IMG/VR virus record: IMGVR_UViG_3300029305_005724 | Location: 1-64,000 of that record | DNA length: 64,000 nucleotides | Reading direction: 5' to 3' (one strand) | Source of the DNA: a virus | Taxonomy: Duplodnaviria > Caudoviricetes | Shown here: in pieces, positions 1-64,000 of the stretch | Position numbering within the stretch: the stretch's first letter is position 1 | How the letters are laid out: each line of letters opens with the position of its first letter | Notes under the pieces: generated by a model | What the model was told of the DNA's origin: nothing | The model's input: the letters and a program-made list of their open reading frames with translations, nothing else | Database searches by the model: none | Program-made: the position numbers and the translations under genes

Positions 1-21
1 TAAGAAAGAGAGGATTCTTTT

Positions 22-1545
22 ATGGGACAAAGTATAATTAGCCGAAATAACCCTGCTGCTAGCGGGGATAAAATCGGAGATATTAAATTTACTCAGAGAG
101 AATTGAATGATGACTGGGTAAAATGTGATGGATCGATGGTAGATCCTAATGTTATAAGTAATAAGTATGCTAAATTAGCAGAAAGCGATGTATTTATTAA
201 TGGGCAGTGTAAATCAACTAATAATTATTCTATGATGAGTGATAGCATGAAAGCCAAGTATGATACGTGCACTGGTACTTGGGATGGTCTGATATTTTTC
301 TGGGACAATGGCGAGCAGAGAGGTAGCGGATTTATAAATTGCGAAAAAATAGAAGGATATATAAAATTTATTCCTAAAATTATTCTTGAAAATATAAATC
401 TCGATATCATAGAATTAGAACTTCCATCTATTAACATGGGATATACAGATGAAGAGTATCAAGAAGCAGAAACAGAATGGGGTTCATGGTATTCTAATCC
501 TGATATTACTATTAAAGATTGCGTATGTAAAAATAATATTATTGGAGTAGCATTGCATATATATAATAGTTATAGTATATATGGTGAAACTTCTGAGGAT
601 ACTATATATTTAAATACTATTGACATAGCTTCTAATAGCAATACGTATAAGATATGGACTGTTGCATCTTCTAATGGTCATAATAATTTAGTTAATTATT
701 CATATATTAAATTTAGCAAAAATCTTAACAAAGCTATATGTTTCATTGCTGGGGTTGATTATTACGGTGTGCGCAATTCTCTTAATATATATGATTTAAA
801 TAGTTCAACTATACAATATATAAACTTAGATGATTCCGTTTTTTCAATAGATTCTGATGGTACGGCGAATACATGTAGTTGTATACTGTCGGCTACAGAT
901 GAAAATGCATATGCATTACTATATTATAATGGTGATTATATGCCAAATGCCTCTGGTAGCTATGGTAAATATTACTATGCAGCAGTATATTCAACAGACG
1001 GAAGTGTTAGTGAACTATATAATCTCGATCTTAGAGATGGATCTGGTGGCCCAGCATATTCTATAAATAGTGCAACCCCAATTGCAGTAGACGAGTATGG
1101 AAGTGGTATGCTTGTCCATTATGGATATGGAGAAATGGATCATAATGGACGTGCTTATTTATACTATGATAATGAAAATAATGAACTCTCAAGGATTTCT
1201 ATATTTAATAATTATTATGAAAATGCTGCTGATGCTCCCGATTGGGATTATCATAATAAGACAGCGTATGTTTTAGAAAGTAAATATACTAAAGCATATG
1301 TATGTAAAATGACCGGAAGTACAACAGGCTATTTTATAAAAGATATTACAAATCTTAAAAGCTCTGAAATTATTGACTTGCTCAAATTTGATTATTCTCC
1401 TGATGATTCCTGGGCTGCTTCAAGTGACAAATTTGCAGTAAATAAAGATTTCGGCGATGCCTCTATTCTTATTCATAATGGGAAAATTTATGGTCCATCT
1501 TATCCCAATCTCAATGATGAGAATGCATATGTAAAGGTTAAATAA
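22..1545 (+). CDS. Tail-collar-domain fibre / receptor-binding protein, paralog 1 (no homopolymer tract)
   Basis: N-terminal GDIKFTQR..W.KCDG collar-like motif and C-terminal P..P....AYVK shared with paralogs at 2578 and 5724; aromatic/Asn-rich variable middle. Confidence 0.65.
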   Translation: MGQSIISRNNPAASGDKIGDIKFTQRELNDDWVKCDGSMVDPNVISNKYAKLAESDVFINGQCKSTNNYSMMSDSMKAKYDTCTGTWDGLIFFWDNGEQRGSGFINCEKIEGYIKFIPKIILENINLDIIELELPSINMGYTDEEYQEAETEWGSWYSNPDITIKDCVCKNNIIGVALHIYNSYSIYGETSEDTIYLNTIDIASNSNTYKIWTVASSNGHNNLVNYSYIKFSKNLNKAICFIAGVDYYGVRNSLNIYDLNSSTIQYINLDDSVFSIDSDGTANTCSCILSATDENAYALLYYNGDYMPNASGSYGKYYYAAVYSTDGSVSELYNLDLRDGSGGPAYSINSATPIAVDEYGSGMLVHYGYGEMDHNGRAYLYYDNENNELSRISIFNNYYENAADAPDWDYHNKTAYVLESKYTKAYVCKMTGSTTGYFIKDITNLKSSEIIDLLKFDYSPDDSWAASSDKFAVNKDFGDASILIHNGKIYGPSYPNLNDENAYVKVK

Positions 1546-1564
1546 AGCATAATAAAAATCAAAA

Positions 1565-1594
1565 TACCCGTAGTAGAATAATCTACTACGGGTA
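1565..1594. terminator. Bidirectional intrinsic terminator
   Basis: tacccgtagtaga-ataa-tctactacgggta hairpin between convergent genes, T-run following. Confidence 0.8.
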
Positions 1595-1603
1595 ATCTTT
1601 TTT

Positions 1604-2260
1604 TTATTTCTTCTTATTATAATTTCTCTTCTTAGGAGTTGTAGCATCTACATTTGCAACAACTACTTCATCACTAGAAGCATTAGTGGTCACAGACTCG
1701 ATTTCTGCCGGAACTACATCTTCAGCAGTGGTAATATAACCACTAGTTACATAGTCAGAACTATCTGCGCTGGAAAGCTCAGAATCTACATCCTTAGCAT
1801 CTTCAATTTTAATATCTTCAGCAGTAGTAATATTATCAGTTTCTGCAACAGAGCTATCAGTAGTATTGTTTTCATCTACTTTAACTTCAGGCTGCTCTAC
1901 AAATTCAACCTTCTGTACAGGCTCTGCCATCTTAGGAGCTACTTCCTCATCAACCTTCTTTTCTGCCATAGCTTTCTTCGAAGTTACCTTCTTGGTTGTA
2001 TCTACTACAGTTTTATTCATAGGCTGATCAAGAGTCGGCTTCTTCATAAGATGAGAATTATCAGTATAATAATTGCTCATATTAAGTCTGACAAGTGTTC
2101 CATCATCAAGAACCTCGTCAACAATAGCTCTCTTACAAAGGCAAGAAAGAATCTCTCCACTAGTAAGATATACTCCATTATATGTACCATAAAGGGGAGG
2201 AGTAAAATTACGGAGTGCTACCGTAGTTTTGATATTTACCTTTTTTCTCATAATGGCCAT
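1604..2260 (-). CDS. Hypothetical protein with acidic/low-complexity C-terminus
   Basis: ORF; start MAIMRKK preceded by AAGGAGG. Confidence 0.7.
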   Translation of the reverse strand: MAIMRKKVNIKTTVALRNFTPPLYGTYNGVYLTSGEILSCLCKRAIVDEVLDDGTLVRLNMSNYYTDNSHLMKKPTLDQPMNKTVVDTTKKVTSKKAMAEKKVDEEVAPKMAEPVQKVEFVEQPEVKVDENNTTDSSVAETDNITTAEDIKIEDAKDVDSELSSADSSDYVTSGYITTAEDVVPAEIESVTTNASSDEVVVANVDATTPKKRNYNKKK

Positions 2261-2261
2261 A

Positions 2262-2402
2262 TTAGTTAGCCTCCTTATCTTCAACTTTTTCAAGATCACG
2301 CTGATCTGTAAGATTATCTACGAAGTCAAATTCGTCACTTACGACAGCGATAAATTTATCAGATTCCATCTGCTCAAATAAAGCCTTTTCAACGTTATTC
2401 AT
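2262..2402 (-). CDS. Small acidic protein (46 aa, MNNVEKALFEQMESDK...), below ORF-track cutoff
   Basis: AAGGAGA RBS, AACA-N6-TA motif at 2429-2440 upstream, stop abuts next gene's start. Confidence 0.65.
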   Translation of the reverse strand: MNNVEKALFEQMESDKFIAVVSDEFDFVDNLTDQRDLEKVEDKEAN

Positions 2403-2504
2403 AAGACACGAATCTCCTTTCTTTAACTTAATACAATGTTCGCTTTATGAGGCTTTACGGAGAAAATTATACAAATGCTATATAAAGTTTAATGATATTT
2501 TCTC

Positions 2505-2516
2505 AACATTTTATTA
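2505..2516 (+). promoter_or_regulatory. AR9-type late promoter motif AACA-N6-TA (representative)
   Basis: Also at 2429-(minus), 5806-(minus), 11148-(minus), 15201-(minus), 15266, 17644, 18955, 21300-(minus), 27259, 31781, 36191, 37807, 39049, 54023, 56838, 58487-(minus), 58523, 58690, 61505; each oriented toward a downstream gene or RNA. Confidence 0.75.
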
Positions 2517-2577
2517 ATGAGGCGGTGGATAATATAATTATCCACCGCTATTTATTTTTGAAAGTGAGGATTTTAAT

Positions 2578-4004
2578 ATGGCTAATGCAATTCTAAGCCG
2601 AGGAAACTCCCCTATCAGGGGGGGGGGGGTAAAATAGGCGATATTAAGTACACTCAGCGTACATTAACCCCTGATTGGAAAAGGTGCGATGGTACACTTA
2701 TCGATTATATTGATATATCTCCAGAATATGCTGCACTTGCAGATGGGGATGTGTTTACTAGCGGAGAGTGTAAAACCTATCTAAATAACTATTCCAGAAT
2801 GTCTCAACAGATGAAAGACTTGTATGACTCTAAAGAGCATAGTAACGATAATTATATCTTCTTCTGGGACAATGGAAATAACCAAGGCTGTGGATTCTTG
2901 TATGAAGAATGGTCTGCAGTTCATTTTTCAAGATATATTCATATAGTCTTTGAAAAAATTGATAAAACTATTGTCGATATGAATACATTAATAGATGCTG
3001 GTAACTTTATGACTGTTGAAGATTGGAAAGGCTCACTATATTATGGATCTGAATCTCCAATATATACAAGCTTAGTGCATATATGTACATACAGAACTTG
3101 TAATAATAATTTCGCCATATTGCTTCATACGTATAAAGACTATATTAATCAAAATGGTGAAGTTTGCATTGACAATGTATATTTCTGTGGTTTAAATTTA
3201 GAAACTGGTGTATCGAATTTTAGAGTTTCTAGCACTCTAGCAGATGGTGGTGGATATGGTTCTGATATCAATAATCATAGATTTGCAATTTCAAAAAATT
3301 GTGATTCGGCATTATATATAAGTATATGGGATGTTATTGAGCATAATGATCATAAACCCGGTGTTATTAGTATAAGATTTACAAATAATATGGCATATAT
3401 TAGTGATTTTTTGTATGATTCATGGTTTAACCTGCCGCAATATTCAGACACATCATTAGTTGTAACAGAAAACGATTGCTATGGAATTGTACGATCTTAT
3501 AAAAATGATGATATTTTAGATAGTCAAGTATATCTATTTTATAGCAATAGAGATCCTATTGAATTTGAGGATGATTTTGTTGATATAGTGTTTACAAATG
3601 GTTATGCTTTACTGCATAATAATATCCCATATGTTTCTTATACTGCAACAGATTCAGCTTTAAGTACAAACGAGTACTTGATAAATATGATAGATAATAG
3701 CACTATAGTTCTTAGTTCTAGAATGGCTATTAATACTTATAAATACTATTTAGAATCTGATTATTATGAGAAAAAATATTTGATTAATAATATTGGTAGG
3801 GCTGTTGAAATTTCAGACTCTATATCTCTAGAAGAGATTGTAAATAAAGCAATGTCTGGCGGTGATATATCTTTAAATAGAAAACTCGTAAAAGAATATC
3901 AATTTGGTAATGAAAAATTTCTTTATTTTCCGAAAGATAAATCACTTTTTGGTCCTTCGCTTCCAGATGATGATTCTGGATATGCGTATGTAAAGACGGA
4001 ATAA
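2578..4004 (+). pseudogene. Tail-collar fibre paralog 2, frameshifted (phase-OFF) at a G12 tract
   Basis: ATG 2578 (MANAILSRGNSPIRGGG) runs into TAG 2635-2637; the -1 frame continues KIGDIKYTQRTLTPDWKRCDG into ORF 2751..4004; G10 or G13 restores one gene. Confidence 0.85.
2618..2629 (+). repeat. Poly-G (G12) slippage tract
   Basis: Directly visible; unusual in an AT-rich genome. Confidence 0.95.
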
Positions 4005-4043
4005 TATATAAATTCCTTTTATAATATGCAATAAATTAAAAAT

Positions 4044-4071
4044 CCCCATAGAGGTTTCGGCCTCTATGGGG
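4044..4071. terminator. Intrinsic terminator hairpin
   Basis: ccccatagagg-tttcgg-cctctatgggg. Confidence 0.75.
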
Positions 4072-4191
4072 TATATTATCTATAGAGAGGAATTTACGTA
4101 ACACCCCTGTCAGTAAATATCTATAGGTAATATCAAAAAGAAAGAGGTGGATAGTTTATTTATCCACCTCCAATAAATTAATATAAAAATA

Positions 4192-5724
4192 TTATTTTAC
4201 TTTTACATGACCATATGTATACGTGGGAAGAGTTGGAATTGATTCCAGATTGGTAACTATACAGTTTTGAAACCACAATTCATCAGCATCTCCAAAATCT
4301 AGATCTGCATTATTTAGGGTTTCGAAACGTTTTGAACTGATTTTGTAATTATTAAGGTCTAAATTATTGATGTCTCCATCCTTGATATACCACAAATATG
4401 TGCTGGAATCATCAGTATATGCAAGATAATATTTATCCTTATAATGAATACTAAAGCATTCAACACCAGTATATCCATAATAATCGGTAATTAAAAACGG
4501 ATGATTTGCATCAACGTCCACAGCATTTATTTCATTTCCTTCATTATTACAAATAGAAAGCGTATTAGCAGTATAATTAGCATTAATTATATAAATATTA
4601 TTATTTATGATAAAGAAAATAGGAAGTGTAGAGTTATCATTTAACACAATCATAGAACCATTTTTTGTGCAACATCCTGATCCTGGATTTACATACGATC
4701 TCCAAGTATTATTATTTTCATATTTTGAATGAGAATAGATTGTATTGGTTAATATATCCCCATCGTAATCTAATGTAAAACTATACCAAGGACTATCATC
4801 TGTAACTCCATATACTGGTATTATAGTTGAAAAGCTGTTATTGCTAAAATTCATGCCTATAGAGTTAGGATGACTAAATGATGCTCCATAGCCATCATTA
4901 ATATCAATATCTATATCTGTTTTTATATCAAATATAAAAGAACTATTTTTATCAATTGTATTCAACACAGAGCTTCTTAATTCGATTCTAAAATTAAGTT
5001 TTTCTTCAATATTTGACTCATAAGCTTGATCTATCGTTTCACTGGATAAATTTCCACAAACAGCGGCCGAGTCATCTTTAACATATGATATAGATTGTAT
5101 AGCATTATAATTATCATCAGTAAATACGACATTTATCATAAATAGCCTAATATCTATACATATAGTACTATTATTTAAATTAAACTGATCGTCCTGAACC
5201 CAGTTTAATTCTAAATTTATTTCGCTACTATTAGCCATTGCTACTATAATAAGTGTTCTTGAACTTTTGTCTAATCTATGAGCTATGATTTTAATATTAC
5301 TACCAGGGATGGATGAATCTCCAAAAATACCTCTGGTTTCTTTAACACCATTATTTATCATAGCAATACTTAGTCCTTCTTGATAATTTAACAGAGCATA
5401 GCGAATAAAATTGTCACTGTCTATATAATAATTTTGATCGAAGAAACTAAATGATTCCTCTGGATTAAGGGTTGTTAAATCAAAATCCTCATATCCTATA
5501 TATTTTTCATTTATCGTAGAATCCAATAGATCCTTTGTTCCGGCAGAATCTTTCGAAACTAAATTCATATATTCTTCACTGGCTCTATCAAGATCTATCT
5601 CAGAGCCATCACATTCTAAAAGTCCATCTTCGAGGTCAGTACGTTGCGTGAACTTAATATCACCGATGTACCCCCCCCCCTGAGATGTTTTCGTACTTCG
5701 GCTAATTATCATTCCATGTGCCAT
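4192..5724 (-). CDS. Tail-collar fibre paralog 3, in frame (phase-ON) through a G10 tract
   Basis: MAHGMIISRSTKTSQGGGYIGDIKFTQR...ECDG; C-terminus PTLP...GHVKVK. Confidence 0.7.
   Translation of the reverse strand: MAHGMIISRSTKTSQGGGYIGDIKFTQRTDLEDGLLECDGSEIDLDRASEEYMNLVSKDSAGTKDLLDSTINEKYIGYEDFDLTTLNPEESFSFFDQNYYIDSDNFIRYALLNYQEGLSIAMINNGVKETRGIFGDSSIPGSNIKIIAHRLDKSSRTLIIVAMANSSEINLELNWVQDDQFNLNNSTICIDIRLFMINVVFTDDNYNAIQSISYVKDDSAAVCGNLSSETIDQAYESNIEEKLNFRIELRSSVLNTIDKNSSFIFDIKTDIDIDINDGYGASFSHPNSIGMNFSNNSFSTIIPVYGVTDDSPWYSFTLDYDGDILTNTIYSHSKYENNNTWRSYVNPGSGCCTKNGSMIVLNDNSTLPIFFIINNNIYIINANYTANTLSICNNEGNEINAVDVDANHPFLITDYYGYTGVECFSIHYKDKYYLAYTDDSSTYLWYIKDGDINNLDLNNYKISSKRFETLNNADLDFGDADELWFQNCIVTNLESIPTLPTYTYGHVKVK
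5671..5680 (-). repeat. Poly-G (G10 on the coding strand) slippage tract
   Basis: C10 on + strand, same position relative to the GDIK motif as the G12 tract. Confidence 0.95.
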
Positions 5725-5829
5725 AAAAGTTTCCTCACTTTCATTTATATTTTATAAAAAAAAATAAATAAGAGATGGTAAATATGTTTACCACCTCCAG
5801 AATTTTATTAAAATGTTCAAATCATAAAA

Positions 5830-5861
5830 AAGAAAGGAGAGTAATATTACTCTCCTTTCTT
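5830..5861 (-). terminator. Terminator closing the RAMP + repeat-RNA unit
   Basis: Perfect palindrome aagaaaggagagtaat/attactctcctttctt with a T-run on the minus strand. Confidence 0.8.
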
Positions 5862-6545
5862 CCGTTCAGATACTCTGCTGTCCACAACTGTACTGGTCGG
5901 AGCTCAGCCGATTCAAGTCGCTAGTTTTCTGTGATGTTCTCTTCTTTCCCGTATCTATTCCGCTACTTTCGTAGGCTTTCTTCGCCTCTCCTTTTCGAAA
6001 CATTACGTGACTTTTCCATCCCAACTCAGCTCTCGTTATTTCTTATGCTTGCTCCTCCCTATCGACGCAATTCTGCAGATCTCCCTGCCTCTCCATATCT
6101 AAACTTTTCAGATTGAGCTATTTCGTCTGCTAGGCATGTCTTTTCCTGCTCGCTTAACCTCAAATCTGATCCTTTGCCGCGCGTTTTGTTTCCTGTCGTC
6201 GCCATCCCATGGCTCCTCACTACTTCTCCACGCCACTCGGTTCGCTTGAGTATCTTATCTAATCCACCTCATTTGAGTTTAGATCATCTAACTTCCCAGC
6301 TTCCCCGTAGCCTTTCGCCGTGACTCATTTTGAATCCACGCCATTCCATGGCTATTCAAGACTAGTATGTTCAACTCCGCTTCAATTTTTGTCTTTTCAA
6401 ATCTAGTCCATCTCTAGTGAACTCCCGTCAACTCCTAGCCATTTCTTTTATCGGCTGATTGTCTCCGGTCTACTCCACATCACGTCGGATGCATTCGATT
6501 AAACTCCTCGCCTTTCCATCTGACTTCCCAGCGTTTCCGTATCTT
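5862..6545 (-). ncRNA. Candidate RAMP-associated degenerate repeat RNA array
   Basis: Non-coding, GC-richer than flanks, purine-rich on minus strand, apparent ~5-nt periodicity, recurring 10-14 nt blocks; lies between the RAMP stop and a terminator. Confidence 0.55.
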
Positions 6546-6606
6546 TTTAATAAACCTGAAGAATATTCTTACGGTTTGAAATAATTCTTCTCTTAATCAG
6601 AATATA

Positions 6607-7521
6607 TTAGTCTTCAGATTTATCTACAGTATAAGGAAGATATCTTTCATCAATCTCTCTCCAACGGCAAATTCCAAGACCAGAATTTCTCCATCCAGAA
6701 AGCCCATGTACTGCTGCATAATTAAGCCACTCAATAATAGCGGGCTTAAACTTCAACGAAGTCATACCGATAGTAAATCTGATACGGCTTCCCGCGGGAA
6801 TCATTTCGCTAGCGGCAATTGCAACTCTTTCACCACTAGGACCACTTGTTCGAAGACAACGCTGAACAATTCTAAGATTTCCATTTTCATCTCTTGAAGG
6901 AATCATGGTGACTCCGTCATCGTCAAGATAAAAATCAGGAATCTTAATAGGAATGCGTCGAGGAAATACAAAAATGCATCCATCGACGACCTTTTTATAG
7001 GCTTTAATTTTAGAAGATTCTGTTGCGGTGGATTTCTTTCCATTCTCATCAGTATCTTCTGCTTTAGACAGCAATCCACAAGAATCTTTAAAGAATCCGC
7101 GAAGCTGATAATTGTAGTAGAAAGGCATGTTTTCTTTCTTCTCATAAATACGAGGATTAGTCACATCGTCTCTACTCTTCTTACGATAGTATTTTTCATC
7201 TATGATCTCAATATCAGAATCGAGAGTATCCTCAAATTTCTGCAAACTGGTATCATAGAGAAATGTACCTTTAGGATATACGCAAAGCTGCTTATCCATA
7301 ACACCATCAGTGCCAATAGCAGCAATCTCTTCTTCCATAGACCTTGCATCAGGTGCCTTGGAAGCTATGTATTCGCCCAGAATATCTTTATTATTAGGGC
7401 TTGTTCCGAGTGCTTTTTCAAGCCACTCCATTTCCACATGCATGTAGTGCATAGGAATTTTGAGTTCTGCTGTAGAGCTCCATGCTCCGCCATTTACGAT
7501 AGTTGTTTCTTTAGTACTCAT
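6607..7521 (-). CDS. Stand-alone Cas7/RAMP-like protein
   Basis: N-terminal beta-strand + LGT.P, 'YQLRGFFKD' helix, QR.LR...G.R..IA.SE.IPAG, C-terminal Gly-rich loop HGLSGWRNSGLG; start MSTKE with RBS. Confidence 0.7.
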   Translation of the reverse strand: MSTKETTIVNGGAWSSTAELKIPMHYMHVEMEWLEKALGTSPNNKDILGEYIASKAPDARSMEEEIAAIGTDGVMDKQLCVYPKGTFLYDTSLQKFEDTLDSDIEIIDEKYYRKKSRDDVTNPRIYEKKENMPFYYNYQLRGFFKDSCGLLSKAEDTDENGKKSTATESSKIKAYKKVVDGCIFVFPRRIPIKIPDFYLDDDGVTMIPSRDENGNLRIVQRCLRTSGPSGERVAIAASEMIPAGSRIRFTIGMTSLKFKPAIIEWLNYAAVHGLSGWRNSGLGICRWREIDERYLPYTVDKSED

Positions 7522-7709
7522 TTTTCTTCTCCTTTTCATTTGGTAGTTTTAGGATTTTACAAAGGATAGTTGTACTATTTTCTATCTTTGTCAATATTAT
7601 AATATATGATGGAAATTTAATTTCAAATAAGCATATACTATATTTATAGAAAGGGCGTAATCTAAAGCCCTAAAAATATCCACAAAAATAAAATAAAGGA
7701 GAATGAAAA

Positions 7710-7991
7710 ATGTCAACAGTTATTCATGTACACGCAACCCCAGGAGATTCTATTTTTGAAATTGATTACCATTTCGATAAGCCTATTGAATGGACAATCG
7801 ACCGAATTGAGGCTGACAAATTCAGTATCAAATATCATCTTACTCGTCCATATGCTATCACAAAAACTATAGGTAACACATGTATCAATAATGAAGATAA
7901 TCCTTCATGCCGATACTATACGAGTTTGGAAAAAGCATGTGAAATTAATAAGAAAGCCCACAAATATTACATTGAGCAAAAAGGAGAATGA
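7710..7991 (+). CDS. Hypothetical early protein
   Basis: AAGGAGA RBS; shares PGD.I.E....PI.WTI..VE domain with next gene. Confidence 0.75.
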   Translation: MSTVIHVHATPGDSIFEIDYHFDKPIEWTIDRIEADKFSIKYHLTRPYAITKTIGNTCINNEDNPSCRYYTSLEKACEINKKAHKYYIEQKGE

Positions 7992-7994
7992 AAA

Positions 7995-8465
7995 ATGAAA
8001 CACGCATGTTTAATCAGTTACAGCCACCACACTTTTAAGTACCCTAAGACAGTTATTATATGGGTCAACAAAGAAAACAAAAGCGATATCAGAGAGTTCT
8101 TTGAAGAAGCAAGAAAGGTTATAGCAAGGCTTGAAGGCTTTCCTAGTAGCGAGATTGCTCTTCTTACAACAAATTATCTTGGAGCGTCTGTAGATACTAT
8201 TGTATCTTATGGCTTTGGAGATGCATATGTATTCAAAGCACATCCTGGAGATATTATGTATGAGGTGACCGATGACCTCCCACTTCCAATTCATTGGACT
8301 ATAGAGTCTGTTGAACTTCATTCAGAAAAAGTTGTTTACAAGCTCGTAAACAATAGAACTGGAAAGAGCAAGTATATCGATTCTTCTCTCGTAAATACAG
8401 ATAAGAATTTTTATACAAGACGAGATCAAGCTTTCAAAATCTGCGAAGATCGTAGAAATAAATAA
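7995..8465 (+). CDS. Hypothetical early protein (C-terminal half paralogous to 7710 ORF)
   Basis: RBS, shared motif. Confidence 0.75.
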   Translation: MKHACLISYSHHTFKYPKTVIIWVNKENKSDIREFFEEARKVIARLEGFPSSEIALLTTNYLGASVDTIVSYGFGDAYVFKAHPGDIMYEVTDDLPLPIHWTIESVELHSEKVVYKLVNNRTGKSKYIDSSLVNTDKNFYTRRDQAFKICEDRRNK

Positions 8466-8501
8466 TTAAATTGACTACCAAATAAAATAGTCATAAGGAG
8501 A

Positions 8502-8966
8502 ATGGAAATGATTAAGTTAGAGTACACAAAAAGAGAACTTGAGAAACTTCACGAATTTCTCAAAGATCGTATAGATCAACTTGTATTTGATTCAGTTGAT
8601 CAAATTGAGATAGAGGATGACATTGTATATATCAGCATTAACTTTTTGGTTAATCATGGTATAGAAACATTTGCTTCCGTCATCTATATGGATACAGCAG
8701 AGGATTATGATACAATCAGATTTGATTTTGATAGAGCTTACAGGGTTGATGTAACAAATGGCGATCCTACTTATAAATATGAAGAGGATTGTCTCTACTT
8801 ACCTTGTAGCAGACTAAGTACTGATTGCGTTGATTTTAACTTTGCAAAACATAAAATTCGCAACATTTTTCAAGCTTCAGAAAAATCTGAAAATGATGAA
8901 ACCGTTGATTATTTGGCAATTCCTTTTCATTTTGCTAAGTTTAAAAATGGAAGAGTAATTTTCTAA
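8502..8966 (+). CDS. Hypothetical protein, tandem family member 1
   Basis: ORF with RBS; YDTIRFDFDRA ... YLAIPF. Confidence 0.75.
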   Translation: MEMIKLEYTKRELEKLHEFLKDRIDQLVFDSVDQIEIEDDIVYISINFLVNHGIETFASVIYMDTAEDYDTIRFDFDRAYRVDVTNGDPTYKYEEDCLYLPCSRLSTDCVDFNFAKHKIRNIFQASEKSENDETVDYLAIPFHFAKFKNGRVIF

Positions 8967-8983
8967 AACCAGGAGGAAAGAAA

Positions 8984-9511
8984 ATGCAATTTACAAAAGA
9001 ATTTTATGAAAGCGATGCTTTTATCGGAAATTTGGATAAAGCGTTAAAGAAATTCCTTGTTTCAGACTTTAATAAAGATAGAAAATCTATTATTGTCAGA
9101 AATGAGAGCAATAATATTCATGCATATCTTATTTCTCAGAGATTTACATTTTTGCATGAAAATTTTACATTTTCTCATAATTTCCATCTGAGTAAAGATT
9201 ATGAGGATTTCGATCTTATTGAAGTAAAGTTCGATATCGATCATGCTTCAAAGGTGTTATTCCGTAGTAATAATATCCCTCAACTAAAACTCGATAATGA
9301 CTGTTCATTATTTATGGATAGGGAAACAGTTGGTGGCTTGAGTTCTCAAGCACTTTACATTCCTATTAAATACCCCAAAGAAGCATACCTGCTTACTGAA
9401 ACTGAAGATCAGTTTATTGTAGGTATTACGTGTCCTTTGGTTGGAGAACTTGAGTTTGAGTTTTTGAAAATACCATATACATATGAAAAGAAAAGGAAGG
9501 AAATAAAATGA
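8984..9511 (+). CDS. Hypothetical protein, tandem family member 2
   Basis: FDLIEVKFDIDHA ... FLKIPYTY. Confidence 0.75.
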   Translation: MQFTKEFYESDAFIGNLDKALKKFLVSDFNKDRKSIIVRNESNNIHAYLISQRFTFLHENFTFSHNFHLSKDYEDFDLIEVKFDIDHASKVLFRSNNIPQLKLDNDCSLFMDRETVGGLSSQALYIPIKYPKEAYLLTETEDQFIVGITCPLVGELEFEFLKIPYTYEKKRKEIK

Positions 9512-10038
9512 CTGTTTTAACAATTCAAAGAGTGATGAATTCTATCACAAATCTTGTTAACAAATTTCCTGAGCTGACAGCTCTTAGCATCTATAACTGC
9601 GACTTCTGCGGAATAGAATGTGATAATAGAAAAGAGTATGAATCATTTACTCTTTCCAACCCTATAGGGTATACTGTTGGAATTCATACTGCTCCTGAAA
9701 TGCCATTCAATACGGTTGTGTTTGATTTTGATAATGCAATAATGGATGCAACGATTGATCTTAGCAATCCTAATTTTGAATGGCATTATAGTGGAGGCAG
9801 AAGAAAAGAATTATTGCTTGCAAGCATCAATAAAGCATTTTTGCTTAAAGATTTTTATCCTGATAAAGTAATCGTAGATGCAATCATAGTTCCTTATGGT
9901 TCTTTTTCAAATCTTATAGAAAGATTTGAAGATTATAGATATTTCTATGTCTATACTAATGCCGAAAAGGAAGCTTTGCAGGAAGAAAAGATTAAGGTTG
10001 CAGTTATACCTTATACTCTGAAAGTGGAAGGAGAATAA
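9508..10038 (+). CDS. Hypothetical protein, tandem family member 3
   Basis: FNTVVFDFDNA ... VAVIPYTL. Confidence 0.75.
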   Translation: MTVLTIQRVMNSITNLVNKFPELTALSIYNCDFCGIECDNRKEYESFTLSNPIGYTVGIHTAPEMPFNTVVFDFDNAIMDATIDLSNPNFEWHYSGGRRKELLLASINKAFLLKDFYPDKVIVDAIIVPYGSFSNLIERFEDYRYFYVYTNAEKEALQEEKIKVAVIPYTLKVEGE

Positions 10039-10040
10039 GA

Positions 10041-10538
10041 ATGATAACTAAGCTTGATGATTTGAGAGTCGTTATAAGTGAATTTACAAAGTTATCTACG
10101 GCATTTTATGATTCTGTATTGCATACCCCTAAGTCATTTATAAATATCATGGATGCATATGATACAGCAGATCAAAACTCTATAACAATCATGGCACCTA
10201 TACGCAATTCTGAATTATTATTTGATAGATTTGAAATCATATTTCAGAGAGAAGATAAATGCTCTATCAATGAAATTTATTTTCATACAGATTTGGCAAA
10301 AATTATTTCTATCAAAATTCTTACATATGGGCTTGAGGCATTAGAACTCCAAGAGGGATTTGAGAATTTCGCATTTATTCCAATCAAAAAGAGTATTCCA
10401 TCTTATATTACAGAAATTATTGTCAAGAATGGTCATATAAGATTTGAATCAACATCTACAGTTAATACAGATGATGAAATCAAATTCTACTGTGTTCCAT
10501 ATAGTTTCAATAAATATGGAATTAAAAAGGAGGAATAA
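10041..10538 (+). CDS. Hypothetical protein, tandem family member 4
   Basis: INEIYFHTDLA ... FYCVPYSF. Confidence 0.7.
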   Translation: MITKLDDLRVVISEFTKLSTAFYDSVLHTPKSFINIMDAYDTADQNSITIMAPIRNSELLFDRFEIIFQREDKCSINEIYFHTDLAKIISIKILTYGLEALELQEGFENFAFIPIKKSIPSYITEIIVKNGHIRFESTSTVNTDDEIKFYCVPYSFNKYGIKKEE

Positions 10539-10539
10539 T

Positions 10540-10737
10540 ATGATTTATTGCGTTCATTGTGATACAGCCGTGTTAGAGCATAACAGCATATCTCCTGGAA
10601 AAGATATTTTGATTTGTCCTATGTGTGGATCTATGTTTGAAAGAGAGGGAATCAAGTACAGATACCTTGGTAAGCTCAGTGGAGGTAATGCTGCTAGAGA
10701 ATTTTCACATATTCTCAATAATATTAATAAAGAATAA
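10540..10737 (+). CDS. Small zinc-ribbon protein
   Basis: MIYCVHC...CPMCG, AAGGAGGA RBS. Confidence 0.75.
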   Translation: MIYCVHCDTAVLEHNSISPGKDILICPMCGSMFEREGIKYRYLGKLSGGNAAREFSHILNNINKE

Positions 10738-10777
10738 AGAAGAGGAGTCATACGACTCCTCTTCTCTTTTTTTTTCA

Positions 10778-11104
10778 TTACTGACTTTTATTTTTTCTTG
10801 TGGTATTTTTTGCTACAGGCTCTTCTTCACCTTCAGGAATAGCTTCGAGCTCATGAAGATAGAAATAGTCCGCACTAAGATCGGGCTTTCTACATTCAAC
10901 CTGCTCTCGTCCGTAGTTAATAACTACAAGCTTGATTCCAGTAGCAATATGCCTTACAACCTGATTGAGTTGAAAAGGGCAATCTGTCATTCTACGATCA
11001 TAACTACCAATCCCCGTGCCCATGTGAGACTGGCTCCTCCCGTTATAATCGCTAGTTCGGCTTGTACCGAACTTCTGGTTGTAAAAATCATTGTTGTTAC
11101 TCAT
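10778..11104 (-). CDS. Small SH3-like/YodC-like hypothetical protein
   Basis: FQLNQVVRHIATG.KLVV...F..HELE pattern; GGAGG RBS; AACA-N6-TA at 11148-11159. Confidence 0.6.
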   Translation of the reverse strand: MSNNNDFYNQKFGTSRTSDYNGRSQSHMGTGIGSYDRRMTDCPFQLNQVVRHIATGIKLVVINYGREQVECRKPDLSADYFYLHELEAIPEGEEEPVAKNTTRKNKSQ

Positions 11105-11212
11105 AATTCCAGAACCTCCTCCAATAAGATAATTAAGGCAATGCCTTTACAAATTTGTTATAGTTATATAAAAATACAAGGTGGATAGAATATTCTATCC
11201 ACCTTATTTATT

Positions 11213-11611
11213 TTAATTACGAGGACAGGGACATCCATTATTAGCTCCGGATCCACTTTCATTATTATTAGAATTATTAGATCCTTTTAAATGTTCAAAT
11301 CCGGGCCAAGTCGGCAACTCTTCAGTATAAAAGTCTTCGATAATAGCAGTAATATACTCGATAGCCAATTCTCTAGGAATAGAAACCCAATAGCAAGGCA
11401 AGGTAAACACAATTCCCTTGGATACTACAGCTACGGTATTATAGCTATCACTTTCAATACTATGCCAATCTCTCATAAATACAAGAGATATCGTAATCTT
11501 ATTTACAGCATCTTTTAAATTACATACAAGATATGTATTTCTATCGACATCTGTAATAGTTTTTTCTGAAAAGAACTTATCAAGTTCATTCATCATCTGT
11601 TGAGTCATCAT
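11213..11611 (-). CDS. Hypothetical protein
   Basis: ORF in operon with virion genes. Confidence 0.7.
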   Translation of the reverse strand: MMTQQMMNELDKFFSEKTITDVDRNTYLVCNLKDAVNKITISLVFMRDWHSIESDSYNTVAVVSKGIVFTLPCYWVSIPRELAIEYITAIIEDFYTEELPTWPGFEHLKGSNNSNNNESGSGANNGCPCPRN

Positions 11612-11615
11612 TTAG

Positions 11616-14225
11616 TTATACCTCCTCTTCCTCAACCGGATAAGTTACGCCGGTTTCTTCTTCAGATGTATAAGTTTGATCTTTAATCTTAGGACTTGTA
11701 TACTTGTCTGCATCTGCAACAGGAAGAATTACCGCACCAGCAGAGTCGGTTCCATCGGCAATTATATTCGCAGCTGCATAATTAAATACAAAGTCCTTAG
11801 TTACATCTACTACAGGGTTAGCATAATACTGCTCACGAACAAGCTGAGTCATAACTTCACTTGCTGAAAGAGTCTCGCTATAAATGTCAACCTCAGTATC
11901 TGTAATATTTATATTCTTCTCAATACCGAATATAGATTCAGCATTGGAGTTAATGATTTTGGCAATCACTTTCTCCCAATTGGATTTATCGCTGCTCTTG
12001 AATTTTTCAGAAATTGCTGCAAAGTCAATATATTTACTTACGCAGAAATTCTTAATAGATTCTTCGGCAGACATAATTCTCATATGGGTAGCATCAATAT
12101 CGACAATATCTTCTTTAGCAATCTTTTTACCATTAACCCAAACCATATACATATCAGAACTAAGTCCATAATCAAGCAGCTTCTTATCTATGATAATATT
12201 GCCATTAGTTTTAAGAGTAGCATTCAGAACAATATCCTGAATAACGGTTGGAGTATAAATGACATCGAGTGTTGCTTCATTATCGATAGCAAATCTGAGA
12301 TATATATGCGTACTTGTAAATGGAACACTTGGGGAATTCGGAATAGCTAAATAATAGTACTCCGGAGATATTCTGCGTCCATTAATAAATACCATATATC
12401 TATTTTCATCATAGCAATATTTGAAAGGGGTTCCAAGATTAAATCTAAACTCTTCTCCTTCATATGCTATAGATGCATGAACATGAGCAAATCTATTACT
12501 ATGAGCAGCTTTAAGCAATTTACCATAATACTGCTCATCAGCAAGACTTATTTTAATTTTACCAGATTCATCCTTAGTCATAGTATTATCTACAACAAAG
12601 AATTGTCCTCCAGCCGGATTAAAGTTGAATCCATTCTCTACACCTTCTGGATACGTGTATTCAGAAGAGAATAGCTTTGTATTTTCATTCACGTACTTAT
12701 CATCATATGCTCTAAATGCAGAATCATCAGAAATCATGATATCGGATACATTATTATTAACATTTCCGAATCTTATAATCTCAATATTTGCATCAGTAGG
12801 AATAGATGTAATAGGAATGATTATTGTGTTTGCTTTATATTCAGCATGAATATTTTCAGAATAAAGCTCTCCATTAACCATAAGAAGAACTTTCTCCTCA
12901 TTATCCTGACCATTCTTAAGATTAATATGAGCGCGTTCTCTTCCTTTAACAAAAGTATTCATAAAATCATCAAAAGAATAATTTTCTACTTCAATATTGG
13001 AATGAAGTTGAACGCATTCATTAAAAATAGATTTATCATACTGAAGAAGAGTATCAATAGCAGCACTTACATTATCTTCATAGGACTTGGTTCTGTCCAT
13101 AGAAATTTGCAGCGGACTAGATAGGTCACTCCAGTATTCAGCAGTTTTTCCTTCCTTTACAAGATTAGCAATTTCGGAAGTACTAAGCTTGGAGAGGTTA
13201 TCAGCATTATCTGTATAATTTACATTATAGCTAATGACAAAATCCCAATAACCTTCAGGACTTGTTGCTCCATCAGCAATAGTTAAAACAACAGAATCAA
13301 AAACAATATTTGGAACAGATGGGATGTCTCCATCTAATTCATAGAATTCGAGCTTGTCTTCTTCATCCAATGCTAAAGGAGCAATGTCGTTATTCTTGAT
13401 AGCATATCTAGCTATCTTTATTTTTCTTATTTCACCAGTAGTTAATAGACCATTTGTAAACAGTACTACATTTTCACTATAGAGTTTGATACTGGTATCT
13501 GTGAGAATTTCTCTTCCGAGAATAGGCTCTGAAGATCTAAAAGAACCAAACTGCACTGTAGGATAATAGGTAGCTACTTTAGGTGGTGTCGCAGAAGGAT
13601 CTACCATAACCGGCATTGCATTATAAAATACATACTTTGCATCAGCATACGGAGTATATACTCCATTAACATCAAATCCGAAAAGCTGAATAGACTGACC
13701 AAAGTAGTCATTCTTATTCATATCAATCCAAAGTTGGCTATCTGTTTTCGCATATTTAAAGCACTCCGGAAGTGCAATTGTTTGTACGTAAATAGGAGCA
13801 ATTGCAATTTCTGCTAAAACCTGATTATCAGGAATTGTAATGATGAAATAGTAATTGCTATTATTAATTGCAACCTGGATATATTCCCAGGGAATGAAAT
13901 GACCATTAATGAATAACAGAGTTGGTTTAATGATTCTATTAGTCACTAATGTATTTAATCCAGTAGACTTTTCGTTATAATTTCTAAAATTACGAATATT
14001 TTTAGAATCTGCAAACTGGATATCGTAGAAATCCAAATAGTTCAGCTTAAGGCCTATTTGATTGATCTGATTTAAAATCTTCCTCTCGCTACCCACGATA
14101 TATTCTTTGACTGCATATGCAATCTGATCGCTTCTAACTTGAGGAGTATAATAAATTTGCTCACTCTTAAGCCTATCTGCTGATTTTGGCATATAGGAAT
14201 TAATAGTGTCAATTATTGTTTTCAT
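11616..14225 (-). CDS. Putative virion structural (baseplate-region) protein
   Basis: 869 aa, repeated (L/M)(L/V)F(I/V)NG beta motifs of the kind seen in jumbo-phage structural proteins. Confidence 0.5.
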   Translation of the reverse strand: MKTIIDTINSYMPKSADRLKSEQIYYTPQVRSDQIAYAVKEYIVGSERKILNQINQIGLKLNYLDFYDIQFADSKNIRNFRNYNEKSTGLNTLVTNRIIKPTLLFINGHFIPWEYIQVAINNSNYYFIITIPDNQVLAEIAIAPIYVQTIALPECFKYAKTDSQLWIDMNKNDYFGQSIQLFGFDVNGVYTPYADAKYVFYNAMPVMVDPSATPPKVATYYPTVQFGSFRSSEPILGREILTDTSIKLYSENVVLFTNGLLTTGEIRKIKIARYAIKNNDIAPLALDEEDKLEFYELDGDIPSVPNIVFDSVVLTIADGATSPEGYWDFVISYNVNYTDNADNLSKLSTSEIANLVKEGKTAEYWSDLSSPLQISMDRTKSYEDNVSAAIDTLLQYDKSIFNECVQLHSNIEVENYSFDDFMNTFVKGRERAHINLKNGQDNEEKVLLMVNGELYSENIHAEYKANTIIIPITSIPTDANIEIIRFGNVNNNVSDIMISDDSAFRAYDDKYVNENTKLFSSEYTYPEGVENGFNFNPAGGQFFVVDNTMTKDESGKIKISLADEQYYGKLLKAAHSNRFAHVHASIAYEGEEFRFNLGTPFKYCYDENRYMVFINGRRISPEYYYLAIPNSPSVPFTSTHIYLRFAIDNEATLDVIYTPTVIQDIVLNATLKTNGNIIIDKKLLDYGLSSDMYMVWVNGKKIAKEDIVDIDATHMRIMSAEESIKNFCVSKYIDFAAISEKFKSSDKSNWEKVIAKIINSNAESIFGIEKNINITDTEVDIYSETLSASEVMTQLVREQYYANPVVDVTKDFVFNYAAANIIADGTDSAGAVILPVADADKYTSPKIKDQTYTSEEETGVTYPVEEEEV

Positions 14226-15172
14226 ATAGATTCAGCCCCAATCATAAGCAATACTTTTGTAAATTCTGTCATATTAGTTCCGGCAACTTTCTCAACTGCC
14301 TTCTGGTTATTGAGATATGCTCCAACATATGCGTCTGTAATCATAGAAGCAAATGCAGGGAAAATCTCAAGAGCAAACACGGTTCCTGTTCCATAAATAT
14401 TCATCCATCTTTCAACAACAACATCAAGAGTTAGTTTATTAAGATGAAGAGCCGTGGAAAGAGTCTGGACAAAATAATTAATATTAAGCATAGACTCAGA
14501 CTTAATCTGAATATCTACAATTCCAGCATCTCTATCGGAGAGGCCAGAAATTTTCTTAGCAATACGGCGGCAACCTTCAGAAGTATGATCCTTGCCTAGA
14601 ATATTACTTAGATAATAGAGTGCTGTAAGATACATGCACTTATTTTTGGTAGAGGGCATGCTACTAATCTTGCAGCAGTAATCTACAACATGAGTAAATA
14701 CAGATGCAAATGCCGCAGCTCCAGTGCTCATAACTTTTGCATTAGAACAGATACGATCCTCATCTGCATAATAAATAAGAGTATGCATAGCAGATACAAG
14801 GTAAGAGATGAAGATATCGATATTATTGCCCTTGCAAACATATCTACCACTAGCATCATCGATAGTGATAATATTACTGCAATCAATAAATACCTTCATT
14901 TTATCCTTCTTAGGACCCTTAATATCTTTTGCACAGAAAACTTTAAATGCTTTAGAGAGAGGTTCTTCATTTCTCATAAGAATTACTTCTTTGGATTCAA
15001 GGACTTTTACGAGAGAATTACTAACCTGACGTCTCTTTACTTCATATTTGATATCTTCAAAATCAGGAGAGTTCTTATCAATCTCCTGTCCATTCATCAT
15101 ATACGAAAAGATCTTCTCCTCATACTGAGAATACTGACCGTATAGATAAGTTCCAGCATATGTTTTAGCCAT
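14222..15172 (-). CDS. Conserved-type jumbo-phage hypothetical (probably virion) protein
   Basis: AAGGAGG RBS; late-type motif at 15201-15212. Confidence 0.55.
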   Translation of the reverse strand: MAKTYAGTYLYGQYSQYEEKIFSYMMNGQEIDKNSPDFEDIKYEVKRRQVSNSLVKVLESKEVILMRNEEPLSKAFKVFCAKDIKGPKKDKMKVFIDCSNIITIDDASGRYVCKGNNIDIFISYLVSAMHTLIYYADEDRICSNAKVMSTGAAAFASVFTHVVDYCCKISSMPSTKNKCMYLTALYYLSNILGKDHTSEGCRRIAKKISGLSDRDAGIVDIQIKSESMLNINYFVQTLSTALHLNKLTLDVVVERWMNIYGTGTVFALEIFPAFASMITDAYVGAYLNNQKAVEKVAGTNMTEFTKVLLMIGAESI

Positions 15173-15303
15173 AGCAAAAACCTCCTTTATTTTTGTTAAT
15201 TAATGAAATGTTGACGCTATATGAAGCAAATTCAAGGATAATTTGTTATTAAAAATCAAGCCTGTAACACTTTTATAATAAAGTTATAAAAGGAGTTTTA
15301 CAT

Positions 15304-16023
15304 ATGAGCTTGATGATTGAAGCGCTTAGTTCTATGAATTATACAGCTCCAGACCAAGATGAAAGCCCTTATGTAAACAGTGATAATGTGCGAGTTCCGA
15401 GAGTTACAGAGATACTTTCACGAATGATGCACAAAGATGCATTAATGTATTGGGCTAATGCTCTTGGTTTTAAAGGACTAAGATACAAAACAGTTTTGGA
15501 TCAAGCAGCGCACACCGGCACACTGGCTCATGCTGCTATTGAACGATTTCTGAAAAAGAAACTAAAGACAGAAGATAATATTCCATTTTTAGGATTTTTA
15601 TCTTGGTATGATGAGATAACTATAACTCTCAATCTACCTATTGAACCTATTCTTATTGAAGAACGATTAGCTTGTCGCTGGTTTGGTGGCACGCTAGATG
15701 CCTTATTGAAAATAGGAAATAAGATTTATCTGGTTGATTTTAAGACTAGTAACCATGTGACTTTCTCATATTTTTGTCAACTTGCTGCTTATAGGTTTAT
15801 GCTCGCAAGAGTTTTGAACATTGAGATCGATGGAGTTATAGTGCTTCAACTAGATAAAGCGGAACCTGGTTTTAATGAGTATCTCTTGGATTTTTCTATT
15901 CAAGAGCATGCTGATTTTATGCTCCATTGCGAAGAAACATTTTTATCTTTAGTTTATGGGTTTTATAATGTGGTCAAAGCAGAAGAGCAATTTAAGAAAA
16001 TTTTTAAAGGGAGGTGTTCTTAA
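15304..16023 (+). CDS. PD-(D/E)XK (Cas4/RecB-like) exonuclease
   Basis: PRVTEIL, GT..H..IE, GGTLDAL, LVDFKTS, QLAAY motifs. Confidence 0.85.
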   Translation: MSLMIEALSSMNYTAPDQDESPYVNSDNVRVPRVTEILSRMMHKDALMYWANALGFKGLRYKTVLDQAAHTGTLAHAAIERFLKKKLKTEDNIPFLGFLSWYDEITITLNLPIEPILIEERLACRWFGGTLDALLKIGNKIYLVDFKTSNHVTFSYFCQLAAYRFMLARVLNIEIDGVIVLQLDKAEPGFNEYLLDFSIQEHADFMLHCEETFLSLVYGFYNVVKAEEQFKKIFKGRCS

Positions 16024-16499
16024 TGGCAATACATACTCATTTTGAAACTACTACCGAAAGAATCAAAAGAGTTTTTATTGAAAAAAGAGTAAATCCTCGA
16101 GATGAAGCATATCATTTCTTTTTTGGAATGCATCCGAAAGGAACAGGAAACATTGATAACGGTATAATCTGTGGATGTTTAAGATTTCTTAGAGATGATG
16201 TAGGGTTTACAGAATTTTCTTTTAATGATGGATCTGGGATTGTTATTTCCGATGCAAATGCTTGCATTAGTTATAAGCACAATGATTCGCAGGTCAAAAT
16301 CAATATTAGCAACATCAATAGTGTTGAATATTGCTCTTATGATATTACGGATAGAGATCATATTATTGGGCATGCAGAGTTAATGAATTATCATATTTGG
16401 AAAGAGCAGGCTGCATCTATGATGATGGAAGTTCTTGCCAGAATGCTATCGTATTATTATAATAGATATTACGTTGGCATTGATAGATATAAGTGGTGA
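16023..16499 (+). CDS. Hypothetical protein
   Basis: ORF coupled to upstream stop (TAATG). Confidence 0.7.
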   Translation: MAIHTHFETTTERIKRVFIEKRVNPRDEAYHFFFGMHPKGTGNIDNGIICGCLRFLRDDVGFTEFSFNDGSGIVISDANACISYKHNDSQVKINISNINSVEYCSYDITDRDHIIGHAELMNYHIWKEQAASMMMEVLARMLSYYYNRYYVGIDRYKW

Positions 16500-17107
16500 G
16501 AGTAACTATGGAAAATAGATTTATGGCAGATATTCTTATCAAATTCATTTATGAAATTCAAGAAATTAAAAACTCTAATGCATGGAAGATAATTAAAAAG
16601 ATCAAAATACGTAAAATAATCCAAAAATGCAAAAATGCACTTTATAATAGGCAATCTGGGATACAAAAATATACAAGTTTTGATATTATAAATCTTGCAT
16701 TACTCTACGATACTGCGCAAACAATGGGATTTATCCATGATGGTGATCTCGGAGATAGCTGCACTATTATATGTCATAAAGGAATTGCTAAATCCAGATG
16801 GCCTATGATATCAATTATTTCACTTGGGTTGACAGAATCTAATCAAATTACAATAGAAGCTGGAATGGATAATGAGTATGATAATACTGGTCATCTTAAA
16901 ATAGACTTTTCTATTAAATTTGAAGATAACTTGCAACCAGTTAGCAGAAATGATACTTGTCATCTAGATATTGATTCCATTGAGCTTTCTGACAAAATTG
17001 ATGTGGATAGTCGCAGGATTAATGTTCTTTTTCACATTATTCCTAATGCATATACCACATGTATTGAAGCTTTAATCGATGGAATGAAAGAGAGGTATTT
17101 AAAATGA
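16493..17107 (+). CDS. Hypothetical protein
   Basis: ORF in operon. Confidence 0.7.
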   Translation: MVRVTMENRFMADILIKFIYEIQEIKNSNAWKIIKKIKIRKIIQKCKNALYNRQSGIQKYTSFDIINLALLYDTAQTMGFIHDGDLGDSCTIICHKGIAKSRWPMISIISLGLTESNQITIEAGMDNEYDNTGHLKIDFSIKFEDNLQPVSRNDTCHLDIDSIELSDKIDVDSRRINVLFHIIPNAYTTCIEALIDGMKERYLK

Positions 17108-17616
17108 ACACAAAAGAAACTACGAACGTATTCATGAATATGATATACGAAAAAGTTCCTGAGCCAACTGGATTTAAAGGTTGGTGGAAATATAGAAAGT
17201 ATCAGAAGAAGCTTAGACGCTTTGTAAAAGATATTTCAAATGGCAGTCCTAGCTTTGGAATGCTTTGGAAAATGGCTGACTTTATCAAATTTGCCGAAGA
17301 GGTATTTTTCTTCGATAATTCTACAGAATCTTCGGAATCTCTTTACTCTTCCAGAAAATATGAAAGAGGCCAGAATGGTTTTAAGATTATAACAAATGAG
17401 TCGGTTATAGTTATAAAACTATACTCAAATGCTCAAAGAGTTGCTCTTGAGATTGATAGACTCAATGGAAATAAGCTAAGAAGTGCTCTTTCTTTTTCCC
17501 ATGAACAATGGGAGATGGAGCCTACACCGTATGAAGAAATGCTTCTTGAGCAGGTGATTAAAATCATTAATTCTAAAATGCTATCCCTGTTTTGGCGCTG
17601 CTATGAAGCCAGATAA
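17104..17616 (+). CDS. Hypothetical protein
   Basis: ORF in operon, ATGA overlap. Confidence 0.7.
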   Translation: MNTKETTNVFMNMIYEKVPEPTGFKGWWKYRKYQKKLRRFVKDISNGSPSFGMLWKMADFIKFAEEVFFFDNSTESSESLYSSRKYERGQNGFKIITNESVIVIKLYSNAQRVALEIDRLNGNKLRSALSFSHEQWEMEPTPYEEMLLEQVIKIINSKMLSLFWRCYEAR

Positions 17617-17654
17617 ATTGTTTTGAATACTTACAAGAACGCTAACAAAATAGT

Positions 17655-17735
17655 AGAGATTAAGGTATATCTTGCCATAGTCTTTACCCAAATTGTTTGA
17701 GGAGAGACTCTCAATGGGTCTCTCCTCATTTTATC
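17655..17735 (+). ncRNA. Candidate small antisense RNA / leader
   Basis: AACA-N6-TA 17644-17655, one anti-AUG module, hairpin tgaggagagac..gtctctcctca + T-run. Confidence 0.4.
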
Positions 17736-17750
17736 AATATGGAGGTATTT

Positions 17751-18890
17751 ATGACTTATTATCAGCATTCAAAACCATATAAAGGCTATGTGACAGAAGT
17801 TCACATTGCCGATATTCATTTCGGTTGCATAGATCCTGAAACCGAATATAATATACTGATGGAGCAGTTTATTAACAAAATTGCTCTTATTGATTTTGAT
17901 ATTTTATCTATAGATGGAGACTTGTTTGATAAGAAATTCTTAGCTAATTCACAGGCTGTATATTATGCTATTCAGTTTATGAATGAATGCGTTAGTCTCT
18001 GTATTCAAAAGAATGCAACTTTAATACTTATATCTGGAACTGAGAGTCATGATGCTGGACAACTTAAGCTGTTTCATCATTATGCAAATATGGAAAATCT
18101 AGATATTAGATTTGTAGAAAATGTGCATATGGAATATGTGCAAGGGCTTAAAATTCTCTGCATTCCCGAGCTTTATGGAAAGGGAGAAGAATATTATAAG
18201 TTCTTTTTAGAGGATGAATATGACACAGCTTTCATCCATGGAACTATTCAAGGTTCAGTATATGGAGCTGTTAGAGAAGATCTTAATTCGCCGAAATATC
18301 CCGTATTTTCTATCGATAGCTTTGCTGGATGCCGTGGTCCAATTATTTGTGGCCATGTACATAAGGCAATGTGCTTAAATGGATATATATATTATTGCTC
18401 TAATCCTATAAGATATAAATTTGGAGAAGAGGAAGATAAAGGATTTTGTATTGTACTTCATGATAAAATCAATGGCTATCATCATTTAGAGTTTATGCCA
18501 ATTGAATCATTTAGATATGATACAATAGATATTAGGACACTTGAATATCAAGACCCTAAAGCTGTATTCAACTATCTAGATACAGTTCTTTTAAATGGAA
18601 AAGATCATATACGAATTGATTTTGCCGGATTAAATGATCCTGCAACTCAGAAAATTTTTGAGCAGTATTATGCAAATAACCAATTCGTCAATATTAAAAG
18701 ATATGTAGACAAAGAGGGGCCAAAAATTAATACTACCGAAGAAATTCAATCGAAGTATTCTGATTTAGACTTTCTACTCGACCCTACGATGGATAGCTAT
18801 ACAAAATTTGTAAAGTTTATTAATCATAATATGGGCAGTCAATATATCACTGTGGAGCGACTTAAAGCCGTTCTTGCAGGAGGGTTGTAA
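17751..18890 (+). CDS. sbcD: SbcD/Mre11-like metallophosphoesterase nuclease
   Basis: ADIHFG, GDLFD, GTESHD, HGT, GHVH motifs. Confidence 0.85.
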   Translation: MTYYQHSKPYKGYVTEVHIADIHFGCIDPETEYNILMEQFINKIALIDFDILSIDGDLFDKKFLANSQAVYYAIQFMNECVSLCIQKNATLILISGTESHDAGQLKLFHHYANMENLDIRFVENVHMEYVQGLKILCIPELYGKGEEYYKFFLEDEYDTAFIHGTIQGSVYGAVREDLNSPKYPVFSIDSFAGCRGPIICGHVHKAMCLNGYIYYCSNPIRYKFGEEEDKGFCIVLHDKINGYHHLEFMPIESFRYDTIDIRTLEYQDPKAVFNYLDTVLLNGKDHIRIDFAGLNDPATQKIFEQYYANNQFVNIKRYVDKEGPKINTTEEIQSKYSDLDFLLDPTMDSYTKFVKFINHNMGSQYITVERLKAVLAGGL

Positions 18891-18983
18891 TAGTCCTAAA
18901 CCCATTAAAATAGGCACGTTTAGGAAATATTTTGTAGTTAAATATATTTCTTAAAACATATCAATACTTATAAAAATGAAAGG

Positions 18984-20741
18984 GTGAGATTCTTGAACTT
19001 TGAACGAAGAGCCAAATACTCTGGTCAAGGATCTTCTGTTGTTAAATCTAATAAACAACTTGACATGAATCTTGATCTCAGAACCTTAGATATCATGTGT
19101 AAGTGTATTGTAAGCGATAATCAAACGATTAGACGTGGACAATTAGTAAACTTACGTAATCTGATATATTTGATAAAACCGGATAATTATATTAATGATT
19201 CGGAAAAATCAAAACGTATAGCTTTTATCAAAAAAGGCATAGAAGCTAGACTTCAATTTAATTTAACAGATCCATATATGATTATGTCTCATATAAACGG
19301 AGGCATAATTTCAGATGATGGAATCATAAATCTCGATGAATTTAAAGGACTTTCAAGTGCTGAAGTATCATGGATGAATAACATGGTTTCTGAAGCATTG
19401 AAGTACTCGCATGTATTTAATAATGTAGATATTCTTATGGACTTATGCTCAAGAATTCGTTCAGCTGATTATGGGTCCAAGGCCGAGATGGTTGCCGAAT
19501 TTGAGAAAGCCATCAACAATATTCAGAATGATTTTAGAAGGTCAAAGAATGAAAATCAAACTGAAGAAATGTTTAGTTTGCGTGATGGATACTTTGAAGA
19601 TATCATGTATGATACATATAATACTTTAAGCTCACCTAGACGTAAACTTGTAACTGGTATGCAAGGTATGAATGAACTTCTTGGTGGAGGATTTGAAAAT
19701 GGACGTTGTTATGTTTATTTTGGTCTTCCTGGAGAAGGTAAATCAACAATCATACTTAATATGATTTATCAGTTAAAGAAATATAATAAAGACTATAAAA
19801 CCAAAGATCCAACTAAAAGACCATGTGTTGTACTATTGACTATGGAAAATACTGTCACAGAGTCTGTAGAGAGATTGTTTGGAATGGCGACAAATAGAAA
19901 TACAATGACAGATCTTTCTCCTAAGGGAGCTATTGATATGCTTAGAGAAGAAGGTGAATTGTACTTGACTGATGAGTCGCCTATAGACTTGATTATAAAA
20001 TTCAAGCCATCAAACTCTGTCGATACAAGCTATTTGTATTCATTGACAGAAGATCTTGAGGATCAGGGTATGGAAGTTATTGCAATGTTTCAGGATTATA
20101 TTGGACGTATTCGTTCAACTGAAAGATTACAAGATACTCGTCTTGAATATGGAGCAATTGTAGATGAGTTTAAAACATTTGCAGAAATTAAAGATATTCC
20201 TGTAATTACAGTTGCTCAGCTTAATAGAGATGCATCGAAGCATATAGATGAAGGTAGAAAGGCTAGTAAGTCCGATCTTGTTAGATTGATTGGTCGTTCT
20301 AATATTAGTGAATCGATGCTTATCCTGAATAATATCGATGCCGGATTCCTGATTGCACCAGAAATTACTCAGAATGGGGAAAAGTTCCTTGGTGTACAAA
20401 GAATTAAGATAAGATATAATGCAGGAAATAGAGAGTTTGTATACTTACCATTTGCTTCAAATGCTTTAAAGCTTATGGAAGATTTTGGAGGAATTGCAAA
20501 CTTTAAAACTACAATGAGGCCTGAACAACCGTTTGGAAATATCGGAGGACTACCTCCTCAGTCTCAGTACCAGACTAATACGATTATGGATATGGGTCAA
20601 ATAATGAAATCTATTTCTAATGAATCAAATATTTTCTCTGCTAAAGTTATGAGTAGAGGAATTGAAGAATTAGAAGCAGATAAGAGTTATTCTGTGAACT
20701 TAATTGAGCCAATGATTTTCTATAATCGTAGTAGTTTATAA
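18984..20741 (+). CDS. dnaB: DnaB-family replicative helicase
   Basis: GLPGEGKS Walker A, LTMEN, DYIG, VAQLNR motifs. Confidence 0.9.
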   Translation: MRFLNFERRAKYSGQGSSVVKSNKQLDMNLDLRTLDIMCKCIVSDNQTIRRGQLVNLRNLIYLIKPDNYINDSEKSKRIAFIKKGIEARLQFNLTDPYMIMSHINGGIISDDGIINLDEFKGLSSAEVSWMNNMVSEALKYSHVFNNVDILMDLCSRIRSADYGSKAEMVAEFEKAINNIQNDFRRSKNENQTEEMFSLRDGYFEDIMYDTYNTLSSPRRKLVTGMQGMNELLGGGFENGRCYVYFGLPGEGKSTIILNMIYQLKKYNKDYKTKDPTKRPCVVLLTMENTVTESVERLFGMATNRNTMTDLSPKGAIDMLREEGELYLTDESPIDLIIKFKPSNSVDTSYLYSLTEDLEDQGMEVIAMFQDYIGRIRSTERLQDTRLEYGAIVDEFKTFAEIKDIPVITVAQLNRDASKHIDEGRKASKSDLVRLIGRSNISESMLILNNIDAGFLIAPEITQNGEKFLGVQRIKIRYNAGNREFVYLPFASNALKLMEDFGGIANFKTTMRPEQPFGNIGGLPPQSQYQTNTIMDMGQIMKSISNESNIFSAKVMSRGIEELEADKSYSVNLIEPMIFYNRSSL

Positions 20742-20837
20742 ATAGATAGGGATAGAGCTAGCAATAGCTCTATCCCGTTTATTTTAGGTATCTTGATGAA
20801 TCAAAATACCTGCAGACCTTTAAAAGGTTCTGTCCGT

Positions 20838-21254
20838 TTAATTATCCCATGTATCATTATATGATTCCATTGCTTCTCTTTCAGCATCATAAATATATCC
20901 CATGACAAGAGACATATATTCTTTAGAGAGCATCTTGATAACGGGTTTTGTAAATTCTTTCACATCGGCCATATCATTTAGAAGAAGAATTACATAATAA
21001 AGTTCTGGATTTCCATATACATCATAGCAAAGAAGTTTTGGCTTATAGAAATAGGCTTTTTGATCTTCTTCACTTAATTTTACAGAAACAGAAACATTGG
21101 ATAGCTCTTGGATATAGTCAGATACAGCATTCTTTATAGATACCCATGTTCCATTTTCCATCATATTTCTAAAAGACATATCAAAATAGGTTACATTTGT
21201 ATTTCTACCTGCATCGATAAAGTCTTCAATTGTTGTCGTATTTTGAGGTAGCAT
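20838..21254 (-). CDS. Baseplate wedge protein (T4 gp53-like LysM-type)
   Basis: YKPKLLCYDVYGNPELYYVILLLN motif. Confidence 0.65.
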   Translation of the reverse strand: MLPQNTTTIEDFIDAGRNTNVTYFDMSFRNMMENGTWVSIKNAVSDYIQELSNVSVSVKLSEEDQKAYFYKPKLLCYDVYGNPELYYVILLLNDMADVKEFTKPVIKMLSKEYMSLVMGYIYDAEREAMESYNDTWDN

Positions 21255-21403
21255 TGTATCAATCCTCCTTTAATTATTAATCTAATAATAACCATCTATT
21301 AAATGATTGTTCGAGGAATTAATTTGATTCTTTGAATTATTGTGGTTCTTGAGCCAGATAGAGCTCAAGAACTAAATTTTATTTTCGAAAGGAAATTATT
21401 ACT

Positions 21404-21907
21404 ATGAATGCAAAAGATAAGGAGATCAATCTCGCTATTATGAGAGAGATTGGCTTGGATATTGGACCCGATAATAGGGTTTATGATCAAGATAGCGGTA
21501 TGGCTATCCGCATTGATGGTGCTGATATTATGGCTCCTGGTGCAGCATATGGTCGTTCTACTGCAGAATTTGATCCTTTTAATAATAGAAAAATGATGAA
21601 CCAGCTCTTTGGATTCTTCCTAGAGAAGCATGCAGATGAGACTGGAGTTGATTGCAATAGCTTCTACTTAATTAATAAGAAAGCAGGGGCTGGACAAGTT
21701 GAATGTAAGTTTAGCGATTCAACAGTTTTAACTTCTGGGGTTTATGGCAGAGATAGTCTTAAGTATGCAGATATTATTATGCAGCTTAATGACAGCGAAG
21801 GAACTGTAGATCTCAGCGAGTATGATTATCCTCCTGAAAATACTGGCGTAAAAAGTAAAGGAGTGACTAAAAATGGCAGAAAAAAGAAAGTTTCCATTAA
21901 CAGATAA
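21404..21907 (+). CDS. Hypothetical protein
   Basis: ORF with RBS. Confidence 0.75.
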   Translation: MNAKDKEINLAIMREIGLDIGPDNRVYDQDSGMAIRIDGADIMAPGAAYGRSTAEFDPFNNRKMMNQLFGFFLEKHADETGVDCNSFYLINKKAGAGQVECKFSDSTVLTSGVYGRDSLKYADIIMQLNDSEGTVDLSEYDYPPENTGVKSKGVTKNGRKKKVSINR

Positions 21908-23090
21908 ACAGCAATTTATTGTAGATCAAGCTGTAAAGTGGTATCATAATTCATCTGAACAAGTATTTCAATTTGCTGGTAATCCTGGTACAGGAAAATC
22001 GGTCGTTATGGATGCTATTATAGATGCTATAGGTATTGATCGCGAGCGAGTTGCTCCCATGGCTTATGTGGGAGCAGCAGCGATTAATATGAGATTAAAA
22101 GGTCTTGAAAATGCTAAGACTATTCATTCTTGGATTTATGATATAGTAGAAAGACCAGTTTTTGATGGTACAGGTAAACCTGTTATAAATCCGTATTTCA
22201 ATAGACCTGAAGTGACATTCAAAAAGATTCCAAAAGAGCTTCCTGAGATAGATTTAATAGCTATTGATGAAGCAGGAACCGTTCCATATAGAATGCGAAA
22301 AGATATTCTATCTAGAGGTAAGAAAGTTTTGGTAGCTGGAGATCTGGATCAGCTTCCTCCTGTTGGAGATAATCCGGCATTTTTAGCTGATGGTCAAGTT
22401 TATGTGCTTGATGAAATTATGCGGCAGTACAAAGGTTCTGCCATAATCTATTTATGCCAAAGAGCAAAACTTGGGCTTCCCATACACACGGGAGTGTATG
22501 GGAATGAGGTCCTTGTTTTAGAAGAAAAAGATTTTGAACAAATTGCTCATAGAATACTTCCAGTTGCTGGAGTTGTACTGTGTGCAAAAAATGAAACACG
22601 AACTAAGTATACCGATTTTATTAGGTATCAAGTTCTTGGTAAAAAGAGTAAGATGCCAGACCAAGGTGAGAAACTAATTTGCAAGATTAATGACTGGAGA
22701 TTGTCTGCAGGCGGAATTAATCTCACAAATGGTTTAACTGGCCGCGTATTAAATAAACCCGATGTATCATCTTTTGATGGTAAGTGCTTTAAAATTGACT
22801 TTATGCCAGATTTGGGGCCAGAGCCATTTATAGATGTACCAGTAGATTATCAATTCTTTACTACTGACCCTGTAAAAAGAGCTGATATGAAGAATTTTAA
22901 TTATTGCTATGGAGAAGCTTTTGAATTTGGTTATGTTGAAACTGTGCATGTTGCACAGGGTTCTCAATGGAAAACTGGAGTTTATTTTGAAGAATTTATT
23001 CCTAGCAATACCCGTCAATTAAATTATACGGCTTTAAGCAGATTCTCCAATAAATGTATTTATGTGAAGAAGAATCGAAAGTATTATTAA
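21873..23090 (+). CDS. SF1 Dda/RecD-like DNA helicase
   Basis: GNPGTGKS, IDEAG, GDLDQLPPV, TVHVAQGSQW, YTALSR. Confidence 0.9.
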   Translation: MAEKRKFPLTDKQQFIVDQAVKWYHNSSEQVFQFAGNPGTGKSVVMDAIIDAIGIDRERVAPMAYVGAAAINMRLKGLENAKTIHSWIYDIVERPVFDGTGKPVINPYFNRPEVTFKKIPKELPEIDLIAIDEAGTVPYRMRKDILSRGKKVLVAGDLDQLPPVGDNPAFLADGQVYVLDEIMRQYKGSAIIYLCQRAKLGLPIHTGVYGNEVLVLEEKDFEQIAHRILPVAGVVLCAKNETRTKYTDFIRYQVLGKKSKMPDQGEKLICKINDWRLSAGGINLTNGLTGRVLNKPDVSSFDGKCFKIDFMPDLGPEPFIDVPVDYQFFTTDPVKRADMKNFNYCYGEAFEFGYVETVHVAQGSQWKTGVYFEEFIPSNTRQLNYTALSRFSNKCIYVKKNRKYY

Positions 23091-23102
23091 GGAGGTATAA
23101 TT

Positions 23103-23393
23103 ATGACAAAATATTCTGTAGCATATATTGATTCTGATAATGCTATTTTAATTCCATTATATGAGGACATAGAAAGTTCTGAAGAAGCTATCAAATTAGC
23201 TCAACTTGCTATGACAGATAATTACTATAATAGATATATTGTGGCTATATTCCCTTCAAATGATGGTTTGAAGAGGGGTACTGCCAAATATGAAGAGGCT
23301 AAAGAATTAGGCGAAAAATATAAAAGCGATGGCAAATATTCTTACTTGCTCAAACCAATGGATAACAGAGTAAAAATAAAGGTGGTGCATTAG
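23103..23393 (+). CDS. Hypothetical protein
   Basis: GGAGG RBS. Confidence 0.7.
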   Translation: MTKYSVAYIDSDNAILIPLYEDIESSEEAIKLAQLAMTDNYYNRYIVAIFPSNDGLKRGTAKYEEAKELGEKYKSDGKYSYLLKPMDNRVKIKVVH

Positions 23394-23394
23394 A

Positions 23395-23991
23395 ATGCCT
23401 AATGAAAATAAATTGATAGAGCCAATGATTTTTGATGAGGATAGAAATAAACAATCAGAAATTATTGTGCCTAATAGAGATGGATTAATTAATCCAATGG
23501 AATTCGATGTTCGTACAAAGAGCGTCGAAGAAAAAATATATATTATTCTATACAAAGTAGATCATATTGATGAGATGGATCAGATGTATAGAAATATTTA
23601 CGATATTTGTCTTGGTCGTACTGATGCTTATAATACTATTAAAGAAAAACTTGTATCAGGAGTTCCGATAGATATTCATCGCACTAAAATTATTACTGAG
23701 ACAAAACAGACAGAGACAGATTCTGGAGACAGGAAGTATTATTTACTTCCATACAATGAGTGCATTAGTTTATATGCATTTCTTTTAAGCATTCAGGATT
23801 TCTATAGTGAAGATAATTTCGATATTGAGGATTATAATACTACAGGAGTTCCAGAAGATGCTAAAGATGACATAGAGGATAAGCCTAACTATCTTACTCC
23901 TGAGCAAGTAGAATATAGGAAGATGCTCGAAGCCTCAATGCATCGTGATAAATTTCTTAATACAATGAAGAATGAAGGGACCAATATTTGA
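23395..23991 (+). CDS. Hypothetical protein with two N-terminal LI(E/N)PM(I/E)F motifs
   Basis: ORF in operon. Confidence 0.75.
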   Translation: MPNENKLIEPMIFDEDRNKQSEIIVPNRDGLINPMEFDVRTKSVEEKIYIILYKVDHIDEMDQMYRNIYDICLGRTDAYNTIKEKLVSGVPIDIHRTKIITETKQTETDSGDRKYYLLPYNECISLYAFLLSIQDFYSEDNFDIEDYNTTGVPEDAKDDIEDKPNYLTPEQVEYRKMLEASMHRDKFLNTMKNEGTNI

Positions 23992-24076
23992 TTTCAAGCA
24001 TATATCATATAATTGAAATCAAAATGAATGGTTTTAAAACAAAAATAAAATACAATTAGAAAGGAAAATAAATGTT

Positions 24077-24490
24077 ATGGCTCACAACAATAACAACAAG
24101 AAAAGAAAAGCCCCGAATAATCCGGACCCTATGAGTAATACTCGTACAATGGGTCGTGAGGGCATGAAGATTATTCACAACATTGCATTTGGAACGTATA
24201 ATATTTTTAATGACGGTCACGTCTTTAGGAATTTAACATTCGTAAATGCAACCATTGAAGAAGTTGATAAGCGTTTGAAAGATGCCGCTATCCACCTTCA
24301 AGCTATGCAATACGCTTATGGCCAGTCAACTGATCCTACGGTTAAAAATCTTTTGTTAAGGGATCAGAAGACTTTCGAAGCATATACACTTATACGTGAT
24401 GTACTTAGCAGAATTGCTATCTCTGGCGGAGATACTGGATTTCTGTATGTTTTGGCGTCCAACTTGCCAAAGTATAAGTACAACATTTAA
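24077..24490 (+). CDS. Hypothetical protein
   Basis: RBS, early-type promoter upstream, terminator downstream. Confidence 0.75.
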   Translation: MAHNNNNKKRKAPNNPDPMSNTRTMGREGMKIIHNIAFGTYNIFNDGHVFRNLTFVNATIEEVDKRLKDAAIHLQAMQYAYGQSTDPTVKNLLLRDQKTFEAYTLIRDVLSRIAISGGDTGFLYVLASNLPKYKYNI

Positions 24491-24581
24491 ATAAGATGTA
24501 TGAGAAATTAGCACAGGGCTCTCATAGTCCTGTGCTAATTCTTACTCAGCTCGTATTTTTATAATAGGAGGATTAATATAC

Positions 24582-26003
24582 ATGACACTTGACCAGGTTA
24601 AATTGATTCGCGATGCCTTGATGCAGCCTGCTACAAGACCTGATGGCAGAAAATCGTGTATCGGCGAATATTTAAAAATTGTTATCGATGATCAGACAGA
24701 TTTGGTAACAAGTAAAGACTGCATTTTCTGGGATGATGATAATAAGATCATTACTGCTGTTTGCATTAATGATGATATGAAGTCCCAGGCTGATTTCCCC
24801 ATTAAAGTTATTACTGCAGAATATGACAAAATTAATATGATTGAATCTATTCTTAGTGCTGTTAACTTTAAGACATTTATGGATAATGGATTTATCAAAA
24901 CTAGCGAAGAAAAGAAGAAATTTGCTATTGAAAACTTCCTCGGAAGTATTACAAATCAGGCTCAGCAGCCTATGGATGCAGAACCTCATTGGAATACAAA
25001 TCCTAAGACAATTCCTATGCATACTAGCAGAATTAAGAGAGAAGCTGTTGTTATTTCTGGTGCACAAACGGTTAGAGAGGATGGAACAATTGCTAATTAT
25101 AATTCTGTAGCCGAAGCTCTTAATGATCTTCATAATGGAGACGTTCTTACTATTGGAGAGGACGTAGTTCTCGATGCTCCAATTAATGTAGAACCTGATG
25201 TTTCTGCAACTATTAATTTGAATAAGCATGATATTGAAAGTTCTAGTAGTGAACCTTTGTTTACTGTCAATGCAGGATCCAAGCTTGAAATTGTCGGTTC
25301 TGGTAAAATTAAATCTTCTGGAAAGACTATTTCGGCAATTGGTGATGATGAGAAGCCGGCAGAGGTTATTATTGGTACAGGGGTTGCTATAGTATCAACT
25401 GATAATGTGGCACTATTTGTACGTAATAATGTTGACGTTACTGTAAATGGTATCGTACAGACTGAAACTGGTGCATTCGCAGCAATTCAAGGCAATGGTC
25501 TTGATCAGAGCAATAAGCTTAATCTTACAATCGACGGTGGCATAGTAATTAATGAACTTGACTGTGCTATTTACTGGCCCAACTCCGGAAAGCTTACAAT
25601 TAAAGGCAATTCCCAGATTATAGGTAATACTGCTATTTATATTAAGGCAGGTGAGCTTATAGTAGAGGATGATGCTTTTATTAGCGGTATTGGACCTGCT
25701 TCAGAGTATAAGCATAGCGCTAATGGTTGCTATTGCACCGGTGATGCTATCGTTGCCGATTACTGTGTATATCCTGGAGGCGTTCCCAGTATTCATCTTC
25801 ATGGAGGTACGATTACATCTGATAATGCTCTTGCATTTGCAGCATATGATAAAGATGGCAATCTTTGGCCCGAATCCGCAGCAGATAAGATTATTATCTC
25901 TGGCGGTAGCTATAATACTGAGGTACACGAGGACTATATTCTCCAAGGTTATGGAGTTATCGTTCATGAAACGACTGGCCTCAATAAAGTTATTGCACTT
26001 TAA
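24582..26003 (+). CDS. Protein with C-terminal beta-helix (pectin-lyase-like) repeats
   Basis: YNSVAEAL...INLNKH, repeated L.I.GG.I / AI motifs. Confidence 0.6.
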   Translation: MTLDQVKLIRDALMQPATRPDGRKSCIGEYLKIVIDDQTDLVTSKDCIFWDDDNKIITAVCINDDMKSQADFPIKVITAEYDKINMIESILSAVNFKTFMDNGFIKTSEEKKKFAIENFLGSITNQAQQPMDAEPHWNTNPKTIPMHTSRIKREAVVISGAQTVREDGTIANYNSVAEALNDLHNGDVLTIGEDVVLDAPINVEPDVSATINLNKHDIESSSSEPLFTVNAGSKLEIVGSGKIKSSGKTISAIGDDEKPAEVIIGTGVAIVSTDNVALFVRNNVDVTVNGIVQTETGAFAAIQGNGLDQSNKLNLTIDGGIVINELDCAIYWPNSGKLTIKGNSQIIGNTAIYIKAGELIVEDDAFISGIGPASEYKHSANGCYCTGDAIVADYCVYPGGVPSIHLHGGTITSDNALAFAAYDKDGNLWPESAADKIIISGGSYNTEVHEDYILQGYGVIVHETTGLNKVIAL

Positions 26004-26249
26004 AAACAAACTAACAAACAAGTACAGGTTGATTGACCTGTACTTGTTTCCGTTGCCAAAATATATTGTAAATTTTCACATAGCAAACTAAAAAATAACA
26101 ATATACTATATTGGTGACCTCGAGATACAGATATCAATTTTTGAGATTAGAATTTAATATCTAAGCAACTAAATTGTAATTGATTTGTTGATATGTGTAG
26201 ATCACAAAAATCAAAAAACAAAATAAATTTATTTTAGGAGGATTCCAAC

Positions 26250-27065
26250 ATGTTCAGCAACTACAACAACCCCCAGCAGTTCGGCTACGCCTATAGCGTT
26301 CCGCGTCCCATGGCTAAGAATACTCAGCCGCTGACTCCTGAGCAGATTGCAAAGCTCAGAAATGACAGCGCTGCGTTCGACATGAAGGTTTCGCAGGAAG
26401 ATCTTTGGGCAGCTGTCTGCACACACAAGGAAAAGAACGGACAGAGCACGCTTATCGCAGTTGACGATCAGGGCACTATGGAGTGCACGATTTGTCATGA
26501 GCGTTTCAAGATGTGTGATGCAACTCGTGAGGAAGTTGATAAGGCAGTTCAGACTCTTATCGACATGCTTCAGACCAGTAAGACCATTTACCTCGATGCT
26601 CCTGAAGAGCTGGTTCGTCAGTACTATCAGATGATTCCGCTCCTCAAGAAGTTCGCAGGTCTTTGGGATCATGCAATCAAGAACTTCGCTAAGTATGAGG
26701 GCTACGTACCTACCGGCGTAAATCCGATGGCTCCTGGCTACTCGGGCTTCCAGGCAATGCAGACCCTTCTTAGCAATCCTTACGGCGGCATGTATGGCGC
26801 TCCTGCTTATCAGCAGCCTGCAGCTCCTGCATACGCTTATCCCGCTGCTCCTGCAGCACCCTATGGTTATCCTGCCGCACCTGTAGCTCCTGGCTACGAT
26901 GCTTACAATAATCCGATGGCTTACGGCGCTCCCGGAGCCGTTCCTTCCGCACCTGCAGCGGCACCTGCACCTGGTATGATTCCTGGCGCTCCCGCTGTAG
27001 CACCCGCAGCTGCTCCTGCTACTCAGCAGGGCGAGGTTCAGCAGCAGCAGGTTTTCAACGTATAA
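26250..27065 (+). CDS. Zinc-binding protein with Pro/Ala/Tyr-rich low-complexity C-terminus; codon bias suggests high expression
   Basis: CTH...CTIC; (Y/A)PAAPAAPYG repeats; GC-richer C-ending codons. Confidence 0.75.
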   Translation: MFSNYNNPQQFGYAYSVPRPMAKNTQPLTPEQIAKLRNDSAAFDMKVSQEDLWAAVCTHKEKNGQSTLIAVDDQGTMECTICHERFKMCDATREEVDKAVQTLIDMLQTSKTIYLDAPEELVRQYYQMIPLLKKFAGLWDHAIKNFAKYEGYVPTGVNPMAPGYSGFQAMQTLLSNPYGGMYGAPAYQQPAAPAYAYPAAPAAPYGYPAAPVAPGYDAYNNPMAYGAPGAVPSAPAAAPAPGMIPGAPAVAPAAAPATQQGEVQQQQVFNV

Positions 27066-27289
27066 GTTGAACTTAGACTCGAAAGAGAGGTAGCATGAAT
27101 GTGCTACCTCTCTTTTAATTTAATTCAAATTATATTTTTCTTTTCATTTATATATTATAATCATGAAGTAATGAGAAAAATACATATATGAGAGGAAGGA
27201 TACTTCGATGCAATTTTAGCTCATTTTTCAAAAGAAGATAGATCTAAACTGCTCAATTAACAATGAATTAAAAGGAAGGTGATAAGTTT

Positions 27290-29887
27290 ATGAGTACAAA
27301 GAAAACCATTCCGGAAACTTTAAATGACTTTGAAGAAAGCATAAAGAATTATGGAAACAAAATTGAGCATATTGAAAGTTTTACAGAAGCTGTTCGCCGG
27401 TTTCCTGGCATGTATATAGGTGCTAAAGGAAATGTAGGTTGGAAGGCATGTATTCGTGAGATATTTCAAAATGCTGTGGATGAGGCTATTCGTAAAGAAT
27501 CTCCTTGTCATTTTGTAAGATTAGTCTTTGACGAAAGAGATCAATCTGCAACTATTGAAGATACTGGTCGTGGTATTCCTCATGATCAGATAATTACAAT
27601 TTATGCTAGTCAGCATACCAGTTCAAACTACTCTAAAAAACCTTATGAATATACATCAGGTGTTCATGGAGTAGGTTCTGGTGTTGCTATGGCATTATCA
27701 AGTTCTTTTGATATTAAATCTTACGTGCTTGGAAATGCAAGGCACGTTCATTTTTCTGCTGGAATCCCTTGGGCGGAGGGTGAAAAAGTGATCCCTTGTC
27801 CTGAAGGACGTCAAGGAACTTCTATCCATATGATCCCTGATATTTCAGTCTTGGATGAAATAAATCTTGCTTGTGAAGATATTTTAGATCTTGTTCTTAA
27901 AGTTTATCCTTTGATGAATATTGGGGATGAGATTGAATTTATCGGTTTTGACAAGAATGGAAATAAGAAATATTTTGAGCAATTAGTGAATAAAGATGGA
28001 ATTATTTCATCTTTAATGATTAGAACTCAGACTCCTCTTGTAAGCCCTATCTATTTTAAAGATGATACTGGCTACATGAAAGCTGAGATTGCATTCACTT
28101 ATGACTCTAGCGATTTAACGTCTGCTGAAGACATTGTCAGCTATGCTAACTTTACTCCCACTACGGGTGGAACGCATGTTGATGGATTCGTAGAAGGTAT
28201 TTGCAATTACCTACGAAACTACATGAATAAAATCTATCTAGGTGAGAAATCAAAGATTAGCATAATAAATAATGACATTAAAACTGGCTTAAAGGCCATT
28301 GTTAATGCTGCTCATTTGAATCCGGTGTTTGCCGGACAGTTTAAAGGCATACTTTCAAATGAAGATATGCAAAAATATATTAAGGATTTAACTGCTAAAT
28401 CCTTAGATGAGTGGGCAAAGACGAGTCCTGGTGATTTACAGAAAGTCTGTAAGTGCATCAAGGAGATTGCAGAGATCAGAGCGAAAAGCGATGATAGTAA
28501 GATCAAGCTATCTAATAATTATGAAGCTAGTGCATTAACAGGCAAACCTAAAAAATATGTAGCACCTTCTGGAAACAAAAACCTTGAATTGGTTATTGTT
28601 GAGGGTGACTCGGCTTTAGGTTCTGCTAAAAACAGTAGAGATGCAACATGCCAAGGAATCTTCCCTATTCGTGGTAAAGTGCCTAATGCATTTAAGACAA
28701 GTAGAGCTGCATTCCTAAGTAATCAAGAGATTGCATCGATTATTACAATTATCGGTGGTGGCTATGGAAAGAATTTTGATATATCTAAAGTTAAACTAGA
28801 TAAGATTATATTCTTGGCCGATGCAGACCCCGATGGAGCACACATTGCAACCCTACTTTTAAGATTCTTCTTAATGTATATGCCAGAGTTGATCTCGGCT
28901 GGTAAAGTTTATAGAGCAGTACCACCTCTCTTTGGTATTTCTACGAAGAATTCTACAAAGTATTTCACAACAAAACTCGATTTCACTAAGTATGTACAAA
29001 ATCTATTTGCCAATACCTATACACTTACAGATAGCTGTGGACGCAAACTTACAAATGCGGAAACTACGGCATTATTCTTTAAGAATATGGATTATAAAGA
29101 CATGATGGATTTTGTAGCCACAACATTTGCAGTAGATCCTGATATGCTGGAAACAGTTTTGTATTATCTTGCAAATTATGTGGAAATCGGTAATCCTGAA
29201 GCTGTAGCAGATATGGCGGCAAAAGCTAAAGTTATGGCTACAGCATCTAAAAAGAAAACAGCAGCAAGCACAGCAAAGAAACCTACTGCTAAAAAGGCAA
29301 CATCTGCCAAAACTACTAAAGAAGTAGAGAAATATTCTTCTGATGATGAAGATGGATTCAATTTTGATGAAGTTCCAGTTACAGAAGGTTCTTTGTCTAC
29401 GCGTATAGCTTATTATATTAAGCCGACATTCAGTATCAAGTCTTTGAATACTGAGCTTAAAAAGAAGTATAGATTTGTAAATATTATTGAAACCAATGGT
29501 GTTATTCGTATTGAAGGCCTAGTTAATCAAAAATATCAATATGTATTTATTAACGATAAATTCATTACAGCTTGCTTGCCATTGATTGAAATGATTAAAA
29601 ACAATGCAGATCTATATTATCAAGTCAATGGAGAAAAAGTTTCGATTTATTCTCTTATGTGCAGATTTGATGAGATGATTCCTTCTGGTTTGACTAGATA
29701 TAAGGGTCTTGGTGAACAGAATCCGGAACAGCTTGGAGTTTCAGCACTTCGTCCTGATGGAGATAGAACTCTTATTCGTTATACGATTGAGAGTGCTAAA
29801 GAAGAAATTGAGACATTCCGCCATATCGATAACGGCATGGCTTCATTGCTCAGAGAAGTTAGAATTACCAAAGCCGATATCGAATAA
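27290..29887 (+). CDS. gyrB: DNA gyrase / type IIA topoisomerase subunit B
   Basis: EIFQNAVDE, DTGRGIP, SGVHGVG, VEGDSA, PIRGK, DADPDG, RYKGLGE. Confidence 0.95.
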   Translation: MSTKKTIPETLNDFEESIKNYGNKIEHIESFTEAVRRFPGMYIGAKGNVGWKACIREIFQNAVDEAIRKESPCHFVRLVFDERDQSATIEDTGRGIPHDQIITIYASQHTSSNYSKKPYEYTSGVHGVGSGVAMALSSSFDIKSYVLGNARHVHFSAGIPWAEGEKVIPCPEGRQGTSIHMIPDISVLDEINLACEDILDLVLKVYPLMNIGDEIEFIGFDKNGNKKYFEQLVNKDGIISSLMIRTQTPLVSPIYFKDDTGYMKAEIAFTYDSSDLTSAEDIVSYANFTPTTGGTHVDGFVEGICNYLRNYMNKIYLGEKSKISIINNDIKTGLKAIVNAAHLNPVFAGQFKGILSNEDMQKYIKDLTAKSLDEWAKTSPGDLQKVCKCIKEIAEIRAKSDDSKIKLSNNYEASALTGKPKKYVAPSGNKNLELVIVEGDSALGSAKNSRDATCQGIFPIRGKVPNAFKTSRAAFLSNQEIASIITIIGGGYGKNFDISKVKLDKIIFLADADPDGAHIATLLLRFFLMYMPELISAGKVYRAVPPLFGISTKNSTKYFTTKLDFTKYVQNLFANTYTLTDSCGRKLTNAETTALFFKNMDYKDMMDFVATTFAVDPDMLETVLYYLANYVEIGNPEAVADMAAKAKVMATASKKKTAASTAKKPTAKKATSAKTTKEVEKYSSDDEDGFNFDEVPVTEGSLSTRIAYYIKPTFSIKSLNTELKKKYRFVNIIETNGVIRIEGLVNQKYQYVFINDKFITACLPLIEMIKNNADLYYQVNGEKVSIYSLMCRFDEMIPSGLTRYKGLGEQNPEQLGVSALRPDGDRTLIRYTIESAKEEIETFRHIDNGMASLLREVRITKADIE

Positions 29888-29947
29888 ATAGAAAGAAGAG
29901 AGGATTAATCCTCTCTTCTTTTTTTTGTAATTAGTCATAAAAATAAT

Positions 29948-29965
29948 CATATAATATATTTATGA
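29948..29965 (+). promoter_or_regulatory. Early-type promoter motif (ATAT(A/T/C)AT..., representative CATATAATATATTTATGA)
   Basis: Identical copy at 30497-30514; variants at 7632, 24000, 26100, 27150, 35558, 39186, 44362, 46751, 49200 and on the minus strand at ~7593-7610. Confidence 0.6.
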
Positions 29966-30004
29966 ATCAAGCAAATACTAAAATAAATAAAAAGGAGATT
30001 CATC

Positions 30005-30427
30005 ATGTACGAGTACTACAATGATCAAACAACACTCGCAACAATCGAAACTATTAAAGGAAAGGTTGATACTATCAATAAGTTTAAGGATATCCGAAAA
30101 ACTGAGAGCATATCCGCCCAAAAGGATATTATTCATGCAGTATCTTCTATTGCATGCGATATAATCAATCTTCTTGAAACGCTTCCTCCAAGATCTTTTG
30201 CAAGCAAATCGATCGAAGGATTTTGCGACGATTGGCACAATTATAGATTTGTGCTTCAAACGGCTTATGATAATAGGTCGAATATGCTTATAGGAAAAGC
30301 TGGAGAGCTCGAGGCTTATAAGTGCATCGAAGGTATTAAGACGTACCTTAATCATATTTTGGTCGTTATCGAAAAGCAACAAAATTTTGATAGGCTGGAT
30401 TATGAATTCGATAATAGCGAAAAGTAA
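30005..30427 (+). CDS. Hypothetical early protein
   Basis: Own promoter motif, RBS, terminator. Confidence 0.75.
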   Translation: MYEYYNDQTTLATIETIKGKVDTINKFKDIRKTESISAQKDIIHAVSSIACDIINLLETLPPRSFASKSIEGFCDDWHNYRFVLQTAYDNRSNMLIGKAGELEAYKCIEGIKTYLNHILVVIEKQQNFDRLDYEFDNSEK

Positions 30428-30570
30428 TCTATATAAGAAATAAAGGCATTATAAAATGCCTTTATTTTTTTTTTCGTAAAGCTATAATAATTTGGCCATA
30501 TAATATATTTATGAAGAAGAAAAATCCACATAATTTCTTCAACAAAAATAAAGCATAAGGAGAATGCAAA

Positions 30571-30942
30571 ATGAAAGAAAAATTTGAAAGCTTATTCATC
30601 TATACCGACGCGTTGTATGAAGTCTTCGATTATCGCGACGGTTCCACCCTCAATGAAGACGAAAGACTTGGCCTGGTCCAAGCATTTGGAGACATCACTG
30701 AAAGATTTAAAGAAATCGAAAAGATGTCTGAGTCTGCTATAGCAGAAGCTTCGCATGCAAGATCTATTACTGTTATACGCAGAGCTCTTAATGATGCTTT
30801 GGCAGAATTCATGAAGCAGCATAATGATCTTGCAAATAACAATGCTAAACTTAAGAGTAGCAAAGTTAAAGCATCCCTTCTTATTGCAAGTGCTGTTATT
30901 GCAGCTCTTGCAGAAGAAATCTATCATATCAACCTTGGTTAA
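30571..30942 (+). CDS. Hypothetical early protein
   Basis: Promoter motif and RBS. Confidence 0.75.
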   Translation: MKEKFESLFIYTDALYEVFDYRDGSTLNEDERLGLVQAFGDITERFKEIEKMSESAIAEASHARSITVIRRALNDALAEFMKQHNDLANNNAKLKSSKVKASLLIASAVIAALAEEIYHINLG

Positions 30943-30978
30943 TAAAAATATTTTTACATACAAAGGAGAACTACCACA

Positions 30979-31320
30979 ATGAAAATCCAGGCAAAGCTTA
31001 GCAGAATCGAAATGGCAAGAGCCATCAAAACCGTCAACGAGGCATGTGAGGACTTCGAGACAGAAAATAACATTCCTACGAATGATAAGTATATCGATAT
31101 GAAATCCATCAAGATGCATATCGATACAAATGACTGCACTATCAATATCGATATCGATTCGAGATTTGTTCTTTGGGTGCTTAAATTTTATGGGAAGATT
31201 ATGAAGCTTGTAAAAAGCTTTGTAGATCTTTTTGTAGATTCTACAGATCAGATCTGTGAATTTATTGAAGAGCCTGAAGTTAAAGCTGTCGAATCAAAAG
31301 ATAACGGAGATACAGAATAA
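30979..31320 (+). CDS. Hypothetical protein
   Basis: AAGGAGA RBS. Confidence 0.75.
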   Translation: MKIQAKLSRIEMARAIKTVNEACEDFETENNIPTNDKYIDMKSIKMHIDTNDCTINIDIDSRFVLWVLKFYGKIMKLVKSFVDLFVDSTDQICEFIEEPEVKAVESKDNGDTE

Positions 31321-31342
31321 TAAAAAGAAAGGAGATTTTATT

Positions 31343-31687
31343 ATGCTGGATAAATCAATCGAAGCTTTGAAATCAAGAACAAAAGATTTCATCGAAAAAC
31401 TTGATACTTTCTGTATCGATGATATGGGCAAACTTGAAACAAGAGAATATATCGTTAGATATGCCGTCGAACTTGGAAATGAACAAGAGGTTATTCTTAA
31501 CAGTATTGAAAAGACTGATGAGAATAAGAATCTTATCAATGATCTCAATAATTATCGTAAATGCATAAATAATATTGTGCATTTCGTATACGTAAAGCAT
31601 GATAGGCATGACTGCCTTGACAGTATCAAGACCATTGCAAGAAATGCTCTTTATGTTTTTCTCGAAGAGGAAGCCGATACAGAGTAA
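31343..31687 (+). CDS. Hypothetical protein
   Basis: Start MLDKS after AAGGAGA. Confidence 0.7.
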   Translation: MLDKSIEALKSRTKDFIEKLDTFCIDDMGKLETREYIVRYAVELGNEQEVILNSIEKTDENKNLINDLNNYRKCINNIVHFVYVKHDRHDCLDSIKTIARNALYVFLEEEADTE

Positions 31688-31878
31688 TAAATAAAGGGGA
31701 GATTAAATTCTCCCCTTTATTTTTTTTCTATGATACTAAATTGCAATTTGTAATTTGCCTATGATAATAATTTAAAATACAACAAACTTCTAATTAATCA
31801 GAAATGATACCATGGAACATAATAATGGTTTCATCATGACCGAAAACTAAAAATATTTTATATAAGGAGAATACCACA

Positions 31879-32316
31879 ATGGCTAAGTACAACAACAAAA
31901 ATGCAAACGCAAACAAGCAGCAGGACAATCGTCCGAAGCCTATCTTTAAGACTCTTCCTCTTGTAGTAACTGGAAGAGATGCCAAGGGCAATGAGTATGA
32001 CGTAGAGTCTTGCAAGGAAATCATGGCTACTCTCGCAAATGCCGATGTTTTTGCAAAGCTCAATGTAGGAGCTATGGCAGCAAGATCCCTTGTATCTAAT
32101 GATGCAGATGCTAAGGGTACTATGACTGTAGCTGCAATTGAGAAGTATGACGCAGAAACTGAAAATGTCGAGCTTGTCTTCGCTGGCAAGAATCTCGAGG
32201 TTGCTGGACTGATCGATGATACGATGGTTATCGTTCCTCGTGTTCGTAGCAATCATAAGACTGGCATCGTTTCGAAGATCTTTGGTTTCGAAATCGTTCC
32301 GGCAATGGAAGCCTAA
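31879..32316 (+). CDS. Hypothetical protein (high-expression codon bias)
   Basis: RBS, promoter motif 31781-31792, terminator. Confidence 0.75.
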   Translation: MAKYNNKNANANKQQDNRPKPIFKTLPLVVTGRDAKGNEYDVESCKEIMATLANADVFAKLNVGAMAARSLVSNDADAKGTMTVAAIEKYDAETENVELVFAGKNLEVAGLIDDTMVIVPRVRSNHKTGIVSKIFGFEIVPAMEA

Positions 32317-32418
32317 ACGATTATACATATGAATATATGAAGAGTCGTAAAGGCTCTTCATATATTCTTTTTGGTGATATATTATATCTTCGAAATAAAG
32401 ACAAAGGAGAATGATATT

Positions 32419-34785
32419 ATGTCTGAAAAAATACTTGAAATGTCGTCAAGCAATCAATTTAAAACTGATTATACACGATATGGAATTTATATTCTCTATA
32501 GACGAGTTCTCTCCGATTATAGAGATGGCTTAAAGCCTGTACAACGCAGAATTTTATGGGCTATGTATAAAAATACAAAAGCCGTTACAACAAGAGTTAA
32601 ATCTGCAGCAGTTGTTGGTGATGTAATGAAATTATATCATCCTCATGGTGATGCTGCAATTTATGGAACCATGAAGCCGATGGCCAACTGGTTCGAGACC
32701 TATGTACCATTAATTGATCCTAATGGAAACTTTGGTACATTCCAAGGAGATCCTATGGCAGCTGCAAGATATACAGAATGTAGATTAAGTAAGTTTGCTA
32801 TAGATAATGTACTTGGGGATATTATGGACAGCCCTGAAGCTGTTGATTGGTCTCCCACATATAGTGGTGCAGCTAAAGAGCCTGATTACCTTCCGACTAA
32901 GGTTCCACTTCTTCTTATTAATGGAAGTTTTGGAATTGGACTAGGTATGAGGGCTGAAATTCCTACTCACAATCTTGCTGAAGTTATTGATGCAACTCTT
33001 ATGTTGATGGATAATCCGAATGCGGAGGTTGTATTAATTCCTGATCATTGCATGAATTGCGAAATTGTAGAAACAGATTTCGCAAAAATATGTAGAGCTG
33101 GATTTGGTCATTATAAGATTCGTGGAAAAGTTGTCGAAGAAACTTATAAAAACAAAAAGGCCCTAGTCATTAAATCTGTTCCTAATCTTACCTATCTCAA
33201 TAGTATTACAGATAAAATCGAAGATCTTATTAAGAAAAAGAAAATTATCCAAATTGATAATTGTTTCGATGAATCGACAATAAATGAAATGAGATATGTA
33301 GTCGTTCTTAAGCCAGGCTCGGATCCTAACTATGTAAAGGAAGTTCTTTATAAAAATACCGGTCTTGAGCAGACTTTAAGAATTAATTTTGAGACTTTGA
33401 ATGGGTTAAATCCTTTGAGAATGTCTTATAAATCTTATTTGCTGAGCTTTATTGATTTTAGAAAGATGACAAAATTTAGAGTCTATTCAAATAGACTCCA
33501 AGCTATTCAAACTAAGATCCATGAAAGAGAAGCATATATTAAAGCTCTTGAATCTGGAGAGATCGATAATATTATTGCAATTATTAAGGGTCAGAAAACT
33601 GTTGATGATGCATATCTTATCGAGTATCTGGTTAAGAAGCTTAAAATTACAGATCTTCAGGCAAGATATATTATTGATGCCGATTTGAAGAGGCTTTCTA
33701 TTGGTTATTTGAATAAATATAAGATGGAAGCCAAAGAACTTGAATCGGCAAAGAATGAGTTAATGACTCATATTATGGACGATAAAGTTATTGAAAATGA
33801 CATTCGTCAAGAGCTTTTAGATATTAAGGCAAAGTATGGAAAACCTAGAAATTGCACTGTTATCAGTGGCGATGAAATGAATGAAATTCCTAAAGGTGAA
33901 ATGCTTATTGCAGTTACTGAAAAGAATTTCATTCGTAAAGTTCCAGCTAATAGTAATATCGGTTCTTTCAGAAATGACAGTCTTAAATCTCTTATTAAGC
34001 TTGATAATACTGATAGTATTCTAATCTTCGATAAGATTGGAAAGGTTTTCAAGCTACCTGTTCATAAAGTTCCATTTACAGATAAAGCAACAAATGGTAC
34101 TGACATCAGATTCCTTATAAGAACATTGACTTCTGATATTAGTACTATTATTCCGGAAAGTATATTCAAAAATCTCGTGGATAAAGGTCATTATAATAAT
34201 AAGCATTATATTGTAACCCTTACAAATAGTGGTCTTATTAAACGTATGGATCTTGATGATTTTATCAGTGTACCTCCTTCTGGAATTCTTTATGCAAAAC
34301 TCGACCAAGGTGATTTTATTAAAGATATTGTAATTGCGCATAGTAATTTCTCTCTTGTAGTATATAGTGATCGTAAAGCTACTGTAATGAAAGTAAATGA
34401 TGCTCCTTATCTTAAGAGAAACACTAAGGGATCTAAAGCAATTGCTGGAGTTGATCATGTTGATGGTGTATGTGTTATTCATAGTAATTGCACCGATATT
34501 GCAGTAATTACCGAATCTGGTAAGATTAATCGTATTAATATTCTTCAAGGCCTTCCCAATACAGGTAAAGGCAAGAGCGGATTGAACTTGATTAAGCTTG
34601 CTGCAGGTGATACTATTGCCGGTGTTGTTAGTGGAAATGATAACGACACTATCCATATTAAAATGGCTGAGGGTGATGCTTTAGTCAAATTCGCTGATTT
34701 AGCAGTTGGAAGTTCTATTAGTCCCGGAACTAAGGTTCTTACAACTCGTGGAAACAAAATTTTACACTGTTATATCGAACGATAA
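32419..34785 (+). CDS. gyrA: DNA gyrase / type IIA topoisomerase subunit A with beta-pinwheel CTD
   Basis: DGLKPVQRR, YHPHGD, AAARYTE catalytic Tyr. Confidence 0.95.
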   Translation: MSEKILEMSSSNQFKTDYTRYGIYILYRRVLSDYRDGLKPVQRRILWAMYKNTKAVTTRVKSAAVVGDVMKLYHPHGDAAIYGTMKPMANWFETYVPLIDPNGNFGTFQGDPMAAARYTECRLSKFAIDNVLGDIMDSPEAVDWSPTYSGAAKEPDYLPTKVPLLLINGSFGIGLGMRAEIPTHNLAEVIDATLMLMDNPNAEVVLIPDHCMNCEIVETDFAKICRAGFGHYKIRGKVVEETYKNKKALVIKSVPNLTYLNSITDKIEDLIKKKKIIQIDNCFDESTINEMRYVVVLKPGSDPNYVKEVLYKNTGLEQTLRINFETLNGLNPLRMSYKSYLLSFIDFRKMTKFRVYSNRLQAIQTKIHEREAYIKALESGEIDNIIAIIKGQKTVDDAYLIEYLVKKLKITDLQARYIIDADLKRLSIGYLNKYKMEAKELESAKNELMTHIMDDKVIENDIRQELLDIKAKYGKPRNCTVISGDEMNEIPKGEMLIAVTEKNFIRKVPANSNIGSFRNDSLKSLIKLDNTDSILIFDKIGKVFKLPVHKVPFTDKATNGTDIRFLIRTLTSDISTIIPESIFKNLVDKGHYNNKHYIVTLTNSGLIKRMDLDDFISVPPSGILYAKLDQGDFIKDIVIAHSNFSLVVYSDRKATVMKVNDAPYLKRNTKGSKAIAGVDHVDGVCVIHSNCTDIAVITESGKINRINILQGLPNTGKGKSGLNLIKLAAGDTIAGVVSGNDNDTIHIKMAEGDALVKFADLAVGSSISPGTKVLTTRGNKILHCYIER

Positions 34786-34876
34786 ATTAATACTGATTAT
34801 AGACTGGGTGATTTTAAGCCTCGCCCAGTCTATAATTTCCTACATACAATTTATTTTTTAAAGGAGGTGAAATGAA

Positions 34877-35482
34877 ATGGCAGGTGAAAAGAAGGTTTTT
34901 GAAACAAAACAGGAATCTCTAGAGGACTATAAGAAATACATCAAAGAGCATGTTGATGCTGTCATCAAAGCATTTGATTTGTTTGGGGTTAAATTAACCG
35001 AGTATGTTTGCACCCATCGTGATGATGGCAGACATGAGGATTCTACAGTAGTATATAATACTTTATCTAATATTATTTCTACGCATGATCATACAAAATA
35101 TGGTATTGAAGAATTTGAAGCATATAGGGCTAAATGGCATCCTTGTAAAGAAGATTTGGAAAATCCGTTCCAAGTTAGAGAGAATTTTGAAGCTGCATGG
35201 AAACATCATTATTCTCATAATTTCCATCATCCTGAATATTGGGTGGTAAACTCTAATGGTAAAACCATTATTATGAGAATGAGTAAAGTTGCATTTATTG
35301 AAATGCTCTGTGACTGGATTGCTATGTCTATGGTTAGAAATCAGAATGTTGCTGACTGGTGGAATTCTCCTGGCGGTAAGAAAGAAAAATCTGAGATAAT
35401 GGACGACCAAGATGTAAAGCTTATTGATGAAATTCTTCATAGATATAAAAGAGATTTTGATTTTACAAATAAAGAGGCTTAA
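34877..35482 (+). CDS. HD-like His-rich protein (DUF5662-like)
   Basis: HDHTKY, AWKHHYSHNFHHPEYW, EMLCDW. Confidence 0.7.
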   Translation: MAGEKKVFETKQESLEDYKKYIKEHVDAVIKAFDLFGVKLTEYVCTHRDDGRHEDSTVVYNTLSNIISTHDHTKYGIEEFEAYRAKWHPCKEDLENPFQVRENFEAAWKHHYSHNFHHPEYWVVNSNGKTIIMRMSKVAFIEMLCDWIAMSMVRNQNVADWWNSPGGKKEKSEIMDDQDVKLIDEILHRYKRDFDFTNKEA

Positions 35483-35626
35483 TATACATATATAAATCCA
35501 ACCAGTTGAACCGCTGGTTGGATTATTTATTTTTGCTATATTATAAAATTTCAGCAATATATTATAATAATGAAATAAGGCCACAAACTTATTTCGACTA
35601 CCATAAAATCTAAGGAGAAAATTATA

Positions 35627-36070
35627 ATGGATAACAGACAAAAATTCGAGAATTTCATGATAATGAGAAACGATGTTCTTGATAATGAAACCATGGATTT
35701 AATTCGATTATTTGCTAACGATGAAAATCTTGAACATGATATGGAACTGGTTGGTGAAGTTCAATCGGCTATAGAAGGAGCTCTTTATAGAAGGAATATT
35801 GGCAAGTGTCATCCATTCTTGTTCGATCCCCTTTGTGGAGGAGATTGCAATGAATGTGCGAACACAGATTGCCAAAATAATCCTGATTGTGAAGGCTTTA
35901 CTGCAAAAGAAGAAGATGACGATGACGATTGGATTCCCTGTATCAATGTTTTAGAGGAGGATTACGATGAGCATTTTGGAACGAATTCCCATGGCTGTAA
36001 TAAGAATAATTGTCCGTATCGTATCATGGAATCAAAGGAAGATAAAAAAGAAAAAGAAGTAGTTATCTGA
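35627..36070 (+). CDS. Cys-rich acidic hypothetical protein
   Basis: RBS; CGGDCNECANTDC cluster. Confidence 0.7.
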   Translation: MDNRQKFENFMIMRNDVLDNETMDLIRLFANDENLEHDMELVGEVQSAIEGALYRRNIGKCHPFLFDPLCGGDCNECANTDCQNNPDCEGFTAKEEDDDDDWIPCINVLEEDYDEHFGTNSHGCNKNNCPYRIMESKEDKKEKEVVI

Positions 36071-36227
36071 GTACACAAAATGAAGGATGTTCAAATCAAA
36101 GTCCTATTTGTGTGCTTAGATAACAAAGATGGGGCTTCGGCCCCATCTTTTTTGTATTTTTGATTTCTTTTTGTGACAATTATAGATTTCAACATCTGAA
36201 TAATGATATATGAGAGGAGATGCTAAT

Positions 36228-37415
36228 ATGGCTATTAAATATGAAGCAAATACCTCAGCTATAAAGAAAAAATTATGGCCAATGGTTGAAGAATGTATGG
36301 CAAAGCCAGCTGCTAAATCAGCATATAAGAAACTAGTAAATGACTTTATTTCAAATAGAACAGCAAGTCTTTATGATACATTGCCTTGTGATCGTATTCT
36401 TTGCTCAGAAGCTGAAATGGATAAACTATTTGATGCATTGAAGATTGATAAGAAAGTGGTAAAAAGTATTATAGAAGAGACTTATTATGGAGAGATAGAT
36501 AATTTTAATCCTCTTGCCGCTAAGCATGAATTTACAATTCTCATGCTTTTGATTATAAAATATTTTTCTGAAAATAAAATGAAAAAGGAATGCGAACTTG
36601 CTTTAATTCATTTATCATTTTCTGGAAAGTTTTATCCTTCTTTGCATTATCGCTCTTACCCTACAGTTGTACCAGTAAGGCATGTAATGGAATATGTAGT
36701 AAATAATTGCTTAAGTAAAAAGTATGACTTGACTACTTATGGAAGTGTATTTGGAGCTATAAAATCTGTCGCAACAACATGGGTGGAAACTTATTCTAAT
36801 AAATTCAAGAGCTTAACCGATGAGGATGTTGTATATCTTGTACAACAGCTCCATAGCCGTGTCGGAAGTTTTATTAAAAATATTGCTATAGAATATTATA
36901 AAGCTTATGAGGATAAAGACCTCTATATTGCTTATTCTTCGGATTCTTATGAATCAGATGATTTCCATCTTGCCGATAGCGATACTCTTAAAGTTGCTAA
37001 ATGTACAGAAAAAACTATGAATTCTATAAATGCTATTGGTATAGATTATAGAATTTGCAAGATGTGTTCTAGTACGGACATAACTCCTAATGAATGTAAA
37101 GCTGTTATAGAAAGTATTGTAGGCAATAAGGAAAATATCTATACTATGAAAGAATTAATATCTTTAATGATATCCCTATACTTTGCTACAGGAGAAAGGG
37201 ATGTGTCAAATATTAATTTTATTACATACACCATTTCTCCAAAGCCAAATGCAAAACAAACAGAAATACTTAGAGCTAAAGAAATTATTGAAAACTGGCT
37301 TTGTGAATCTGGAACTGCTTATATGAGGCGTCGTTCTAGAATAGCAACTAAAAATGCTTATGAAAGAGCAGTTAGAATGTATTTTGCTTTAGTTATTCAT
37401 AATAGTAATAGATAA
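36228..37415 (+). CDS. Conserved-type jumbo-phage hypothetical (late) protein
   Basis: AACA-N6-TA 36191-36202, AGGAGA RBS. Confidence 0.7.
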   Translation: MAIKYEANTSAIKKKLWPMVEECMAKPAAKSAYKKLVNDFISNRTASLYDTLPCDRILCSEAEMDKLFDALKIDKKVVKSIIEETYYGEIDNFNPLAAKHEFTILMLLIIKYFSENKMKKECELALIHLSFSGKFYPSLHYRSYPTVVPVRHVMEYVVNNCLSKKYDLTTYGSVFGAIKSVATTWVETYSNKFKSLTDEDVVYLVQQLHSRVGSFIKNIAIEYYKAYEDKDLYIAYSSDSYESDDFHLADSDTLKVAKCTEKTMNSINAIGIDYRICKMCSSTDITPNECKAVIESIVGNKENIYTMKELISLMISLYFATGERDVSNINFITYTISPKPNAKQTEILRAKEIIENWLCESGTAYMRRRSRIATKNAYERAVRMYFALVIHNSNR

Positions 37416-37588
37416 AAAGAAAATCCCATGGAGAGAAATCTCCATGGGAATAAATTTTGCAAAAAAAAAGAAAGTGGATTCCACCATCTATCCACCACCC
37501 TTATTCTAAGGTTAGTAAGATTTTATTTTATTACAATCTCTATCTTTTAATTAATTCATAAATAAAATAATAAAGATAATTAATTTAT

Positions 37589-37720
37589 AGAAAGCACGAA
37601 ATATCAGAAAGCACGAAATATCAGAAAGCACGAAATATCAGAAAGCACGAAATATCAGAAAGCACGAAATATCAGAAAGCACGAAATATCAGAAAGCACG
37701 AAATATCAGAAAGCACGAAA
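37589..37720 (+). repeat. 17-bp perfect tandem repeat AGAAAGCACGAAATATC x7 plus a 13-nt partial copy
   Basis: Directly visible; AT-rich stretch upstream and hairpin aaagggatc-tttta-gatcccttt downstream. Confidence 0.95.
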
Positions 37721-37817
37721 GGGATCTTTTAGATCCCTTTCTAGTTAATTTATATAAAAATAAAACATTATATAAGATACATTTATTCAACTTTAGACTT
37801 AGTAATAACACTTAAAT

Positions 37818-38255
37818 AAGAGCTTGCTGAATGGTATCATATAATATATTGTCCACCACGATATATCGCAATGTGTACCCCAAAGCATAACAATTGATAC
37901 ACACTTTCCATAAATTTATTAAATTATAGCAAATTCGCTTATCTGAAGCCTGACGTTGTGTCTTATGAGAAGATTATTTATTTAGGGGCTAAATAGTGAT
38001 ATAGCATTTCTATACTAATAAATTTCGAGAGATACGGGTTTAATCTCTCTAATTCGGATACTGATTGGTTTTTCACTTCCCCAAATCAAGTCCTTTAAAT
38101 TGTTATCTATTATACACAAAGCCACACCCCCACTGATGATATTGTTCCCATTTTCACAAAATCCCCAGTGAGCTCTTAAGATCTTTTAAATCCTTCGGCC
38201 GAAGGTAATGCAGATAGAGGTTTATTTCTTTTTCCTCTATCTGCATTTTCTTTTT
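37818..38255 (+). ncRNA. Candidate structured ncRNA
   Basis: AACA-N6-TA 37807-37818; taagagct pairs with agctctta at 38171-38178; terminator aatgcagatagagg..cctctatctgcatt + T-run; no ORF. Confidence 0.5.
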
Positions 38256-38321
38256 ATTTTACCAAATTTATGATTTTCTTATTGGACATAAAAATAAGAA
38301 ATATTCGAAGGAGGTAACAAT

Positions 38322-39047
38322 ATGACACCCCAAAGAGAAAAAGCTGAAAACTTAATTTATCAAGTAATGGATAAACTTGATAAAGATGAATATAATTCTT
38401 CTCATTATAAAAAACTTTTTGCAGGAATGAGTGATGCACAGTTTATGAATTTCTGTAAAAGACATTTACCATTTAGATTTCATACTAAACCATTCGTTGT
38501 AGAACCGAAATTATATGATATTAAAGAAGCATTAAAAGTACTTAGAGTACCGCTTCTTGAAAAAGTGGCTTTGCCTTATCTTTATACTGATAAAGATGGA
38601 AACCCAGTATGGTCAAAAGAAGCAATGGTAGTTTATATTCATATTAAGAAAATGAAACAATTTATTACAAAGAAAAACTCAACACCTTCTGGAATTGATA
38701 CTCGTGATATGAAATCTGGATTGCTTGTATCTTTTGATAAAGGTGGCAAAACTTCTGATAGAGAAATGGAAGCTCTTGCCGTTATGGGATTAGACAAGAC
38801 TATGGCAGAAATGTCTACATGGAGAGCTGACTATATGGATGCAAAATCGGTTGCATACCAGACAATCAGCACAATGGGAAAAATTTCAGAAAAAGAAATT
38901 CCTATTGAAGAAACGGACTCTATTTCAAAGAATACTTTAAACGCATATATGGTATCTGCTTTACTCAATACAAATATTTTGAATAAAGATTATATGCTAC
39001 CCAAAACATTGGCTGGTAAAAAGGCAAAGATTGAAAGAGAATATTGA
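38322..39047 (+). CDS. RNA polymerase beta C-terminal fragment (probably the virion RNAP)
   Basis: VVYIHIKKMKQ...KGGKTSDREMEAL resembles beta Y..KL.H ... GGQRFGEMEVWAL. Confidence 0.65.
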   Translation: MTPQREKAENLIYQVMDKLDKDEYNSSHYKKLFAGMSDAQFMNFCKRHLPFRFHTKPFVVEPKLYDIKEALKVLRVPLLEKVALPYLYTDKDGNPVWSKEAMVVYIHIKKMKQFITKKNSTPSGIDTRDMKSGLLVSFDKGGKTSDREMEALAVMGLDKTMAEMSTWRADYMDAKSVAYQTISTMGKISEKEIPIEETDSISKNTLNAYMVSALLNTNILNKDYMLPKTLAGKKAKIEREY

Positions 39048-39059
39048 TAACAATAAAGT

Positions 39060-39180
39060 AAGGTTCTGTTTCATAGCCTAAAAACGCGTTTCATTTCAGA
39101 CTCTATCCTCAAAGAGTCAAAACACCTTCCTTAATTATATAAAATACCGGATAGCGTAAAACGTTATCCGGTATACTTTT
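39060..39180 (+). ncRNA. Candidate small antisense RNA
   Basis: AACA-N6-TA 39049-39060, two TTTCAT modules, CACCTTCCTT, terminator ataccggata..tatccggtat + T-run. Confidence 0.4.
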
Positions 39181-39270
39181 GATTACATATTATATTTATG
39201 AACTTAGAAGTAAATGATAAAAAGTTCGACATTTTTATCTCATTAAAATAAAGGAAAGGAGATTATTAAT

Positions 39271-39429
39271 ATGAGTAAAAATTATGGCGTAATCAATGAG
39301 CAGGGTTTCGTCGCAGGAAATAACCTCGGCTTTAATCCCCTCAGTGAATCCGACAAAAATGCACTTGACCAGAAGCAGAAGGCTACTGATGATAAAGATC
39401 AGAAGTCTAATAAAGAAAACAGCAAGTAA
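39271..39429 (+). CDS. Small hydrophilic protein (52 aa, MSKNYGVINEQG...)
   Basis: AAGGAGA RBS, early-type promoter at 39186-39201. Confidence 0.7.
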   Translation: MSKNYGVINEQGFVAGNNLGFNPLSESDKNALDQKQKATDDKDQKSNKENSK

Positions 39430-39505
39430 TTCAACTCAAGTAACCCAGACCAGAAGCTACCACAGGCTTCTGGTCTAAAATTTTATTTAAGGAGAAGAAA
39501 AACAA

Positions 39506-40396
39506 ATGAAAACCACAAGAGTACAGAACAAGAAAAAGGCAATTAAAATAACTACAAATTTAATTGCTATCACGCTTTTTGCACTTATCGTTACAGTAAT
39601 AATTCTTTTAGCTTCTTTATTTATTGAGAATAAAGAAATTGAAAGAGATGATAATGATTCGTATATAAAAGCAGAAACAACAAGCTACAATAATTTTCAA
39701 ACAGAGCAAGTAGCAAAACCGGAAGTCAAGGCTCAAACTTATTATGTAAAATCTGGAGATTCCTTTTGGTCCATATCTAATGATTTTTATGGAACTGGAA
39801 TTTACTATACAGCTATTGCATACTATAATGAGCTTTCTACCACTTCTATTCTTCATATTGGAGATAAACTTTTAGTACCTAGTCTTGATGATGAAGCATT
39901 TATTAATCTTTATAATAATATTGTTTCTGGCAATCAGACAAAGGTTGAAGAGTTTAATAATTCTATGAAAGGGCAAACAATCAAAGCAGGAACTAATCAT
40001 AATTATAAATATGGAAAAAGGATGGATCCTGCAGTAGATATAACGGTCCCTTCTGGTAATGATATGAGAAATTATACTAAATCCGTGAATACATCTTCCT
40101 TTACATATCTTGGTAGTTATAAGATTACAGGATATACTCCTTCTTGTGAGCATTGCTGTGAAGCTACTGAAGGCATTGGAGCAAGTGGTGTTCAAATGAT
40201 TTGCGGATATAGTGTAGCCGCTCCTTATAACCTTCCATTCGGTACAACAATCTATATTGAAGGATATGGATTCTATGTTGTAGAAGATAGAGGTTATCTT
40301 GGAGATAGCACAATAGATATTGCTTGCCCTACGCATAATGATTGTTATGCTATTACAGGAAATAATATCAATGTCTATATCGTTCCTAATAATTAA
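39506..40396 (+). CDS. Membrane-anchored LysM + 3D-domain cell-wall protein
   Basis: N-terminal TM helix, YYVKSGDSFWSIS LysM, VEDRG...IDI 3D motif. Confidence 0.85.
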   Translation: MKTTRVQNKKKAIKITTNLIAITLFALIVTVIILLASLFIENKEIERDDNDSYIKAETTSYNNFQTEQVAKPEVKAQTYYVKSGDSFWSISNDFYGTGIYYTAIAYYNELSTTSILHIGDKLLVPSLDDEAFINLYNNIVSGNQTKVEEFNNSMKGQTIKAGTNHNYKYGKRMDPAVDITVPSGNDMRNYTKSVNTSSFTYLGSYKITGYTPSCEHCCEATEGIGASGVQMICGYSVAAPYNLPFGTTIYIEGYGFYVVEDRGYLGDSTIDIACPTHNDCYAITGNNINVYIVPNN

Positions 40397-40425
40397 ATAA
40401 AAATCTCAATATGGAGGAAATAATA

Positions 40426-40989
40426 ATGGAAAACAAAATTCATCTCTACATCATTCAGACCGGTGTTATCTCTGAAAAGATTTGTACAACTGGAGATCAT
40501 GTATACCTTAGTAGTAGAATTCAGGATAATAATTTTGTCCGTTTCAATTATATGGGAGCGGCAGAATATGAATGGGGAGCATCTGGTAGAAGCTTCAAAA
40601 GAATCATGGATGAATTCGAAAAGTATTAACTGAATAAATCTAGATTCAAAAATGCAAATGATGTTCCTTTTTATATCTGGTGCAAGCCTGAAGATCTTGG
40701 TAAGATCGAAGATGCTATCCAGGATTATCTTGATTACAAAATCATTAATGGTAATCGTTCTTGGAGAGCACCCGATACAAGATTGAAAGAGCCTTGCCAT
40801 TTAAAAGCTCATCTCTTATATGATGAATATAAGAGCGATGTATGGGCTAGACAGCATAATAATTTCTGGTGGGATTTTGTAAATGATTGGATGGGATTCT
40901 TTGGAGCTGAAGACAGGGTCAAAGGATTTAATCTTGTCATGAAAAATGAATACCGTAGATATACAACTATAGATACAGAACACGTATAA
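40426..40989 (+). pseudogene. Gene interrupted by an in-frame TAA (40627-40629); paralog of the 41017 ORF
   Basis: Frame stays open after the TAA to 40989 and aligns with the next gene (PC..H..FWWD..D.M). Confidence 0.75.
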
Positions 40990-41016
40990 AATAAAATACA
41001 AAGGAGAGTACAGCTT

Positions 41017-41505
41017 ATGTATTTTTACACAGTTCAACCTTGTGAGGTAAAAGCAATATCTGCACCTCAGTCTCTTTATAAAAATGATAGTCTTCTCTAC
41101 ATCGAATCAATGGATTCTGATGATTTTGAAGAAGCAATGATCGACAACAGCTTCAATAGAATTTTTAATCATTATCAAGAGTATGTATACCTTCCTCTTG
41201 ATGAGTTTGCAAATGTTGATGGTGATATTCCTTATCTTCTTTGCAAACAAGATGACATTGAGGCAATTAAGAAACGTCTTAGAGACTATCTCAACCATCA
41301 ATACCCCGATAGAACTACCAAAGCTCCTTGTAGATTTCATTCTCATTATTCTAAAGGTGAAGGCGAAATGTATTGGAGGCAAAGAAAAACCACATTCTGG
41401 TGGGATATTGATAAGGACTTCATGCTAATGTTTATGAATTCTGGTGATATGGCTAGATTTGTAGATATTATGATAAAAGAGCATGATAGATTTTTACAAA
41501 AATAA
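41017..41505 (+). CDS. Hypothetical protein, paralog of preceding interrupted gene
   Basis: AAGGAGA RBS; shared motifs. Confidence 0.75.
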   Translation: MYFYTVQPCEVKAISAPQSLYKNDSLLYIESMDSDDFEEAMIDNSFNRIFNHYQEYVYLPLDEFANVDGDIPYLLCKQDDIEAIKKRLRDYLNHQYPDRTTKAPCRFHSHYSKGEGEMYWRQRKTTFWWDIDKDFMLMFMNSGDMARFVDIMIKEHDRFLQK

Positions 41506-41658
41506 TAAAAAACAAACTTTAAAATAATAAAGACTTGAGGATGGATTCGTCTGAGTCCATCCTCAAATTTGTTTAAAATAATTTATTTTTTATTTTAAAT
41601 AGATATTATAATATAGATAAAACAAATCTTTATTATAGAATTAAAGGAGGTAATTATT

Positions 41659-42534
41659 ATGCCTTATCCACTTGAAGATTTCTTTAAACAGGCTGAGCAG
41701 GTTCAGCCTACGAAACCTACACTGATTACAACGAATTTTGATCAGTTGAACAAAAATGTATTTAAAAATAGTATTCCATATATCTCTCAAATGGATGATC
41801 ATAATCTATCAGTATTGATAAAGAATAATATCGATACTATTTCTGCTGATATTTTACAGGAAGATCAAGACTATGCTCCATTGTTTAGAGATCAAAAGTT
41901 TCTATCTTGCTTCATTAGAGCAATAAACTCTATTCCTATTGACTACTCAACCAAATTAGCTTGTAATAAAATCACATATGATTACTTTACTTCTGATAAT
42001 CCTGAAAAGGAAATCAAGCAGCAATGCTTGAATATGAGTAGAATTGTAAACAGAGATGTGATAAATAAGCTTATTGCAATTGGTCTTGATGAAAATACAG
42101 CTTGCAATCTTGCATTAGCTAGATATTCATCTTCTAATGAAAAGACTAATGTAAAAAGATTGAACTTTACAATTTATCATAAAGATCCTGCTGTGATGAA
42201 TGAGCAGATGATTGTTTGGATTTACGAAAAGTTCTTTAATAGAATCTCTGACCTTTTCCAAGCTACAATGTTTGAAGTTTATACACCTCAACAGCAGTTA
42301 GATTTTGGTGAGAATTTTATGGAAGTATATGGAACAGTGAGTTTAGCTATTCTTACTATTCTTAATAATATGACTTCTGAAAATATCAGAAAGGTTCTAA
42401 TGGGTTATTCTATTGAATGGGAGTATATGCATTTCCCTCAAGTTAGATTCAGTCTACATGCATTGAGTGCTGATTATTCAAGAATCAGTCGTGTAGTATC
42501 TTACTTGACGGAAAACGGAACCAATATTCCGTAA
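41659..42534 (+). CDS. Hypothetical protein
   Basis: AAGGAGG RBS, terminator. Confidence 0.8.
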   Translation: MPYPLEDFFKQAEQVQPTKPTLITTNFDQLNKNVFKNSIPYISQMDDHNLSVLIKNNIDTISADILQEDQDYAPLFRDQKFLSCFIRAINSIPIDYSTKLACNKITYDYFTSDNPEKEIKQQCLNMSRIVNRDVINKLIAIGLDENTACNLALARYSSSNEKTNVKRLNFTIYHKDPAVMNEQMIVWIYEKFFNRISDLFQATMFEVYTPQQQLDFGENFMEVYGTVSLAILTILNNMTSENIRKVLMGYSIEWEYMHFPQVRFSLHALSADYSRISRVVSYLTENGTNIP

Positions 42535-42656
42535 TTGTTGCATATCAAGGCTATCTAGAAGGTTTTCTAGATAGCCTTTCTTTTTTAGTATTTTATACGG
42601 ACATTAACTTTTTAATAACTGAATAACTTGTAATAAGCTTACTGGAGGTACTTATT

Positions 42657-43082
42657 ATGGCAATTATTAAAGTAAAAGATTCTAGAGATTGTCTCCATGA
42701 AGGTGAGAATAGAAGTGATATTACACTTATTCTTACTAGATATGCTAACGAGACCAATTTAAATGAAAAATACGATGAAGTTAATAAGCTATATCGTAGA
42801 ACTTCTGCAAATCATCATGCACTCAATCATCTTACATATACCATGGATATGGCTAAAAAAGATGGTAACACTGAACTCATTGCTCAGACTGTAGTGGCTC
42901 TAATTTCTATTAGGCCTGAATTAGAGGAGCACTTTATCGATATTATTAATGCATTCATTATGCAGACTGATGATATTGAAAATATGAATTTTATTGATGA
43001 AGTTAGACGTATTGGAGCAGAACTAAATGAAGATTTTGGTGACTGTGAATCATGTGCTAATTTTGATGAAGAAAGTAAATAA
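42657..43082 (+). CDS. Hypothetical protein
   Basis: GGAGG RBS. Confidence 0.75.
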   Translation: MAIIKVKDSRDCLHEGENRSDITLILTRYANETNLNEKYDEVNKLYRRTSANHHALNHLTYTMDMAKKDGNTELIAQTVVALISIRPELEEHFIDIINAFIMQTDDIENMNFIDEVRRIGAELNEDFGDCESCANFDEESK

Positions 43083-43102
43083 ACAATTTGGAGGATAAAA
43101 AG

Positions 43103-44347
43103 ATGGCAGGTATTTTATCTCAGCAGTTTAGAGCAACCGTTTCTAAACATAAAGACTTTCGAATGAAAGATGAATCGGCCGCTGGAGTTGGATACTCTAC
43201 TGGCTTTCTTAATTTTGATTTCATGAATGGAACTGTTGTTCACGTAAAATCAAAAGAAAGAAATTTTAATTATTATTCAGTAGGAATTCAAGATGGATGT
43301 CTTGTAATGCTTATTGGTAGATCTGGATGTGGTAAAACTACATGGGCAGTTCAGACCGCATCTAATATTGTAAGAAATTTTCCGACCGCTTGCGTGTTTC
43401 ATGACGATATTGAAGGTGGTCTTACAGAATATAGAAAAGAACTTCTTAGTGGATTCCATGGAGAAGATCTTCAGCTAAAATACCTATCGAGAAATACTGG
43501 TATTACGGCTGAAAACTTTTATGAGCGTCTTCGTATGATTCATGATCTTAAGATGGAGAATCGTGAAGACTATGAATACGATACGGGTTACTTTGATTCT
43601 CATGGTGAAAGAATTTATAAGCTTGAACCCACTGTATACATTCTAGACTCTGTTGCACTCCTAATGCCTGCACAGTATACTGAAGAGGAAGAACTCTCTG
43701 GTTCTATGAGTGCTACAGCTGCCGCAAAAACAAATTCTATGAGCTTTAAAAGAATCATTCCTATGCTTAAGAGTGCTAATATTATTCTTCTTATGATTAA
43801 TCATATTAATAAGAAAATTGATATTAATCCTATGCAGAGAACAAAAGCTCAGGTATCTTATCTAAAACAGGATGAATCGCTTCCTGGAGGCAATACAATT
43901 ATTTATCTCACAAACGTGCTTCTTCGTTTTGATGATAATTCGAAGATGAAAGAAGATGAAGCATTTGGCATTTCTGGAAACTTGGTAGATGTTACCCTTG
44001 TCAAGTCCAGAAATAATAGAGCTGGTAAAACTTGTACCCTTGTTTTTGATCAGAATAAAGGATTTGATCCGGAACTTTCATTATTTGTGATGCTGAAAAA
44101 TGCAAAGAAAATTAATGGAGCTGGTGCATACCTTTATATTGGAGACAAGTCTGAATATAAATTCTCCCAGAAGAACTTTAAAGAGAAATTAAGAGAAATC
44201 CCTGAACTTCGTAATGCATTTATTGAAGAAGTCATGGTAATGCTTAAGGAAGATCTTGATAAGAACGATTCTGGAGATGAAAACGATAATTTCGATTATT
44301 CGTTGAGCAGCGAAATCTTGTCGAAATTCAATCCGTCTCAAATGTAA
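43103..44347 (+). CDS. RecA/UvsX-family recombinase
   Basis: GRSGCGKTT, DIEGG, ILDSVA, INH, PGG, KSRNN. Confidence 0.85.
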   Translation: MAGILSQQFRATVSKHKDFRMKDESAAGVGYSTGFLNFDFMNGTVVHVKSKERNFNYYSVGIQDGCLVMLIGRSGCGKTTWAVQTASNIVRNFPTACVFHDDIEGGLTEYRKELLSGFHGEDLQLKYLSRNTGITAENFYERLRMIHDLKMENREDYEYDTGYFDSHGERIYKLEPTVYILDSVALLMPAQYTEEEELSGSMSATAAAKTNSMSFKRIIPMLKSANIILLMINHINKKIDINPMQRTKAQVSYLKQDESLPGGNTIIYLTNVLLRFDDNSKMKEDEAFGISGNLVDVTLVKSRNNRAGKTCTLVFDQNKGFDPELSLFVMLKNAKKINGAGAYLYIGDKSEYKFSQKNFKEKLREIPELRNAFIEEVMVMLKEDLDKNDSGDENDNFDYSLSSEILSKFNPSQM

Positions 44348-44435
44348 ATCTCTTCATAGAGATATATTATAGATCTGATGGAGCGAATAAGTTCCATCAG
44401 ATCTTTTAGTACTTACAACAAAGGAGAATGAAATT

Positions 44436-46682
44436 ATGGCAAATTTTAATCAAGTTGAAGATATAAAAAATTTAAATATCGAAAAATCTGATTATATGCT
44501 TGGTAAAGGATTGATGATGCCTTTTAATCCTACCAACTCTGGAAGCCGTAAAATAATGTATGGCTCTCAGGCAGAACAGAGATTAGGTATAACAAAACCG
44601 GACGTTCCTTATGTAGGAACTGGATATGAATCATTATTTGGACAGAACTCTTCGTCTTTCAATAAAGTAGAAGAAGATCTGGAAGTAATTGGTTGTGTAG
44701 CAAAATTTGAATGGTGTCCTATGCATCATTATTTTGTATTTGCAATTAATAGAGATAATGGAGGACTTAGAGTATTTGAAAGAAAAGAATATAAGCATAT
44801 TACTGAGAATTATGGTTATCTTCTTAATAATGATATGCTTGATGCTCTTGTCCCTGGAAATATGATTCCGAAAGGAACCGTTATTCAGAAAAGCAATGCT
44901 TTTGATGAATATGATAATAGAATGGATGGTAAGAATCTTCTCACATTGTATTCTTCTTGTGAAGAAACAATGGAAGATGCTATTGTCATCTCTGAGTCAG
45001 CATCAAAGAAGCTTTCATCTCCATTAATTAAGAAAGTGAGTATTATTGTTAATGATAATGATATTCCTCTTAATCTTTATGGAGATATTGAAAATTATAA
45101 AGTCTTCCCGGATATTGGAGAAGAAAGTGTAAATAGTATTTTATGTGGTTTCCGCAGAGAGAAGAAAGAGGAAGCACTGTTCTCACAATCATATGCAAGA
45201 CTTAGAGAGCTTTCGATCTCTGATGAAAAATACACAGTTGCTGGAAGAGTTGTAGATGTAGACGTATATTGCAACGCTCCTGAAAAGCTTGGAGAATACG
45301 AATACAATACGCAGTTTAAGAAATATTATGATAATAATTTAAGAATGGCTAATCAAATTATAGACATTCTTGATCCTTATATTGCAGAAGGTTGCGAAAT
45401 GGAGTATGATCTTCAAGTTCTATACTATAACTGCAAAGGAATACTTTCTGGAAAGCATTATTTCTCTGAAAGAGAGTTTTCGAATATTGTTATTAATGTA
45501 ACTTTAATTGAAGAAATTCCTGTATTAAGAGGTGATAAGCTTTCTAACCGTTATGGCGGTAAAGGTATTACAGCTAGAGTAAAGCCAGATGAATTAATGC
45601 CTAAAACATTAAGTGGAGAAACTGTTGATATTATTTTGAATATGTGTGGCGTTTATGGACGTGAAAATGCTGGACAGCTTTTTGAAATTACCGTCACATA
45701 TATTTGCATGAAAATAATTGAATTCATCAATCTTCAGGTTTTGGACATTGATCAGTGTATTGAGCTTTATTTAAATCTTCTTCGTATTGTATCACCTTCT
45801 ATGGCTGATTATACAGAAGAACAGTTCACTAAAATGACTGATGATGAATGCATAGCTTATATGGCAGGAATTTGTGCTACAGAAAAATGTATGTATCTTG
45901 CAATTGAGCCTATGAGTGAAGCAATGACACTTGATAAGGTCGAACAGCTTTATCAAGAATTTCCTTGGGCAAAAGCTGAACATATGCTGATGCCTATTAC
46001 AGATTCTGCTGGAGAGATTAAATATATTCCCTCTAGAAGGCCCTTAATTTATGGATACCAATATATCTATAGATTGAAGCAGTATGCAGAGGAGAAGTTT
46101 TCTGTAACTTCATTGTCTGCTACAAATATTCGTAATGAAAATAGTAAGAGCAAGAGTAGCAACAACTATAGAGCTCTATATTCTAGAACACCGATTCGTT
46201 TTGGCGATATGGAAACTGGAAACCTTATACACCTTGGAGCTGAACTTGTTGTTCAAATGCTTATGCTATATTCAACATCTCCTCATGCAAGACGTCTTGC
46301 TCAAGAGATGCTTACTGGCGATGCATTCAATATCGATGTTAAACTGGATGAGGAATCTAAGAATAGAAATGTTGAAATACTAAATGTTTATCTTAAAACA
46401 ATGGGATTAAAATTAGTATTCAGCAGAAAACCTAAACAGTACGAACAACCGATGTTGATTGAACCGATGTACTTCTATGATAATCCTCATAGACTTGTTG
46501 AAGGACTCATTCCGTTAAATAAAGATGAGAAATTTGATATGGAAGCTGAAGTTCTCAGACTTATTAAGGAAAAGAATCATGAACAATGGGCTATGGATAT
46601 CTATCCTATGGAGTTTACAAGAGAGCCTGGAGCTTATGAGAAAGAACTTGCTGCCAAAGAAGCAGCCAAGAAATCTGAATAA
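44436..46682 (+). CDS. Multisubunit RNA polymerase beta subunit, C-terminal part (probably non-virion RNAP)
   Basis: EDAIVIS, GDKLSNRYGGKG, DIILN..GV..REN.GQ, RFGDME. Confidence 0.9.
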   Translation: MANFNQVEDIKNLNIEKSDYMLGKGLMMPFNPTNSGSRKIMYGSQAEQRLGITKPDVPYVGTGYESLFGQNSSSFNKVEEDLEVIGCVAKFEWCPMHHYFVFAINRDNGGLRVFERKEYKHITENYGYLLNNDMLDALVPGNMIPKGTVIQKSNAFDEYDNRMDGKNLLTLYSSCEETMEDAIVISESASKKLSSPLIKKVSIIVNDNDIPLNLYGDIENYKVFPDIGEESVNSILCGFRREKKEEALFSQSYARLRELSISDEKYTVAGRVVDVDVYCNAPEKLGEYEYNTQFKKYYDNNLRMANQIIDILDPYIAEGCEMEYDLQVLYYNCKGILSGKHYFSEREFSNIVINVTLIEEIPVLRGDKLSNRYGGKGITARVKPDELMPKTLSGETVDIILNMCGVYGRENAGQLFEITVTYICMKIIEFINLQVLDIDQCIELYLNLLRIVSPSMADYTEEQFTKMTDDECIAYMAGICATEKCMYLAIEPMSEAMTLDKVEQLYQEFPWAKAEHMLMPITDSAGEIKYIPSRRPLIYGYQYIYRLKQYAEEKFSVTSLSATNIRNENSKSKSSNNYRALYSRTPIRFGDMETGNLIHLGAELVVQMLMLYSTSPHARRLAQEMLTGDAFNIDVKLDEESKNRNVEILNVYLKTMGLKLVFSRKPKQYEQPMLIEPMYFYDNPHRLVEGLIPLNKDEKFDMEAEVLRLIKEKNHEQWAMDIYPMEFTREPGAYEKELAAKEAAKKSE

Positions 46683-46791
46683 TAATGCTCAAAGCAATAA
46701 AGGCATAGTCATATTTGACTATGCCTTTATTTTTTATATTCTTTCTTAGTTATATAATATAATCTTGATAAAAAGAAAGGAGATAATTATT

Positions 46792-49086
46792 ATGTATGAA
46801 ATATTAAACAAAATACTGTCTAGACTATTGTCTGGAGATTTATCTGTATTAAATTCTGAAAATGTTATCATGGTAGCTGATCAGGCTATTGATTTGTTAA
46901 ACAAACCCGTTTGGGATGAGCATGATAAAATGTGTGCTAGTATTATTATTAGCATGAGTCAAATTGTTTATAACAATACTGATTGTTCTGTATTGTTTCT
47001 AGATGATGGAATCTATGATTTACTTCTAGAAAAATACAAAGAATATGATAAAAATTTCATGGTAGGCGCCCCAATAGTGCAATTTAATCAGCAAGGGGAA
47101 GCCGTTGTTGAAAAAGAGTTTATAGAGCCGATGGTTTTTGTTGAAAATCCTGATATTTTTGAGCAAAACTCATTTTATTTTGATGATATTAATAAAAGAC
47201 CTCCGCTGGATATAAACCTTATTAAAGACATTGATAGAAATTCTGGAAAAGTAATTTCTAAGAAAAATGTTAAGGTTCCTCATATGTACCCAAAGCTTGT
47301 AGGCTCTCTTGATAAGTGTAAATTTACACTTAATTGTGAAGCTATAGATAGAGGTGCATTTGAAGATGACAATGTTAAAGTCTTCGAAAGAGACTTTTTA
47401 GCAAAGCATTTGCAAATGGGTCTTATAGATATGACTACTCCATTTGAGCTTGTTGCAGAGCTTAAATACGATGGTGTATCTGTAGAGGCAGATGTCACAA
47501 ATAAAATTCTAAGTGCAAGATCTCGTGGAGACGTAAATGAAGATATAGCAGCGGATATGACAGAAATATTTGGCGGATATCAATTTCCTTATGCTCCTGA
47601 GATTCCTGAAACGGAAGCATTTGGAATGAAATTTGAAGCAATAATTAGCTATATTAACCTCGATAAGCTTGGAAGATTAAAGGGTAAATACTATAAAAAC
47701 AGCAGAAATGGTATTATTGGTCTTTTGGGATCTTCCGATGCTTATGACTATAGAGATTTAATTACACTTATTCCATTAGCAACTTCTATGGAAGATATCG
47801 ATAGAGTTACAGAAATAGAATTCTTAAATAAGTATTATCATTCTGGAGAATATCTAAGATATTCAGTGCTTAAAGGAAACTATACAAGTATTCTTTATCA
47901 AGTAAGAAAATTCGTAGAAGAAGCTGAAACTATGAGAAATATGCTTCCGTTTATGTATGATGGAGTAGTTATTTCTTATAGAGATCCTAAAATAATCAAG
48001 GCACTTGGTAGAGAAAATTCTATAAATAAATATAGTATGGCTATCAAGTTCAATCCTCTTGTTCGAGAAGCTGTATTCACAGGATATACTTACAGCATAG
48101 GACAAGATGGAACAGTAACCCCAATGATCCATTACACCCCAGTAGAATTTTATGGAACAATTCATACAAAATCTAGTGGTCATTCTTATAAAAGATTTAT
48201 AGATTTACAGCTTGCTATTGGGGATATAATTCAGGTAGAATACACGAATGACGTTATGCCATACGTGACAAAACCTGAAATTATGGCCAATTATAGAAAT
48301 GCGAATGAGCCAGAGTTATTTCCCGAGTTCTGTCCTTATTGTGGAACAGCACTTATTGTTAATGAGTCTGGTAAATCTGCAATTTGTCCTAATAAGCAAT
48401 GCCCGGAAAGAGTTATTGCTAAAATGGCAAATATGATGTCTAAGCTCAATCTCAAAGATTTTGGAGAGGAGACATTTAGATTTCTTGGGACTAAGAGCTT
48501 GAGTCAACTTCTTAATTACACTTATGAAGATATTAAAGAACTTGGTCCAGCTACTGCTGAAAAACTTCTTGAAAGAATAAATGAAGTTAAAACGACTCCA
48601 TTATATGATTATAAAATTATGGGATCTATCGGATTTACAGGAATAGCTGTAGAAACGTGGAAGAAGATTCTTAATGTAATTCCTTTAGTAGAAGTGGCAA
48701 CAGATTCAGATGAAGATCTTTATCTAAAGCTTAAATCTATTAAAGGAATTGGAGAAGTAACAGCAAAAATTATTGTTCATGAGAGGCATGATTTGGAGAG
48801 TGATATATCGGAAATTTTAAGACTACCTAGTTTAATGATTTCTTTTGGAGTTAAATCTGGAAAGATGATTAGATACACTGGTTGTCGTCCGACTGATGAA
48901 CTTACAAATTATTTAACCTCTAAAGGTTGTGATGCTAGAGCTGATGCAGGAGTTACAAAAGCTACAGATGTGCTTGTAGTTCCTTATAACGGATTCTCTA
49001 GTTCCAAAACATCAAAAGTTGGAGATAATACTATAATTGTGGATTATGCCGCTTTTAGTGCAGATCCTGATAAGTATATCTCTTGA
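46792..49086 (+). CDS. ligA: NAD-dependent DNA ligase
   Basis: ELKYDG, SRGD, DGVV, AIKF, CPYC...CPN..C, BRCT-like C-terminus. Confidence 0.9.
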   Translation: MYEILNKILSRLLSGDLSVLNSENVIMVADQAIDLLNKPVWDEHDKMCASIIISMSQIVYNNTDCSVLFLDDGIYDLLLEKYKEYDKNFMVGAPIVQFNQQGEAVVEKEFIEPMVFVENPDIFEQNSFYFDDINKRPPLDINLIKDIDRNSGKVISKKNVKVPHMYPKLVGSLDKCKFTLNCEAIDRGAFEDDNVKVFERDFLAKHLQMGLIDMTTPFELVAELKYDGVSVEADVTNKILSARSRGDVNEDIAADMTEIFGGYQFPYAPEIPETEAFGMKFEAIISYINLDKLGRLKGKYYKNSRNGIIGLLGSSDAYDYRDLITLIPLATSMEDIDRVTEIEFLNKYYHSGEYLRYSVLKGNYTSILYQVRKFVEEAETMRNMLPFMYDGVVISYRDPKIIKALGRENSINKYSMAIKFNPLVREAVFTGYTYSIGQDGTVTPMIHYTPVEFYGTIHTKSSGHSYKRFIDLQLAIGDIIQVEYTNDVMPYVTKPEIMANYRNANEPELFPEFCPYCGTALIVNESGKSAICPNKQCPERVIAKMANMMSKLNLKDFGEETFRFLGTKSLSQLLNYTYEDIKELGPATAEKLLERINEVKTTPLYDYKIMGSIGFTGIAVETWKKILNVIPLVEVATDSDEDLYLKLKSIKGIGEVTAKIIVHERHDLESDISEILRLPSLMISFGVKSGKMIRYTGCRPTDELTNYLTSKGCDARADAGVTKATDVLVVPYNGFSSSKTSKVGDNTIIVDYAAFSADPDKYIS

Positions 49087-49281
49087 TAGATTAAGGGAGC
49101 ACTAATGCTCCCTTTTTCTTTTGCATATATTTGTAATAAAATTACATTTAACAAAAACCGTTGTAAAAAGTTACAAAGACTTAAACTTTTTAGTAATCGT
49201 ATATTATAAATTTGAAGATAAGTCTCTCAGTGGGAATTGAGAGACTTTCTTATATACAAAAATTTTAGGAGGATTTTTACC

Positions 49282-49893
49282 ATGAGCAAAACTTTCGAAT
49301 TCGAGCAGACCAGCATTCCCAGTCAATTTTCTATCAACCTGAAGGATAACTTCGGTATGTTGTGGGTAGACACTAGAAGTGCTGATCTCTATCGCACCCT
49401 GTTTTCTGCAATTGCAGATACTCTTAAGCATAATCAGTCTAAAGAGGCTGGCCGTATCGGAATGATCATGAAAGACGATAAGGGTCATTTCAAACTCGGT
49501 GCTATTCTTACCTATAAGAAGCCTGAGGAAGATTCTGAAGAGGATACCGGTAACTGGTATCTTGAGTTCACGCTCGATCCTGAAGATATGACGGATCTTG
49601 CGCTTGAGATCGATAACCATTCTGACGTATTTATTCGTTGTGCAGCTGAAGAGGCAAACAATATTTGTTATGGCCGTTTCCGCTCCACCGAAATCATGTA
49701 CAATATTTTCAACTGTGCAATTGACACCCTTGTACAGTTCCTCGATGTAAATGCAACTGAAGCAGATGATGTTGATGTAAATCTTCGTGGCATCTTTACA
49801 GCTTCTGTCGCAATCGAAGGCGGTAAGAAAGTGATGTCTATTGTTCCTGGAGAATATATCAAGCAGATTATCAAGAATGATGCTGCTCTCTGA
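49282..49893 (+). CDS. Hypothetical acidic protein
   Basis: AGGAGG RBS; high-expression codon bias. Confidence 0.8.
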   Translation: MSKTFEFEQTSIPSQFSINLKDNFGMLWVDTRSADLYRTLFSAIADTLKHNQSKEAGRIGMIMKDDKGHFKLGAILTYKKPEEDSEEDTGNWYLEFTLDPEDMTDLALEIDNHSDVFIRCAAEEANNICYGRFRSTEIMYNIFNCAIDTLVQFLDVNATEADDVDVNLRGIFTASVAIEGGKKVMSIVPGEYIKQIIKNDAAL

Positions 49894-49979
49894 TAAATAA
49901 TCCAAGATAGAAAACCGGATGGTTTTTGGCCATCCGGTTTATTTTTAAACTATTATTTTATTTTTGGAGGGCGGATATT

Positions 49980-50621
49980 ATGTCATTAGAAAAAGCAAAA
50001 ATCGATGATGCGATTTATGACGTTATAACTATTGATGAATTCAATCAGAACCCTAACGCATATGGCGCATATACTGCTATCAGAGGAAATGATGGCTATG
50101 TTTATCCGATTAGATCGAGATCGGATACAAGACCAGGATTTTATCCTACAGGAGGTCTTGATTTCTTTAAGCCTCCGACATTCGGAGAAGCTCATATCTA
50201 TACTCAGCAAAATATTATCAATTTTAGGGATGCTACAAATCTTAGAGAAATAATTCAAGCACAGCAGAAGCTTGCAAGTGCTGAGAGATCTATTCTTACC
50301 ACTATTGATAATGTATTTGCTCCAGATATTGGAGAAAATGATACGCCTGAGATGAAAGCTCTTAAGCAGGCCATTCTGGATAAGCATATCGACCTAGATA
50401 AGTATGAACCCAGATTTGGTCCTAATTATAATAATGATAAAAGACTTCTTAGGAAGAAGAATATCACATTTGGAAAGCTAAGATCTATTTGTAATGCTCT
50501 TGATATCAAAGCTACTATTACAATTGAAGATGCTGGGCCTGATGTTCCGAATCCTATTGGTCGAACAATCGTTGCTGAATTAACTGGCGGTGGTGCAACT
50601 GTTGATGAAGAGGAGGATTAA
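49980..50621 (+). CDS. Hypothetical protein with C-terminal HTH-like segment
   Basis: NITFGKLRSICNALDI. Confidence 0.65.
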   Translation: MSLEKAKIDDAIYDVITIDEFNQNPNAYGAYTAIRGNDGYVYPIRSRSDTRPGFYPTGGLDFFKPPTFGEAHIYTQQNIINFRDATNLREIIQAQQKLASAERSILTTIDNVFAPDIGENDTPEMKALKQAILDKHIDLDKYEPRFGPNYNNDKRLLRKKNITFGKLRSICNALDIKATITIEDAGPDVPNPIGRTIVAELTGGGATVDEEED

Positions 50622-50623
50622 AT

Positions 50624-52402
50624 ATGCTTACTCAGAGAGAACTTGTTGCAAACTTTATCCGAGATAAGAGAGAGCCGTTTAATCCTCTCTTTTTCAAACG
50701 GGATGAAGATGAAATTGTTACTGAATTGATGAATGTTATTTATTCTTGTGAACGTGAGAATCAATACTTCACAATTAAAGTTGATTCGTATCGAGTCGTA
50801 GATAACTATGAAGAGATTAATAATATCCTTTATCATTATTACGAAGATCTTACGAAAAATAAATCAAAATCAAAGAAAAGGGACAATCAATATGCATTCA
50901 TAAATCTTAATGAATCCTGTATCAGACTTTTGATTGTTCGCTATTATATAAAAGATAGGAATGAAGAAGACTATCTCGACGTTCTTATCGCAATTCCAAG
51001 AGTTATTGATAAGTACTATTTCAAAATAAATGGAATTATGCGTTCCACATTATTTCAGATTGTTGATGGTAGTACCTATAACAATGGAACTTCAAATGCG
51101 AAAGTCCCTAGTATTACGCTAAAGATTATATTCATGGCAGTACGTGTTAGCAGATACTATAATACATTAAAGACAACAGAAGGTGAAGAGCTTAGAATGA
51201 CTTATTACCATTCTAGAATCTTTAATAAAGGTATTGCTGCTGCTAAATATATCTTTGCTAAATTCGGGTATTATGGAGGTCTAAATTTCCTTGGTCTTGA
51301 GGGATCTATCTATCTTACTAGAGAAGACCCGCATGATTCAGATATGTACACCTTCAAAGTGCATGAAAATGCATATATAAGCAGTCCTAAGTTTCTTGTA
51401 GATAGAAATGTAATGCTGCAATCTGTAATTGTAACCCTTTATAATAGTATTATTGAAGGAATTCCTTTTGAAACTCTATTTGATAATCTTTATTGGGTTA
51501 GAAATCTCGGTGCTGAATTTAGTGGTGGTGATGAACGACTTGTATCAGTATATGATGAAGAAGATGATACCACCCCTGATACTTTAGACAAAGGATATAG
51601 CATTCTTGACTCGTTTGAGTCCATTTATGATATCAGTACAAAACGTTCTATCAAACTTCCTGAAGAGGATAAAGAAACAACGTATCATGTACTAAGATGG
51701 ATTATGAGAGAATTTAATGCTCTTCGTCTTAAAGATAACCTTGATATTAGATGCAAAAAGATTCGTTTTGCTGAGTATATTGCATCTCTTTATGCATTTA
51801 AGATTGCAAGAGGTATTTATCGTGTTTCTGATATGAATAAGAAAGCTAGTATTCTTAGCATTCGTAAAGCTATTAGAACCGACCCTAATTATCTTCTTGT
51901 GGCAATTACCAAATCCAAAATGGTATCATATAGAAACATGGTTTCTGATCTTGATGCTATGCAGGCTCTTAAGTACACTTACAAAGGTGTATCTGGCCTT
52001 GGAGAAAATTCAAATAATTCTATTCCTGATATCTATCGTTCTATCCATCCTAGTCATATTGGTCGTGTAGATCTTGATGCATCTAGCGATGGAAATCCTG
52101 GTATTACAGGAACTCTTTGCCCCTATGCTCCAGTGTATGATGGATTCTTTGAAGACTATCATGAACCAAATGCATGGGCATCAGAGTTTATGGAAACTAT
52201 GGAAGAATATAAGAAAGCTCAAAATCTTAAAGATGCTTTGATCTTTGAAGAGAGAATTTTGGGTAAAGATAAGACGGAAGAGATAGAAGTGACGTCTGAA
52301 ATCATTGCCTCGATGCAACAAATTATTAAACCAATGATTTTTGCAGATCAAGGCGAAGAAATCAGTATGGAGGACGTGCTCTATGGCTCAAACAAAAATT
52401 AA
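50624..52402 (+). CDS. Multisubunit RNA polymerase beta subunit, N-terminal part
   Basis: YFKING...FQ; RSIHPSHIGRVDLDASSDGNPG resembles beta RDVHPSHYGRIC..ETPEG.NIG. Confidence 0.8.
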   Translation: MLTQRELVANFIRDKREPFNPLFFKRDEDEIVTELMNVIYSCERENQYFTIKVDSYRVVDNYEEINNILYHYYEDLTKNKSKSKKRDNQYAFINLNESCIRLLIVRYYIKDRNEEDYLDVLIAIPRVIDKYYFKINGIMRSTLFQIVDGSTYNNGTSNAKVPSITLKIIFMAVRVSRYYNTLKTTEGEELRMTYYHSRIFNKGIAAAKYIFAKFGYYGGLNFLGLEGSIYLTREDPHDSDMYTFKVHENAYISSPKFLVDRNVMLQSVIVTLYNSIIEGIPFETLFDNLYWVRNLGAEFSGGDERLVSVYDEEDDTTPDTLDKGYSILDSFESIYDISTKRSIKLPEEDKETTYHVLRWIMREFNALRLKDNLDIRCKKIRFAEYIASLYAFKIARGIYRVSDMNKKASILSIRKAIRTDPNYLLVAITKSKMVSYRNMVSDLDAMQALKYTYKGVSGLGENSNNSIPDIYRSIHPSHIGRVDLDASSDGNPGITGTLCPYAPVYDGFFEDYHEPNAWASEFMETMEEYKKAQNLKDALIFEERILGKDKTEEIEVTSEIIASMQQIIKPMIFADQGEEISMEDVLYGSNKN

Positions 52403-52616
52403 ATACTTTATCTATTCTGCAGAACAATTGCAGATGATGCGCTCAGTTGAATCTAGGCTAGGAAAGAAATTTCAGGTTGGACAAGTAATAGTAAATGGTG
52501 TTAAAAAGCCTTTTACAGAATTATCTCTAACTGATAAATCTCGATATAGTGATGCTAAAATTGTAGCGCAAGGCGATCCTGATAAAATGAGCTATACACT
52601 TCCTGGTGGGAGGTAA
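52383..52616 (+). CDS. Hypothetical protein
   Basis: GGAGG RBS before MAQTK. Confidence 0.7.
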   Translation: MAQTKIKYFIYSAEQLQMMRSVESRLGKKFQVGQVIVNGVKKPFTELSLTDKSRYSDAKIVAQGDPDKMSYTLPGGR

Positions 52617-52618
52617 AT

Positions 52619-52960
52619 ATGCAGATTAAAGAACCGCTGATAGAACCAATGATTTATCACGGTCCAGGTGGCTGCCCAAAGTGCAGCGGACCAATTACTG
52701 TAGCTGATAGCGAACTTACTATCATGGACTTAAACCAAGATGGTGATCCTATTAGTTCAGAAACGACAATCCGCTGCATGGGTTGCTGCATGCACTGTGG
52801 CAACAAAATTCCTATGATGAGATTTAAAGGTTCCTATATTCCATATAGTGAATCTTCGAAAATCATCAGAACCATGGAATTCAAAGATGAAATGGCTCAG
52901 CGAATAGCTGAAATCAATAAAAATTCTAATGGCAAAAATCCATTTGCCATAGAATCGTAG
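52619..52960 (+). CDS. Zinc-ribbon protein with LIEPMIY motif
   Basis: CPKC...CMHC. Confidence 0.75.
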   Translation: MQIKEPLIEPMIYHGPGGCPKCSGPITVADSELTIMDLNQDGDPISSETTIRCMGCCMHCGNKIPMMRFKGSYIPYSESSKIIRTMEFKDEMAQRIAEINKNSNGKNPFAIES

Positions 52961-52969
52961 GAGGAAAAC

Positions 52970-53605
52970 ATGTTAAATATTTATGGGAAGTTAAAATTCC
53001 ATTACGACAACTTGTTAACACGTCCTGCACCACCTCAGAATACTTTTGATAGCATTAGAACTGTATATGAAGAAGCTTTTGATATTAAAATTCCGAGGTA
53101 TGACGTTTATAGATCCAAAATAGAAGTTGACAACTGTCCAATATCGGACATTGTTACTTTAGTTGGGCCTAAAGAAAAAGATACAAGAAAACTTCCAAGT
53201 GGTGTCATTACTTGCCACAATTCAATTGTATATGTCGATATAATTGATGAAAGATTTCTTGATATTGGCTCTAATGAAGAAGCAGATGAATATATTAAGC
53301 ATGTTTATAACGTGATTAATGAAATAATCTCTTATGATCATATGAGCATGAGTGTAACAAAGGCAGCAAAAAATCCGCATGGAATGCTGTTAAAAATGTT
53401 ACCATTTTATTATACTTTGCATCATGCATGCTCGATTTTTCCAGCTTATGTTAATGAGGAGTTGTTTATAGAAATTCTTCTAAATAATAAGCTAGTCAAA
53501 TCTAAAAATGAAGCCGAAACGGTTATCAATCAGGTCGTTATGAATGCATTTTCTGATATTCCGCCTATTATATATTCGCTTATCAGAATGCATATGAGTG
53601 AGTGA
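52970..53605 (+). CDS. Hypothetical protein
   Basis: GGAGG RBS. Confidence 0.7.
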   Translation: MLNIYGKLKFHYDNLLTRPAPPQNTFDSIRTVYEEAFDIKIPRYDVYRSKIEVDNCPISDIVTLVGPKEKDTRKLPSGVITCHNSIVYVDIIDERFLDIGSNEEADEYIKHVYNVINEIISYDHMSMSVTKAAKNPHGMLLKMLPFYYTLHHACSIFPAYVNEELFIEILLNNKLVKSKNEAETVINQVVMNAFSDIPPIIYSLIRMHMSE

Positions 53606-53610
53606 TAATT

Positions 53611-53943
53611 ATGGCATTCTCATTTGAACAAGAACCGCGCTCAAATCCGGAAGGGCTTATTGATCCTTTTATAATTACCGAGCGTTATGATATCTGCCCT
53701 AAATGCAGAGCTCAAAGAGTCGAACTTTATAGCTTCAATAATATACCTCAAAATTATAGCGATGCTGTTAATGCATATCTTAGAGGATATGAGGTAAATT
53801 ATAATAAATACGAAATTCATATGATGAAATGTAAATCATGTAATCATGAATTTGTAATAGATTGGACTATGGGGTTTCCAGTTCCATTGAAAAATAGCTA
53901 TAGAACAAATAGATTCTTTTCTGAATTTGTACGAGGGTACTAA
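53611..53943 (+). CDS. Zinc-ribbon protein with LIDPFII motif
   Basis: CPKC...CKSC. Confidence 0.75.
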   Translation: MAFSFEQEPRSNPEGLIDPFIITERYDICPKCRAQRVELYSFNNIPQNYSDAVNAYLRGYEVNYNKYEIHMMKCKSCNHEFVIDWTMGFPVPLKNSYRTNRFFSEFVRGY

Positions 53944-54066
53944 GAATACTGCTACTTCCTGTAGGAGTAGCAGTATTTATTTTTGTCATAAGAGTTTATT
54001 TTTATACAAATATAGACTCTTCAACAACATAATAAGACAATATCGAATGATATGGAGGTGTTTTTA

Positions 54067-56781
54067 ATGAAATTCGCATCTATATATCTTTCAAATTATA
54101 TAGGAATTTATAATGGTATGGGTTTATATGAAATCCATATCGATATGAGTAAGTGTAAAAATCGTATAACCATTATACGTGGTGATAATGGATCCGGAAA
54201 ATCTACACTATCAAAGGCAATGAGCCTTTTCCCAGATCCTACAGATTCATTTATTCCTGGAATGCCGGCTAGAAAAGAGATAGTTCTTGTTGATGGAACT
54301 ACTCTTTATAAACTTTCTTTTGTTCACGGTGTAACAAAAAATGGTGATAGAGAGCCAACAAAAGCATACATTACCAAAACATTTGGTGATCAAATTATTG
54401 AATTAAATGAGAATGGTAATGTAACCTCATTTAAAGATATTCTTTATTCTGAGCTTGGACTTGATGCTAATTTTGCAGCTCTATCTCAATTAAGTAACGA
54501 TGATAGAGGTTTAGCAGATAAACGTCCTGCTGACAGAAAAAGATTTGTAAATTCTATTATTTCATCTTTAGATGTGTATAATGGTATTTATAAAACTTTA
54601 ACAAAAAGGTCTTCAAATTATAAATCTATGATAAATGCTGTTGTTGGAAAACTTAATGTATTGGGTGACGAAAATTCGCTTAATGCAAATTTAGAAGCTC
54701 TTGAAGAAAAAATAAATGAGTTTCAAAATAGAAAAGATGCTGCAGTTGCTGCTCTTGCAAAAGAGCAATCAACGATACAGCTTCTTGATCCTGATGGCTC
54801 AATTCAAAATGCTAATGCTTTAGTTATTGCGGAGCTTGAATTAGCTGAAAAAGATGCGCGCCAGATTCAGTCTATTATAGATGGACTTGTCATAGATAAT
54901 GGTATTAAAGTATCTGATTATTATAAAGGATATAAAATAACTGTGGATAACAAGAATTCATTAATTATAGAAAACCAAATTGCTAGAAATAGTATCGAGT
55001 CTTTGATGCGGCAAAAAGAGCAAGAAGCTGAAGAGCTCTCTGGAAAGATCCAAAAACTTAATTCTTTACAGAGCGGTTATAAATATGAGACTCTAAAATC
55101 TAAAGTAGATGAGTATGCAAAAGAACTTGGCACTATTGAAGCAACGTTTAGAGAAATTGGAATTCTAGATATGAATTCTATAAATAAAGAAGAGTATATT
55201 CTTGCGCTAGAGACCTTAAAAGATCTAGATATGTATATTTCTTCTTTTAAAGATTCTGTAAGATTAGAAGTATTAGAATCTATTGTAAATGAATATATGC
55301 AAACTGGAATTATTCCAGAAAGAAAGAATCCTGCTATGATTAGTCGCGAAATTAAGAATGCAGAAAATGAAATCGATGGCTGCAATCTTGAAAAAGCGGC
55401 TATTAATTCTAGAATTGGTTTGCTCGATAAATTAAAACTCAGACCTGAAGGATGTGTTGATAATACTTGTCCATTTATAAAAGATGCATTAGAATTTTCT
55501 GCTGGAAATCCTAAAGATCGATTAGATAGTCTTGATGCTCTTATATATTCATTAAAAGGATTTATTAATATAGAGAATGAAAAGCTTACAGATGTAGAAG
55601 AGTATAATAATGCAATAAATCAATTTGCTATTATTGTACGAGAAATTGATAAGAATGGGGCTGTACTGTCCAAGATGCCAGAAGGAGAAATGTTTAAAAA
55701 TAAATCTATCTTCTTTAGTCGACTTATTCAAGGTTATAGTTTTGAGTACATGCGTCATATTTATAAATATATTGATATGGCTAATCTATTCGATACCTAT
55801 AAACAATATAAAACTATTTATGATAGTTATAATGAAGAGCTTAAATCTTATGAAGGAAAAGTTGAAATCATTATTGCATTAAATGAAGATATTGATAATA
55901 TCAATAAAACTATTAACGCTATAATGGACAAGATAGATCCTATAAATAAAGAAATTCTTGAAAGAGAAATAAAGATAGCTCAACTTCAAGAGCTAGAAGG
56001 TGTCTATAATGCTATTATAATTCAATTAGAAAAGAAAGCCCCTATTGAAGCTAAAATAGCGGATTGTCGTTCTAAACTTCTAGATAATAATAGAAAAATG
56101 AATGACATTAATTCTGCATTAGCAAGAGCGGAAACAGCAAAAGAAAGTATTAATCAATGTAACTTTGCTTTAGCTCCTCTCATGAAAGAAAGAGATAAGG
56201 TATCGCATTCTGTACAAATGATGAAAGATTATCTTACTGAAAAAGAAGAACTACAAGCAAATTATGACTTTATAGAAACCATTAAATACTACTCGTCTCC
56301 TACAACAGGAATACAATTGGTATTTATGGAACTTTATATGGGTAAAATCATTGCATTAGCTAATGAACTATTGTCATTACTATTTAATGGGCAATTTAAA
56401 ATTCAGCCGTTTGTTATTAATGAATCCGAATTTAGAATACCTTGTTTAGGAAATGGATATTTAAATGATGATATATCCTCTATGAGTAGTTCTCAGATTG
56501 GTATGATATCTATGATTCTTAGTTTTGCATTATTGCATCATTCTAGTTCTAAATATAATATTATTAAGCTTGATGAGATTGATGGTCCTTTAGACTATAA
56601 CAATCGTATGTATTTTACAGAAGTTCTTAATAGTATAATGGATATTATGGGAACAGAACAATGCATAATGATTTCTCATAACTCAGAACTTCAAATTGAT
56701 AATTCCGATGTAATCCTTCTCAGACATGATGAAAATAATATGGATTATGAAAGAGGAAATGTTATTTGGAGATTTCAGTAA
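54067..56781 (+). CDS. sbcC: SbcC/Rad50-like SMC ATPase
   Basis: GDNGSGKS, coiled coil with C...CP hook, MSSSQ signature, LDEIDGPLD, ISH. Confidence 0.9.
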   Translation: MKFASIYLSNYIGIYNGMGLYEIHIDMSKCKNRITIIRGDNGSGKSTLSKAMSLFPDPTDSFIPGMPARKEIVLVDGTTLYKLSFVHGVTKNGDREPTKAYITKTFGDQIIELNENGNVTSFKDILYSELGLDANFAALSQLSNDDRGLADKRPADRKRFVNSIISSLDVYNGIYKTLTKRSSNYKSMINAVVGKLNVLGDENSLNANLEALEEKINEFQNRKDAAVAALAKEQSTIQLLDPDGSIQNANALVIAELELAEKDARQIQSIIDGLVIDNGIKVSDYYKGYKITVDNKNSLIIENQIARNSIESLMRQKEQEAEELSGKIQKLNSLQSGYKYETLKSKVDEYAKELGTIEATFREIGILDMNSINKEEYILALETLKDLDMYISSFKDSVRLEVLESIVNEYMQTGIIPERKNPAMISREIKNAENEIDGCNLEKAAINSRIGLLDKLKLRPEGCVDNTCPFIKDALEFSAGNPKDRLDSLDALIYSLKGFINIENEKLTDVEEYNNAINQFAIIVREIDKNGAVLSKMPEGEMFKNKSIFFSRLIQGYSFEYMRHIYKYIDMANLFDTYKQYKTIYDSYNEELKSYEGKVEIIIALNEDIDNINKTINAIMDKIDPINKEILEREIKIAQLQELEGVYNAIIIQLEKKAPIEAKIADCRSKLLDNNRKMNDINSALARAETAKESINQCNFALAPLMKERDKVSHSVQMMKDYLTEKEELQANYDFIETIKYYSSPTTGIQLVFMELYMGKIIALANELLSLLFNGQFKIQPFVINESEFRIPCLGNGYLNDDISSMSSSQIGMISMILSFALLHHSSSKYNIIKLDEIDGPLDYNNRMYFTEVLNSIMDIMGTEQCIMISHNSELQIDNSDVILLRHDENNMDYERGNVIWRFQ

Positions 56782-56848
56782 ATATTAAAGGCATGGATAT
56801 ACTCCATGCCTTTATTTTTTTTACTTATGACAATTATAACAAAATATT

Positions 56849-57255
56849 AATCAGGCTTGCGTATTGGAGTTCGCCGTGGGCGCGCAGTTGGGTTCTTTTT
56901 CATTTTGTTTCCTTTCGGGTGAAAGTTTTCCATATATACCTCTGAAGTGTTTTTACGTTTTTGCCATGCGTTGAAACTCCATTTTTTATATATCCTTTGT
57001 GAAATTTTTGCAAATCATAAAAAACTCCGTTTTTTAATATTTCTCCATACGCATTCTTTTTATCAGCCTGATTACTTACTAAGATAATAGGTCATCTGAG
57101 TCTGTCGATCTTCCTAGTCTTAGTTTGTATAATCCAAAGATCGCCAGGACGCAGCGAACCTTCAATTTTCCATTTGATTGGGGGAGGGGCGTCAATATAT
57201 CATACAAAAAATGGATACAGCAGCATCTAAGAATAGATGCTGCTGTACGCTTTTA
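56849..57255 (+). ncRNA. Candidate multi-module antisense RNA against translation-initiation regions
   Basis: Promoter motif 56838-56849; long-range closing stem; five or more CAT + anti-SD modules; terminator 57216-57255. Confidence 0.6.
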
Positions 57256-58227
57256 ATATTCATTAATCGGAACATTTCCACCTTCCATAACAAGAGGCCA
57301 AACTTGATTGATATTTCTATTTCTGGCAATACCAGCATGAATATCAATAGTAGTATCTTCAAGTAGGAATGCATCAGGCCTCGGATAGTTAGGAATGCTT
57401 GCCCCAGTACTTCTATCAATTACATCGAAATATCTTTGACCCGTGGCCTGGTTGTATTTAACAACAACCTGTATATTAGGATTCGATTCCATCCTCATTC
57501 TATTTTGTTCAGGGGTAAGTGCGGAACCACCTCCAATATTACTAGCAATCATTTCGACAGGAGCCACTCCAGGATTCTGTGAATTTACTCCGATAGTAAT
57601 ATCCTGAATAGAAGGAACGGCAGGGGTATAACTTCCAACAGGAGTGTTGACAAACGATGAATACATATCCATAATACGCATATCATCATTTTCATTTTGC
57701 TTATCAAGTTTAAGAGCTTTCATTCTATTAAGCTCAAGATTATGAGCCTGAGTAATTGTAGAATTAAGCTCTTTAATAGCAGAGATCTTTGTAGTAATAA
57801 GAGAGCTTGCTGATGCTGTAAGATTAGTAAGATACGTGAATTTATTCTTTAGTGTTTTACTAGAACGAACAGAATCAATATCCTGCTTAATTTCTGCATT
57901 AAGTTCATCTGCCTGAGCAATTGCTCCACGAATAAGAGCATTTGTTTCAGCATAAGATTTAGCATAATCAACTTCAACAACAGAAGTTGGTCCTTGAGGA
58001 GCTGGCTCGGAATCAACTCTTCCATCTATATTGAGTTTGGCTTTAACACGAGGATTAGACTTCTTTTTGTCATCTCCAGGCTTATTTCCTGAATCGATTT
58101 TTGAAGCATCATCACTATAGAAGAATCCGAAATCGACTCCTATTCCAGAGTCTTCTTTGTTTGCTGTCGTGTTGGTATCATTCATGATAAAGGGATCAAT
58201 TAATTGTCTCATTTTACTTTCCTCCAT
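57253..58227 (-). CDS. Conserved-type jumbo-phage hypothetical protein with LIDPFIM motif
   Basis: 324-aa ORF with coiled-coil middle. Confidence 0.75.
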   Translation of the reverse strand: MEESKMRQLIDPFIMNDTNTTANKEDSGIGVDFGFFYSDDASKIDSGNKPGDDKKKSNPRVKAKLNIDGRVDSEPAPQGPTSVVEVDYAKSYAETNALIRGAIAQADELNAEIKQDIDSVRSSKTLKNKFTYLTNLTASASSLITTKISAIKELNSTITQAHNLELNRMKALKLDKQNENDDMRIMDMYSSFVNTPVGSYTPAVPSIQDITIGVNSQNPGVAPVEMIASNIGGGSALTPEQNRMRMESNPNIQVVVKYNQATGQRYFDVIDRSTGASIPNYPRPDAFLLEDTTIDIHAGIARNRNINQVWPLVMEGGNVPINEY

Positions 58228-58465
58228 TACTTTGATTTATTAAATGTGCATAGCATATAAACCCAGTAGCATATGCTTATTGGTAAAAATCCTATATTAG
58301 CAACTATAGCAAAAACCAAGATCCTAGCAAATTAGTACTTCCTTCTTCATATATTATTATAGGATTCAATACTTCACTTGCAGTTACATGCTGTGTTACA
58401 AGAATCCAAAAGAATGAAGTTAGTATATAAAATGCTATTGTAAAAGAAATAAAAACTTCAGCCAT
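58227..58465 (-). pseudogene. Small membrane protein, frameshifted at a T5 run
   Basis: MAEVF...LLGSWF continues as FAIVANIGFLPISICYWVYMLCTFNKSK* if one T is added at 58311-58315; that stop overlaps the next ATG (TAATG). Confidence 0.6.
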
Positions 58466-58533
58466 CTTTTTCCTCCATTTTATATTTATCAAAATGTTCT
58501 AGTAATAAATAATAACGAGATAAACATAAAAAT

Positions 58534-58650
58534 AAATGCACTGATTTGCTCAAAGGGCATTTATATTTTCCTTTTATTTTTGTATGTACTAAGAATGGTA
58601 ACTCCTAAAGACGAGGCATGTACTCTTGTAGTACATGCCTTTGTTTTTTC
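58534..58650 (+). ncRNA. Candidate small antisense RNA
   Basis: AACA-N6-TA 58523-58534, anti-AUG/anti-SD module, terminator aggcatgtact..agtacatgcct + T-run. Confidence 0.45.
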
Positions 58651-58727
58651 TCAAATAAAAGGATAAGTGTATATTATAATAGTGCCAAAAACAAAATATT
58701 AATTAAAAAGAATAGGAGGGCAATCCT

Positions 58728-60680
58728 ATGATTAAAGGACGACAACCTGGAGATAATATTACCTTAATGAATACAATGTTCTTTAGGAGAATGGATCCAA
58801 AAGATGAGAAGTTTAAAGAATTCTTAGCTCTTATCTATAAGGATGCTGATACCGGAATAAAGTATATTGAGGAAAAAGTAGATCCTGATTATGAATATTA
58901 TATGATTAATCCTGATAAAAGGGTTGATTATAATAGATTATTTGTTTCGGCTGATGATGTAGAAGCCGTTCAAGTTCCTTATAAAGAACTTGAAAAAGAT
59001 ATTGCAAAACGTGTTGGTTGCCTTGATTATTTTTATGAAAATATTAAAAATGGTAACCGTACAGAAAATAGAAAAATACATCAGCACCCGGATGTATTTA
59101 ATAGTGATATGAATATTGAAGATCACTATAGATTTAGATTCGATAAAATGTATAAAAATGATACAGTTCCGATTACTAAATCTTTCTTCGATATTGAGGT
59201 TGATTCCATTAATATGGTAGGCGATTTCCCAGAGCCTGGAGAATGCCCAGTTAATGCCATCACATTAATACTGCAAGAACAGCAGCAGGTCTATACGTTC
59301 TTGCTTAGAAATAAGGCCAATCCTTTAATTGCAGAATTTGAAAATTCTGTATTAGACGGATCCATCTTTCCCGAACTTGAAGCATTTGTAGTAAATGCTG
59401 TAGGCGGACCGGAGATGGCTGCGAAATATAATATTAATTTCAAATATAACTTTCTTTTTTATGATGAAGACGATGAAATTAATCTCATCAAGGACTTATT
59501 TAATGCCTTAAACAATTTTAAACCAGACTTTGTATTGGCATGGAATATGGGATTCGACGTTCCATACCTTATTGCAAGATGCCAAAAGCTCGGATATGCT
59601 CCTGAAGATATTATGTGTCATCCTGATTTTAAGAATAAAATTGCACAATATTTTGTAGATGAAAGAATGAAAAGTGAATTCGCAGAACGTGGAGACTTTG
59701 CTTTAATCTCATCATATTCCGTATTCCTAGATCAGATGATACAATTCGCTTCTAGACGTAAAGGACAAAGTAGATTTATCTCATTTACACTTGACTTTAT
59801 TGGTGAAGCCGTAGCTAAAGTACGAAAACTTGATTATAAGCATATTACTACAAACATTGCTGAGCTTCCGTATAAAGATTATAAAACATTCGTGTTCTAT
59901 AATATTATCGATACCATTGTTCAGCATTGCATTGAATGTATGACTGGTGATATTGATTATGTATTTGGAAAGTCTCTTCTTAATAATACCAGATATTCTA
60001 AAACTCATAGACAAACTGTCTATTTGACAAATAGAGGTTGTAAAGAATTTAGAAAAGAAGGATTTATAATTGGAAACAATGTCAATAAGTTTAATCCGCC
60101 ACCGACCGAAAAATTCCCAGGTGCTTATGTAGCGGATCCTACTAAATTGGATAATACAAGTAGGCTTACTATATTTGGAAGATTCGTAGATCTGTTTAAT
60201 AATCTAGATGACTTCGACTATGCAAGCCTTTATCCATCTATTCTTCGTCAGTTTAATATAGCAGCTCACACCCAAATTGGAAAGCTCCTGTTGCCCAATA
60301 AGGTTCATGATAAAGAGAATCCTGCGAATAGAGATGACTGGAGTAGAGCTGGAGCATTTATGGAAGATATGCAGTCTCAGGTTTGGCTAGAGGTCGCTTC
60401 TAGATGGTTTAGCCTAGCAGACTATACTAAACTATATTTTGAAGTTATAGAGTTCTTTAGAGAAATGGCTGTAGCTTTAAATGGAGTTCAGAAGTATACT
60501 AAAGATGGATTAATCATTCCAATGATTGATGTAATTGATATAACGAAAAATAGACTATACGAGCCTATGATATTTAATGATAGTCGTAGAGTTATTGATG
60601 AGCGCTATGTAGCGTATGATATTCAAAGATGGGAGGCATGGAGAAATGCTGCAATTACAAATCCAAACCAGCACTACTAA
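58728..60680 (+). CDS. Family B DNA polymerase, N-terminal part (exonuclease + motif A) of a split enzyme
   Basis: FDIEVD, AWNMGFD, YNIID, FPGAYV, DFDYASLYPSI; no KxxxNSxYG or YGDTDS motif. Confidence 0.85.
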   Translation: MIKGRQPGDNITLMNTMFFRRMDPKDEKFKEFLALIYKDADTGIKYIEEKVDPDYEYYMINPDKRVDYNRLFVSADDVEAVQVPYKELEKDIAKRVGCLDYFYENIKNGNRTENRKIHQHPDVFNSDMNIEDHYRFRFDKMYKNDTVPITKSFFDIEVDSINMVGDFPEPGECPVNAITLILQEQQQVYTFLLRNKANPLIAEFENSVLDGSIFPELEAFVVNAVGGPEMAAKYNINFKYNFLFYDEDDEINLIKDLFNALNNFKPDFVLAWNMGFDVPYLIARCQKLGYAPEDIMCHPDFKNKIAQYFVDERMKSEFAERGDFALISSYSVFLDQMIQFASRRKGQSRFISFTLDFIGEAVAKVRKLDYKHITTNIAELPYKDYKTFVFYNIIDTIVQHCIECMTGDIDYVFGKSLLNNTRYSKTHRQTVYLTNRGCKEFRKEGFIIGNNVNKFNPPPTEKFPGAYVADPTKLDNTSRLTIFGRFVDLFNNLDDFDYASLYPSILRQFNIAAHTQIGKLLLPNKVHDKENPANRDDWSRAGAFMEDMQSQVWLEVASRWFSLADYTKLYFEVIEFFREMAVALNGVQKYTKDGLIIPMIDVIDITKNRLYEPMIFNDSRRVIDERYVAYDIQRWEAWRNAAITNPNQHY

Positions 60681-60681
60681 T

Positions 60682-61443
60682 ATGATTCCCATTAAAGATT
60701 TTCAGTATATATGCGATCTAGCAAAATGCAGTAAATGCAATTTATTTGTATTGCTTAAAGCTACAAATAAACTTTATGGAGCTAATGATGATTGCTGTTG
60801 TATACATGAAATCGATGTACCATTCTTGGTAGATACTGATTTAATATTTAGAATGGATGAAGTAGATAAAGAACTATTAGCTTCTTATAAAAATTTCTTT
60901 GTCCCAGACAGATTCAATTGGGTCATTCTACCAGACTATTATTGGGAAATGTACGTTTCTGGAGATCTGGTGACTAAGTATATTGATGAAAGATATTTTA
61001 TCATAGATCGCACAACAGGTCTCCCGATTCAACAAATTCAGATGTTTAGAAGCAATCCTGAATTCGATTTATCCAAAGCTGCTATTTTAAGACAGTTGGA
61101 GGGATATTTGCTAAGAATAAAACAACTATCATATCCAGAGTTCTTTACAAATGTAGAGCAAGATCCTAAGATCAGACAAGCATTTGATAGTAAAGCGGCT
61201 ATGGGAAGATTCCTATGCAACTTTAAAAATGAGAATATTAATGTACTATTCTATTTCTACAAAGGAATGTTTTCGTTGGCTAAAGCAGACACATTAGATC
61301 TTGAAATTCGCACAGATTTATATAATAGAAACTGTTTTATGGCAACATTCAAACCTAAAAAGAAAAAGAACCCATTAACGTTTAATACGTATGGAGTAGC
61401 TTTTCAAGAGAAAATCCATTGTATGTATATTAATATGGCTTAA
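60682..61443 (+). CDS. Hypothetical protein coupled to the DNA polymerase gene
   Basis: ATG one base after the pol stop. Confidence 0.7.
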   Translation: MIPIKDFQYICDLAKCSKCNLFVLLKATNKLYGANDDCCCIHEIDVPFLVDTDLIFRMDEVDKELLASYKNFFVPDRFNWVILPDYYWEMYVSGDLVTKYIDERYFIIDRTTGLPIQQIQMFRSNPEFDLSKAAILRQLEGYLLRIKQLSYPEFFTNVEQDPKIRQAFDSKAAMGRFLCNFKNENINVLFYFYKGMFSLAKADTLDLEIRTDLYNRNCFMATFKPKKKKNPLTFNTYGVAFQEKIHCMYINMA

Positions 61444-61555
61444 TCTAAACCCCTCTAGACCTTATATCTAGAGGGGTTTATTTTTTTTTATACAGCATTA
61501 GCTCAACATCTAAATAAGTTGAAATACGTCAAAATACTATAGCGAGGTGATATTT

Positions 61556-63949
61556 ATGGCAAAAGATAATAAAGCTATAGCTAGAGCTAATCGCAATATT
61601 CAAAACCTTGCTAATGGCATTAATCAAGGTATGGACGATCTCTATAGGAGCACATATCTAACAACGCCACAGCAAGGAAAGGATCTTAGAGATCTCGGTA
61701 GTCGGATTAACTCTAGTATTGATAATATTGTAAATAGAAATATGGATACAATTGGCATGCCAAGCGTATCCAAATTGTATACGCGTATTGCAGCTACTCA
61801 AGGAAGAGGTACAAAGAATAATAGAGTCATTAGTGAGCTTGAAAGCCTATTTGATAATGGTCTTATTAACGATGATATCTATAGCTTGTTTATGAGTAAT
61901 AGATATTTGAAAGAGCTTGATAATGAAATTGATACTGTTTGTAAGTACATGCCCAAACTCGAAGAAGCACTTCTAGTACAAAAGGATTGTGTTCTTTCAG
62001 CAGATCATTTCTCTAAAGATTTTATTAATATCACTAGTGCAGCAGGTTCCACAGAACTTGATGGAAGTACTTTTGCAGAAAGAATATCTGATCTTAAGAA
62101 AAAGTATAAACTTGCTGAATTAGTTGATCATATTTATGAAGAAACTTCTAAATATGGTGAAAAATTTGTATATAGGGTTCCTTATAGTACTGCAATTGCA
62201 AGACTTCTTGCAACTAAAGCAAATACTACTCTTGTGAAAAATGAAAGCACAGGCGAAACAAGAGAATTTGAAATGAATACTTACTTTACTATTCATATGG
62301 ATAATAAATCATTTGCTATCAAAGAAGCTACAATTGGAACTGAGATGGTTAATGAAAGTGCTACTCATATAGTAAAGAAAGAGAATAAGAAGACTGGAAC
62401 GTTTTCTGAAGTAGAGTCTGCAATTCTTGGTGAAAAAGAACAGTTTGATCTTAATATTGAAATTTGTAAGTCTGGTATTATAGAATCTGCTGTTGCAAAT
62501 GTAAAAGCAGCTTTTAAGAAAAAGATGAAATTCTCTGCAGACTCCATGAACAAAATTTATGAGCAAACCATTTTAAGAGAGTCTGGAAATTCAAAGACAC
62601 CAGAAGCGAAAGGAAATCTTGAATTTGACGATAAGAACCCTTTAGATGCAAGGTTGATTGCTAATGATGGATTAGTCACAGGAGAAGCACCATCGCTTCC
62701 TGATGTTAAAGCTCCCGGATGCGTAATCCAGAAGTTGCCTAGAGAAAATACTATTCCCATCTATATAGATGATATGTGTATGGGATACTATTATTTCGAG
62801 GTAAGAACTGTAGATGATTCTGAATCATTCTTTGGATTTAAGAATATTCTTGGTGACCCTCTAACAAATATGCGTGGAGATAAGCGTAATACATTTAATT
62901 CTGTAGATACACAAAGGCAAGATGACGCGATAAAATATGTTGCAGGTCAGCTGTCTGGCTTTATTGATAAGCAATTTGTAAATAATAATCAGGATCTTGC
63001 TAAAGAGATTTATATGATTCTTAAATACAATGATCTTTTCAATACGCCATCGATTGATAGAATTAAAGTTACATTTGTACCTCCGGAAGATATGGTTCAT
63101 TTCTATTTTAGACTTGATCCACAAACTCACAGAGGTATCTCAGATCTTGATAAGTCCCTTATACCTGCAAAGATTTATTCGAGCTTGTATATAACAAACT
63201 CTATTGGAATTCTTACAAGAGGTCAAGACAAGAGAGCATATTATGTAAAACAAACAGTTGATACCAATATTGCTCAAACACTGCTTAATACTATTGCACA
63301 GATTAAGCAAGGTAACTTTGGAATTAGGCAGTTCCAAAATATAAACAATATCCTTAATATTACAGGTCGTTTCAATGACTTTGTAATTCCCACAAATGCT
63401 TCAGGCGATCCTCCTATTAGTGTAGAAGTTATACCTGGGCAAGAGTTTAACACTTATGAAGATTTGCTTGATAAGCTTGAAGAAATGGCTATCAATAGTA
63501 CTGGAATACCGATAGAGATTATTCAGGCGAGACAGTCTGTTGATTATGCTATGCAACTTACAATGTCTTCTAGCAAAGTTCTAAGATTCTGTTATAAGAG
63601 ACAGGAGCTATTTGAAGATGATCTTGCTGAATTGATCGGTCCTCTATATAATTATGAATATAGAGATACCGCAAGTATAGAAGTTAAACTTCCGCCTCCT
63701 AGTTTCATAAATGTAACAAATACAAATCAGCTTGTTGATAATACTAAAACATTTGTAAATTCTATTGTAGAAGTCGAATTGGCTAATGAGGATAATGAGG
63801 CTCTTAAGAATGAGTACACCATGGAATTAATTAAACATTATCTTGGAAGCCATTTGGATATTAAGTCTCATGAAGATATACTCAATAGATGTAGGTTAAA
63901 GGTTGCTGCAAAAGCTGATGAATCCCACACGGATGATGGTGGATTTTAA
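61556..63949 (+). CDS. Portal protein (T4 gp20/phiKZ-like)
   Basis: GISDLDKSLIPAK...ILTRGQDKRAYYV, NDFVIP, ISVEVIPG resemble portal motifs; late promoter motif 61505-61516. Confidence 0.65.
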   Translation: MAKDNKAIARANRNIQNLANGINQGMDDLYRSTYLTTPQQGKDLRDLGSRINSSIDNIVNRNMDTIGMPSVSKLYTRIAATQGRGTKNNRVISELESLFDNGLINDDIYSLFMSNRYLKELDNEIDTVCKYMPKLEEALLVQKDCVLSADHFSKDFINITSAAGSTELDGSTFAERISDLKKKYKLAELVDHIYEETSKYGEKFVYRVPYSTAIARLLATKANTTLVKNESTGETREFEMNTYFTIHMDNKSFAIKEATIGTEMVNESATHIVKKENKKTGTFSEVESAILGEKEQFDLNIEICKSGIIESAVANVKAAFKKKMKFSADSMNKIYEQTILRESGNSKTPEAKGNLEFDDKNPLDARLIANDGLVTGEAPSLPDVKAPGCVIQKLPRENTIPIYIDDMCMGYYYFEVRTVDDSESFFGFKNILGDPLTNMRGDKRNTFNSVDTQRQDDAIKYVAGQLSGFIDKQFVNNNQDLAKEIYMILKYNDLFNTPSIDRIKVTFVPPEDMVHFYFRLDPQTHRGISDLDKSLIPAKIYSSLYITNSIGILTRGQDKRAYYVKQTVDTNIAQTLLNTIAQIKQGNFGIRQFQNINNILNITGRFNDFVIPTNASGDPPISVEVIPGQEFNTYEDLLDKLEEMAINSTGIPIEIIQARQSVDYAMQLTMSSSKVLRFCYKRQELFEDDLAELIGPLYNYEYRDTASIEVKLPPPSFINVTNTNQLVDNTKTFVNSIVEVELANEDNEALKNEYTMELIKHYLGSHLDIKSHEDILNRCRLKVAAKADESHTDDGGF

Positions 63950-64000
63950 AACAAATAAGAGTATGGAGATTTCTCTCCATACTCTTATATTTTTTTCTTC

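Follow-up and report, generated by a model that had tools for sequence, protein, structure and literature searches.

An uncultured 224-kb AR9/PBS1-like jumbo phage from the gut carries four paralogous genes with a putative role in host attachment, two of them containing poly-G tracts and two flanking one shared promoter core, and we put at roughly two in three the probability that these receptor-binding paralogs are switched by poly-G slippage (paralogs 2 and 3) together with inversion of the promoter core (paralogs 1 and 4). Coordinates below refer to the window, the whole 64,000-nucleotide stretch that was analysed, or, where marked G000, to the 224-kb contig.

Paralog 1 (22..1545, plus strand; 507 aa) lacks a promoter of its own, paralog 2 (2578..4004, plus strand; 474 aa with a G10 tract) is frameshifted in the window assembly and paralog 3 (4192..5724, minus strand; 510 aa) is in frame there. 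The preliminary description of this DNA counted three paralogs; the set is four, as paralog 4 (G000 222439-223865, minus strand) lies at the opposite end of that contig, head-to-head with paralog 1. The common N-terminal GDIK...CDG motif and the C-terminal (Y/H)VK were present as described, while the divergence of the middles held for paralog 3 (~22% identity) but not for paralogs 1 and 2, which align at 35% over ~230 aa. Among 12 homologs the ends are constant and the middles unrelated. Paralogs 1 and 4 also have a common 3' end (1493..1545, plus strand; 53 nt, 94%), which forms a second, outer inverted repeat.

The inner repeat is perfect over 152 bp: one arm (1..152, plus strand) contains the ribosome-binding site and first 43 codons of paralog 1, and the other opens paralog 4. 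The arms enclose a 214-bp core that bears one late promoter. The core is missing from the window assembly and present in contigs L001-L004, L010 and L012, and the 224-kb contig breaks exactly at both arms, its two ends being the switch. The arms contain a short, imperfect dyad that is conserved. The core promoter points towards paralog 1 in L001, L002, L005 and L010 and towards paralog 4 in L003, L004, L011 and L012, with L005 and L011 coming from one sample. These orientations, like the tract lengths given below, are differences among assembly consensus sequences, the same-phage assemblies compared being 99.85-100% identical. A segment bounded by inverted repeats, as in Gin/Cin/Hin-type systems, was therefore found in both orientations at the level of contigs, where an assembler could join it arbitrarily.

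Arbitrary joining is what one alternative invokes: the poly-G switches would be real, paralogs 1 and 4 constitutive, the repeat the product of recent duplication or conversion, and the orientations a product of assembly. Such joining is possible because a short read is roughly equal in length to a repeat of 152-171 bp, or shorter; the repeats also match or exceed usual k-mer lengths, most same-phage contigs stop within the second arm, and an intact invertase was not found in the genome. We nevertheless consider this reading rather unlikely. In a related 244-kb phage, contigs L022 and L023, which are 99.99% identical and come from two samples, each read across both 170-bp arms and carry the core in opposite orientations. 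The layout recurs in a further relative with a 171-bp repeat, the core measuring 214-246 bp across these phages, and every core, in the phage and both relatives, contains a single strong match to the late promoter, pointing in one direction. The arms are, moreover, identical within each genome (116/116) and diverge between genomes (113/116 and 79-80/116). No early-type promoter match was detected in the cores of the phage and its relatives, and a bidirectional or early core promoter was rejected on the single, one-direction late match per core. Paralog 1, previously regarded as fixed, is thus probably not fixed, sharing with paralog 4 an apparently invertible single-promoter core; it would be ON only when that promoter points its way.

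Inversion of the core may be catalysed by a UvsX/RecA-like recombinase encoded in the window (43088..44347, plus strand; phrog_97, E 4.8e-36), our candidate enzyme for this step. The motifs R-x-S and DRLGR hold the catalytic residues of serine invertases and resolvases; the one resolvase-like ORF (G000 138024-138488), about 85 kb from the switch, lacks both and ends before the HTH domain, and it was rejected as an active invertase. No hix/gix-type crossover site was found in a consensus search, and no tyrosine or large serine recombinase scored above cut-off, the tyrosine recombinase search giving one weak sub-cut-off match in an unrelated-looking ORF. Nor was a shufflon-type arrangement found, in which short repeated sites lie beside a tyrosine recombinase gene.

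The proteins were first labelled tail-collar fibres, a label that does not fit well: no protein-family search of the paralogs gave a family above its cut-off, scores for Pfam PF07484 Collar stayed below the 24-bit gathering cut-off (best relative E 0.041), and the body seems to be globular and rich in beta structure. Collar was still the most frequent sub-threshold Pfam match (3/17) and the top named atlas lead, with Collar clusters as atlas neighbours at scores of 0.78-0.81. Like Collar proteins, the paralogs have those atlas neighbours and an N-terminal G-D-I-K...W..C-D/N-G motif; unlike them, they score below cut-off and carry a large beta-rich insert instead of a fibrous shaft. Most top PDB matches of a weak structure model (pLDDT 52) were propellers, although TM to solved propellers reached at most 0.27; an atlas model compared with a propeller at TM 0.44-0.55, and AlphaFold with four sequences gave pLDDT 32. 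The proteins resemble collar-like anchors around a hypervariable body, which is probably a beta-propeller, more than they do long fibres.

A tail role is suggested by the late promoters, the Collar leads, the constant ends and unrelated middles of the homologs, and the gene neighbourhood. In the relatives a small gene comes after each arm gene, the two small genes being related to each other, and the copy examined matches a tail-fibre-assembly family (phrog_863, E 4.5e-7); the paralog N-terminus also resembles that of the tail protein targeted by a diversity-generating retroelement (DGR) in the same genome. Together with the collar-like motif and leads, these points argue against the switches acting on other late products, such as head-surface proteins, injected proteins or glycan hydrolases, varied against host defence. 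That reading, which we hold to be unlikely, draws on the lack of any family above cut-off, on glycoside hydrolases and lyases among the fold matches, and on the position of the genes outside any recognisable tail operon.

About equally improbable, in our assessment, is a flip of the core by a site-specific recombinase of the host, or by a divergent enzyme of the phage, at a short site within the repeat. The presence of the resolvase-like ORF and the conserved dyad would suit it; the missing catalytic motifs and HTH domain, the outcome of the crossover-site and recombinase searches, and an identity that extends over all 152 bp count against it.

The poly-G tracts were as described. Besides G12 at 2618..2629 (plus strand) in paralog 2 and G10 at 5671..5680 (minus strand; C10 on the plus strand) in paralog 3, no G/C run in the window exceeds five; the equivalent place in paralog 1 holds G4 (64-67). 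From the ATG at 2578, the G12 tract sends paralog 2 into TAG at 2635-2637; the gene is in frame with G10, out of frame with G11 and G12, and by the same arithmetic in frame with G13, so that paralog 2 would be OFF here and paralog 3, in frame with G10, ON. Across 224 kb no G/C run measures 6-9 and four measure 10-12, beyond chance given an expectation of <0.01, and the remaining two long runs (G000 151542 and G000 222321) also stand at regulatory positions. Glycine codon bias was ruled out as the origin of the runs, GGG making up 5% of glycine codons and all 17 other glycine runs using mixed codons. A small C-rich/G-rich stem occurs at the place of the tract in paralogs 1 and 2 and in the relatives.

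Both tracts are real and unstable, their lengths varying among near-identical assemblies and flipping the frame. For paralog 2, G10 (ON) occurs in five contigs (L006, L008, L009, L011 and L020), G11 (OFF) in two (L010 and L012) and G12 in two (the window assembly and L007, where the tract lies 4 nt from the contig end). Paralog 3 has G10 in three (the window assembly, L006 and L007), G11 in L008, G12 in L009 and at least G11 in L011, where the contig ends. Over 61 kb, 10 of 11 indels fall in three G/C tracts, alongside seven substitutions; A/T control runs, which are shorter (7-9), differed once, at a T8. In two independent assemblies of a strain ~95% identical, an out-of-frame paralog 2 tract precedes an intact 441-aa frame whose middle is swapped. 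Pseudogene decay of paralog 2 was rejected, the gene being intact in 10 contigs. It is very unlikely that the differences are sequencing or PCR stutter in four constitutive genes, with the G runs serving as a glycine linker or a small RNA hairpin arm: in-frame G10 is the commonest paralog 2 allele, the stem lies at the tract and the T8 also varied, but consensus lengths differ by up to 2 bases, GGG is avoided elsewhere, the second strain is independently out of frame and the other long runs sit at regulatory positions.

Each tract-bearing gene has its own match to the AR9 late-promoter consensus, AACA-N6-TA (PMC5449584). In paralog 2 the promoter (2505..2516, plus strand) is followed by a hairpin and U-rich run (2521..2559, plus strand; -20.7 kcal/mol) between promoter and ribosome-binding site, a candidate attenuator or 5' stabiliser; in paralog 3 the AR9-type promoter (5806..5817, minus strand) likewise precedes a hairpin and then a U-run (5771..5798, minus strand). 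With such an element after each promoter, expression may be low or differently controlled.

We propose that all four are late virion proteins, each with a short N-terminal collar-like anchor, a hypervariable receptor-binding body and a C-terminal closing strand, and each under a random heritable switch operating within a lineage at some rate. Paralogs 2 and 3, with their own late promoters, would switch by replication slippage in the poly-G of the glycine linker before the anchor (G10/G13 ON, G11/G12 OFF). Paralogs 1 and 4, which face away from each other, would share the one late promoter on the 214-bp core, and crossover anywhere in the 152-bp repeats would flip the core and decide which of the two receives the promoter, the likeliest route being homologous recombination involving the UvsX-like protein or template switching, not an invertase. 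As many as eight combinations of ON and OFF attachment proteins could result, alongside a DGR-diversified tail protein. The preliminary description assumed that no DGR was involved; the genome carries an intact one aimed at another tail protein (G000 150007-151458), of which no exact record was found, and no variable repeat matching its template repeat occurs in paralogs 1-4. For the wider proposal we would give even odds: that AR9-like lytic jumbo phages in ruminant-type gut samples use an invertase-free flip of a ~0.2-kb core with a single late promoter by homologous recombination between 150-170-bp repeats (the common 5' ends of two head-to-head adhesin genes), supplemented in the present lineage by poly-G-switched copies and by a DGR with a gating poly-C leader, which would give one genome three independent randomisers of host attachment. 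The co-occurrence of slippage, a DGR and inversion in a single large lytic phage suggests intense selection by hosts whose surfaces vary.

The poly-G mechanism is not new for phages, hypermutable polyG tracts in receptor-binding protein (RBP) genes having been described in Campylobacter Fletchervirus (Sorensen et al. 2021, via PMC8713573; bioRxiv 10.1101/2025.10.21.683753). Both cases involve a lytic phage with several RBP-like paralogs, two of them with an early, frame-setting long G run (7-11 there, 10-12 here) that, in our assembly consensus sequences, varies among near-identical genomes. The present case differs in its AR9-like jumbo phage genome, its unrelated proteins, its remaining paralogs, which are apparently inversion-switched and not fixed, and in being known from sequence and not from a phenotype. 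A tblastn search with paralog 2 for homology to Fletchervirus RBP1-4 gave no match among 50,697 phage records, and sequence searches of viral and metagenome contig collections, in which near-identical records may be missing, returned no related loci. Poly-G switching, known from Campylobacter phages, is extended here to AR9-like jumbo phages; the more important part is the probable promoter flip.

Invertible tail-fibre segments are known from Mu (G/Gin) and P1 (C/Cin), and promoter inversion from Salmonella Hin (PMC8987985). As in Mu and P1, inverted-repeat inversion attaches either of two variable bodies to a constant 5' part, and as with Hin the promoter rides on the flipped piece. Unlike Gin, Cin and Hin with their short crossover sites, the arms here are 152-171 bp of perfect homology, neither an adjacent nor an intact invertase was found, the two genes are complete and are not part of the 214-246-bp core that flips, and the promoter is a phage late promoter. 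A literature search of incomplete coverage found no described phage late promoter inverting between two complete RBP genes without an invertase. Screens for an invertase beside short repeats would overlook such loci, and assemblers break at them; at 0.5 kb, the switch cassette is small enough for a direct plasmid test. A similar layout is that of Campylobacter fetus sap, where inversion of the S-layer promoter places one invertible promoter between opposed paralogs with conserved 5' ends. Switching at sap has been studied in recA mutants and is possible without RecA (PMC5634654). Here, too, opposed paralogs with common 5' ends flank an apparently invertible segment that bears the only promoter, but in a phage and on a ~0.2-kb core, whereas sap serves a bacterial surface layer with a kilobase segment and more paralogs.

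Runs of G or C exceed five bases at only two places in the window, G12 at 2618-2629 and C10 at 5671-5680, corresponding to tracts in p2 and p3, two of four paralogous genes (p1 to p4) for probable attachment proteins. With G12, as in this assembly, the p2 frame from the ATG at 2578 ends at the TAG at 2635; G10 gives a protein of 474 aa, and the frame is lost with G11 or G12. The p3 gene (4192-5724, minus strand) is in frame with G10, and p1 (22-1545) has G4 at the equivalent position. The 223,865-bp genome contains four G/C runs of 10-12 bases and none of 6-9 (expectation <0.01). Glycine coding can be dismissed as the source of the long G runs because GGG is rare (174 of 3485 Gly codons) and codons are mixed in all 17 other stretches of Gly. 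At codons 11-16 of p1/p4, p2 and relatives, the G run forms the 3′ arm of a small C-rich/G-rich stem (z of about −2 to −2.8; window 40-80, 1275-1316 in the same-phage contig L020 and 10019-10059 in L022, from a related 244-kb phage), which may have seeded the tract or may serve as a recognition dyad.

For comparison, tract lengths were taken from contigs that other assemblies gave for this phage (99.85-100% identity), all lengths being assembly consensus. The p2 tract is G10 in L006, L008, L009, L011 and L020, G11 in L010 and L012, and G12 in the window assembly and, near the contig end, in L007; the p3 tract is G10 in the window assembly, L006 and L007, G11 in L008, G12 in L009 and at least G11 in L011. 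The p2/p3 combinations seen are ON/ON, OFF/ON and ON/OFF, ON denoting an in-frame tract, and 10 of the 11 indels across 61 kb fall in three G/C tracts. The anticipated difference in tract length among related genomes was thus borne out at the consensus level, A/T control runs being shorter, and we place the probability that the p2 and p3 tracts are true switches near 0.9. In a diverged strain (L017/L018; flanks ~95% identical) the p2 site retains G10, which is out of frame there and precedes an intact frame of 441 aa whose middle differs; here (about 1250-2320) the p2 middle is swapped cassette-like between conserved 5′ and 3′ parts.

Relatives carry the invertible p1/p4-type pair with G4, and p2 and p3 are missing from the syntenic place; these two would seem to be copies made later, each with a promoter of its own, in which G4 would have expanded into a slippage switch. 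Beside the cassette, two genes annotated without function (window 1604-2402, minus strand), one of 218 aa that has an acidic tail and one of 46 aa, are conserved in related phages, as are, in the related phage, a 304-aa ORF (66% protein identity) and part of the non-coding stretch beyond it (5862-7539, minus strand).

An RNA polymerase subunit of the phage matches AR9, PBS1 and related jumbo phages, and the AR9 late promoter consensus, AACA-N6-T(A/G) (PMC5449584), is enriched: 21 of 28 AT-rich matches are intergenic, against an 11% background, and 18 lie upstream of a same-strand gene. A hairpin with a U-rich run, which may attenuate expression or stabilise the message, separates promoter and RBS in all five paralog units examined (window 2521-2559 and 5771-5798, the p1/p4 core, L022, and L024 from a further relative). 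These hairpins are strong and differ in sequence among three lineages; other late promoters lack the arrangement, except at 222429 of the genome record. Just before a late promoter, at a distance of 2-3 nt, lies a poly-C run (genome 222321-222331), which is C11 here and C10 in L002; its syntenic counterparts in the related phage, with a different gene downstream, are C10 and C9 (L022 15530 and L023 7982); it is a possible promoter-strength switch.

The preliminary description took p1 to be fixed, which is probably wrong. At its far end the contig repeats window 26-152 in reverse complement, and there the fourth paralog, p4 (476 aa, 31% identity to p1), starts. In other assemblies p4 and p1 stand head-to-head, and a 214-bp core between them is flanked by a perfect inverted repeat of 152 bp, which comprises the RBS and 43 codons. 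The core holds a single strong late-promoter match, in one direction, and no early-type match. This promoter faces p1 in L001, L002, L005 and L010, and p4 in L003, L004, L011 and L012, the opposite contigs L005 and L011 coming from one sample. By themselves the core joins may be arbitrary, because the repeat is about one read in length. That the flip is real is argued by the related 244-kb phage, of the same layout (170-bp arms, 246-bp core with one promoter), in which two 99.99% identical contigs traverse both arms with opposite cores; by the further relative, again of this layout (171-bp arms); and by the arms, which match at 116/116 positions within each genome and at 113/116 and 79-80/116 between genomes, as expected of repeated exchange between arms. 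We therefore consider core inversion probable. Although the record is listed as linear and 90% complete, its ends (positions 1 and 223865) join via the core, which makes a complete circular genome of ~224.1 kb probable. Between the relatives, the small genes that follow the arm genes have exchanged sides (L022 7859-12157 versus L024 7894-11725), which suggests an outer, nested inversion via shared 3′ ends; in the present phage p1 and p4 have 53 nt in common at their 3′ ends.

Intact serine recombinases carry catalytic Arg and Ser residues and the DRLGR arginines. The only resolvase-like ORF (138024-138488 of the genome record, in its part L015), about 85 kb from the cassette, is degenerate, lacking all of these and ending before the HTH domain; an open frame just past it runs into a 347-aa ORF, a possible frameshifted fusion. 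A family search of the genome gave no tyrosine or large serine recombinase above cut-off, a search for hix/gix-like sites found none, and the genes adjoining the relative's cassette offered neither a family match nor a counterpart here pointing to a recombinase. Since no intact invertase or crossover site was found and a UvsX-like recombinase (43088-44347) is encoded, the likeliest route is homologous recombination or template switching across the long arms, which would flip the core.

Contrary to the proposal that the phage switches without a DGR, an intact one is encoded outside the window (genome 147630-151570, L014), with a reverse transcriptase (147630-149117) and a 155-bp TR/VR pair in which 23 of 24 template-to-variable differences are at adenines. 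Its target is a tail protein (phrog_5302), with an N-terminal M-G-x-x-x-x-S-R motif similar to that of the paralogs. A 39-codon leader ORF with a C10 tract runs into the start of the target only when the tract is C10 or C13, a candidate translational-coupling switch.

For the paralogs themselves, Pfam and PHROG gave no family above cut-off. Collar leads, as the commonest weak match (3 of 17 members, best E 0.041) and top named atlas lead (0.78-0.81); the collar assignment stays below cut-off, and the term "fibre" is doubtful. Among 12 homologs the first 38 and last ~16 residues are nearly constant and the middles unrelated; a 17-sequence structure model (pLDDT 52) shows repeated antiparallel sheets, its best PDB matches being mostly beta-propellers at low TM. 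Downstream of each arm gene the relatives carry one of two small genes related to each other, and the one queried matches a tail-fibre-assembly family. We read the paralogs most readily as an anchor module interrupted by a globular, putatively receptor-binding insert, and an adhesin role is quite probable.

The poly-G switching of p2 and p3 is an already known mechanism, described for receptor-binding proteins of Fletchervirus (PMC8713573; bioRxiv 10.1101/2025.10.21.683753). In its action the p1/p4 unit resembles the inversion systems Mu G and Hin (PMC8987985), but differs in its lack of a catalytically intact invertase and of a hix/gix-like crossover site. The part of the literature covered by our search showed no phage precedent for an inversion of this type. 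The p1/p4 unit has its closest likeness in the promoter inversion of C. fetus sap.

What the first reader, a model, noticed from the sequence alone, without database searches (positions are those of the whole stretch)
5830..7610. Stand-alone Cas7/RAMP-like gene co-transcribed with a ~680-nt degenerate short-period repeat RNA
Seen: a minus-strand unit with an early-type promoter (~7593-7610), a 304-aa ORF with a RAMP-type C-terminal Gly loop (GLSGWRNSGLG), then 5862-6545 of non-coding, GC-richer, purine-rich sequence, then a strong terminator. The RNA strand reads in loose pentamers (e.g. GGA-AA GGC-GA GGA-GT ... CGA-CG TGA-TG TGG-AG TAG-AC CGG-AG). Blocks recur: GCCATGG(A/G)ATGGCG (6339-6352, 6200-6213), GCTGGGAAGT (6523-6532, 6291-6300), GATGGAAA(G/A)G (6511-6520, 6011-6020). 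No other cas genes and no repeat-spacer array are present. Established: Cas7-family RAMPs polymerise along guide RNAs at a fixed nucleotide step. Inference: a minimal RNA-guided system whose guides are encoded by the periodic array. I recall recent reports of phage RAMP + pentamer-repeat RNA (VIPR-like) systems, unverified here; this array looks much more degenerate than a GGY-NN pattern and could be a new variant.
Basis: partly seen in the sequence, partly recalled or inferred. Interest (0 to 1): 0.85.

Follow-up and report, generated by a model that had tools for sequence, protein, structure and literature searches.

The report
Jumbo-phage VIPR guides spelling host genes
A cattle-gut jumbo phage carries a VIPR system (a CRISPR-related RNA-guided DNA binder first described in 2026); here each five-base guide unit holds three target bases instead of the published two, and two of its 21 guides spell conserved pieces of bacterial RNA-polymerase and pyruvate-oxidation genes, which points to a variant code aimed at the host.

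Summary
ORF 7521-6607(-) folds as a RAMP/Cas7 protein, the 224-kb phage record shows no cas1 or CRISPR array, and the tract behind the gene has strong 5-nt periodicity (z 7.4). It parses into 21 segments of 5n+1 nt: G, then [GA+NNN] repeated 3-8 times. Nine other jumbo-phage homologue loci share this layout. It is a VIPR system (bioRxiv 2026.04.26.720920) of the staggered-array, non-GGY kind.

Read as contiguous triplets, one window guide spells the RpoB motif MDQNNP (16/18 nt; 17/18 in sister strains). Another matches the pyruvate:ferredoxin oxidoreductase motif MIPNMY 15/15. Guides of related phages hit a second rpoB site and HTH_26 regulator genes, all sense. Ranked on the first two bases only, the third base still matches (13/17, p about 3e-5), so the base that published VIPRs skip is encoded here. 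Whether it pairs, or is a trace of how guides are copied, is open. Nineteen of 21 guides have no target found, the host is unknown, and there are no RNA data. This scan noted the three-base reading before, apparently on a related phage (e1-5647516); I re-tested it. Verdict: new variant of a known kind.

The parts
7590..7607 (-). Conserved promoter-like motif (consensus about ATAYTATAAT-NN-TGA) upstream of vipr
   Evidence: present upstream in the window and 8 of 9 homologue loci, (by eye); activity not tested
6607..7521 (-). vipr gene, 304 aa: RAMP fold with G-loop; N-terminal extension and two hairpin insertions (about residues 84-131 and 195-215) compared with 200-aa prophage relatives
6545..6606 (-). 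Leader of the array: conserved A-rich motif right after the stop codon, then a weak hairpin
   Evidence: the motif recurs in 7 homologue loci of the closest clade; fold energies only -6 to -16 kcal/mol
5849..6544 (-). Staggered vrRNA array: 21 segments of 5n+1 nt (16-41 nt), each G + [GA+NNN] x 3-8
6173..6208 (-). Guide whose triplets spell RpoB MDQNN(P/A); the window allele has one mismatch, sister strains carry Pro codons
5884..5909 (-). Guide whose 15 decoded bases match the pyruvate:ferredoxin oxidoreductase motif MIPNMY exactly
6477..6517 (-). Guide that decodes to a Shine-Dalgarno sequence plus ATG; a like guide sits second in the L001 array; target gene not found
6307..6347 (-). Guide shared or overlapping with guides of L001 and L176; target not found
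5828..5863 (-). Intrinsic terminator closing the unit
   Evidence: similar hairpin plus U-tract ends the homologous arrays

Best explanation
This is a VIPR system of a Clostridia-type jumbo phage. Shown: a lone RAMP-fold gene and, behind it, 21 guide segments of the form G+[GA NNN]n. Shown for a few guides: the triplets, joined without gaps, equal the sense strand of bacterial genes (rpoB, pyruvate:ferredoxin oxidoreductase; in related phages also rpoB and HTH_26 regulators). Inferred from published VIPR structures: gene and array are transcribed together, the array is cut at the +1 slips into 21-41 nt guides, and one Vipr protomer binds each five-base unit. The filament then pairs with the template strand of double-stranded DNA at five RNA bases per three DNA bases and blocks transcription without cutting. 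Inferred here: the first G of the published GGY motif is freed (SUSP1 D177, which reads it, is Gly here) and carries the complement of the base that type II skips. Inferred function: a phage with an RNA-polymerase subunit gene of its own damps host genes and regulators of host or resident elements during infection. Whether the third base really pairs I put at about 40%.
For: Fold: pLDDT 86, top structural matches all Cas7/Csm3/Cmr RAMPs (Foldseek E 1e-6; VIA Z 11.3, rmsd 4.1 over 165). Periodicity and grammar conserved in 9 homologue loci and, with GC for GA, in 185 of 194 prophage loci. The three variable positions have similar, near-flat base make-up while the two constant ones are 73% G and 70% A. 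Against three rpoB loci from genomes chosen for other reasons, the top four of 154 guides are exactly the rpoB ones, best 22/24 with shuffle maximum 18. A joint 34-nt pattern from two phages' guides hits 20 of 81 Oscillospiraceae genomes, control 0. The PFOR guide is exact in 6 of 101 Clostridia genomes, control 0; 5 of 5 checked are the PFOR motif. In the 200 most codon-adapted genes of one genome the three best z-scores (7.8, 5.9, 4.9) are these sense hits; the antisense maximum is 3.2. Third base with ranking on two bases only: 7/8 and 6/9 against a background of 0.21-0.29. The phage itself lacks these bacterial motifs and has an Rpb2-domain gene.
Against: No RNA data. Nineteen of 21 window guides have no target. 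Genome-wide excess in one non-host genome is only modest (7 exact matches of 15 nt or more against 3.0-3.5) and absent at peptide level. The window's own rpoB guide carries a mismatch. The third-base test rests on two guides from homologues (L176, L007), not from the window, and the target genes were first spotted by eye. Sequence likeness to the only characterised Vipr I could fetch (SUSP1) is limited to the G-loop (hhalign E 0.028, probability 1.8%). Guides of 4-8 units are shorter than the published 9-16, and inner units keep GA in only 35-55% of cases. The host is not identified.
Confidence: 0.6

Rival explanations
1. Ordinary VIPR chemistry (two bases pair, third skipped). The third base matches only because guides are made by copying a target three bases at a time with two constant bases put in between, as every sixth base of a CRISPR spacer matches without pairing. 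Host-gene guides may then be by-products of copying abundant transcripts.
For: Published structures show the thumb flipping out the skipped DNA base and all three constant RNA bases (10.64898/2026.04.26.720927). All recognised matches are sense, and rpoB and PFOR rank 70 and 4 by codon adaptation. One rpoB allele has drifted.
Against: Different phages converge on the same genes in different registers (rpoB in three, the HTH_26 5' end in three), which suggests selection. The third base does not vary more among strains than the first two (13/688 against 25/1388, Fisher p 0.86), though counts are low. The template-copy part is compatible with the best explanation and is not excluded.
Confidence: 0.3
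2. The main targets are rival phages, prophages or integrative elements, as in published VIPRs; the host-gene matches are a minority, or decoys, and do not reflect host shut-off.
For: Most guides find no conserved host gene in 100-250 Clostridia genomes. HTH_26 regulators are often on mobile elements (own knowledge). Published targets are satellites and prophages.
Against: Four exact scans of IMG/VR with decoded guides found nothing. rpoB and PFOR are core chromosomal genes and recur across phages.
Confidence: 0.25
3. The array is a decayed relic or a structural RNA scaffold, and the gene matches are chance.
For: Inner units are degenerate; many short strings were searched; genome-wide enrichment is weak.
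Against: Gene, promoter motif, leader, grammar and terminator are kept in ten jumbo-phage lineages with different guide contents. A 22/24 and a 17/18 match in one gene and a 15/15 match in a conserved motif exceed the controls. No Rfam family fits.
Confidence: 0.05

Closest known systems
VIPR systems with staggered vrRNA arrays and alternative repeats (NNNGG, YNNNG, NNNNG), bioRxiv 10.64898/2026.04.26.720920 (methods, legends of figs S17, S18)
   Same: Lone RAMP gene in a phage, pentamer-period array beside it, one invariant G per unit (runs of up to 9 NNNNG units), a one-base register shift at guide boundaries, no cas genes.
   Different: The text reports NN codes with a one-base skip for all types, or 'a related consensus'; it does not report three informative bases, an A after the G, 4-8 unit guides, a 300-aa Vipr with insertions, or core host genes as targets. 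Figures and data files were not visible, so the type number cannot be assigned and overlap cannot be excluded.
Type II VIPR of Escherichia phage SUSP1 (structures 10.64898/2026.04.26.720927; biology 10.64898/2026.10.15.759431)
   Same: RAMP fold with a G-loop Trp-Arg pair (W178-R179 = W277-R278 here); five RNA bases per three DNA bases; no nuclease partner.
   Different: GGY/NN with 9-16 units and a pseudoknot tail per guide, vap1 partner, satellite targets with the skip on wobble positions. Here GA/NNN, no tail, no conserved adjacent partner, D177 replaced by Gly, third base in mixed codon registers.
About 200-aa Vipr-like proteins of Oscillospiraceae/Lachnospiraceae prophages (35-41% identical)
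   Same: Same grammar: G + five-base units, 5-7 units per segment, +1 slip, free first position.
   Different: Constant pair GC (96% G, 62% C), Gln before the G-loop Trp; 766 guides gave no rpoB, PFOR or HTH hit with an agreeing third base.
Class 1 CRISPR Cas7 (type VII Cas7, Csm3, type IV-B Csf2)
   Same: Fold and G-loop; filament on a guide; complementary but unpaired periodic base as a precedent (own knowledge).
   Different: No repeat-spacer array, no cas1 or other cas genes found; period 5 with inserted constant bases.

Membership tests
VIPR | RAMP protein with RRM core, thumb and G-loop | tested here: met
   AF2 model and fold searches; hairpin 216-241 with invariant R221, G230 and near-invariant R224, R232; G-loop G273/W277/R278
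VIPR | Stand-alone, no CRISPR array or cas operon, mostly viral | tested here: met
   single copy in a 224-kb virus record, 90% complete; no Cas1, no CRISPR-like repeats
VIPR | Adjacent non-coding pentamer tandem array with conserved G | tested here: met
VIPR | Protein falls inside the published Vipr clade | tested here: inconclusive
   only SUSP1 Vipr could be fetched; alignment limited to the G-loop, E 0.028; the published set was not available
VIPR | Array is transcribed, processed and bound by Vipr | not testable with these tools
   no RNA holder listed; needs small-RNA sequencing and pull-down
VIPR | Three target bases per five guide bases | tested here: met
   rpoB, PFOR and HTH_26 matches are all in this register
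VIPR type II (SUSP1) | YNNGG units, at least four in tandem | tested here: not met
   longest YNNGG run is 1-2 in all eleven arrays; position after G is A in 70%
VIPR type II (SUSP1) | Skipped target base not encoded in the guide | tested here: not met
   third base matches 13/17 in hits ranked on two bases
VIPR type II (SUSP1) | vap gene in the operon and structured 3' tail per guide | tested here: not met
   immediate neighbours differ among ten loci; segments abut with no tail
VIPR, staggered-array type | End of one vrRNA is the start of the next, offset by one base | tested here: inconclusive
   a +1 slip recurs every 4-9 units, fitting the legend of fig. S18; processing sites unknown and the figure was not visible
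Class 1 CRISPR-Cas | Repeat-spacer array and further cas genes | tested here: not met

The most novel reading that the evidence does not exclude
A VIPR lineage of jumbo phages has turned the gapped code into a gap-free one: only a GA pair per unit is looped out, all three other bases pair, and 15-24 contiguous bases are read by guides of only 26-41 nt. The phage aims them at the host's own RNA polymerase and central metabolism as an RNA-programmed host shut-off. The third base would also record how such guides are written from a template.
Probability: 0.3. Interest if true: 0.85.

Novelty: new variant of a known kind. Interest (0 to 1): 0.6.

Why it matters
VIPR is the proposed forerunner of Class 1 CRISPR, and the three papers read describe no way in which its guides arise. 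Guides that keep the base that type II skips give a direct handle on that question: either the code has a gap-free form, a step towards contiguous CRISPR pairing, or guides are written by copying three template bases and adding two constant ones. Both can be tested with one protein and a 30-40 nt RNA. Targets in rpoB and PFOR would also extend VIPR from phage-versus-phage conflict to host takeover by a lytic phage. Very short guides cut from one array would suit multiplexed repression tools.

Tried and rejected
Pfam, PHROGs and NCBIfam give no family for the protein. Rfam gives nothing above chance.

Self-targeting: all skip rules (0-3) and two other registers against the phage's own genome gave chance-level, AT-rich hits only.

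Exact scans with decoded guides found nothing in IMG/VR or GTDB genomes. Class or family samples gave no excess over reversed controls for window guides 6517, 6347, 6306, 5991, 6172 and 6440 (guide 6347 gave 4 unrelated 2-mismatch hits against 0 control).

tRNA targets: five sense against no antisense hits at p 0.02 or less among 142 guides (about 3 expected), but the two window guides failed the genome test, so I do not claim them. A hit of guide 6347 in a MATE transporter loop is chance.

The whole-proteome peptide test showed no excess. Strain polymorphism did not separate pairing from relic. No RNA holder was listed, and the laid contigs only added alleles.

One search repeated (same family). 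One search returned nothing. No complex prediction was sent (filament).

Full report
Setting. The window is bases 1-64000 of a 223,865-bp virus record, 34.6% GC. It has genes for a gyrase B-like subunit, a family B polymerase, NAD ligase, a RecA-fold protein and an Rpb2-domain RNA-polymerase subunit. Runs that hold the stretch are faecal and bovine gut DNA. A Spo0A_C gene beside a homologue and relatives in Oscillospiraceae and Lachnospiraceae genomes suggest a Clostridia host (inference).

Observation. The minus strand of 5862-6545 has G autocorrelation 0.286 at lag 5 (z 7.4) and 0.20 at lag 10, unique in the genome. A motif at about 7607-7590 recurs upstream of the gene in 8 of 9 homologue loci. 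No Cas1 and no CRISPR-like repeats were found.

Protein. No profile library names it. It has 417 homologues in a word-based search and 1,944 clusters at 50% identity by profile. They split into a 270-435 aa group, whose long contigs reach 237 kb, and a roughly 200-aa group in prophages. The long form adds an N-terminal extension and two hairpin insertions. The AlphaFold model (pLDDT 86) matches type VII Cas7, Csm3, Cmr and type IV-B backbone subunits first, and the profile finds type VII Cas7 at E 1.4e-4. SUSP1 Vipr, identified by its published residues H17, D177, W178 and R179, aligns only at the G-loop. Its W-R pair is kept; D177, which reads the first G of GGY, is Gly or Ala in the long group and Gln in the short one.

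Array grammar. An HMM trained on ten arrays parses all of them into segments that start with GGA, run 4-10 units (mode 7) and end with one extra base. The window has 21 segments. By position the bases are 73% G, 70% A, then three near-flat positions, so the true register is G + [GA NNN]n and the 'extra' base is the third base of the last triplet. Tandem copies of whole segments in L004 show the segment is the unit of change. The 200-aa group has the same grammar with GC in 185 of 194 loci; L181 and L015 are intermediate. The published YNNGG criterion is not met, NNNNG is. Immediate neighbours are not conserved, so there is no vap gene; the locus keeps a fixed place near an 830-870 aa and a 130-150 aa gene.

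Decoding. The published two-base code found nothing beyond chance in the phage's own genome. Window guide 6208-6173 reads MDQNNA, and MDQNNP in sister strains, the RpoB motif. Guides of L176 and L001 spell HYGRMCPIE and HYGRMC, about 110 nt further on in the same gene. Against rpoB loci of three genomes picked for other reasons, these are the top four of 154 guides, best 22/24 with shuffle maximum 18. A joint pattern of the two sites hits 20 of 81 Oscillospiraceae genomes, control 0. Window guide 5909-5884 matches pyruvate:ferredoxin oxidoreductase 15/15. It is exact in 6 of 101 Clostridia genomes, control 0, and 5 of 5 checked lie in the motif. Guides of L176 (two), L007 and, more weakly, L001 match the 5' end of an HTH_26 regulator gene. 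In the 200 most codon-adapted genes of one genome the three best scores are these sense hits. The phage does not carry these motifs.

The third base. To avoid circularity I ranked guides on the first two bases only. The top rpoB hit (L176) has 7 of 8 third bases right and the top HTH hit (L007) 6 of 9, against 0.21-0.29 in the background and in antisense hits; 13/17 gives p about 3e-5. In the L176 rpoB guide the third base is codon position 1 (96% identity over nine loci) and the wobble falls on base 2 (71%), the reverse of the wobble-skipping reported for type II. Among the eight recognised guides the third base falls on the wobble in only two (read). Strain polymorphism is the same at all three positions. 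The 766 prophage guides gave no such hits in the same test.

Limits. Nineteen window guides have no target. The test genome is 60% GC and not the host; genome-wide excess is modest or absent. Only conserved sites can be seen in non-host genomes, so the target list is biased to core genes. The target genes were first spotted by eye, and the third-base statistic rests on two homologue guides. tRNA-like guides did not hold up. Nothing here shows transcription, processing, binding or repression.

Mechanism. By analogy with the SUSP1 structures one protomer binds each unit, with five RNA bases per three DNA bases, which is exactly the register found here. Guides equal the mRNA-like strand, so they cannot pair with mRNA and would pair with the template DNA strand. 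With no nuclease partner, a transcription block is the likely outcome (inference). A phage with its own polymerase subunit could afford to silence rpoB. The freed first position either pairs (about 40%) or merely records templated guide synthesis. Convergence of three phages each on rpoB and on HTH_26 argues that the targets are selected.

Comparison and verdict. It works like a VIPR and is very probably one (about 90%); it is not type II; it fits the staggered, NNNNG kind named in the discovery paper, whose figures I could not see. In the text of the three VIPR preprints I found no three-base code and no core host-gene targets. This scan has noted many VIPR arrays and, once, the three-base reading. 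Novelty: new variant of a known kind; interest 0.6.

Noticed in passing
window 22-1545(+), 2751-4004(+), 4192-5724(-); genome end 222439-223755(-): Several 400-510 aa paralogue-like genes; two share the start motif IISR...GDIKFTQR and none of those tested has a family match. The record's last bases are a near reverse complement of its first, so the ends may be an inverted repeat or an invertible region.
   Followed up: no
window 7607(-); genome 27150, 35557, 81215, 82156, 94027, 129507, 130505, 137965, 152678, 199826, 212156: The 11-base core of the promoter-like motif occurs 12 times in the genome; it may mark one promoter class of this phage.
   Followed up: partly
L004 3918-4576; L179 2356-3201: Whole guide segments are tandemly duplicated and then diverge (three like segments in each locus), a route of array growth.
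   Followed up: partly
L178 4077-4535(-): A phage gene with a Spo0A_C domain lies right behind the array of a homologue, pointing to a spore-forming host.
   Followed up: no
L016 1-1100, L017 1-700, L060 1900-2500: In some prophage relatives the array lies upstream of the vipr gene, in L016 about 1 kb long.
   Followed up: partly
L376 1494-1926: Two tandem HTH_26 genes of about 70 aa; guides of three phages match the 5' end of the first. What such pairs regulate was not examined.
   Followed up: partly
window 6477-6517 and L001 segment 2: Two phages with otherwise different arrays keep, as second guide, a string that reads Shine-Dalgarno plus ATG; many guides of the clade begin with ATG (18 of about 130), though this may be part of the boundary motif.
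   Followed up: partly

Follow-up and report, generated by a model that had tools for sequence, protein, structure and literature searches.

In phages T4 and RB69, the sliding clamp gp45 is engaged by short hydrophobic peptides on flexible tails or loops of the polymerase (gp43), ligase and the late-transcription proteins gp33 and gp55, and the T4 gp43, gp33 and gp55 tails are interchangeable (PMC2988020). The same tool-belt logic, with one linear motif placed in disordered segments, is found with the PCNA PIP-box, the bacterial beta-clamp motif and the herpesvirus factors UL42, UL44 and BMRF1. PIP-box and beta-clamp motifs hardly change over entire domains of life, and RNase H is a client of the T4 clamp. 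Chimalliviruses, which have two multisubunit RNA polymerases (RNAPs), combine a split family B polymerase with the clamp-derived, loader-less RNase H-clamp Rhc (phiKZ gp155, Goslar gp190); term searches of the main findings of two preprints turned up no client peptide shared among their proteins. The phiKZ Rhc clamp domain binds the polymerase through a folded surface of 1,800 square angstroms and not through a peptide (10.64898/2026.09.30.755723). Import into the Chimalliviridae nucleus through PicA/Imp1 relies on surface features, with no terminal signals or peptides used (PMC13282480).

The phage considered here is an uncultured, AR9/PBS1-like jumbo phage from an animal gut with a 224-kb genome (G000, ∼90% complete), of which a 64,000-nucleotide stretch (the window) was the starting point. 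A seven-residue tag with the consensus LIEPMIF sits on loose ends of ∼20 unrelated DNA-replication and transcription proteins, and its main feature is that it is rewritten genome-wide in each lineage.

A peptide tag on DNA-handling proteins

All 11 sites listed by an earlier sequence-only reading of the window are present where it placed them, in frame and on the coding strand (Table 1), while one weaker copy in the RNAP beta-C tail had been missed. The two RNAP subunits that it named can now be assigned to the non-virion enzyme by their AR9 orthologues, and the gene it called DNA polymerase encodes the half of a split PolB that carries the exonuclease.

Table 1. Tagged sites and candidate receptors in the window
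Feature	Positions	Strand	Gene	Remarks
DnaB helicase tag, C-terminal tail	20700..20720	+	18984-20741	Kept in 97/120 homologues
198-aa protein of unknown function, tag 1, N-terminus	23413..23433	+	23395-23991	
198-aa protein, tag 2	23485..23505	+	23395-23991	
Zinc-site plus helical protein, prion-like Y/Q/G/P tail	26250..27065	+		Conserved, untagged; rival scaffold candidate
Non-virion RNAP beta-C, tag in C-terminal extension	46455..46475	+	44436-46682	AR9 g089 orthologue; 7/8 genomes
Non-virion RNAP beta-C tail, additional weaker copy	46596..46616	+		Conserved in G001 and G005
NAD-dependent ligase tag, inside insertion	47119..47139	+	46765-49086	8/8 genomes, held out from training
Non-virion RNAP beta-N, tag in C-terminal extension	52322..52342	+	50624-52402	AR9 g105 orthologue
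Zinc-ribbon protein, N-terminal tag	52637..52657	+	52619-52960	3/5 genomes
Zinc-ribbon protein, N-terminal tag, weaker variant	53656..53676	+	53602-53943	
324-aa coiled-coil plus beta-domain protein, N-terminal tag, weaker variant	58183..58203	-	57253-58227	Conserved
DNA polymerase exonuclease half, tag 1 (degenerate), C-terminal tail	60510..60530	+	58728-60680	AR9 g132 orthologue
DNA polymerase exonuclease half, tag 2, C-terminal tail	60555..60575	+	58728-60680	8/9 genomes
Stand-alone sliding-clamp-fold protein, 265 aa	60646..61443	+		Overlaps polymerase stop; untagged; best candidate receptor

A profile trained on the window sites only, and applied to the called genes outside the window at a threshold of 15 bits, recovered 7 sites, where 100 shuffles averaged 0.12 and never gave more than 2, so the motif is enriched over shuffled controls. 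A six-frame scan added 2 sites, at genome positions 109262 and 199896, in genes missed by the caller, and an unsupervised word count over the proteome ranked LI.PM.F first (7 proteins versus 0.02 expected). The tag is not a DNA repeat, since synonymous codons match among tags no more than genome codon usage predicts (0.39 versus 0.45); selection acts on it at the protein level. Among DnaB homologues the motif is a conserved island between flanks of variable length, sometimes doubled, and its strict form is kept within the last 60 residues in 97 of 120. That the motif reflects chance, or a DNA-level repeat without protein function, is already refuted by the held-out enrichment, the background codon identity, the conservation amid variable flanks and the prediction of held-out clients in other genomes; on its side stands a single look-alike, at genome position 82918 in the catalytic half of the polymerase; this conserved segment for the most part fails to change with the lineage peptide and was set aside as a probable structural resemblance.

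The tag occupies tails or insertions of its client proteins, frequently in tandem (2 to 5 copies). In G000 it is borne by DnaB, 4 of the 5 non-virion RNAP subunits, the exonuclease half of the DNA polymerase, ligase, an SF2 helicase and an intron HNH endonuclease, and it is absent from structural proteins, the virion RNAP, RecA, RecD, gyrase and RNase H. Scoring each genome's own peptide over 8 to 9 genomes gave tags on the sigma-like subunit of the non-virion RNAP (9/9), ligase (8/8), the polymerase exonuclease half (8/9), DnaB (7/8), beta-C and beta-N (7/8 each), beta'-C (7/9) and the SF2 helicase (7/9), with foreign peptides matching at a rate of 0 to 0.15. RecA, RecD and GyrB (0/8 each), SbcC and RNase H (0/9 each), primase and the SSB-like protein were untagged in the same comparison, and portal, sheath, capsid and terminase scored 0/9. 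SbcD is tagged in many lineages, and further clients are small zinc-ribbon proteins, HTH proteins and intron-borne HNH endonucleases, the last bearing the peptide of the local lineage. The shared docking or targeting peptide proposed from the bare sequence is strongly supported by its enrichment and conservation, its restriction to tails and insertions, and its absence from structural proteins.

This partition bears on whether the tag could direct import into a sealed, nucleus-like compartment whose shell is not made of chimallin, as a linear equivalent of the PicA-dependent route. Tagging of the non-virion and not the virion RNAP would suit such a signal (Chimalliviridae likewise separate these two enzymes), as would the uptake of the local peptide by homing endonucleases and the use of lineage-private passwords for selective import. 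Entry, however, should be needed by all DNA-acting enzymes, and RecA, RecD, gyrase, RNase H, primase and SbcC all lack the tag; chimalliviruses, by comparison, do import RecA and RNase (PMC13282480). Chimallin was sought with PF25677, which detected the phiKZ positive control and gave no candidate in G000, and with phrog_4795, which gave none across 4 genomes; these searches could have missed a shell of highly diverged sequence, or one encoded in the 10% of G000 that is missing. PicA/Imp1 (phrog_3141, run with no positive control) had no match in 4 genomes. The phage-nucleus option of the earlier reading is weakened by these results, and we regard it as very unlikely.

Lineage-specific rewriting of the peptide

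The closest relatives keep the same peptide, and in more distant ones another peptide takes its place at matching positions, even though their core enzymes are still 45 to 55% identical. Lineage motifs were learned from sequences without seed peptides, and each genome's peptide was also found on proteins left out of its learning set. Several window genes illustrate this: the 198-aa family carries the own-genome peptide in 6/6 genomes, orthologues of the weaker-variant zinc-ribbon protein (53602-53943) are tagged in 5/7 other genomes, those of the 57253 protein begin with their own genome's peptide, and the degenerate first polymerase tag is a canonical copy in G001. Word counting and learned profiles found no tag of this kind in AR9, whose ligase aligns without the tag-bearing insertion, and the extensions are missing from the tails inspected in LPJP1 and PALS_2. 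The tag is undescribed in the literature searched, a search that left most subscription journals outside.

Such divergence constrains the reader. Enzymes commonly dock on hydrophobic strand motifs, and the tag could be the place where a modifying or quality-control enzyme, or a host factor, binds; candidates are the kinase-like 117861 protein, the phage GroEL (104550) and a protease adaptor. Every tagged genome keeps the kinase-like gene, which was not detected in AR9. We nevertheless consider this improbable: the kinase-like protein (40 to 58% identity to G000) and GroEL (35 to 61%) are too well conserved for a reader of such divergent peptides, many distinct peptides are not easily explained by a host factor, and the clients are specifically DNA-acting.

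A clamp-fold protein beside the polymerase

The sequence-only reading had put forward an ORF at 60682 as a candidate hub. Its product does have a sliding-clamp fold; the start most likely lies at 60646, as homologues are mostly ∼266 aa. The AF2 monomer model (pLDDT 93, pTM 0.89) clearly predicts a two-domain PCNA/gp45 DNA-clamp fold: Foldseek matched it to PCNA (E about 1e-4), T4 gp45 was the best structural match in VIA (Z 9.2, rmsd 4.1, 188 aligned), where the top 38 rows were all clamps or clamp-derived factors, and BFVD matches include chimallivirus RNase H proteins. A Pfam PCNA search and a PDB sequence search both missed it. The gene was found in 138 of 141 related loci, at most 200 nt from the tagged polymerase tail in 129 of the 141, and the one rearranged complete genome checked retains it elsewhere (E 3e-14). 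A clamp profile found nothing in AR9, phiKZ, LPJP1, PALS_2 or G004, and HHalign did not link AR9 g129, at the same gene position, to the family. Judged by sequence identity, the gene evolves very fast (17 to 33% between lineages with different peptides, versus 38 to 53% for the SF2 helicase). The best-kept positions in 68 dereplicated clamps are mostly lysines, glycines and one aspartate, with Lys27, 30, 183, 213 and 239-241 kept in 69 to 90%, a pattern consistent with a DNA face that stays constant and a peptide face that varies.

On balance, we think the peptide is more likely than not a clamp-docking tag that drifts together with its clamp. The tag would be added, often in tandem, to flexible tails or loop insertions of proteins that handle newly made phage DNA, and we infer that its likeliest reader is the 60646-61443 protein. 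This protein would contact DNA through its conserved lysines and, as no loader is evident, would probably serve as a processivity factor that forms no ring, in the manner of UL42 or Rhc; it would bind the tag as an extended strand on its variable outer face, like the client peptides of PCNA and gp45. Replication, repair and middle/late transcription would thereby be gathered on clamp-bearing phage DNA, and joint drift of tag and receptor would leave each lineage with a private peptide. The hub-docking role suggested earlier is partly supported, with the clamp-fold protein as the candidate receptor.

By analogy, polymerase, ligase and late-transcription factors are classic clamp clients and count for the clamp model. 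Counting against it are the unusual clients (DnaB, four subunits of one RNAP, HNH endonucleases), the untagged RNase H, the lack of an evident loader (a Walker A pattern scan of 11 genomes, G000 at ∼90% completeness among them, gave no conserved unassigned AAA+ protein by pattern) and, by analogy, the folded-surface polymerase binding of the homologous phiKZ Rhc clamp domain. When the clamp was modelled in complex with residues 546-585 of the DnaB tail, the score was 0.00 with the partner poorly folded, a result that carries no weight for or against the model. A partial Mantel test of coevolution, comparing tag similarity with clamp identity over 32 lineages, gave no clamp-tag signal beyond phylogeny (r 0.05, p 0.18), on a tag measure that is crude and noisy (self match ranked first in only 7/56 lineages).

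Also counting against the clamp model, two prion-like families in tagged genomes offer another receptor. The tag might draw clients into a condensate that serves as a shell-less viral factory. Its reader would then be a phage scaffold, for example the folded portion of 26250 or 116698, the 57253 protein (itself tagged) or the operon of the kinase-like 117861. The 116698 family is encoded in 11/11 tagged genomes examined and the 26250 family in 10/11 (G001 is fragmentary, with that region missing); in 11/11 tagged proteomes a member of these families ranks first by prion-like score, in most the two families fill both leading ranks, and AR9 is without both. Tandem tags and several tagged subunits in one complex suggest avidity, HNH intron genes carry the local peptide as though the tag gated access to phage DNA, and 6 relatives have a tubulin-like gene. 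Set against this, no peptide-binding fold was recognised in the candidate scaffolds, no tubulin was found in G000, and the tag is absent from RecA, gyrase and the SSB-like protein. We consider a condensate scaffold unlikely as the reader, though it is compatible with the clamp model and both may coexist. Structure searches gave no match for the 57253 model and no informative PDB match for 26250 or the 49237 protein (the 49282 ORF of the earlier reading). A further candidate, 24582, was dropped, its ESM Atlas neighbours suggesting a beta-helix protein.

A broader and tentative reading, less likely than not, is that a peptide password private to each lineage organises how the clade replicates and transcribes its DNA: the local peptide would be required for access to clamp-coated or condensed phage DNA, mobile endonucleases would have to acquire it, and ∼20 genes would be rewritten as the reader changes. 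If true, co-infecting relatives and host proteins would be isolated without a nuclear shell. The tag provides a genome-readable list of proteins sent to one hub in a large uncultured jumbo-phage clade and assigns several unknown genes to DNA metabolism, and the 60646-61443 protein would supply the missing clamp-like factor for the AR9-related clade. One receptor and ∼20 client peptides changing together would form a natural experiment unseen with clamp motifs elsewhere, and specificity could be tested on the many natural peptide-clamp pairs using small proteins and synthetic peptides, without culturing a phage; were binding cognate-specific, the pairs would be a set of orthogonal docking modules.

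Comparison with known docking systems

The RNAP division and the presence of homing endonucleases among the tagged proteins recall Chimalliviridae; these phages, however, import by surface features, and here several DNA enzymes are untagged, and chimallin and PicA were not detected. The clamp-derived, apparently loader-less factor, split family B polymerase and two RNAPs recall the Rhc phages; here, by contrast, the clamp is a stand-alone gene beside the polymerase and RNase H is separate. No Rhc-type RNase H-clamp fusion was seen in G000, where the match of the RNase H gene to the Rhc profile phrog_3265 is limited to N-terminal positions 85-187. Client types are shared with gp45 of T4 and RB69, from which this system differs in peptide sequence, in the number of clients (∼20, with DnaB, HNH endonucleases and four subunits of the RNAP that the phage itself encodes among them), in tandem copies, in having no evident RFC-type loader, and in the wholesale change of the peptide between related phages. 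The placement is that of clamp motifs, on flexible tails or loops common to the polymerase and other DNA enzymes, and the fold of the candidate receptor matches PCNA/UL42/UL44/BMRF1-type folds, yet the learned tag profiles match no PIP-box, beta-clamp or T4-type tail consensus. Unlike the known clamp motifs, the tag differs between phages whose core enzymes remain 45 to 55% identical.

The peptide tag and its client set

The virus record (223,865 bp, ~90% complete, with the window as its first 64 kb) comes from animal faecal and bovine gut metagenomes, and its nearest cultured relatives by RNA polymerase (RNAP) are the Bacillus phages PBS1 and AR9 (~33% identity), the latter being our annotation reference. 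All 11 sites of the motif L-I-E-P-M-I-F named in the sequence-only reading were found, each in frame; beyond the window, a profile trained on window sites alone hit called genes at 7 strong sites, versus 0.12 in shuffled controls, and the motif ranked top in unsupervised word counting. With few exceptions the strong sites are close to a protein end, ~70 residues away at most, and the ligase tag sits in an insertion that the aligned AR9 ligase lacks. Since similarity among tag codons is no higher than genome usage predicts, and near expectation in five relatives, selection acts on the peptide. The tag is a real feature.

At the protein level the tag has a defined client set: DnaB, the polymerase exonuclease half, ligase, SF2 helicase, several proteins of unknown function, four of the five non-virion RNAP (nvRNAP) subunits (beta'-N is untagged) and, in most relatives, SbcD. 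Untagged or nearly so across 8 to 9 genomes are RecA, RecD, gyrase, SbcC, primase, RNase H and an SSB-like protein, together with virion RNAP, terminase, sheath, capsid, GroEL and the portal, where the motif had also gone unseen in the earlier reading. The local peptide often begins intron HNH genes in this genome and in relative G010, more weakly in G001, G005 and G011, and several such genes start without it. Import of tagged proteins into a sealed compartment would agree with these HNH tags and with the split between nvRNAP and virion RNAP, but RecA, gyrase and RNase H are untagged, and we consider this reading quite improbable.

Coordinates of tag carriers and other features (genome positions unless stated)
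Feature	Position	Locus	Remark
nvRNAP beta'-C	78278		tag
SF2 helicase	86051		tag
AR9 g161 homologue	87677		tag
59-aa protein	109142-109321	L003:5292-5468	tag at 109262; short helical part plus tag, little else; kept in 8/10 relatives
273-aa protein	110616		tag
Intron HNH endonuclease	199896		tag
Sigma-like nvRNAP subunit	209155		tag
HTH protein	215284		tag
Unspecified carriers	84284, 219125		weaker tag sites
HNH gene	G017 46257-47069		starts with G010-type peptide, not G017's own; possibly a recent arrival
SSB-like protein (by eye)	102974-103798	L002:19074-19895	conserved, beta-rich, G/S/N linker, acidic C-terminal tail; untagged
Clamp-fold protein	60646-61443 (window)		
AR9 g129	AR9	L043:8726-9442	hypothetical, 238 aa; two genes downstream of AR9 polymerase exonuclease half
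473-aa protein	24582-26003 (window)		Atlas model matches beta-helix proteins, TM ~0.55
26250 family	26250-27065 (window)		conserved; prion-like Y/Q/N/G/P regions
116698 family	116698-117846	L003:12848-13993	conserved; prion-like Y/Q/N/G/P regions
Protein-kinase-like gene	117861-119315	L003:14011-15462	called by eye from conserved residues
Tubulin/FtsZ-family gene	G009 213358-214572; G011 86356-87519; G016 100031-101188		near RecA; six relatives in all

Lineage-specific rewriting of the tag

The DnaB tail motif is kept in 97 of 120 homologues (75-100% identity), between flanks that differ in length and sequence. Among ten related genomes, eight of them ~90% complete or better, the two closest share the peptide found here, while the rest have another sequence at equivalent sites in the corresponding orthologues: L-I-D-P-L (G002), K-P-F-T-I (G009), N-P-F-I-H (G010), L-F-H-K-I (G011), P-M-V-T-F (G007) and I-x-V-V-x-R (G017). 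An unsupervised tail search recovered the lineage peptides (leave-one-out, 7-20 bits per region versus 5 for AR9). With every profile, own-genome tails outscore the tails of other peptide groups by a wide margin; this diagonal contains training sites, and held-out clients are therefore the real test. These carried their own genome's peptide in 8/8 cases for ligase, 5/8 for SbcD, 5/7 for the 53602 zinc ribbon and 4/9 for gene 113799, versus foreign-peptide match rates of 0-0.15. The rewriting is concerted.

By eye, 141 polymerase loci hold many further peptides of this type, usually two or three in tandem, with a further copy often heading the adjacent 57253 orthologue. No tag was visible in a few lineages. 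The L192/L196/L202 group, with no obvious tag in the polymerase tail and the clamp gene kept, offers useful natural controls.

A clamp-fold protein and other candidate readers

Clustering revealed a BLAST-invisible family immediately after the polymerase gene, uniting 11 syntenic proteins (leave-one-out profiles, E of 5e-7 or better). The predicted fold of the member here (pLDDT 93) matches PCNA, gp45, beta and herpesvirus processivity factors, which favours this protein, proposed earlier as ORF 60682, as a putative tag reader. The gene occurs in 138/141 related loci, and one complete exception that was checked has it elsewhere in the genome. Conservation, mostly of a few lysines and glycines, is far below that of the core enzymes compared (median 18% versus 48% for the polymerase core); this clamp-fold protein, linked to the polymerase gene, evolves fast. 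A Walker A pattern scan of 11 genomes gave no evident clamp loader, which fits a non-ring factor like the phiKZ RNase H-clamp (Rhc) or HSV UL42 (10.64898/2026.09.30.755723). AR9 g129 is a possible homologue, for which sequence gave no confirmation. The 59-aa protein might compete with the tag reader or serve as its adaptor.

Profile searches of this genome (PF25677) and of four genomes (phrog_4795) found no chimallin, PicA had no match in four genomes (a search without positive control), and an Rhc profile matched the RNase H part here and nothing beyond. The tubulin/FtsZ-family gene was not found in this genome, G001, G002, G005 or G013 (G001 and G002 are incomplete). The kinase-like gene, present in 10/10 relatives and not detected in AR9, is followed by two conserved genes of unknown function and preceded immediately by the 116698 gene. 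The top prion-like score in all 11 tagged proteomes belongs to a 116698- or 26250-family protein; proteins of the latter family end in a short hydrophobic stretch whose antepenultimate residue is usually Phe. The distribution of these families (11/11 and 10/11 tagged genomes, respectively; neither in AR9) supports a condensate whose prion-like scaffold would read the tag, although we regard this reading as unlikely.

Comparison with known clamp systems

We lean modestly toward the clamp as reader of the tag on its clients, which would gather replication, repair and middle/late transcription onto phage DNA. Against this stand a coevolution test of tag and clamp across 32 lineages, which gave no signal, and the distribution of the prion-like families. 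The folded interface of phiKZ Rhc is a further point against peptide reading by a clamp. We found no description of the tag in the papers searched; the candidate receptor here, unlike that chimallivirus protein, is not a fused Rhc. The tag would act similarly to clamp-docking motifs, although it matches no known consensus, and with T4 gp45 as the model for docking (PMC2988020), the same logic would extend to the phage's own RNAP.

What the first reader, a model, noticed from the sequence alone, without database searches (positions are those of the whole stretch)
56838..57255. Multi-guide antisense RNA: an array of anti-(RBS + AUG) modules inside a closing stem
Seen: a gene-free 470-bp gap starts with an AACA-N6-TA promoter and ends in a terminator. 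Its 5' end (AATCAGGCT-TGCGTATTGGAG, 56849-56869) pairs with CTCCATACGCA (57043-57053) and AGCCTGATT (57065-57073). Inside are pyrimidine-rich modules every ~15-35 nt, each with CAT (56901, 56931, 56965, 56980, 57016) followed 5-12 nt later by an anti-Shine-Dalgarno. Their reverse complements are convincing but different translation starts: GAAAGGAAACAAA-ATG-AAAAAGAAC, AGAGGTATAT-ATG-GAAAACTTTC, GGAGTTTCAACGC-ATG-GCAAAAACG, AAAGGATATATAAAAA-ATG-GAGTTTC, GGAGTTTTTT-ATG-ATTTGCAAAAATTTC. I found no perfect target in this window. Established: trans-acting sRNAs repress translation by occluding SD/AUG. Inference: a phage-encoded modular 'silencing array' that blocks several host (e.g. defence) or phage mRNAs at once, with shorter relatives at 17655, 37818, 39060 and 58534. 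I know of no described system with this architecture.
Basis: partly seen in the sequence, partly recalled or inferred. Interest (0 to 1): 0.9.

Follow-up and report, generated by a model that had tools for sequence, protein, structure and literature searches.

The report
Jumbo-phage multi-site anti-start RNA
An uncultured giant gut phage carries a gene for a protein-less RNA with five segments that each mirror the spot where ribosomes start reading a message; it probably silences several messages at once, most likely not the phage's own, but neither the RNA nor a target has been shown.

Summary
Observation confirmed. The 471-bp gap after sbcC of a 224-kb AR9-like jumbo phage holds an AR9-type late promoter (start 56849), a stem closing 56850-57072, five anti-(Shine-Dalgarno + AUG) modules (0.53 expected by shuffling; none on the other strand), a second folded domain and a terminator. 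Relatives keep an ORF-less unit in the same slot, with the promoter placed at a closing stem of unrelated sequence (15 of 17). Their interiors are only moderately enriched in anti-start segments (39 vs 23.3±4.4), with 0-2 strict modules each, so the five-module array is lineage-specific. Thirty-four other late ORF-less units in six genomes are strongly enriched (16 vs 2.0), and the mirror extends into codon 2. No target was found. The phage's own genes pair no better than foreign phage genes in four tests, and host genomes were unreachable. Best reading: a late, 5'-protected trans-acting antisense RNA blocking translation initiation of several non-phage mRNAs (about 45%). Expression and targets are untested. 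No Rfam match and no paper describing it. The scan noted similar late anti-RBS RNAs in other gut jumbo phages (AI notes, unchecked).

The parts
54067..56781 (+). sbcC/SMC-like ATPase gene, left flank of the conserved slot
   Evidence: Pfam SMC_N; best phage hits LPJP1 and AR9 SbcC, about 26% identity
56786..56814 (+). Terminator hairpin of sbcC, insulating the unit from upstream read-through
56838..56849 (+). AR9-type late promoter (AACA-N6-TA); predicted start 56849
   Evidence: consensus from PMC5312081; same motif at the stem's 5' arm in 15 of 17 syntenic units
56849..56869 (+). 5' arm of the closing stem, starting at the predicted 5' end
56891..56916 (+). Module 1: anti-AUG 56901-03, anti-SD 56910-13
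   Evidence: a 19-21-nt look-alike in the syntenic unit of L015
56921..56946 (+). Module 2: anti-AUG 56931-33, anti-SD 56938-43
56955..56981 (+). Module 3: anti-AUG 56965-67 (in a predicted loop, unpaired >0.9), anti-SD 56977-80
56971..56999 (+). Module 4: anti-AUG 56980-82, anti-SD 56993-96; overlaps module 3
57001..57030 (+). Module 5: anti-AUG 57016-18, anti-SD 57025-28 at the loop of hairpin 57018-57036
57043..57073 (+). 3' arm of the closing stem (two segments)
57078..57193 (+). Second folded domain of unknown role: stem 57105-11/57139-45, stem 57148-52/57189-93 with an inner hairpin, and 57078-85 pairing with 57117-24 (possible pseudoknot). Shared only with the L013 lineage
   Evidence: pairings compared by eye between the window and L013
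57216..57247 (.). Bidirectional terminator hairpin (ends the RNA and the convergent gene)
57253..58212 (-). Conserved 319-aa gene of unknown function, right flank; also present in distant relatives that lack the RNA
   Evidence: no Pfam or PHROG hit
58534..58641 (+). Sibling late unit upstream of the DNA polymerase gene, one anti-start module
39060..39177 (+). Sibling late unit, one weak anti-start module

Best explanation
A late non-coding RNA gene of an AR9-like jumbo phage. Inferred steps: (1) the phage's non-virion RNA polymerase starts at 56849 and stops at the hairpin near 57250, giving about 400 nt; (2) the first ~20 nt pair with 57043-57072, which hides the 5' end from exonucleases and presents a U/C-rich interior; (3) five segments of that interior each pair with a different mRNA from its SD through the AUG into the first one to three codons, block 30S loading and may recruit RNase III; (4) the targets are specific mRNAs not encoded by this phage (host genes or co-resident mobile elements), which would explain why interiors are replaced between phages while promoter, stem position and slot are kept. 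Shown here: anatomy, syntenic conservation, motif enrichment. Not shown: transcription, pairing, targets.
For: Five modules vs 0.53 expected, 0 on the other strand. Independent set: 14 syntenic units score 39 wobble-tolerant anti-start peaks vs 23.3±4.4 (maximum 36 in 60 shuffles), 5 on the other strand. 34 other ORF-less late units: 24 vs 7.0, 16 vs 2.0 and 7 vs 0.39 for SD matches of 4, 5 and 6 or more; promoter-less gaps carry 0.62 per kb vs 3.91. Mirror images look like real gene starts: codon 2 is Lys in 31% vs 9% null (p=2.6e-4), purine-A at +4/+5 in 58% vs 24% (p=1e-5), SD spacing peaks at 7-10 nt vs flat null. Promoter within -2..+2 nt of the stem's 5' arm in 15 of 17 units, with stems of unrelated sequence. 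In two close variants the modules are unchanged apart from one shorter T-run at the 3' edge of module 5. Own genes are not preferred, which points outside the phage. Masking SD/AUG is an established mode of repression (RNAIII, PMC2837412; ASOs in phiKZ infection, PMC12571901).
Against: No target identified. With the strict rule the syntenic units alone are not enriched (8 vs 6.2, p=0.28) and six of 17 carry no module. Modules are only about half unpaired in the predicted fold. The closing stems were picked by eye, L015 has no solid one, and fold energies do not favour the plus strand. 'Not own genes' is a negative result from my own gene-start calls and weak energy scoring. AR9 infection already depletes host mRNA (PMC5312081), which lessens the need for late silencing of host genes.
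Confidence: 0.45

Rival explanations
1. Broad-spectrum anti-RBS RNA: the modules are generic mirrors of Firmicutes start regions and dampen many host and phage mRNAs through imperfect pairing, not one target each.
For: Module 1 mirrors a very common start: 23-nt exact chance matches in Streptococcus satellite phages. Every module finds -16 to -28 kcal/mol partners in any of the phage genomes. Lys at codon 2 is the generic bacterial bias.
Against: The modules differ in spacer and SD and use weak SD words instead of the consensus of this clade's genes. No preference for early over late genes (p=0.47). A generic blocker would also hit the phage's own late mRNAs.
Confidence: 0.2
2. The RNA tunes specific genes of the phage itself (for example the 173001-176030 gene for module 3, or the genes starting at 112312 and 9508 for module 1).
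For: 17-bp runs across SD and AUG for module 1 and -26.8 kcal/mol for module 3. Earlier AI notes report self-targets for other late RNAs of related phages (unchecked).
Against: Foreign phage genomes give equal or better best partners (-28.2 vs own -25.0; p=0.81). No orthologous gene co-varies with the unit across six genomes: best -3.59, within the null range of -3.97 to -2.40. No genome-wide match above the null.
Confidence: 0.1
3. The functional molecule is the minus strand: a tandem set of minigenes or ribosome-binding decoys (4-28 codons), with the plus-strand RNA incidental or a cis-antisense regulator.
For: Real-looking starts with codon-2 bias. Fold z-scores are similar on both strands. 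At one sibling locus (G005 166403/166493) late promoters face each other across such a mini-ORF.
Against: No late or early promoter motif on the minus strand of the gap, and the terminator blocks read-through. The peptides are unrelated between phages; 19% of modules meet a stop within codons 2-5, against 0% of real genes and 27% of the null. The promoter is locked to the plus-strand stem arm.
Confidence: 0.1
4. A structured U-rich RNA that works through proteins (decoy or scaffold for an RNase, S1-like protein or defence factor), with anti-start words secondary.
For: What is conserved across relatives is the promoter, closing stem and U-rich interior, not the modules. The extra 3' domain is unexplained.
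Against: Does not explain paired SD-plus-AUG mirrors at correct spacing or the codon-2 bias.
Confidence: 0.1

Closest known systems
RNAIII of Staphylococcus aureus (PMC2837412)
   Same: Long Firmicutes RNA using several C-rich hairpin regions to mask the SD of several mRNAs, followed by RNase III cleavage.
   Different: RNAIII is chromosomal, encodes a peptide and is conserved in sequence. Here the RNA is phage-encoded, each module mirrors a different full SD-spacer-AUG-codon stretch, a stem closes the 5' end, and the content is replaced between relatives. No sequence match (Rfam).
Prophage trans-acting sRNAs against host mRNAs, such as DicF (review PMC12197685)
   Same: Phage-derived RNA that pairs with several host mRNAs and blocks translation.
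   Different: DicF is 53 nt, Hfq-stabilised, from a cryptic prophage. This is a ~400-nt unit of an AR9-like phage, one of a genome-wide battery under a phage-polymerase promoter.
Phage antisense RNAs acting on phage genes: sar, OOP, aQ, sas, STnc6030 (PMC12197685); AR9 late antisense transcripts (PMC5312081)
   Same: Phage-made antisense RNA; AR9 shares the late promoter type.
   Different: Those overlap or target phage genes. This unit overlaps no gene and shows no own-genome target. AR9 and LPJP1 have no such gap after sbcC.
Synthetic RBS/AUG blockers: antisense oligomers in phiKZ infection (PMC12571901), mARi (PMC8860615)
   Same: Programmable seeds aimed at the translation initiation region; multiplexing.
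   Different: Engineered, one seed per molecule. This would be a natural single RNA with five seeds.

Membership tests
Trans-encoded base-pairing sRNA | Own promoter and terminator, no protein-coding role | tested here: met
   Motifs and ORF scan; promoter position conserved in 15 of 17 units. Prediction only.
Trans-encoded base-pairing sRNA | Transcript exists | not testable with these tools
   No RNA holder listed; only DNA-type contigs laid
Trans-encoded base-pairing sRNA | Seed complementary to initiation regions beyond chance | tested here: met
   Generic start-region mirrors enriched
Trans-encoded base-pairing sRNA | Specific cognate targets with co-varying pairing | tested here: inconclusive
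   Not met for phage genes; host genomes unreachable
Any Rfam family (RNAIII, RsaE, C4, ribozymes, riboswitches) | Covariance-model score above the gathering threshold | tested here: not met
   None in the window or in 18 related loci
Cis-encoded antisense RNA / type I antitoxin | Overlaps a conserved, transcribed opposite-strand gene | tested here: not met
   Minus-strand ORFs of 4-28 codons, not conserved, no promoter motif
CRISPR-like or repeat-spacer guide array | Direct repeats separating the guides | tested here: not met
   No internal exact repeat of 12 nt or more; no tandem repeat here
AR9-like phage late transcription unit | AACA-N6-TA/G promoter in a phage with multisubunit RNA polymerases | tested here: met
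   a dCTP deaminase-like gene fits a uracil-DNA lifestyle, which was not tested

The most novel reading that the evidence does not exclude
This phage clade has a natural, reprogrammable antisense cassette: a fixed promoter-stem-terminator frame whose interior guides are swapped or copied from host mRNA starts, used to silence several host genes (for example defence genes) at once. It would be an RNA counter-defence layer of jumbo phages.
Probability: 0.25. Interest if true: 0.9.

Novelty: new variant of a known kind. Interest (0 to 1): 0.62.

Why it matters
Known phage sRNAs are mostly single-seed RNAs of temperate phages acting on phage genes. A battery of late anti-start RNAs under the phage's own polymerase, including one RNA with five different guides, would add an RNA layer to host take-over by jumbo phages. 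Once the host is known, the modules would point directly to the host genes the phage needs to silence, and the closed-stem frame would be a natural multiplex knock-down scaffold for Firmicutes.

Tried and rejected
Own-genome targets: exact matches, in-register duplexes, whole-genome wobble alignment, cognate vs foreign start regions and ortholog co-variation (94) gave nothing above the controls. Phage and plasmid BLAST gave chance hits only. Wobble patterns in viral contigs: module 5 none; module 3 seven hits, six inside ORFs in another frame and one in a 59% GC virus, taken as chance. Host identification failed: no relatives are drawn for virus records, the MAG locus is not held, both GTDB scans were empty, W handles cannot be centres, and the lipoprotein, RT and Cas7-like searches gave no host. 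No RNA holder was listed, which is no evidence on expression. In run X1 two foreign high-depth contigs touch the module region (from 56975 and 57001); one continues module 5's mirror frame without a stop for 10 codons. Similar short foreign pieces also fall in coding DNA, and the derived pattern was found nowhere, so I do not count this as evidence. Hammerhead, hairpin, pistol and twister readings of the 3' domain were compared by eye from memory and did not fit; the MAFFT alignment of that domain failed.

Full report
Context. The window is the first 64 kb of a 223,865-bp virus record, 34.6% GC. It encodes a split family-B polymerase, multisubunit RNA polymerase subunits, gyrase, an NAD ligase and SbcC; SbcC's best named relatives are from Listeria phage LPJP1 and Bacillus phages AR9/PBS1. 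A dCTP deaminase-like gene is present. Relatives come from metagenomes whose record names point to gut samples. The host is unknown; strong SD use suggests Firmicutes (inference). AR9's late promoter is AACA-6N-TA/G with the last base as start (PMC5312081).

Observation. All elements are at the stated places. The gap 56782-57252 contains, in order: the sbcC terminator, a late promoter with predicted start 56849, a closing stem of about 19 bp in three segments beginning at the 5' end, five anti-SD/anti-AUG modules, a second folded domain at 57078-57193, and a 14-bp bidirectional terminator. The module count is 5 against 0.53 in dinucleotide shuffles and 0 on the other strand; this is post hoc. 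No promoter motif lies on the minus strand of the gap. In two close variants (L004, L114) the modules are unchanged apart from one shorter T-run at the 3' edge of module 5; other changes are homopolymer lengths, two bases in the 3' domain and the terminator loop.

Relatives. Using the convergent 319-aa gene as anchor I collected about 50 loci. Most phages with 53-73% identity keep a 200-850-bp gap in the same slot; distant ones (35-44%) have only a terminator or small genes there, and AR9 and LPJP1 have no gap. In 17 units, including the window's, the late motif places the start within -2 to +2 nt of the 5' arm of a closing stem in 15 cases. The arms differ entirely in sequence between phages, and interiors align only between near relatives, apart from a 19-21-nt look-alike of module 1 in L015. 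I chose the stems by eye, and L015 lacks a solid one. The conserved object is therefore a frame (promoter, 5'-closing stem, mostly U-rich interior, terminator) with replaceable content. None matches Rfam.

Independent tests of the anti-start idea. In the 14 non-redundant syntenic units the strict motif is not enriched (8 vs 6.2; 0 on the other strand). A start-region model trained on 783 phage genes and allowing G-U pairs gives 39 peaks vs 23.3±4.4, and 5 on the other strand. An automatic search for promoter-to-terminator units without a called gene in six genomes gave 34 further units after I removed those under 45 nt, two tRNA-bearing ones, the sbcC-slot units and one overlapping opposite-strand unit. 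They hold 24, 16 and 7 anti-start modules at SD matches of 4, 5 and 6 or more, against 7.0, 2.0 and 0.39 by shuffling and 8, 1 and 0 on the sense strand; promoter-less gaps are 4-10 times poorer per kb. In 36 modules the mirror continues past the AUG: Lys at codon 2 in 31% (null 9%), purine-A at +4/+5 in 58% (null 24%), with realistic SD spacing. Stops reappear within codons 2-5 in 19% (null 27%, real genes 0%), so the mirror fades after one to three codons. That pattern suits antisense seeds better than small genes, though unannotated mini-ORFs may explain some sibling units.

Targets. None found. Module 1 forms 17-bp runs with the starts at 112312 and 9508, and module 3 a -26.8 kcal/mol duplex with the 173001-176030 gene, but foreign phage genomes give equal or better partners. 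There is no early/late preference, no orthologous gene co-varies with the unit, and whole-genome pairing stays within the null. Public phage, plasmid and viral-contig searches gave chance hits. Host genomes could not be reached. No RNA run was listed.

Mechanism. Most likely the non-virion polymerase makes a ~400-nt RNA late in infection. Its paired 5' end resists 5'-dependent decay (own knowledge of RNase J/RppH, inference), and its interior segments, partly unpaired, mask SD and AUG of several mRNAs as RNAIII does (PMC2837412) and as ASOs do in phiKZ-infected cells (PMC12571901). Replacement of the interior between phages and the absence of own targets point to host or co-resident mRNAs (inference, 0.45). 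Rivals: generic RBS dampening (0.2), own-gene tuning (0.1), minus-strand minigenes (0.1), protein decoy or scaffold (0.1); about 0.05 remains for no function.

Novelty. It works like a multi-seed trans-acting sRNA, but membership is unproven without a transcript and targets. My literature searches found no phage RNA with tandem full start-region mirrors inside a closing stem, nor a genome-wide late battery. Earlier AI notes of this scan describe similar RNAs in other gut jumbo phages; they are leads, not support. Verdict: a real feature, a new variant of a known kind, interest 0.62.

Noticed in passing
window 57078-57193; L013 about 2480-2620 (minus): A folded 3' domain with shared core words, two stems with apparent compensatory changes and a possible pseudoknot occurs only here and in the G003 lineage; no Rfam match. 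It may be a processing element or a separate RNA.
   Followed up: partly
window 58534-58641; G001 8191, G002 141156, G003 165122, G005 202456: A second conserved slot, upstream of the DNA polymerase gene, also holds a short late ORF-less unit; three of the five carry an anti-start module.
   Followed up: partly
G000 80663 (minus) and 101292 (plus); G003 67087, 67508, 67645; G004 6089; G005 47738, 95967, 123249, 166493: Further late ORF-less units with anti-start segments outside the window, including three in a row in G003 and facing promoters at G005 166403/166493.
   Followed up: partly
L045 2445-3256 and L013 2415-3259: Some relatives carry two units in tandem in the sbcC slot; L009 has a long gap there with several structured segments.
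   Followed up: no
window 37589-37720: Perfect 17-bp tandem repeat, 7.8 copies, in the 906-bp gap 37416-38321; possibly origin-related.
   Followed up: no
It has 417 homologs, and a prophage-like homolog also has an 870-bp gap behind it. It has no tblastn hit in the five relatives tested (three are incomplete), so it is unlikely to be a required partner of the RNA.
   Followed up: partly
G000 147630-151458 (L069): Reverse transcriptase (Pfam RVT_1) with a small neighbour and a 483-aa gene, an arrangement like a diversity-generating retroelement; the RT is also in G003.
   Followed up: no
window 56975 and 57001, run X1: Two foreign high-depth contigs align to the module region; one continues the mirror frame of module 5. 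Possibly chance; the contigs could not be retrieved.
   Followed up: partly
G000 142987-143991 (L068): Lipoprotein-like ORF whose nearest Atlas clusters are viral GAF-domain proteins.
   Followed up: no
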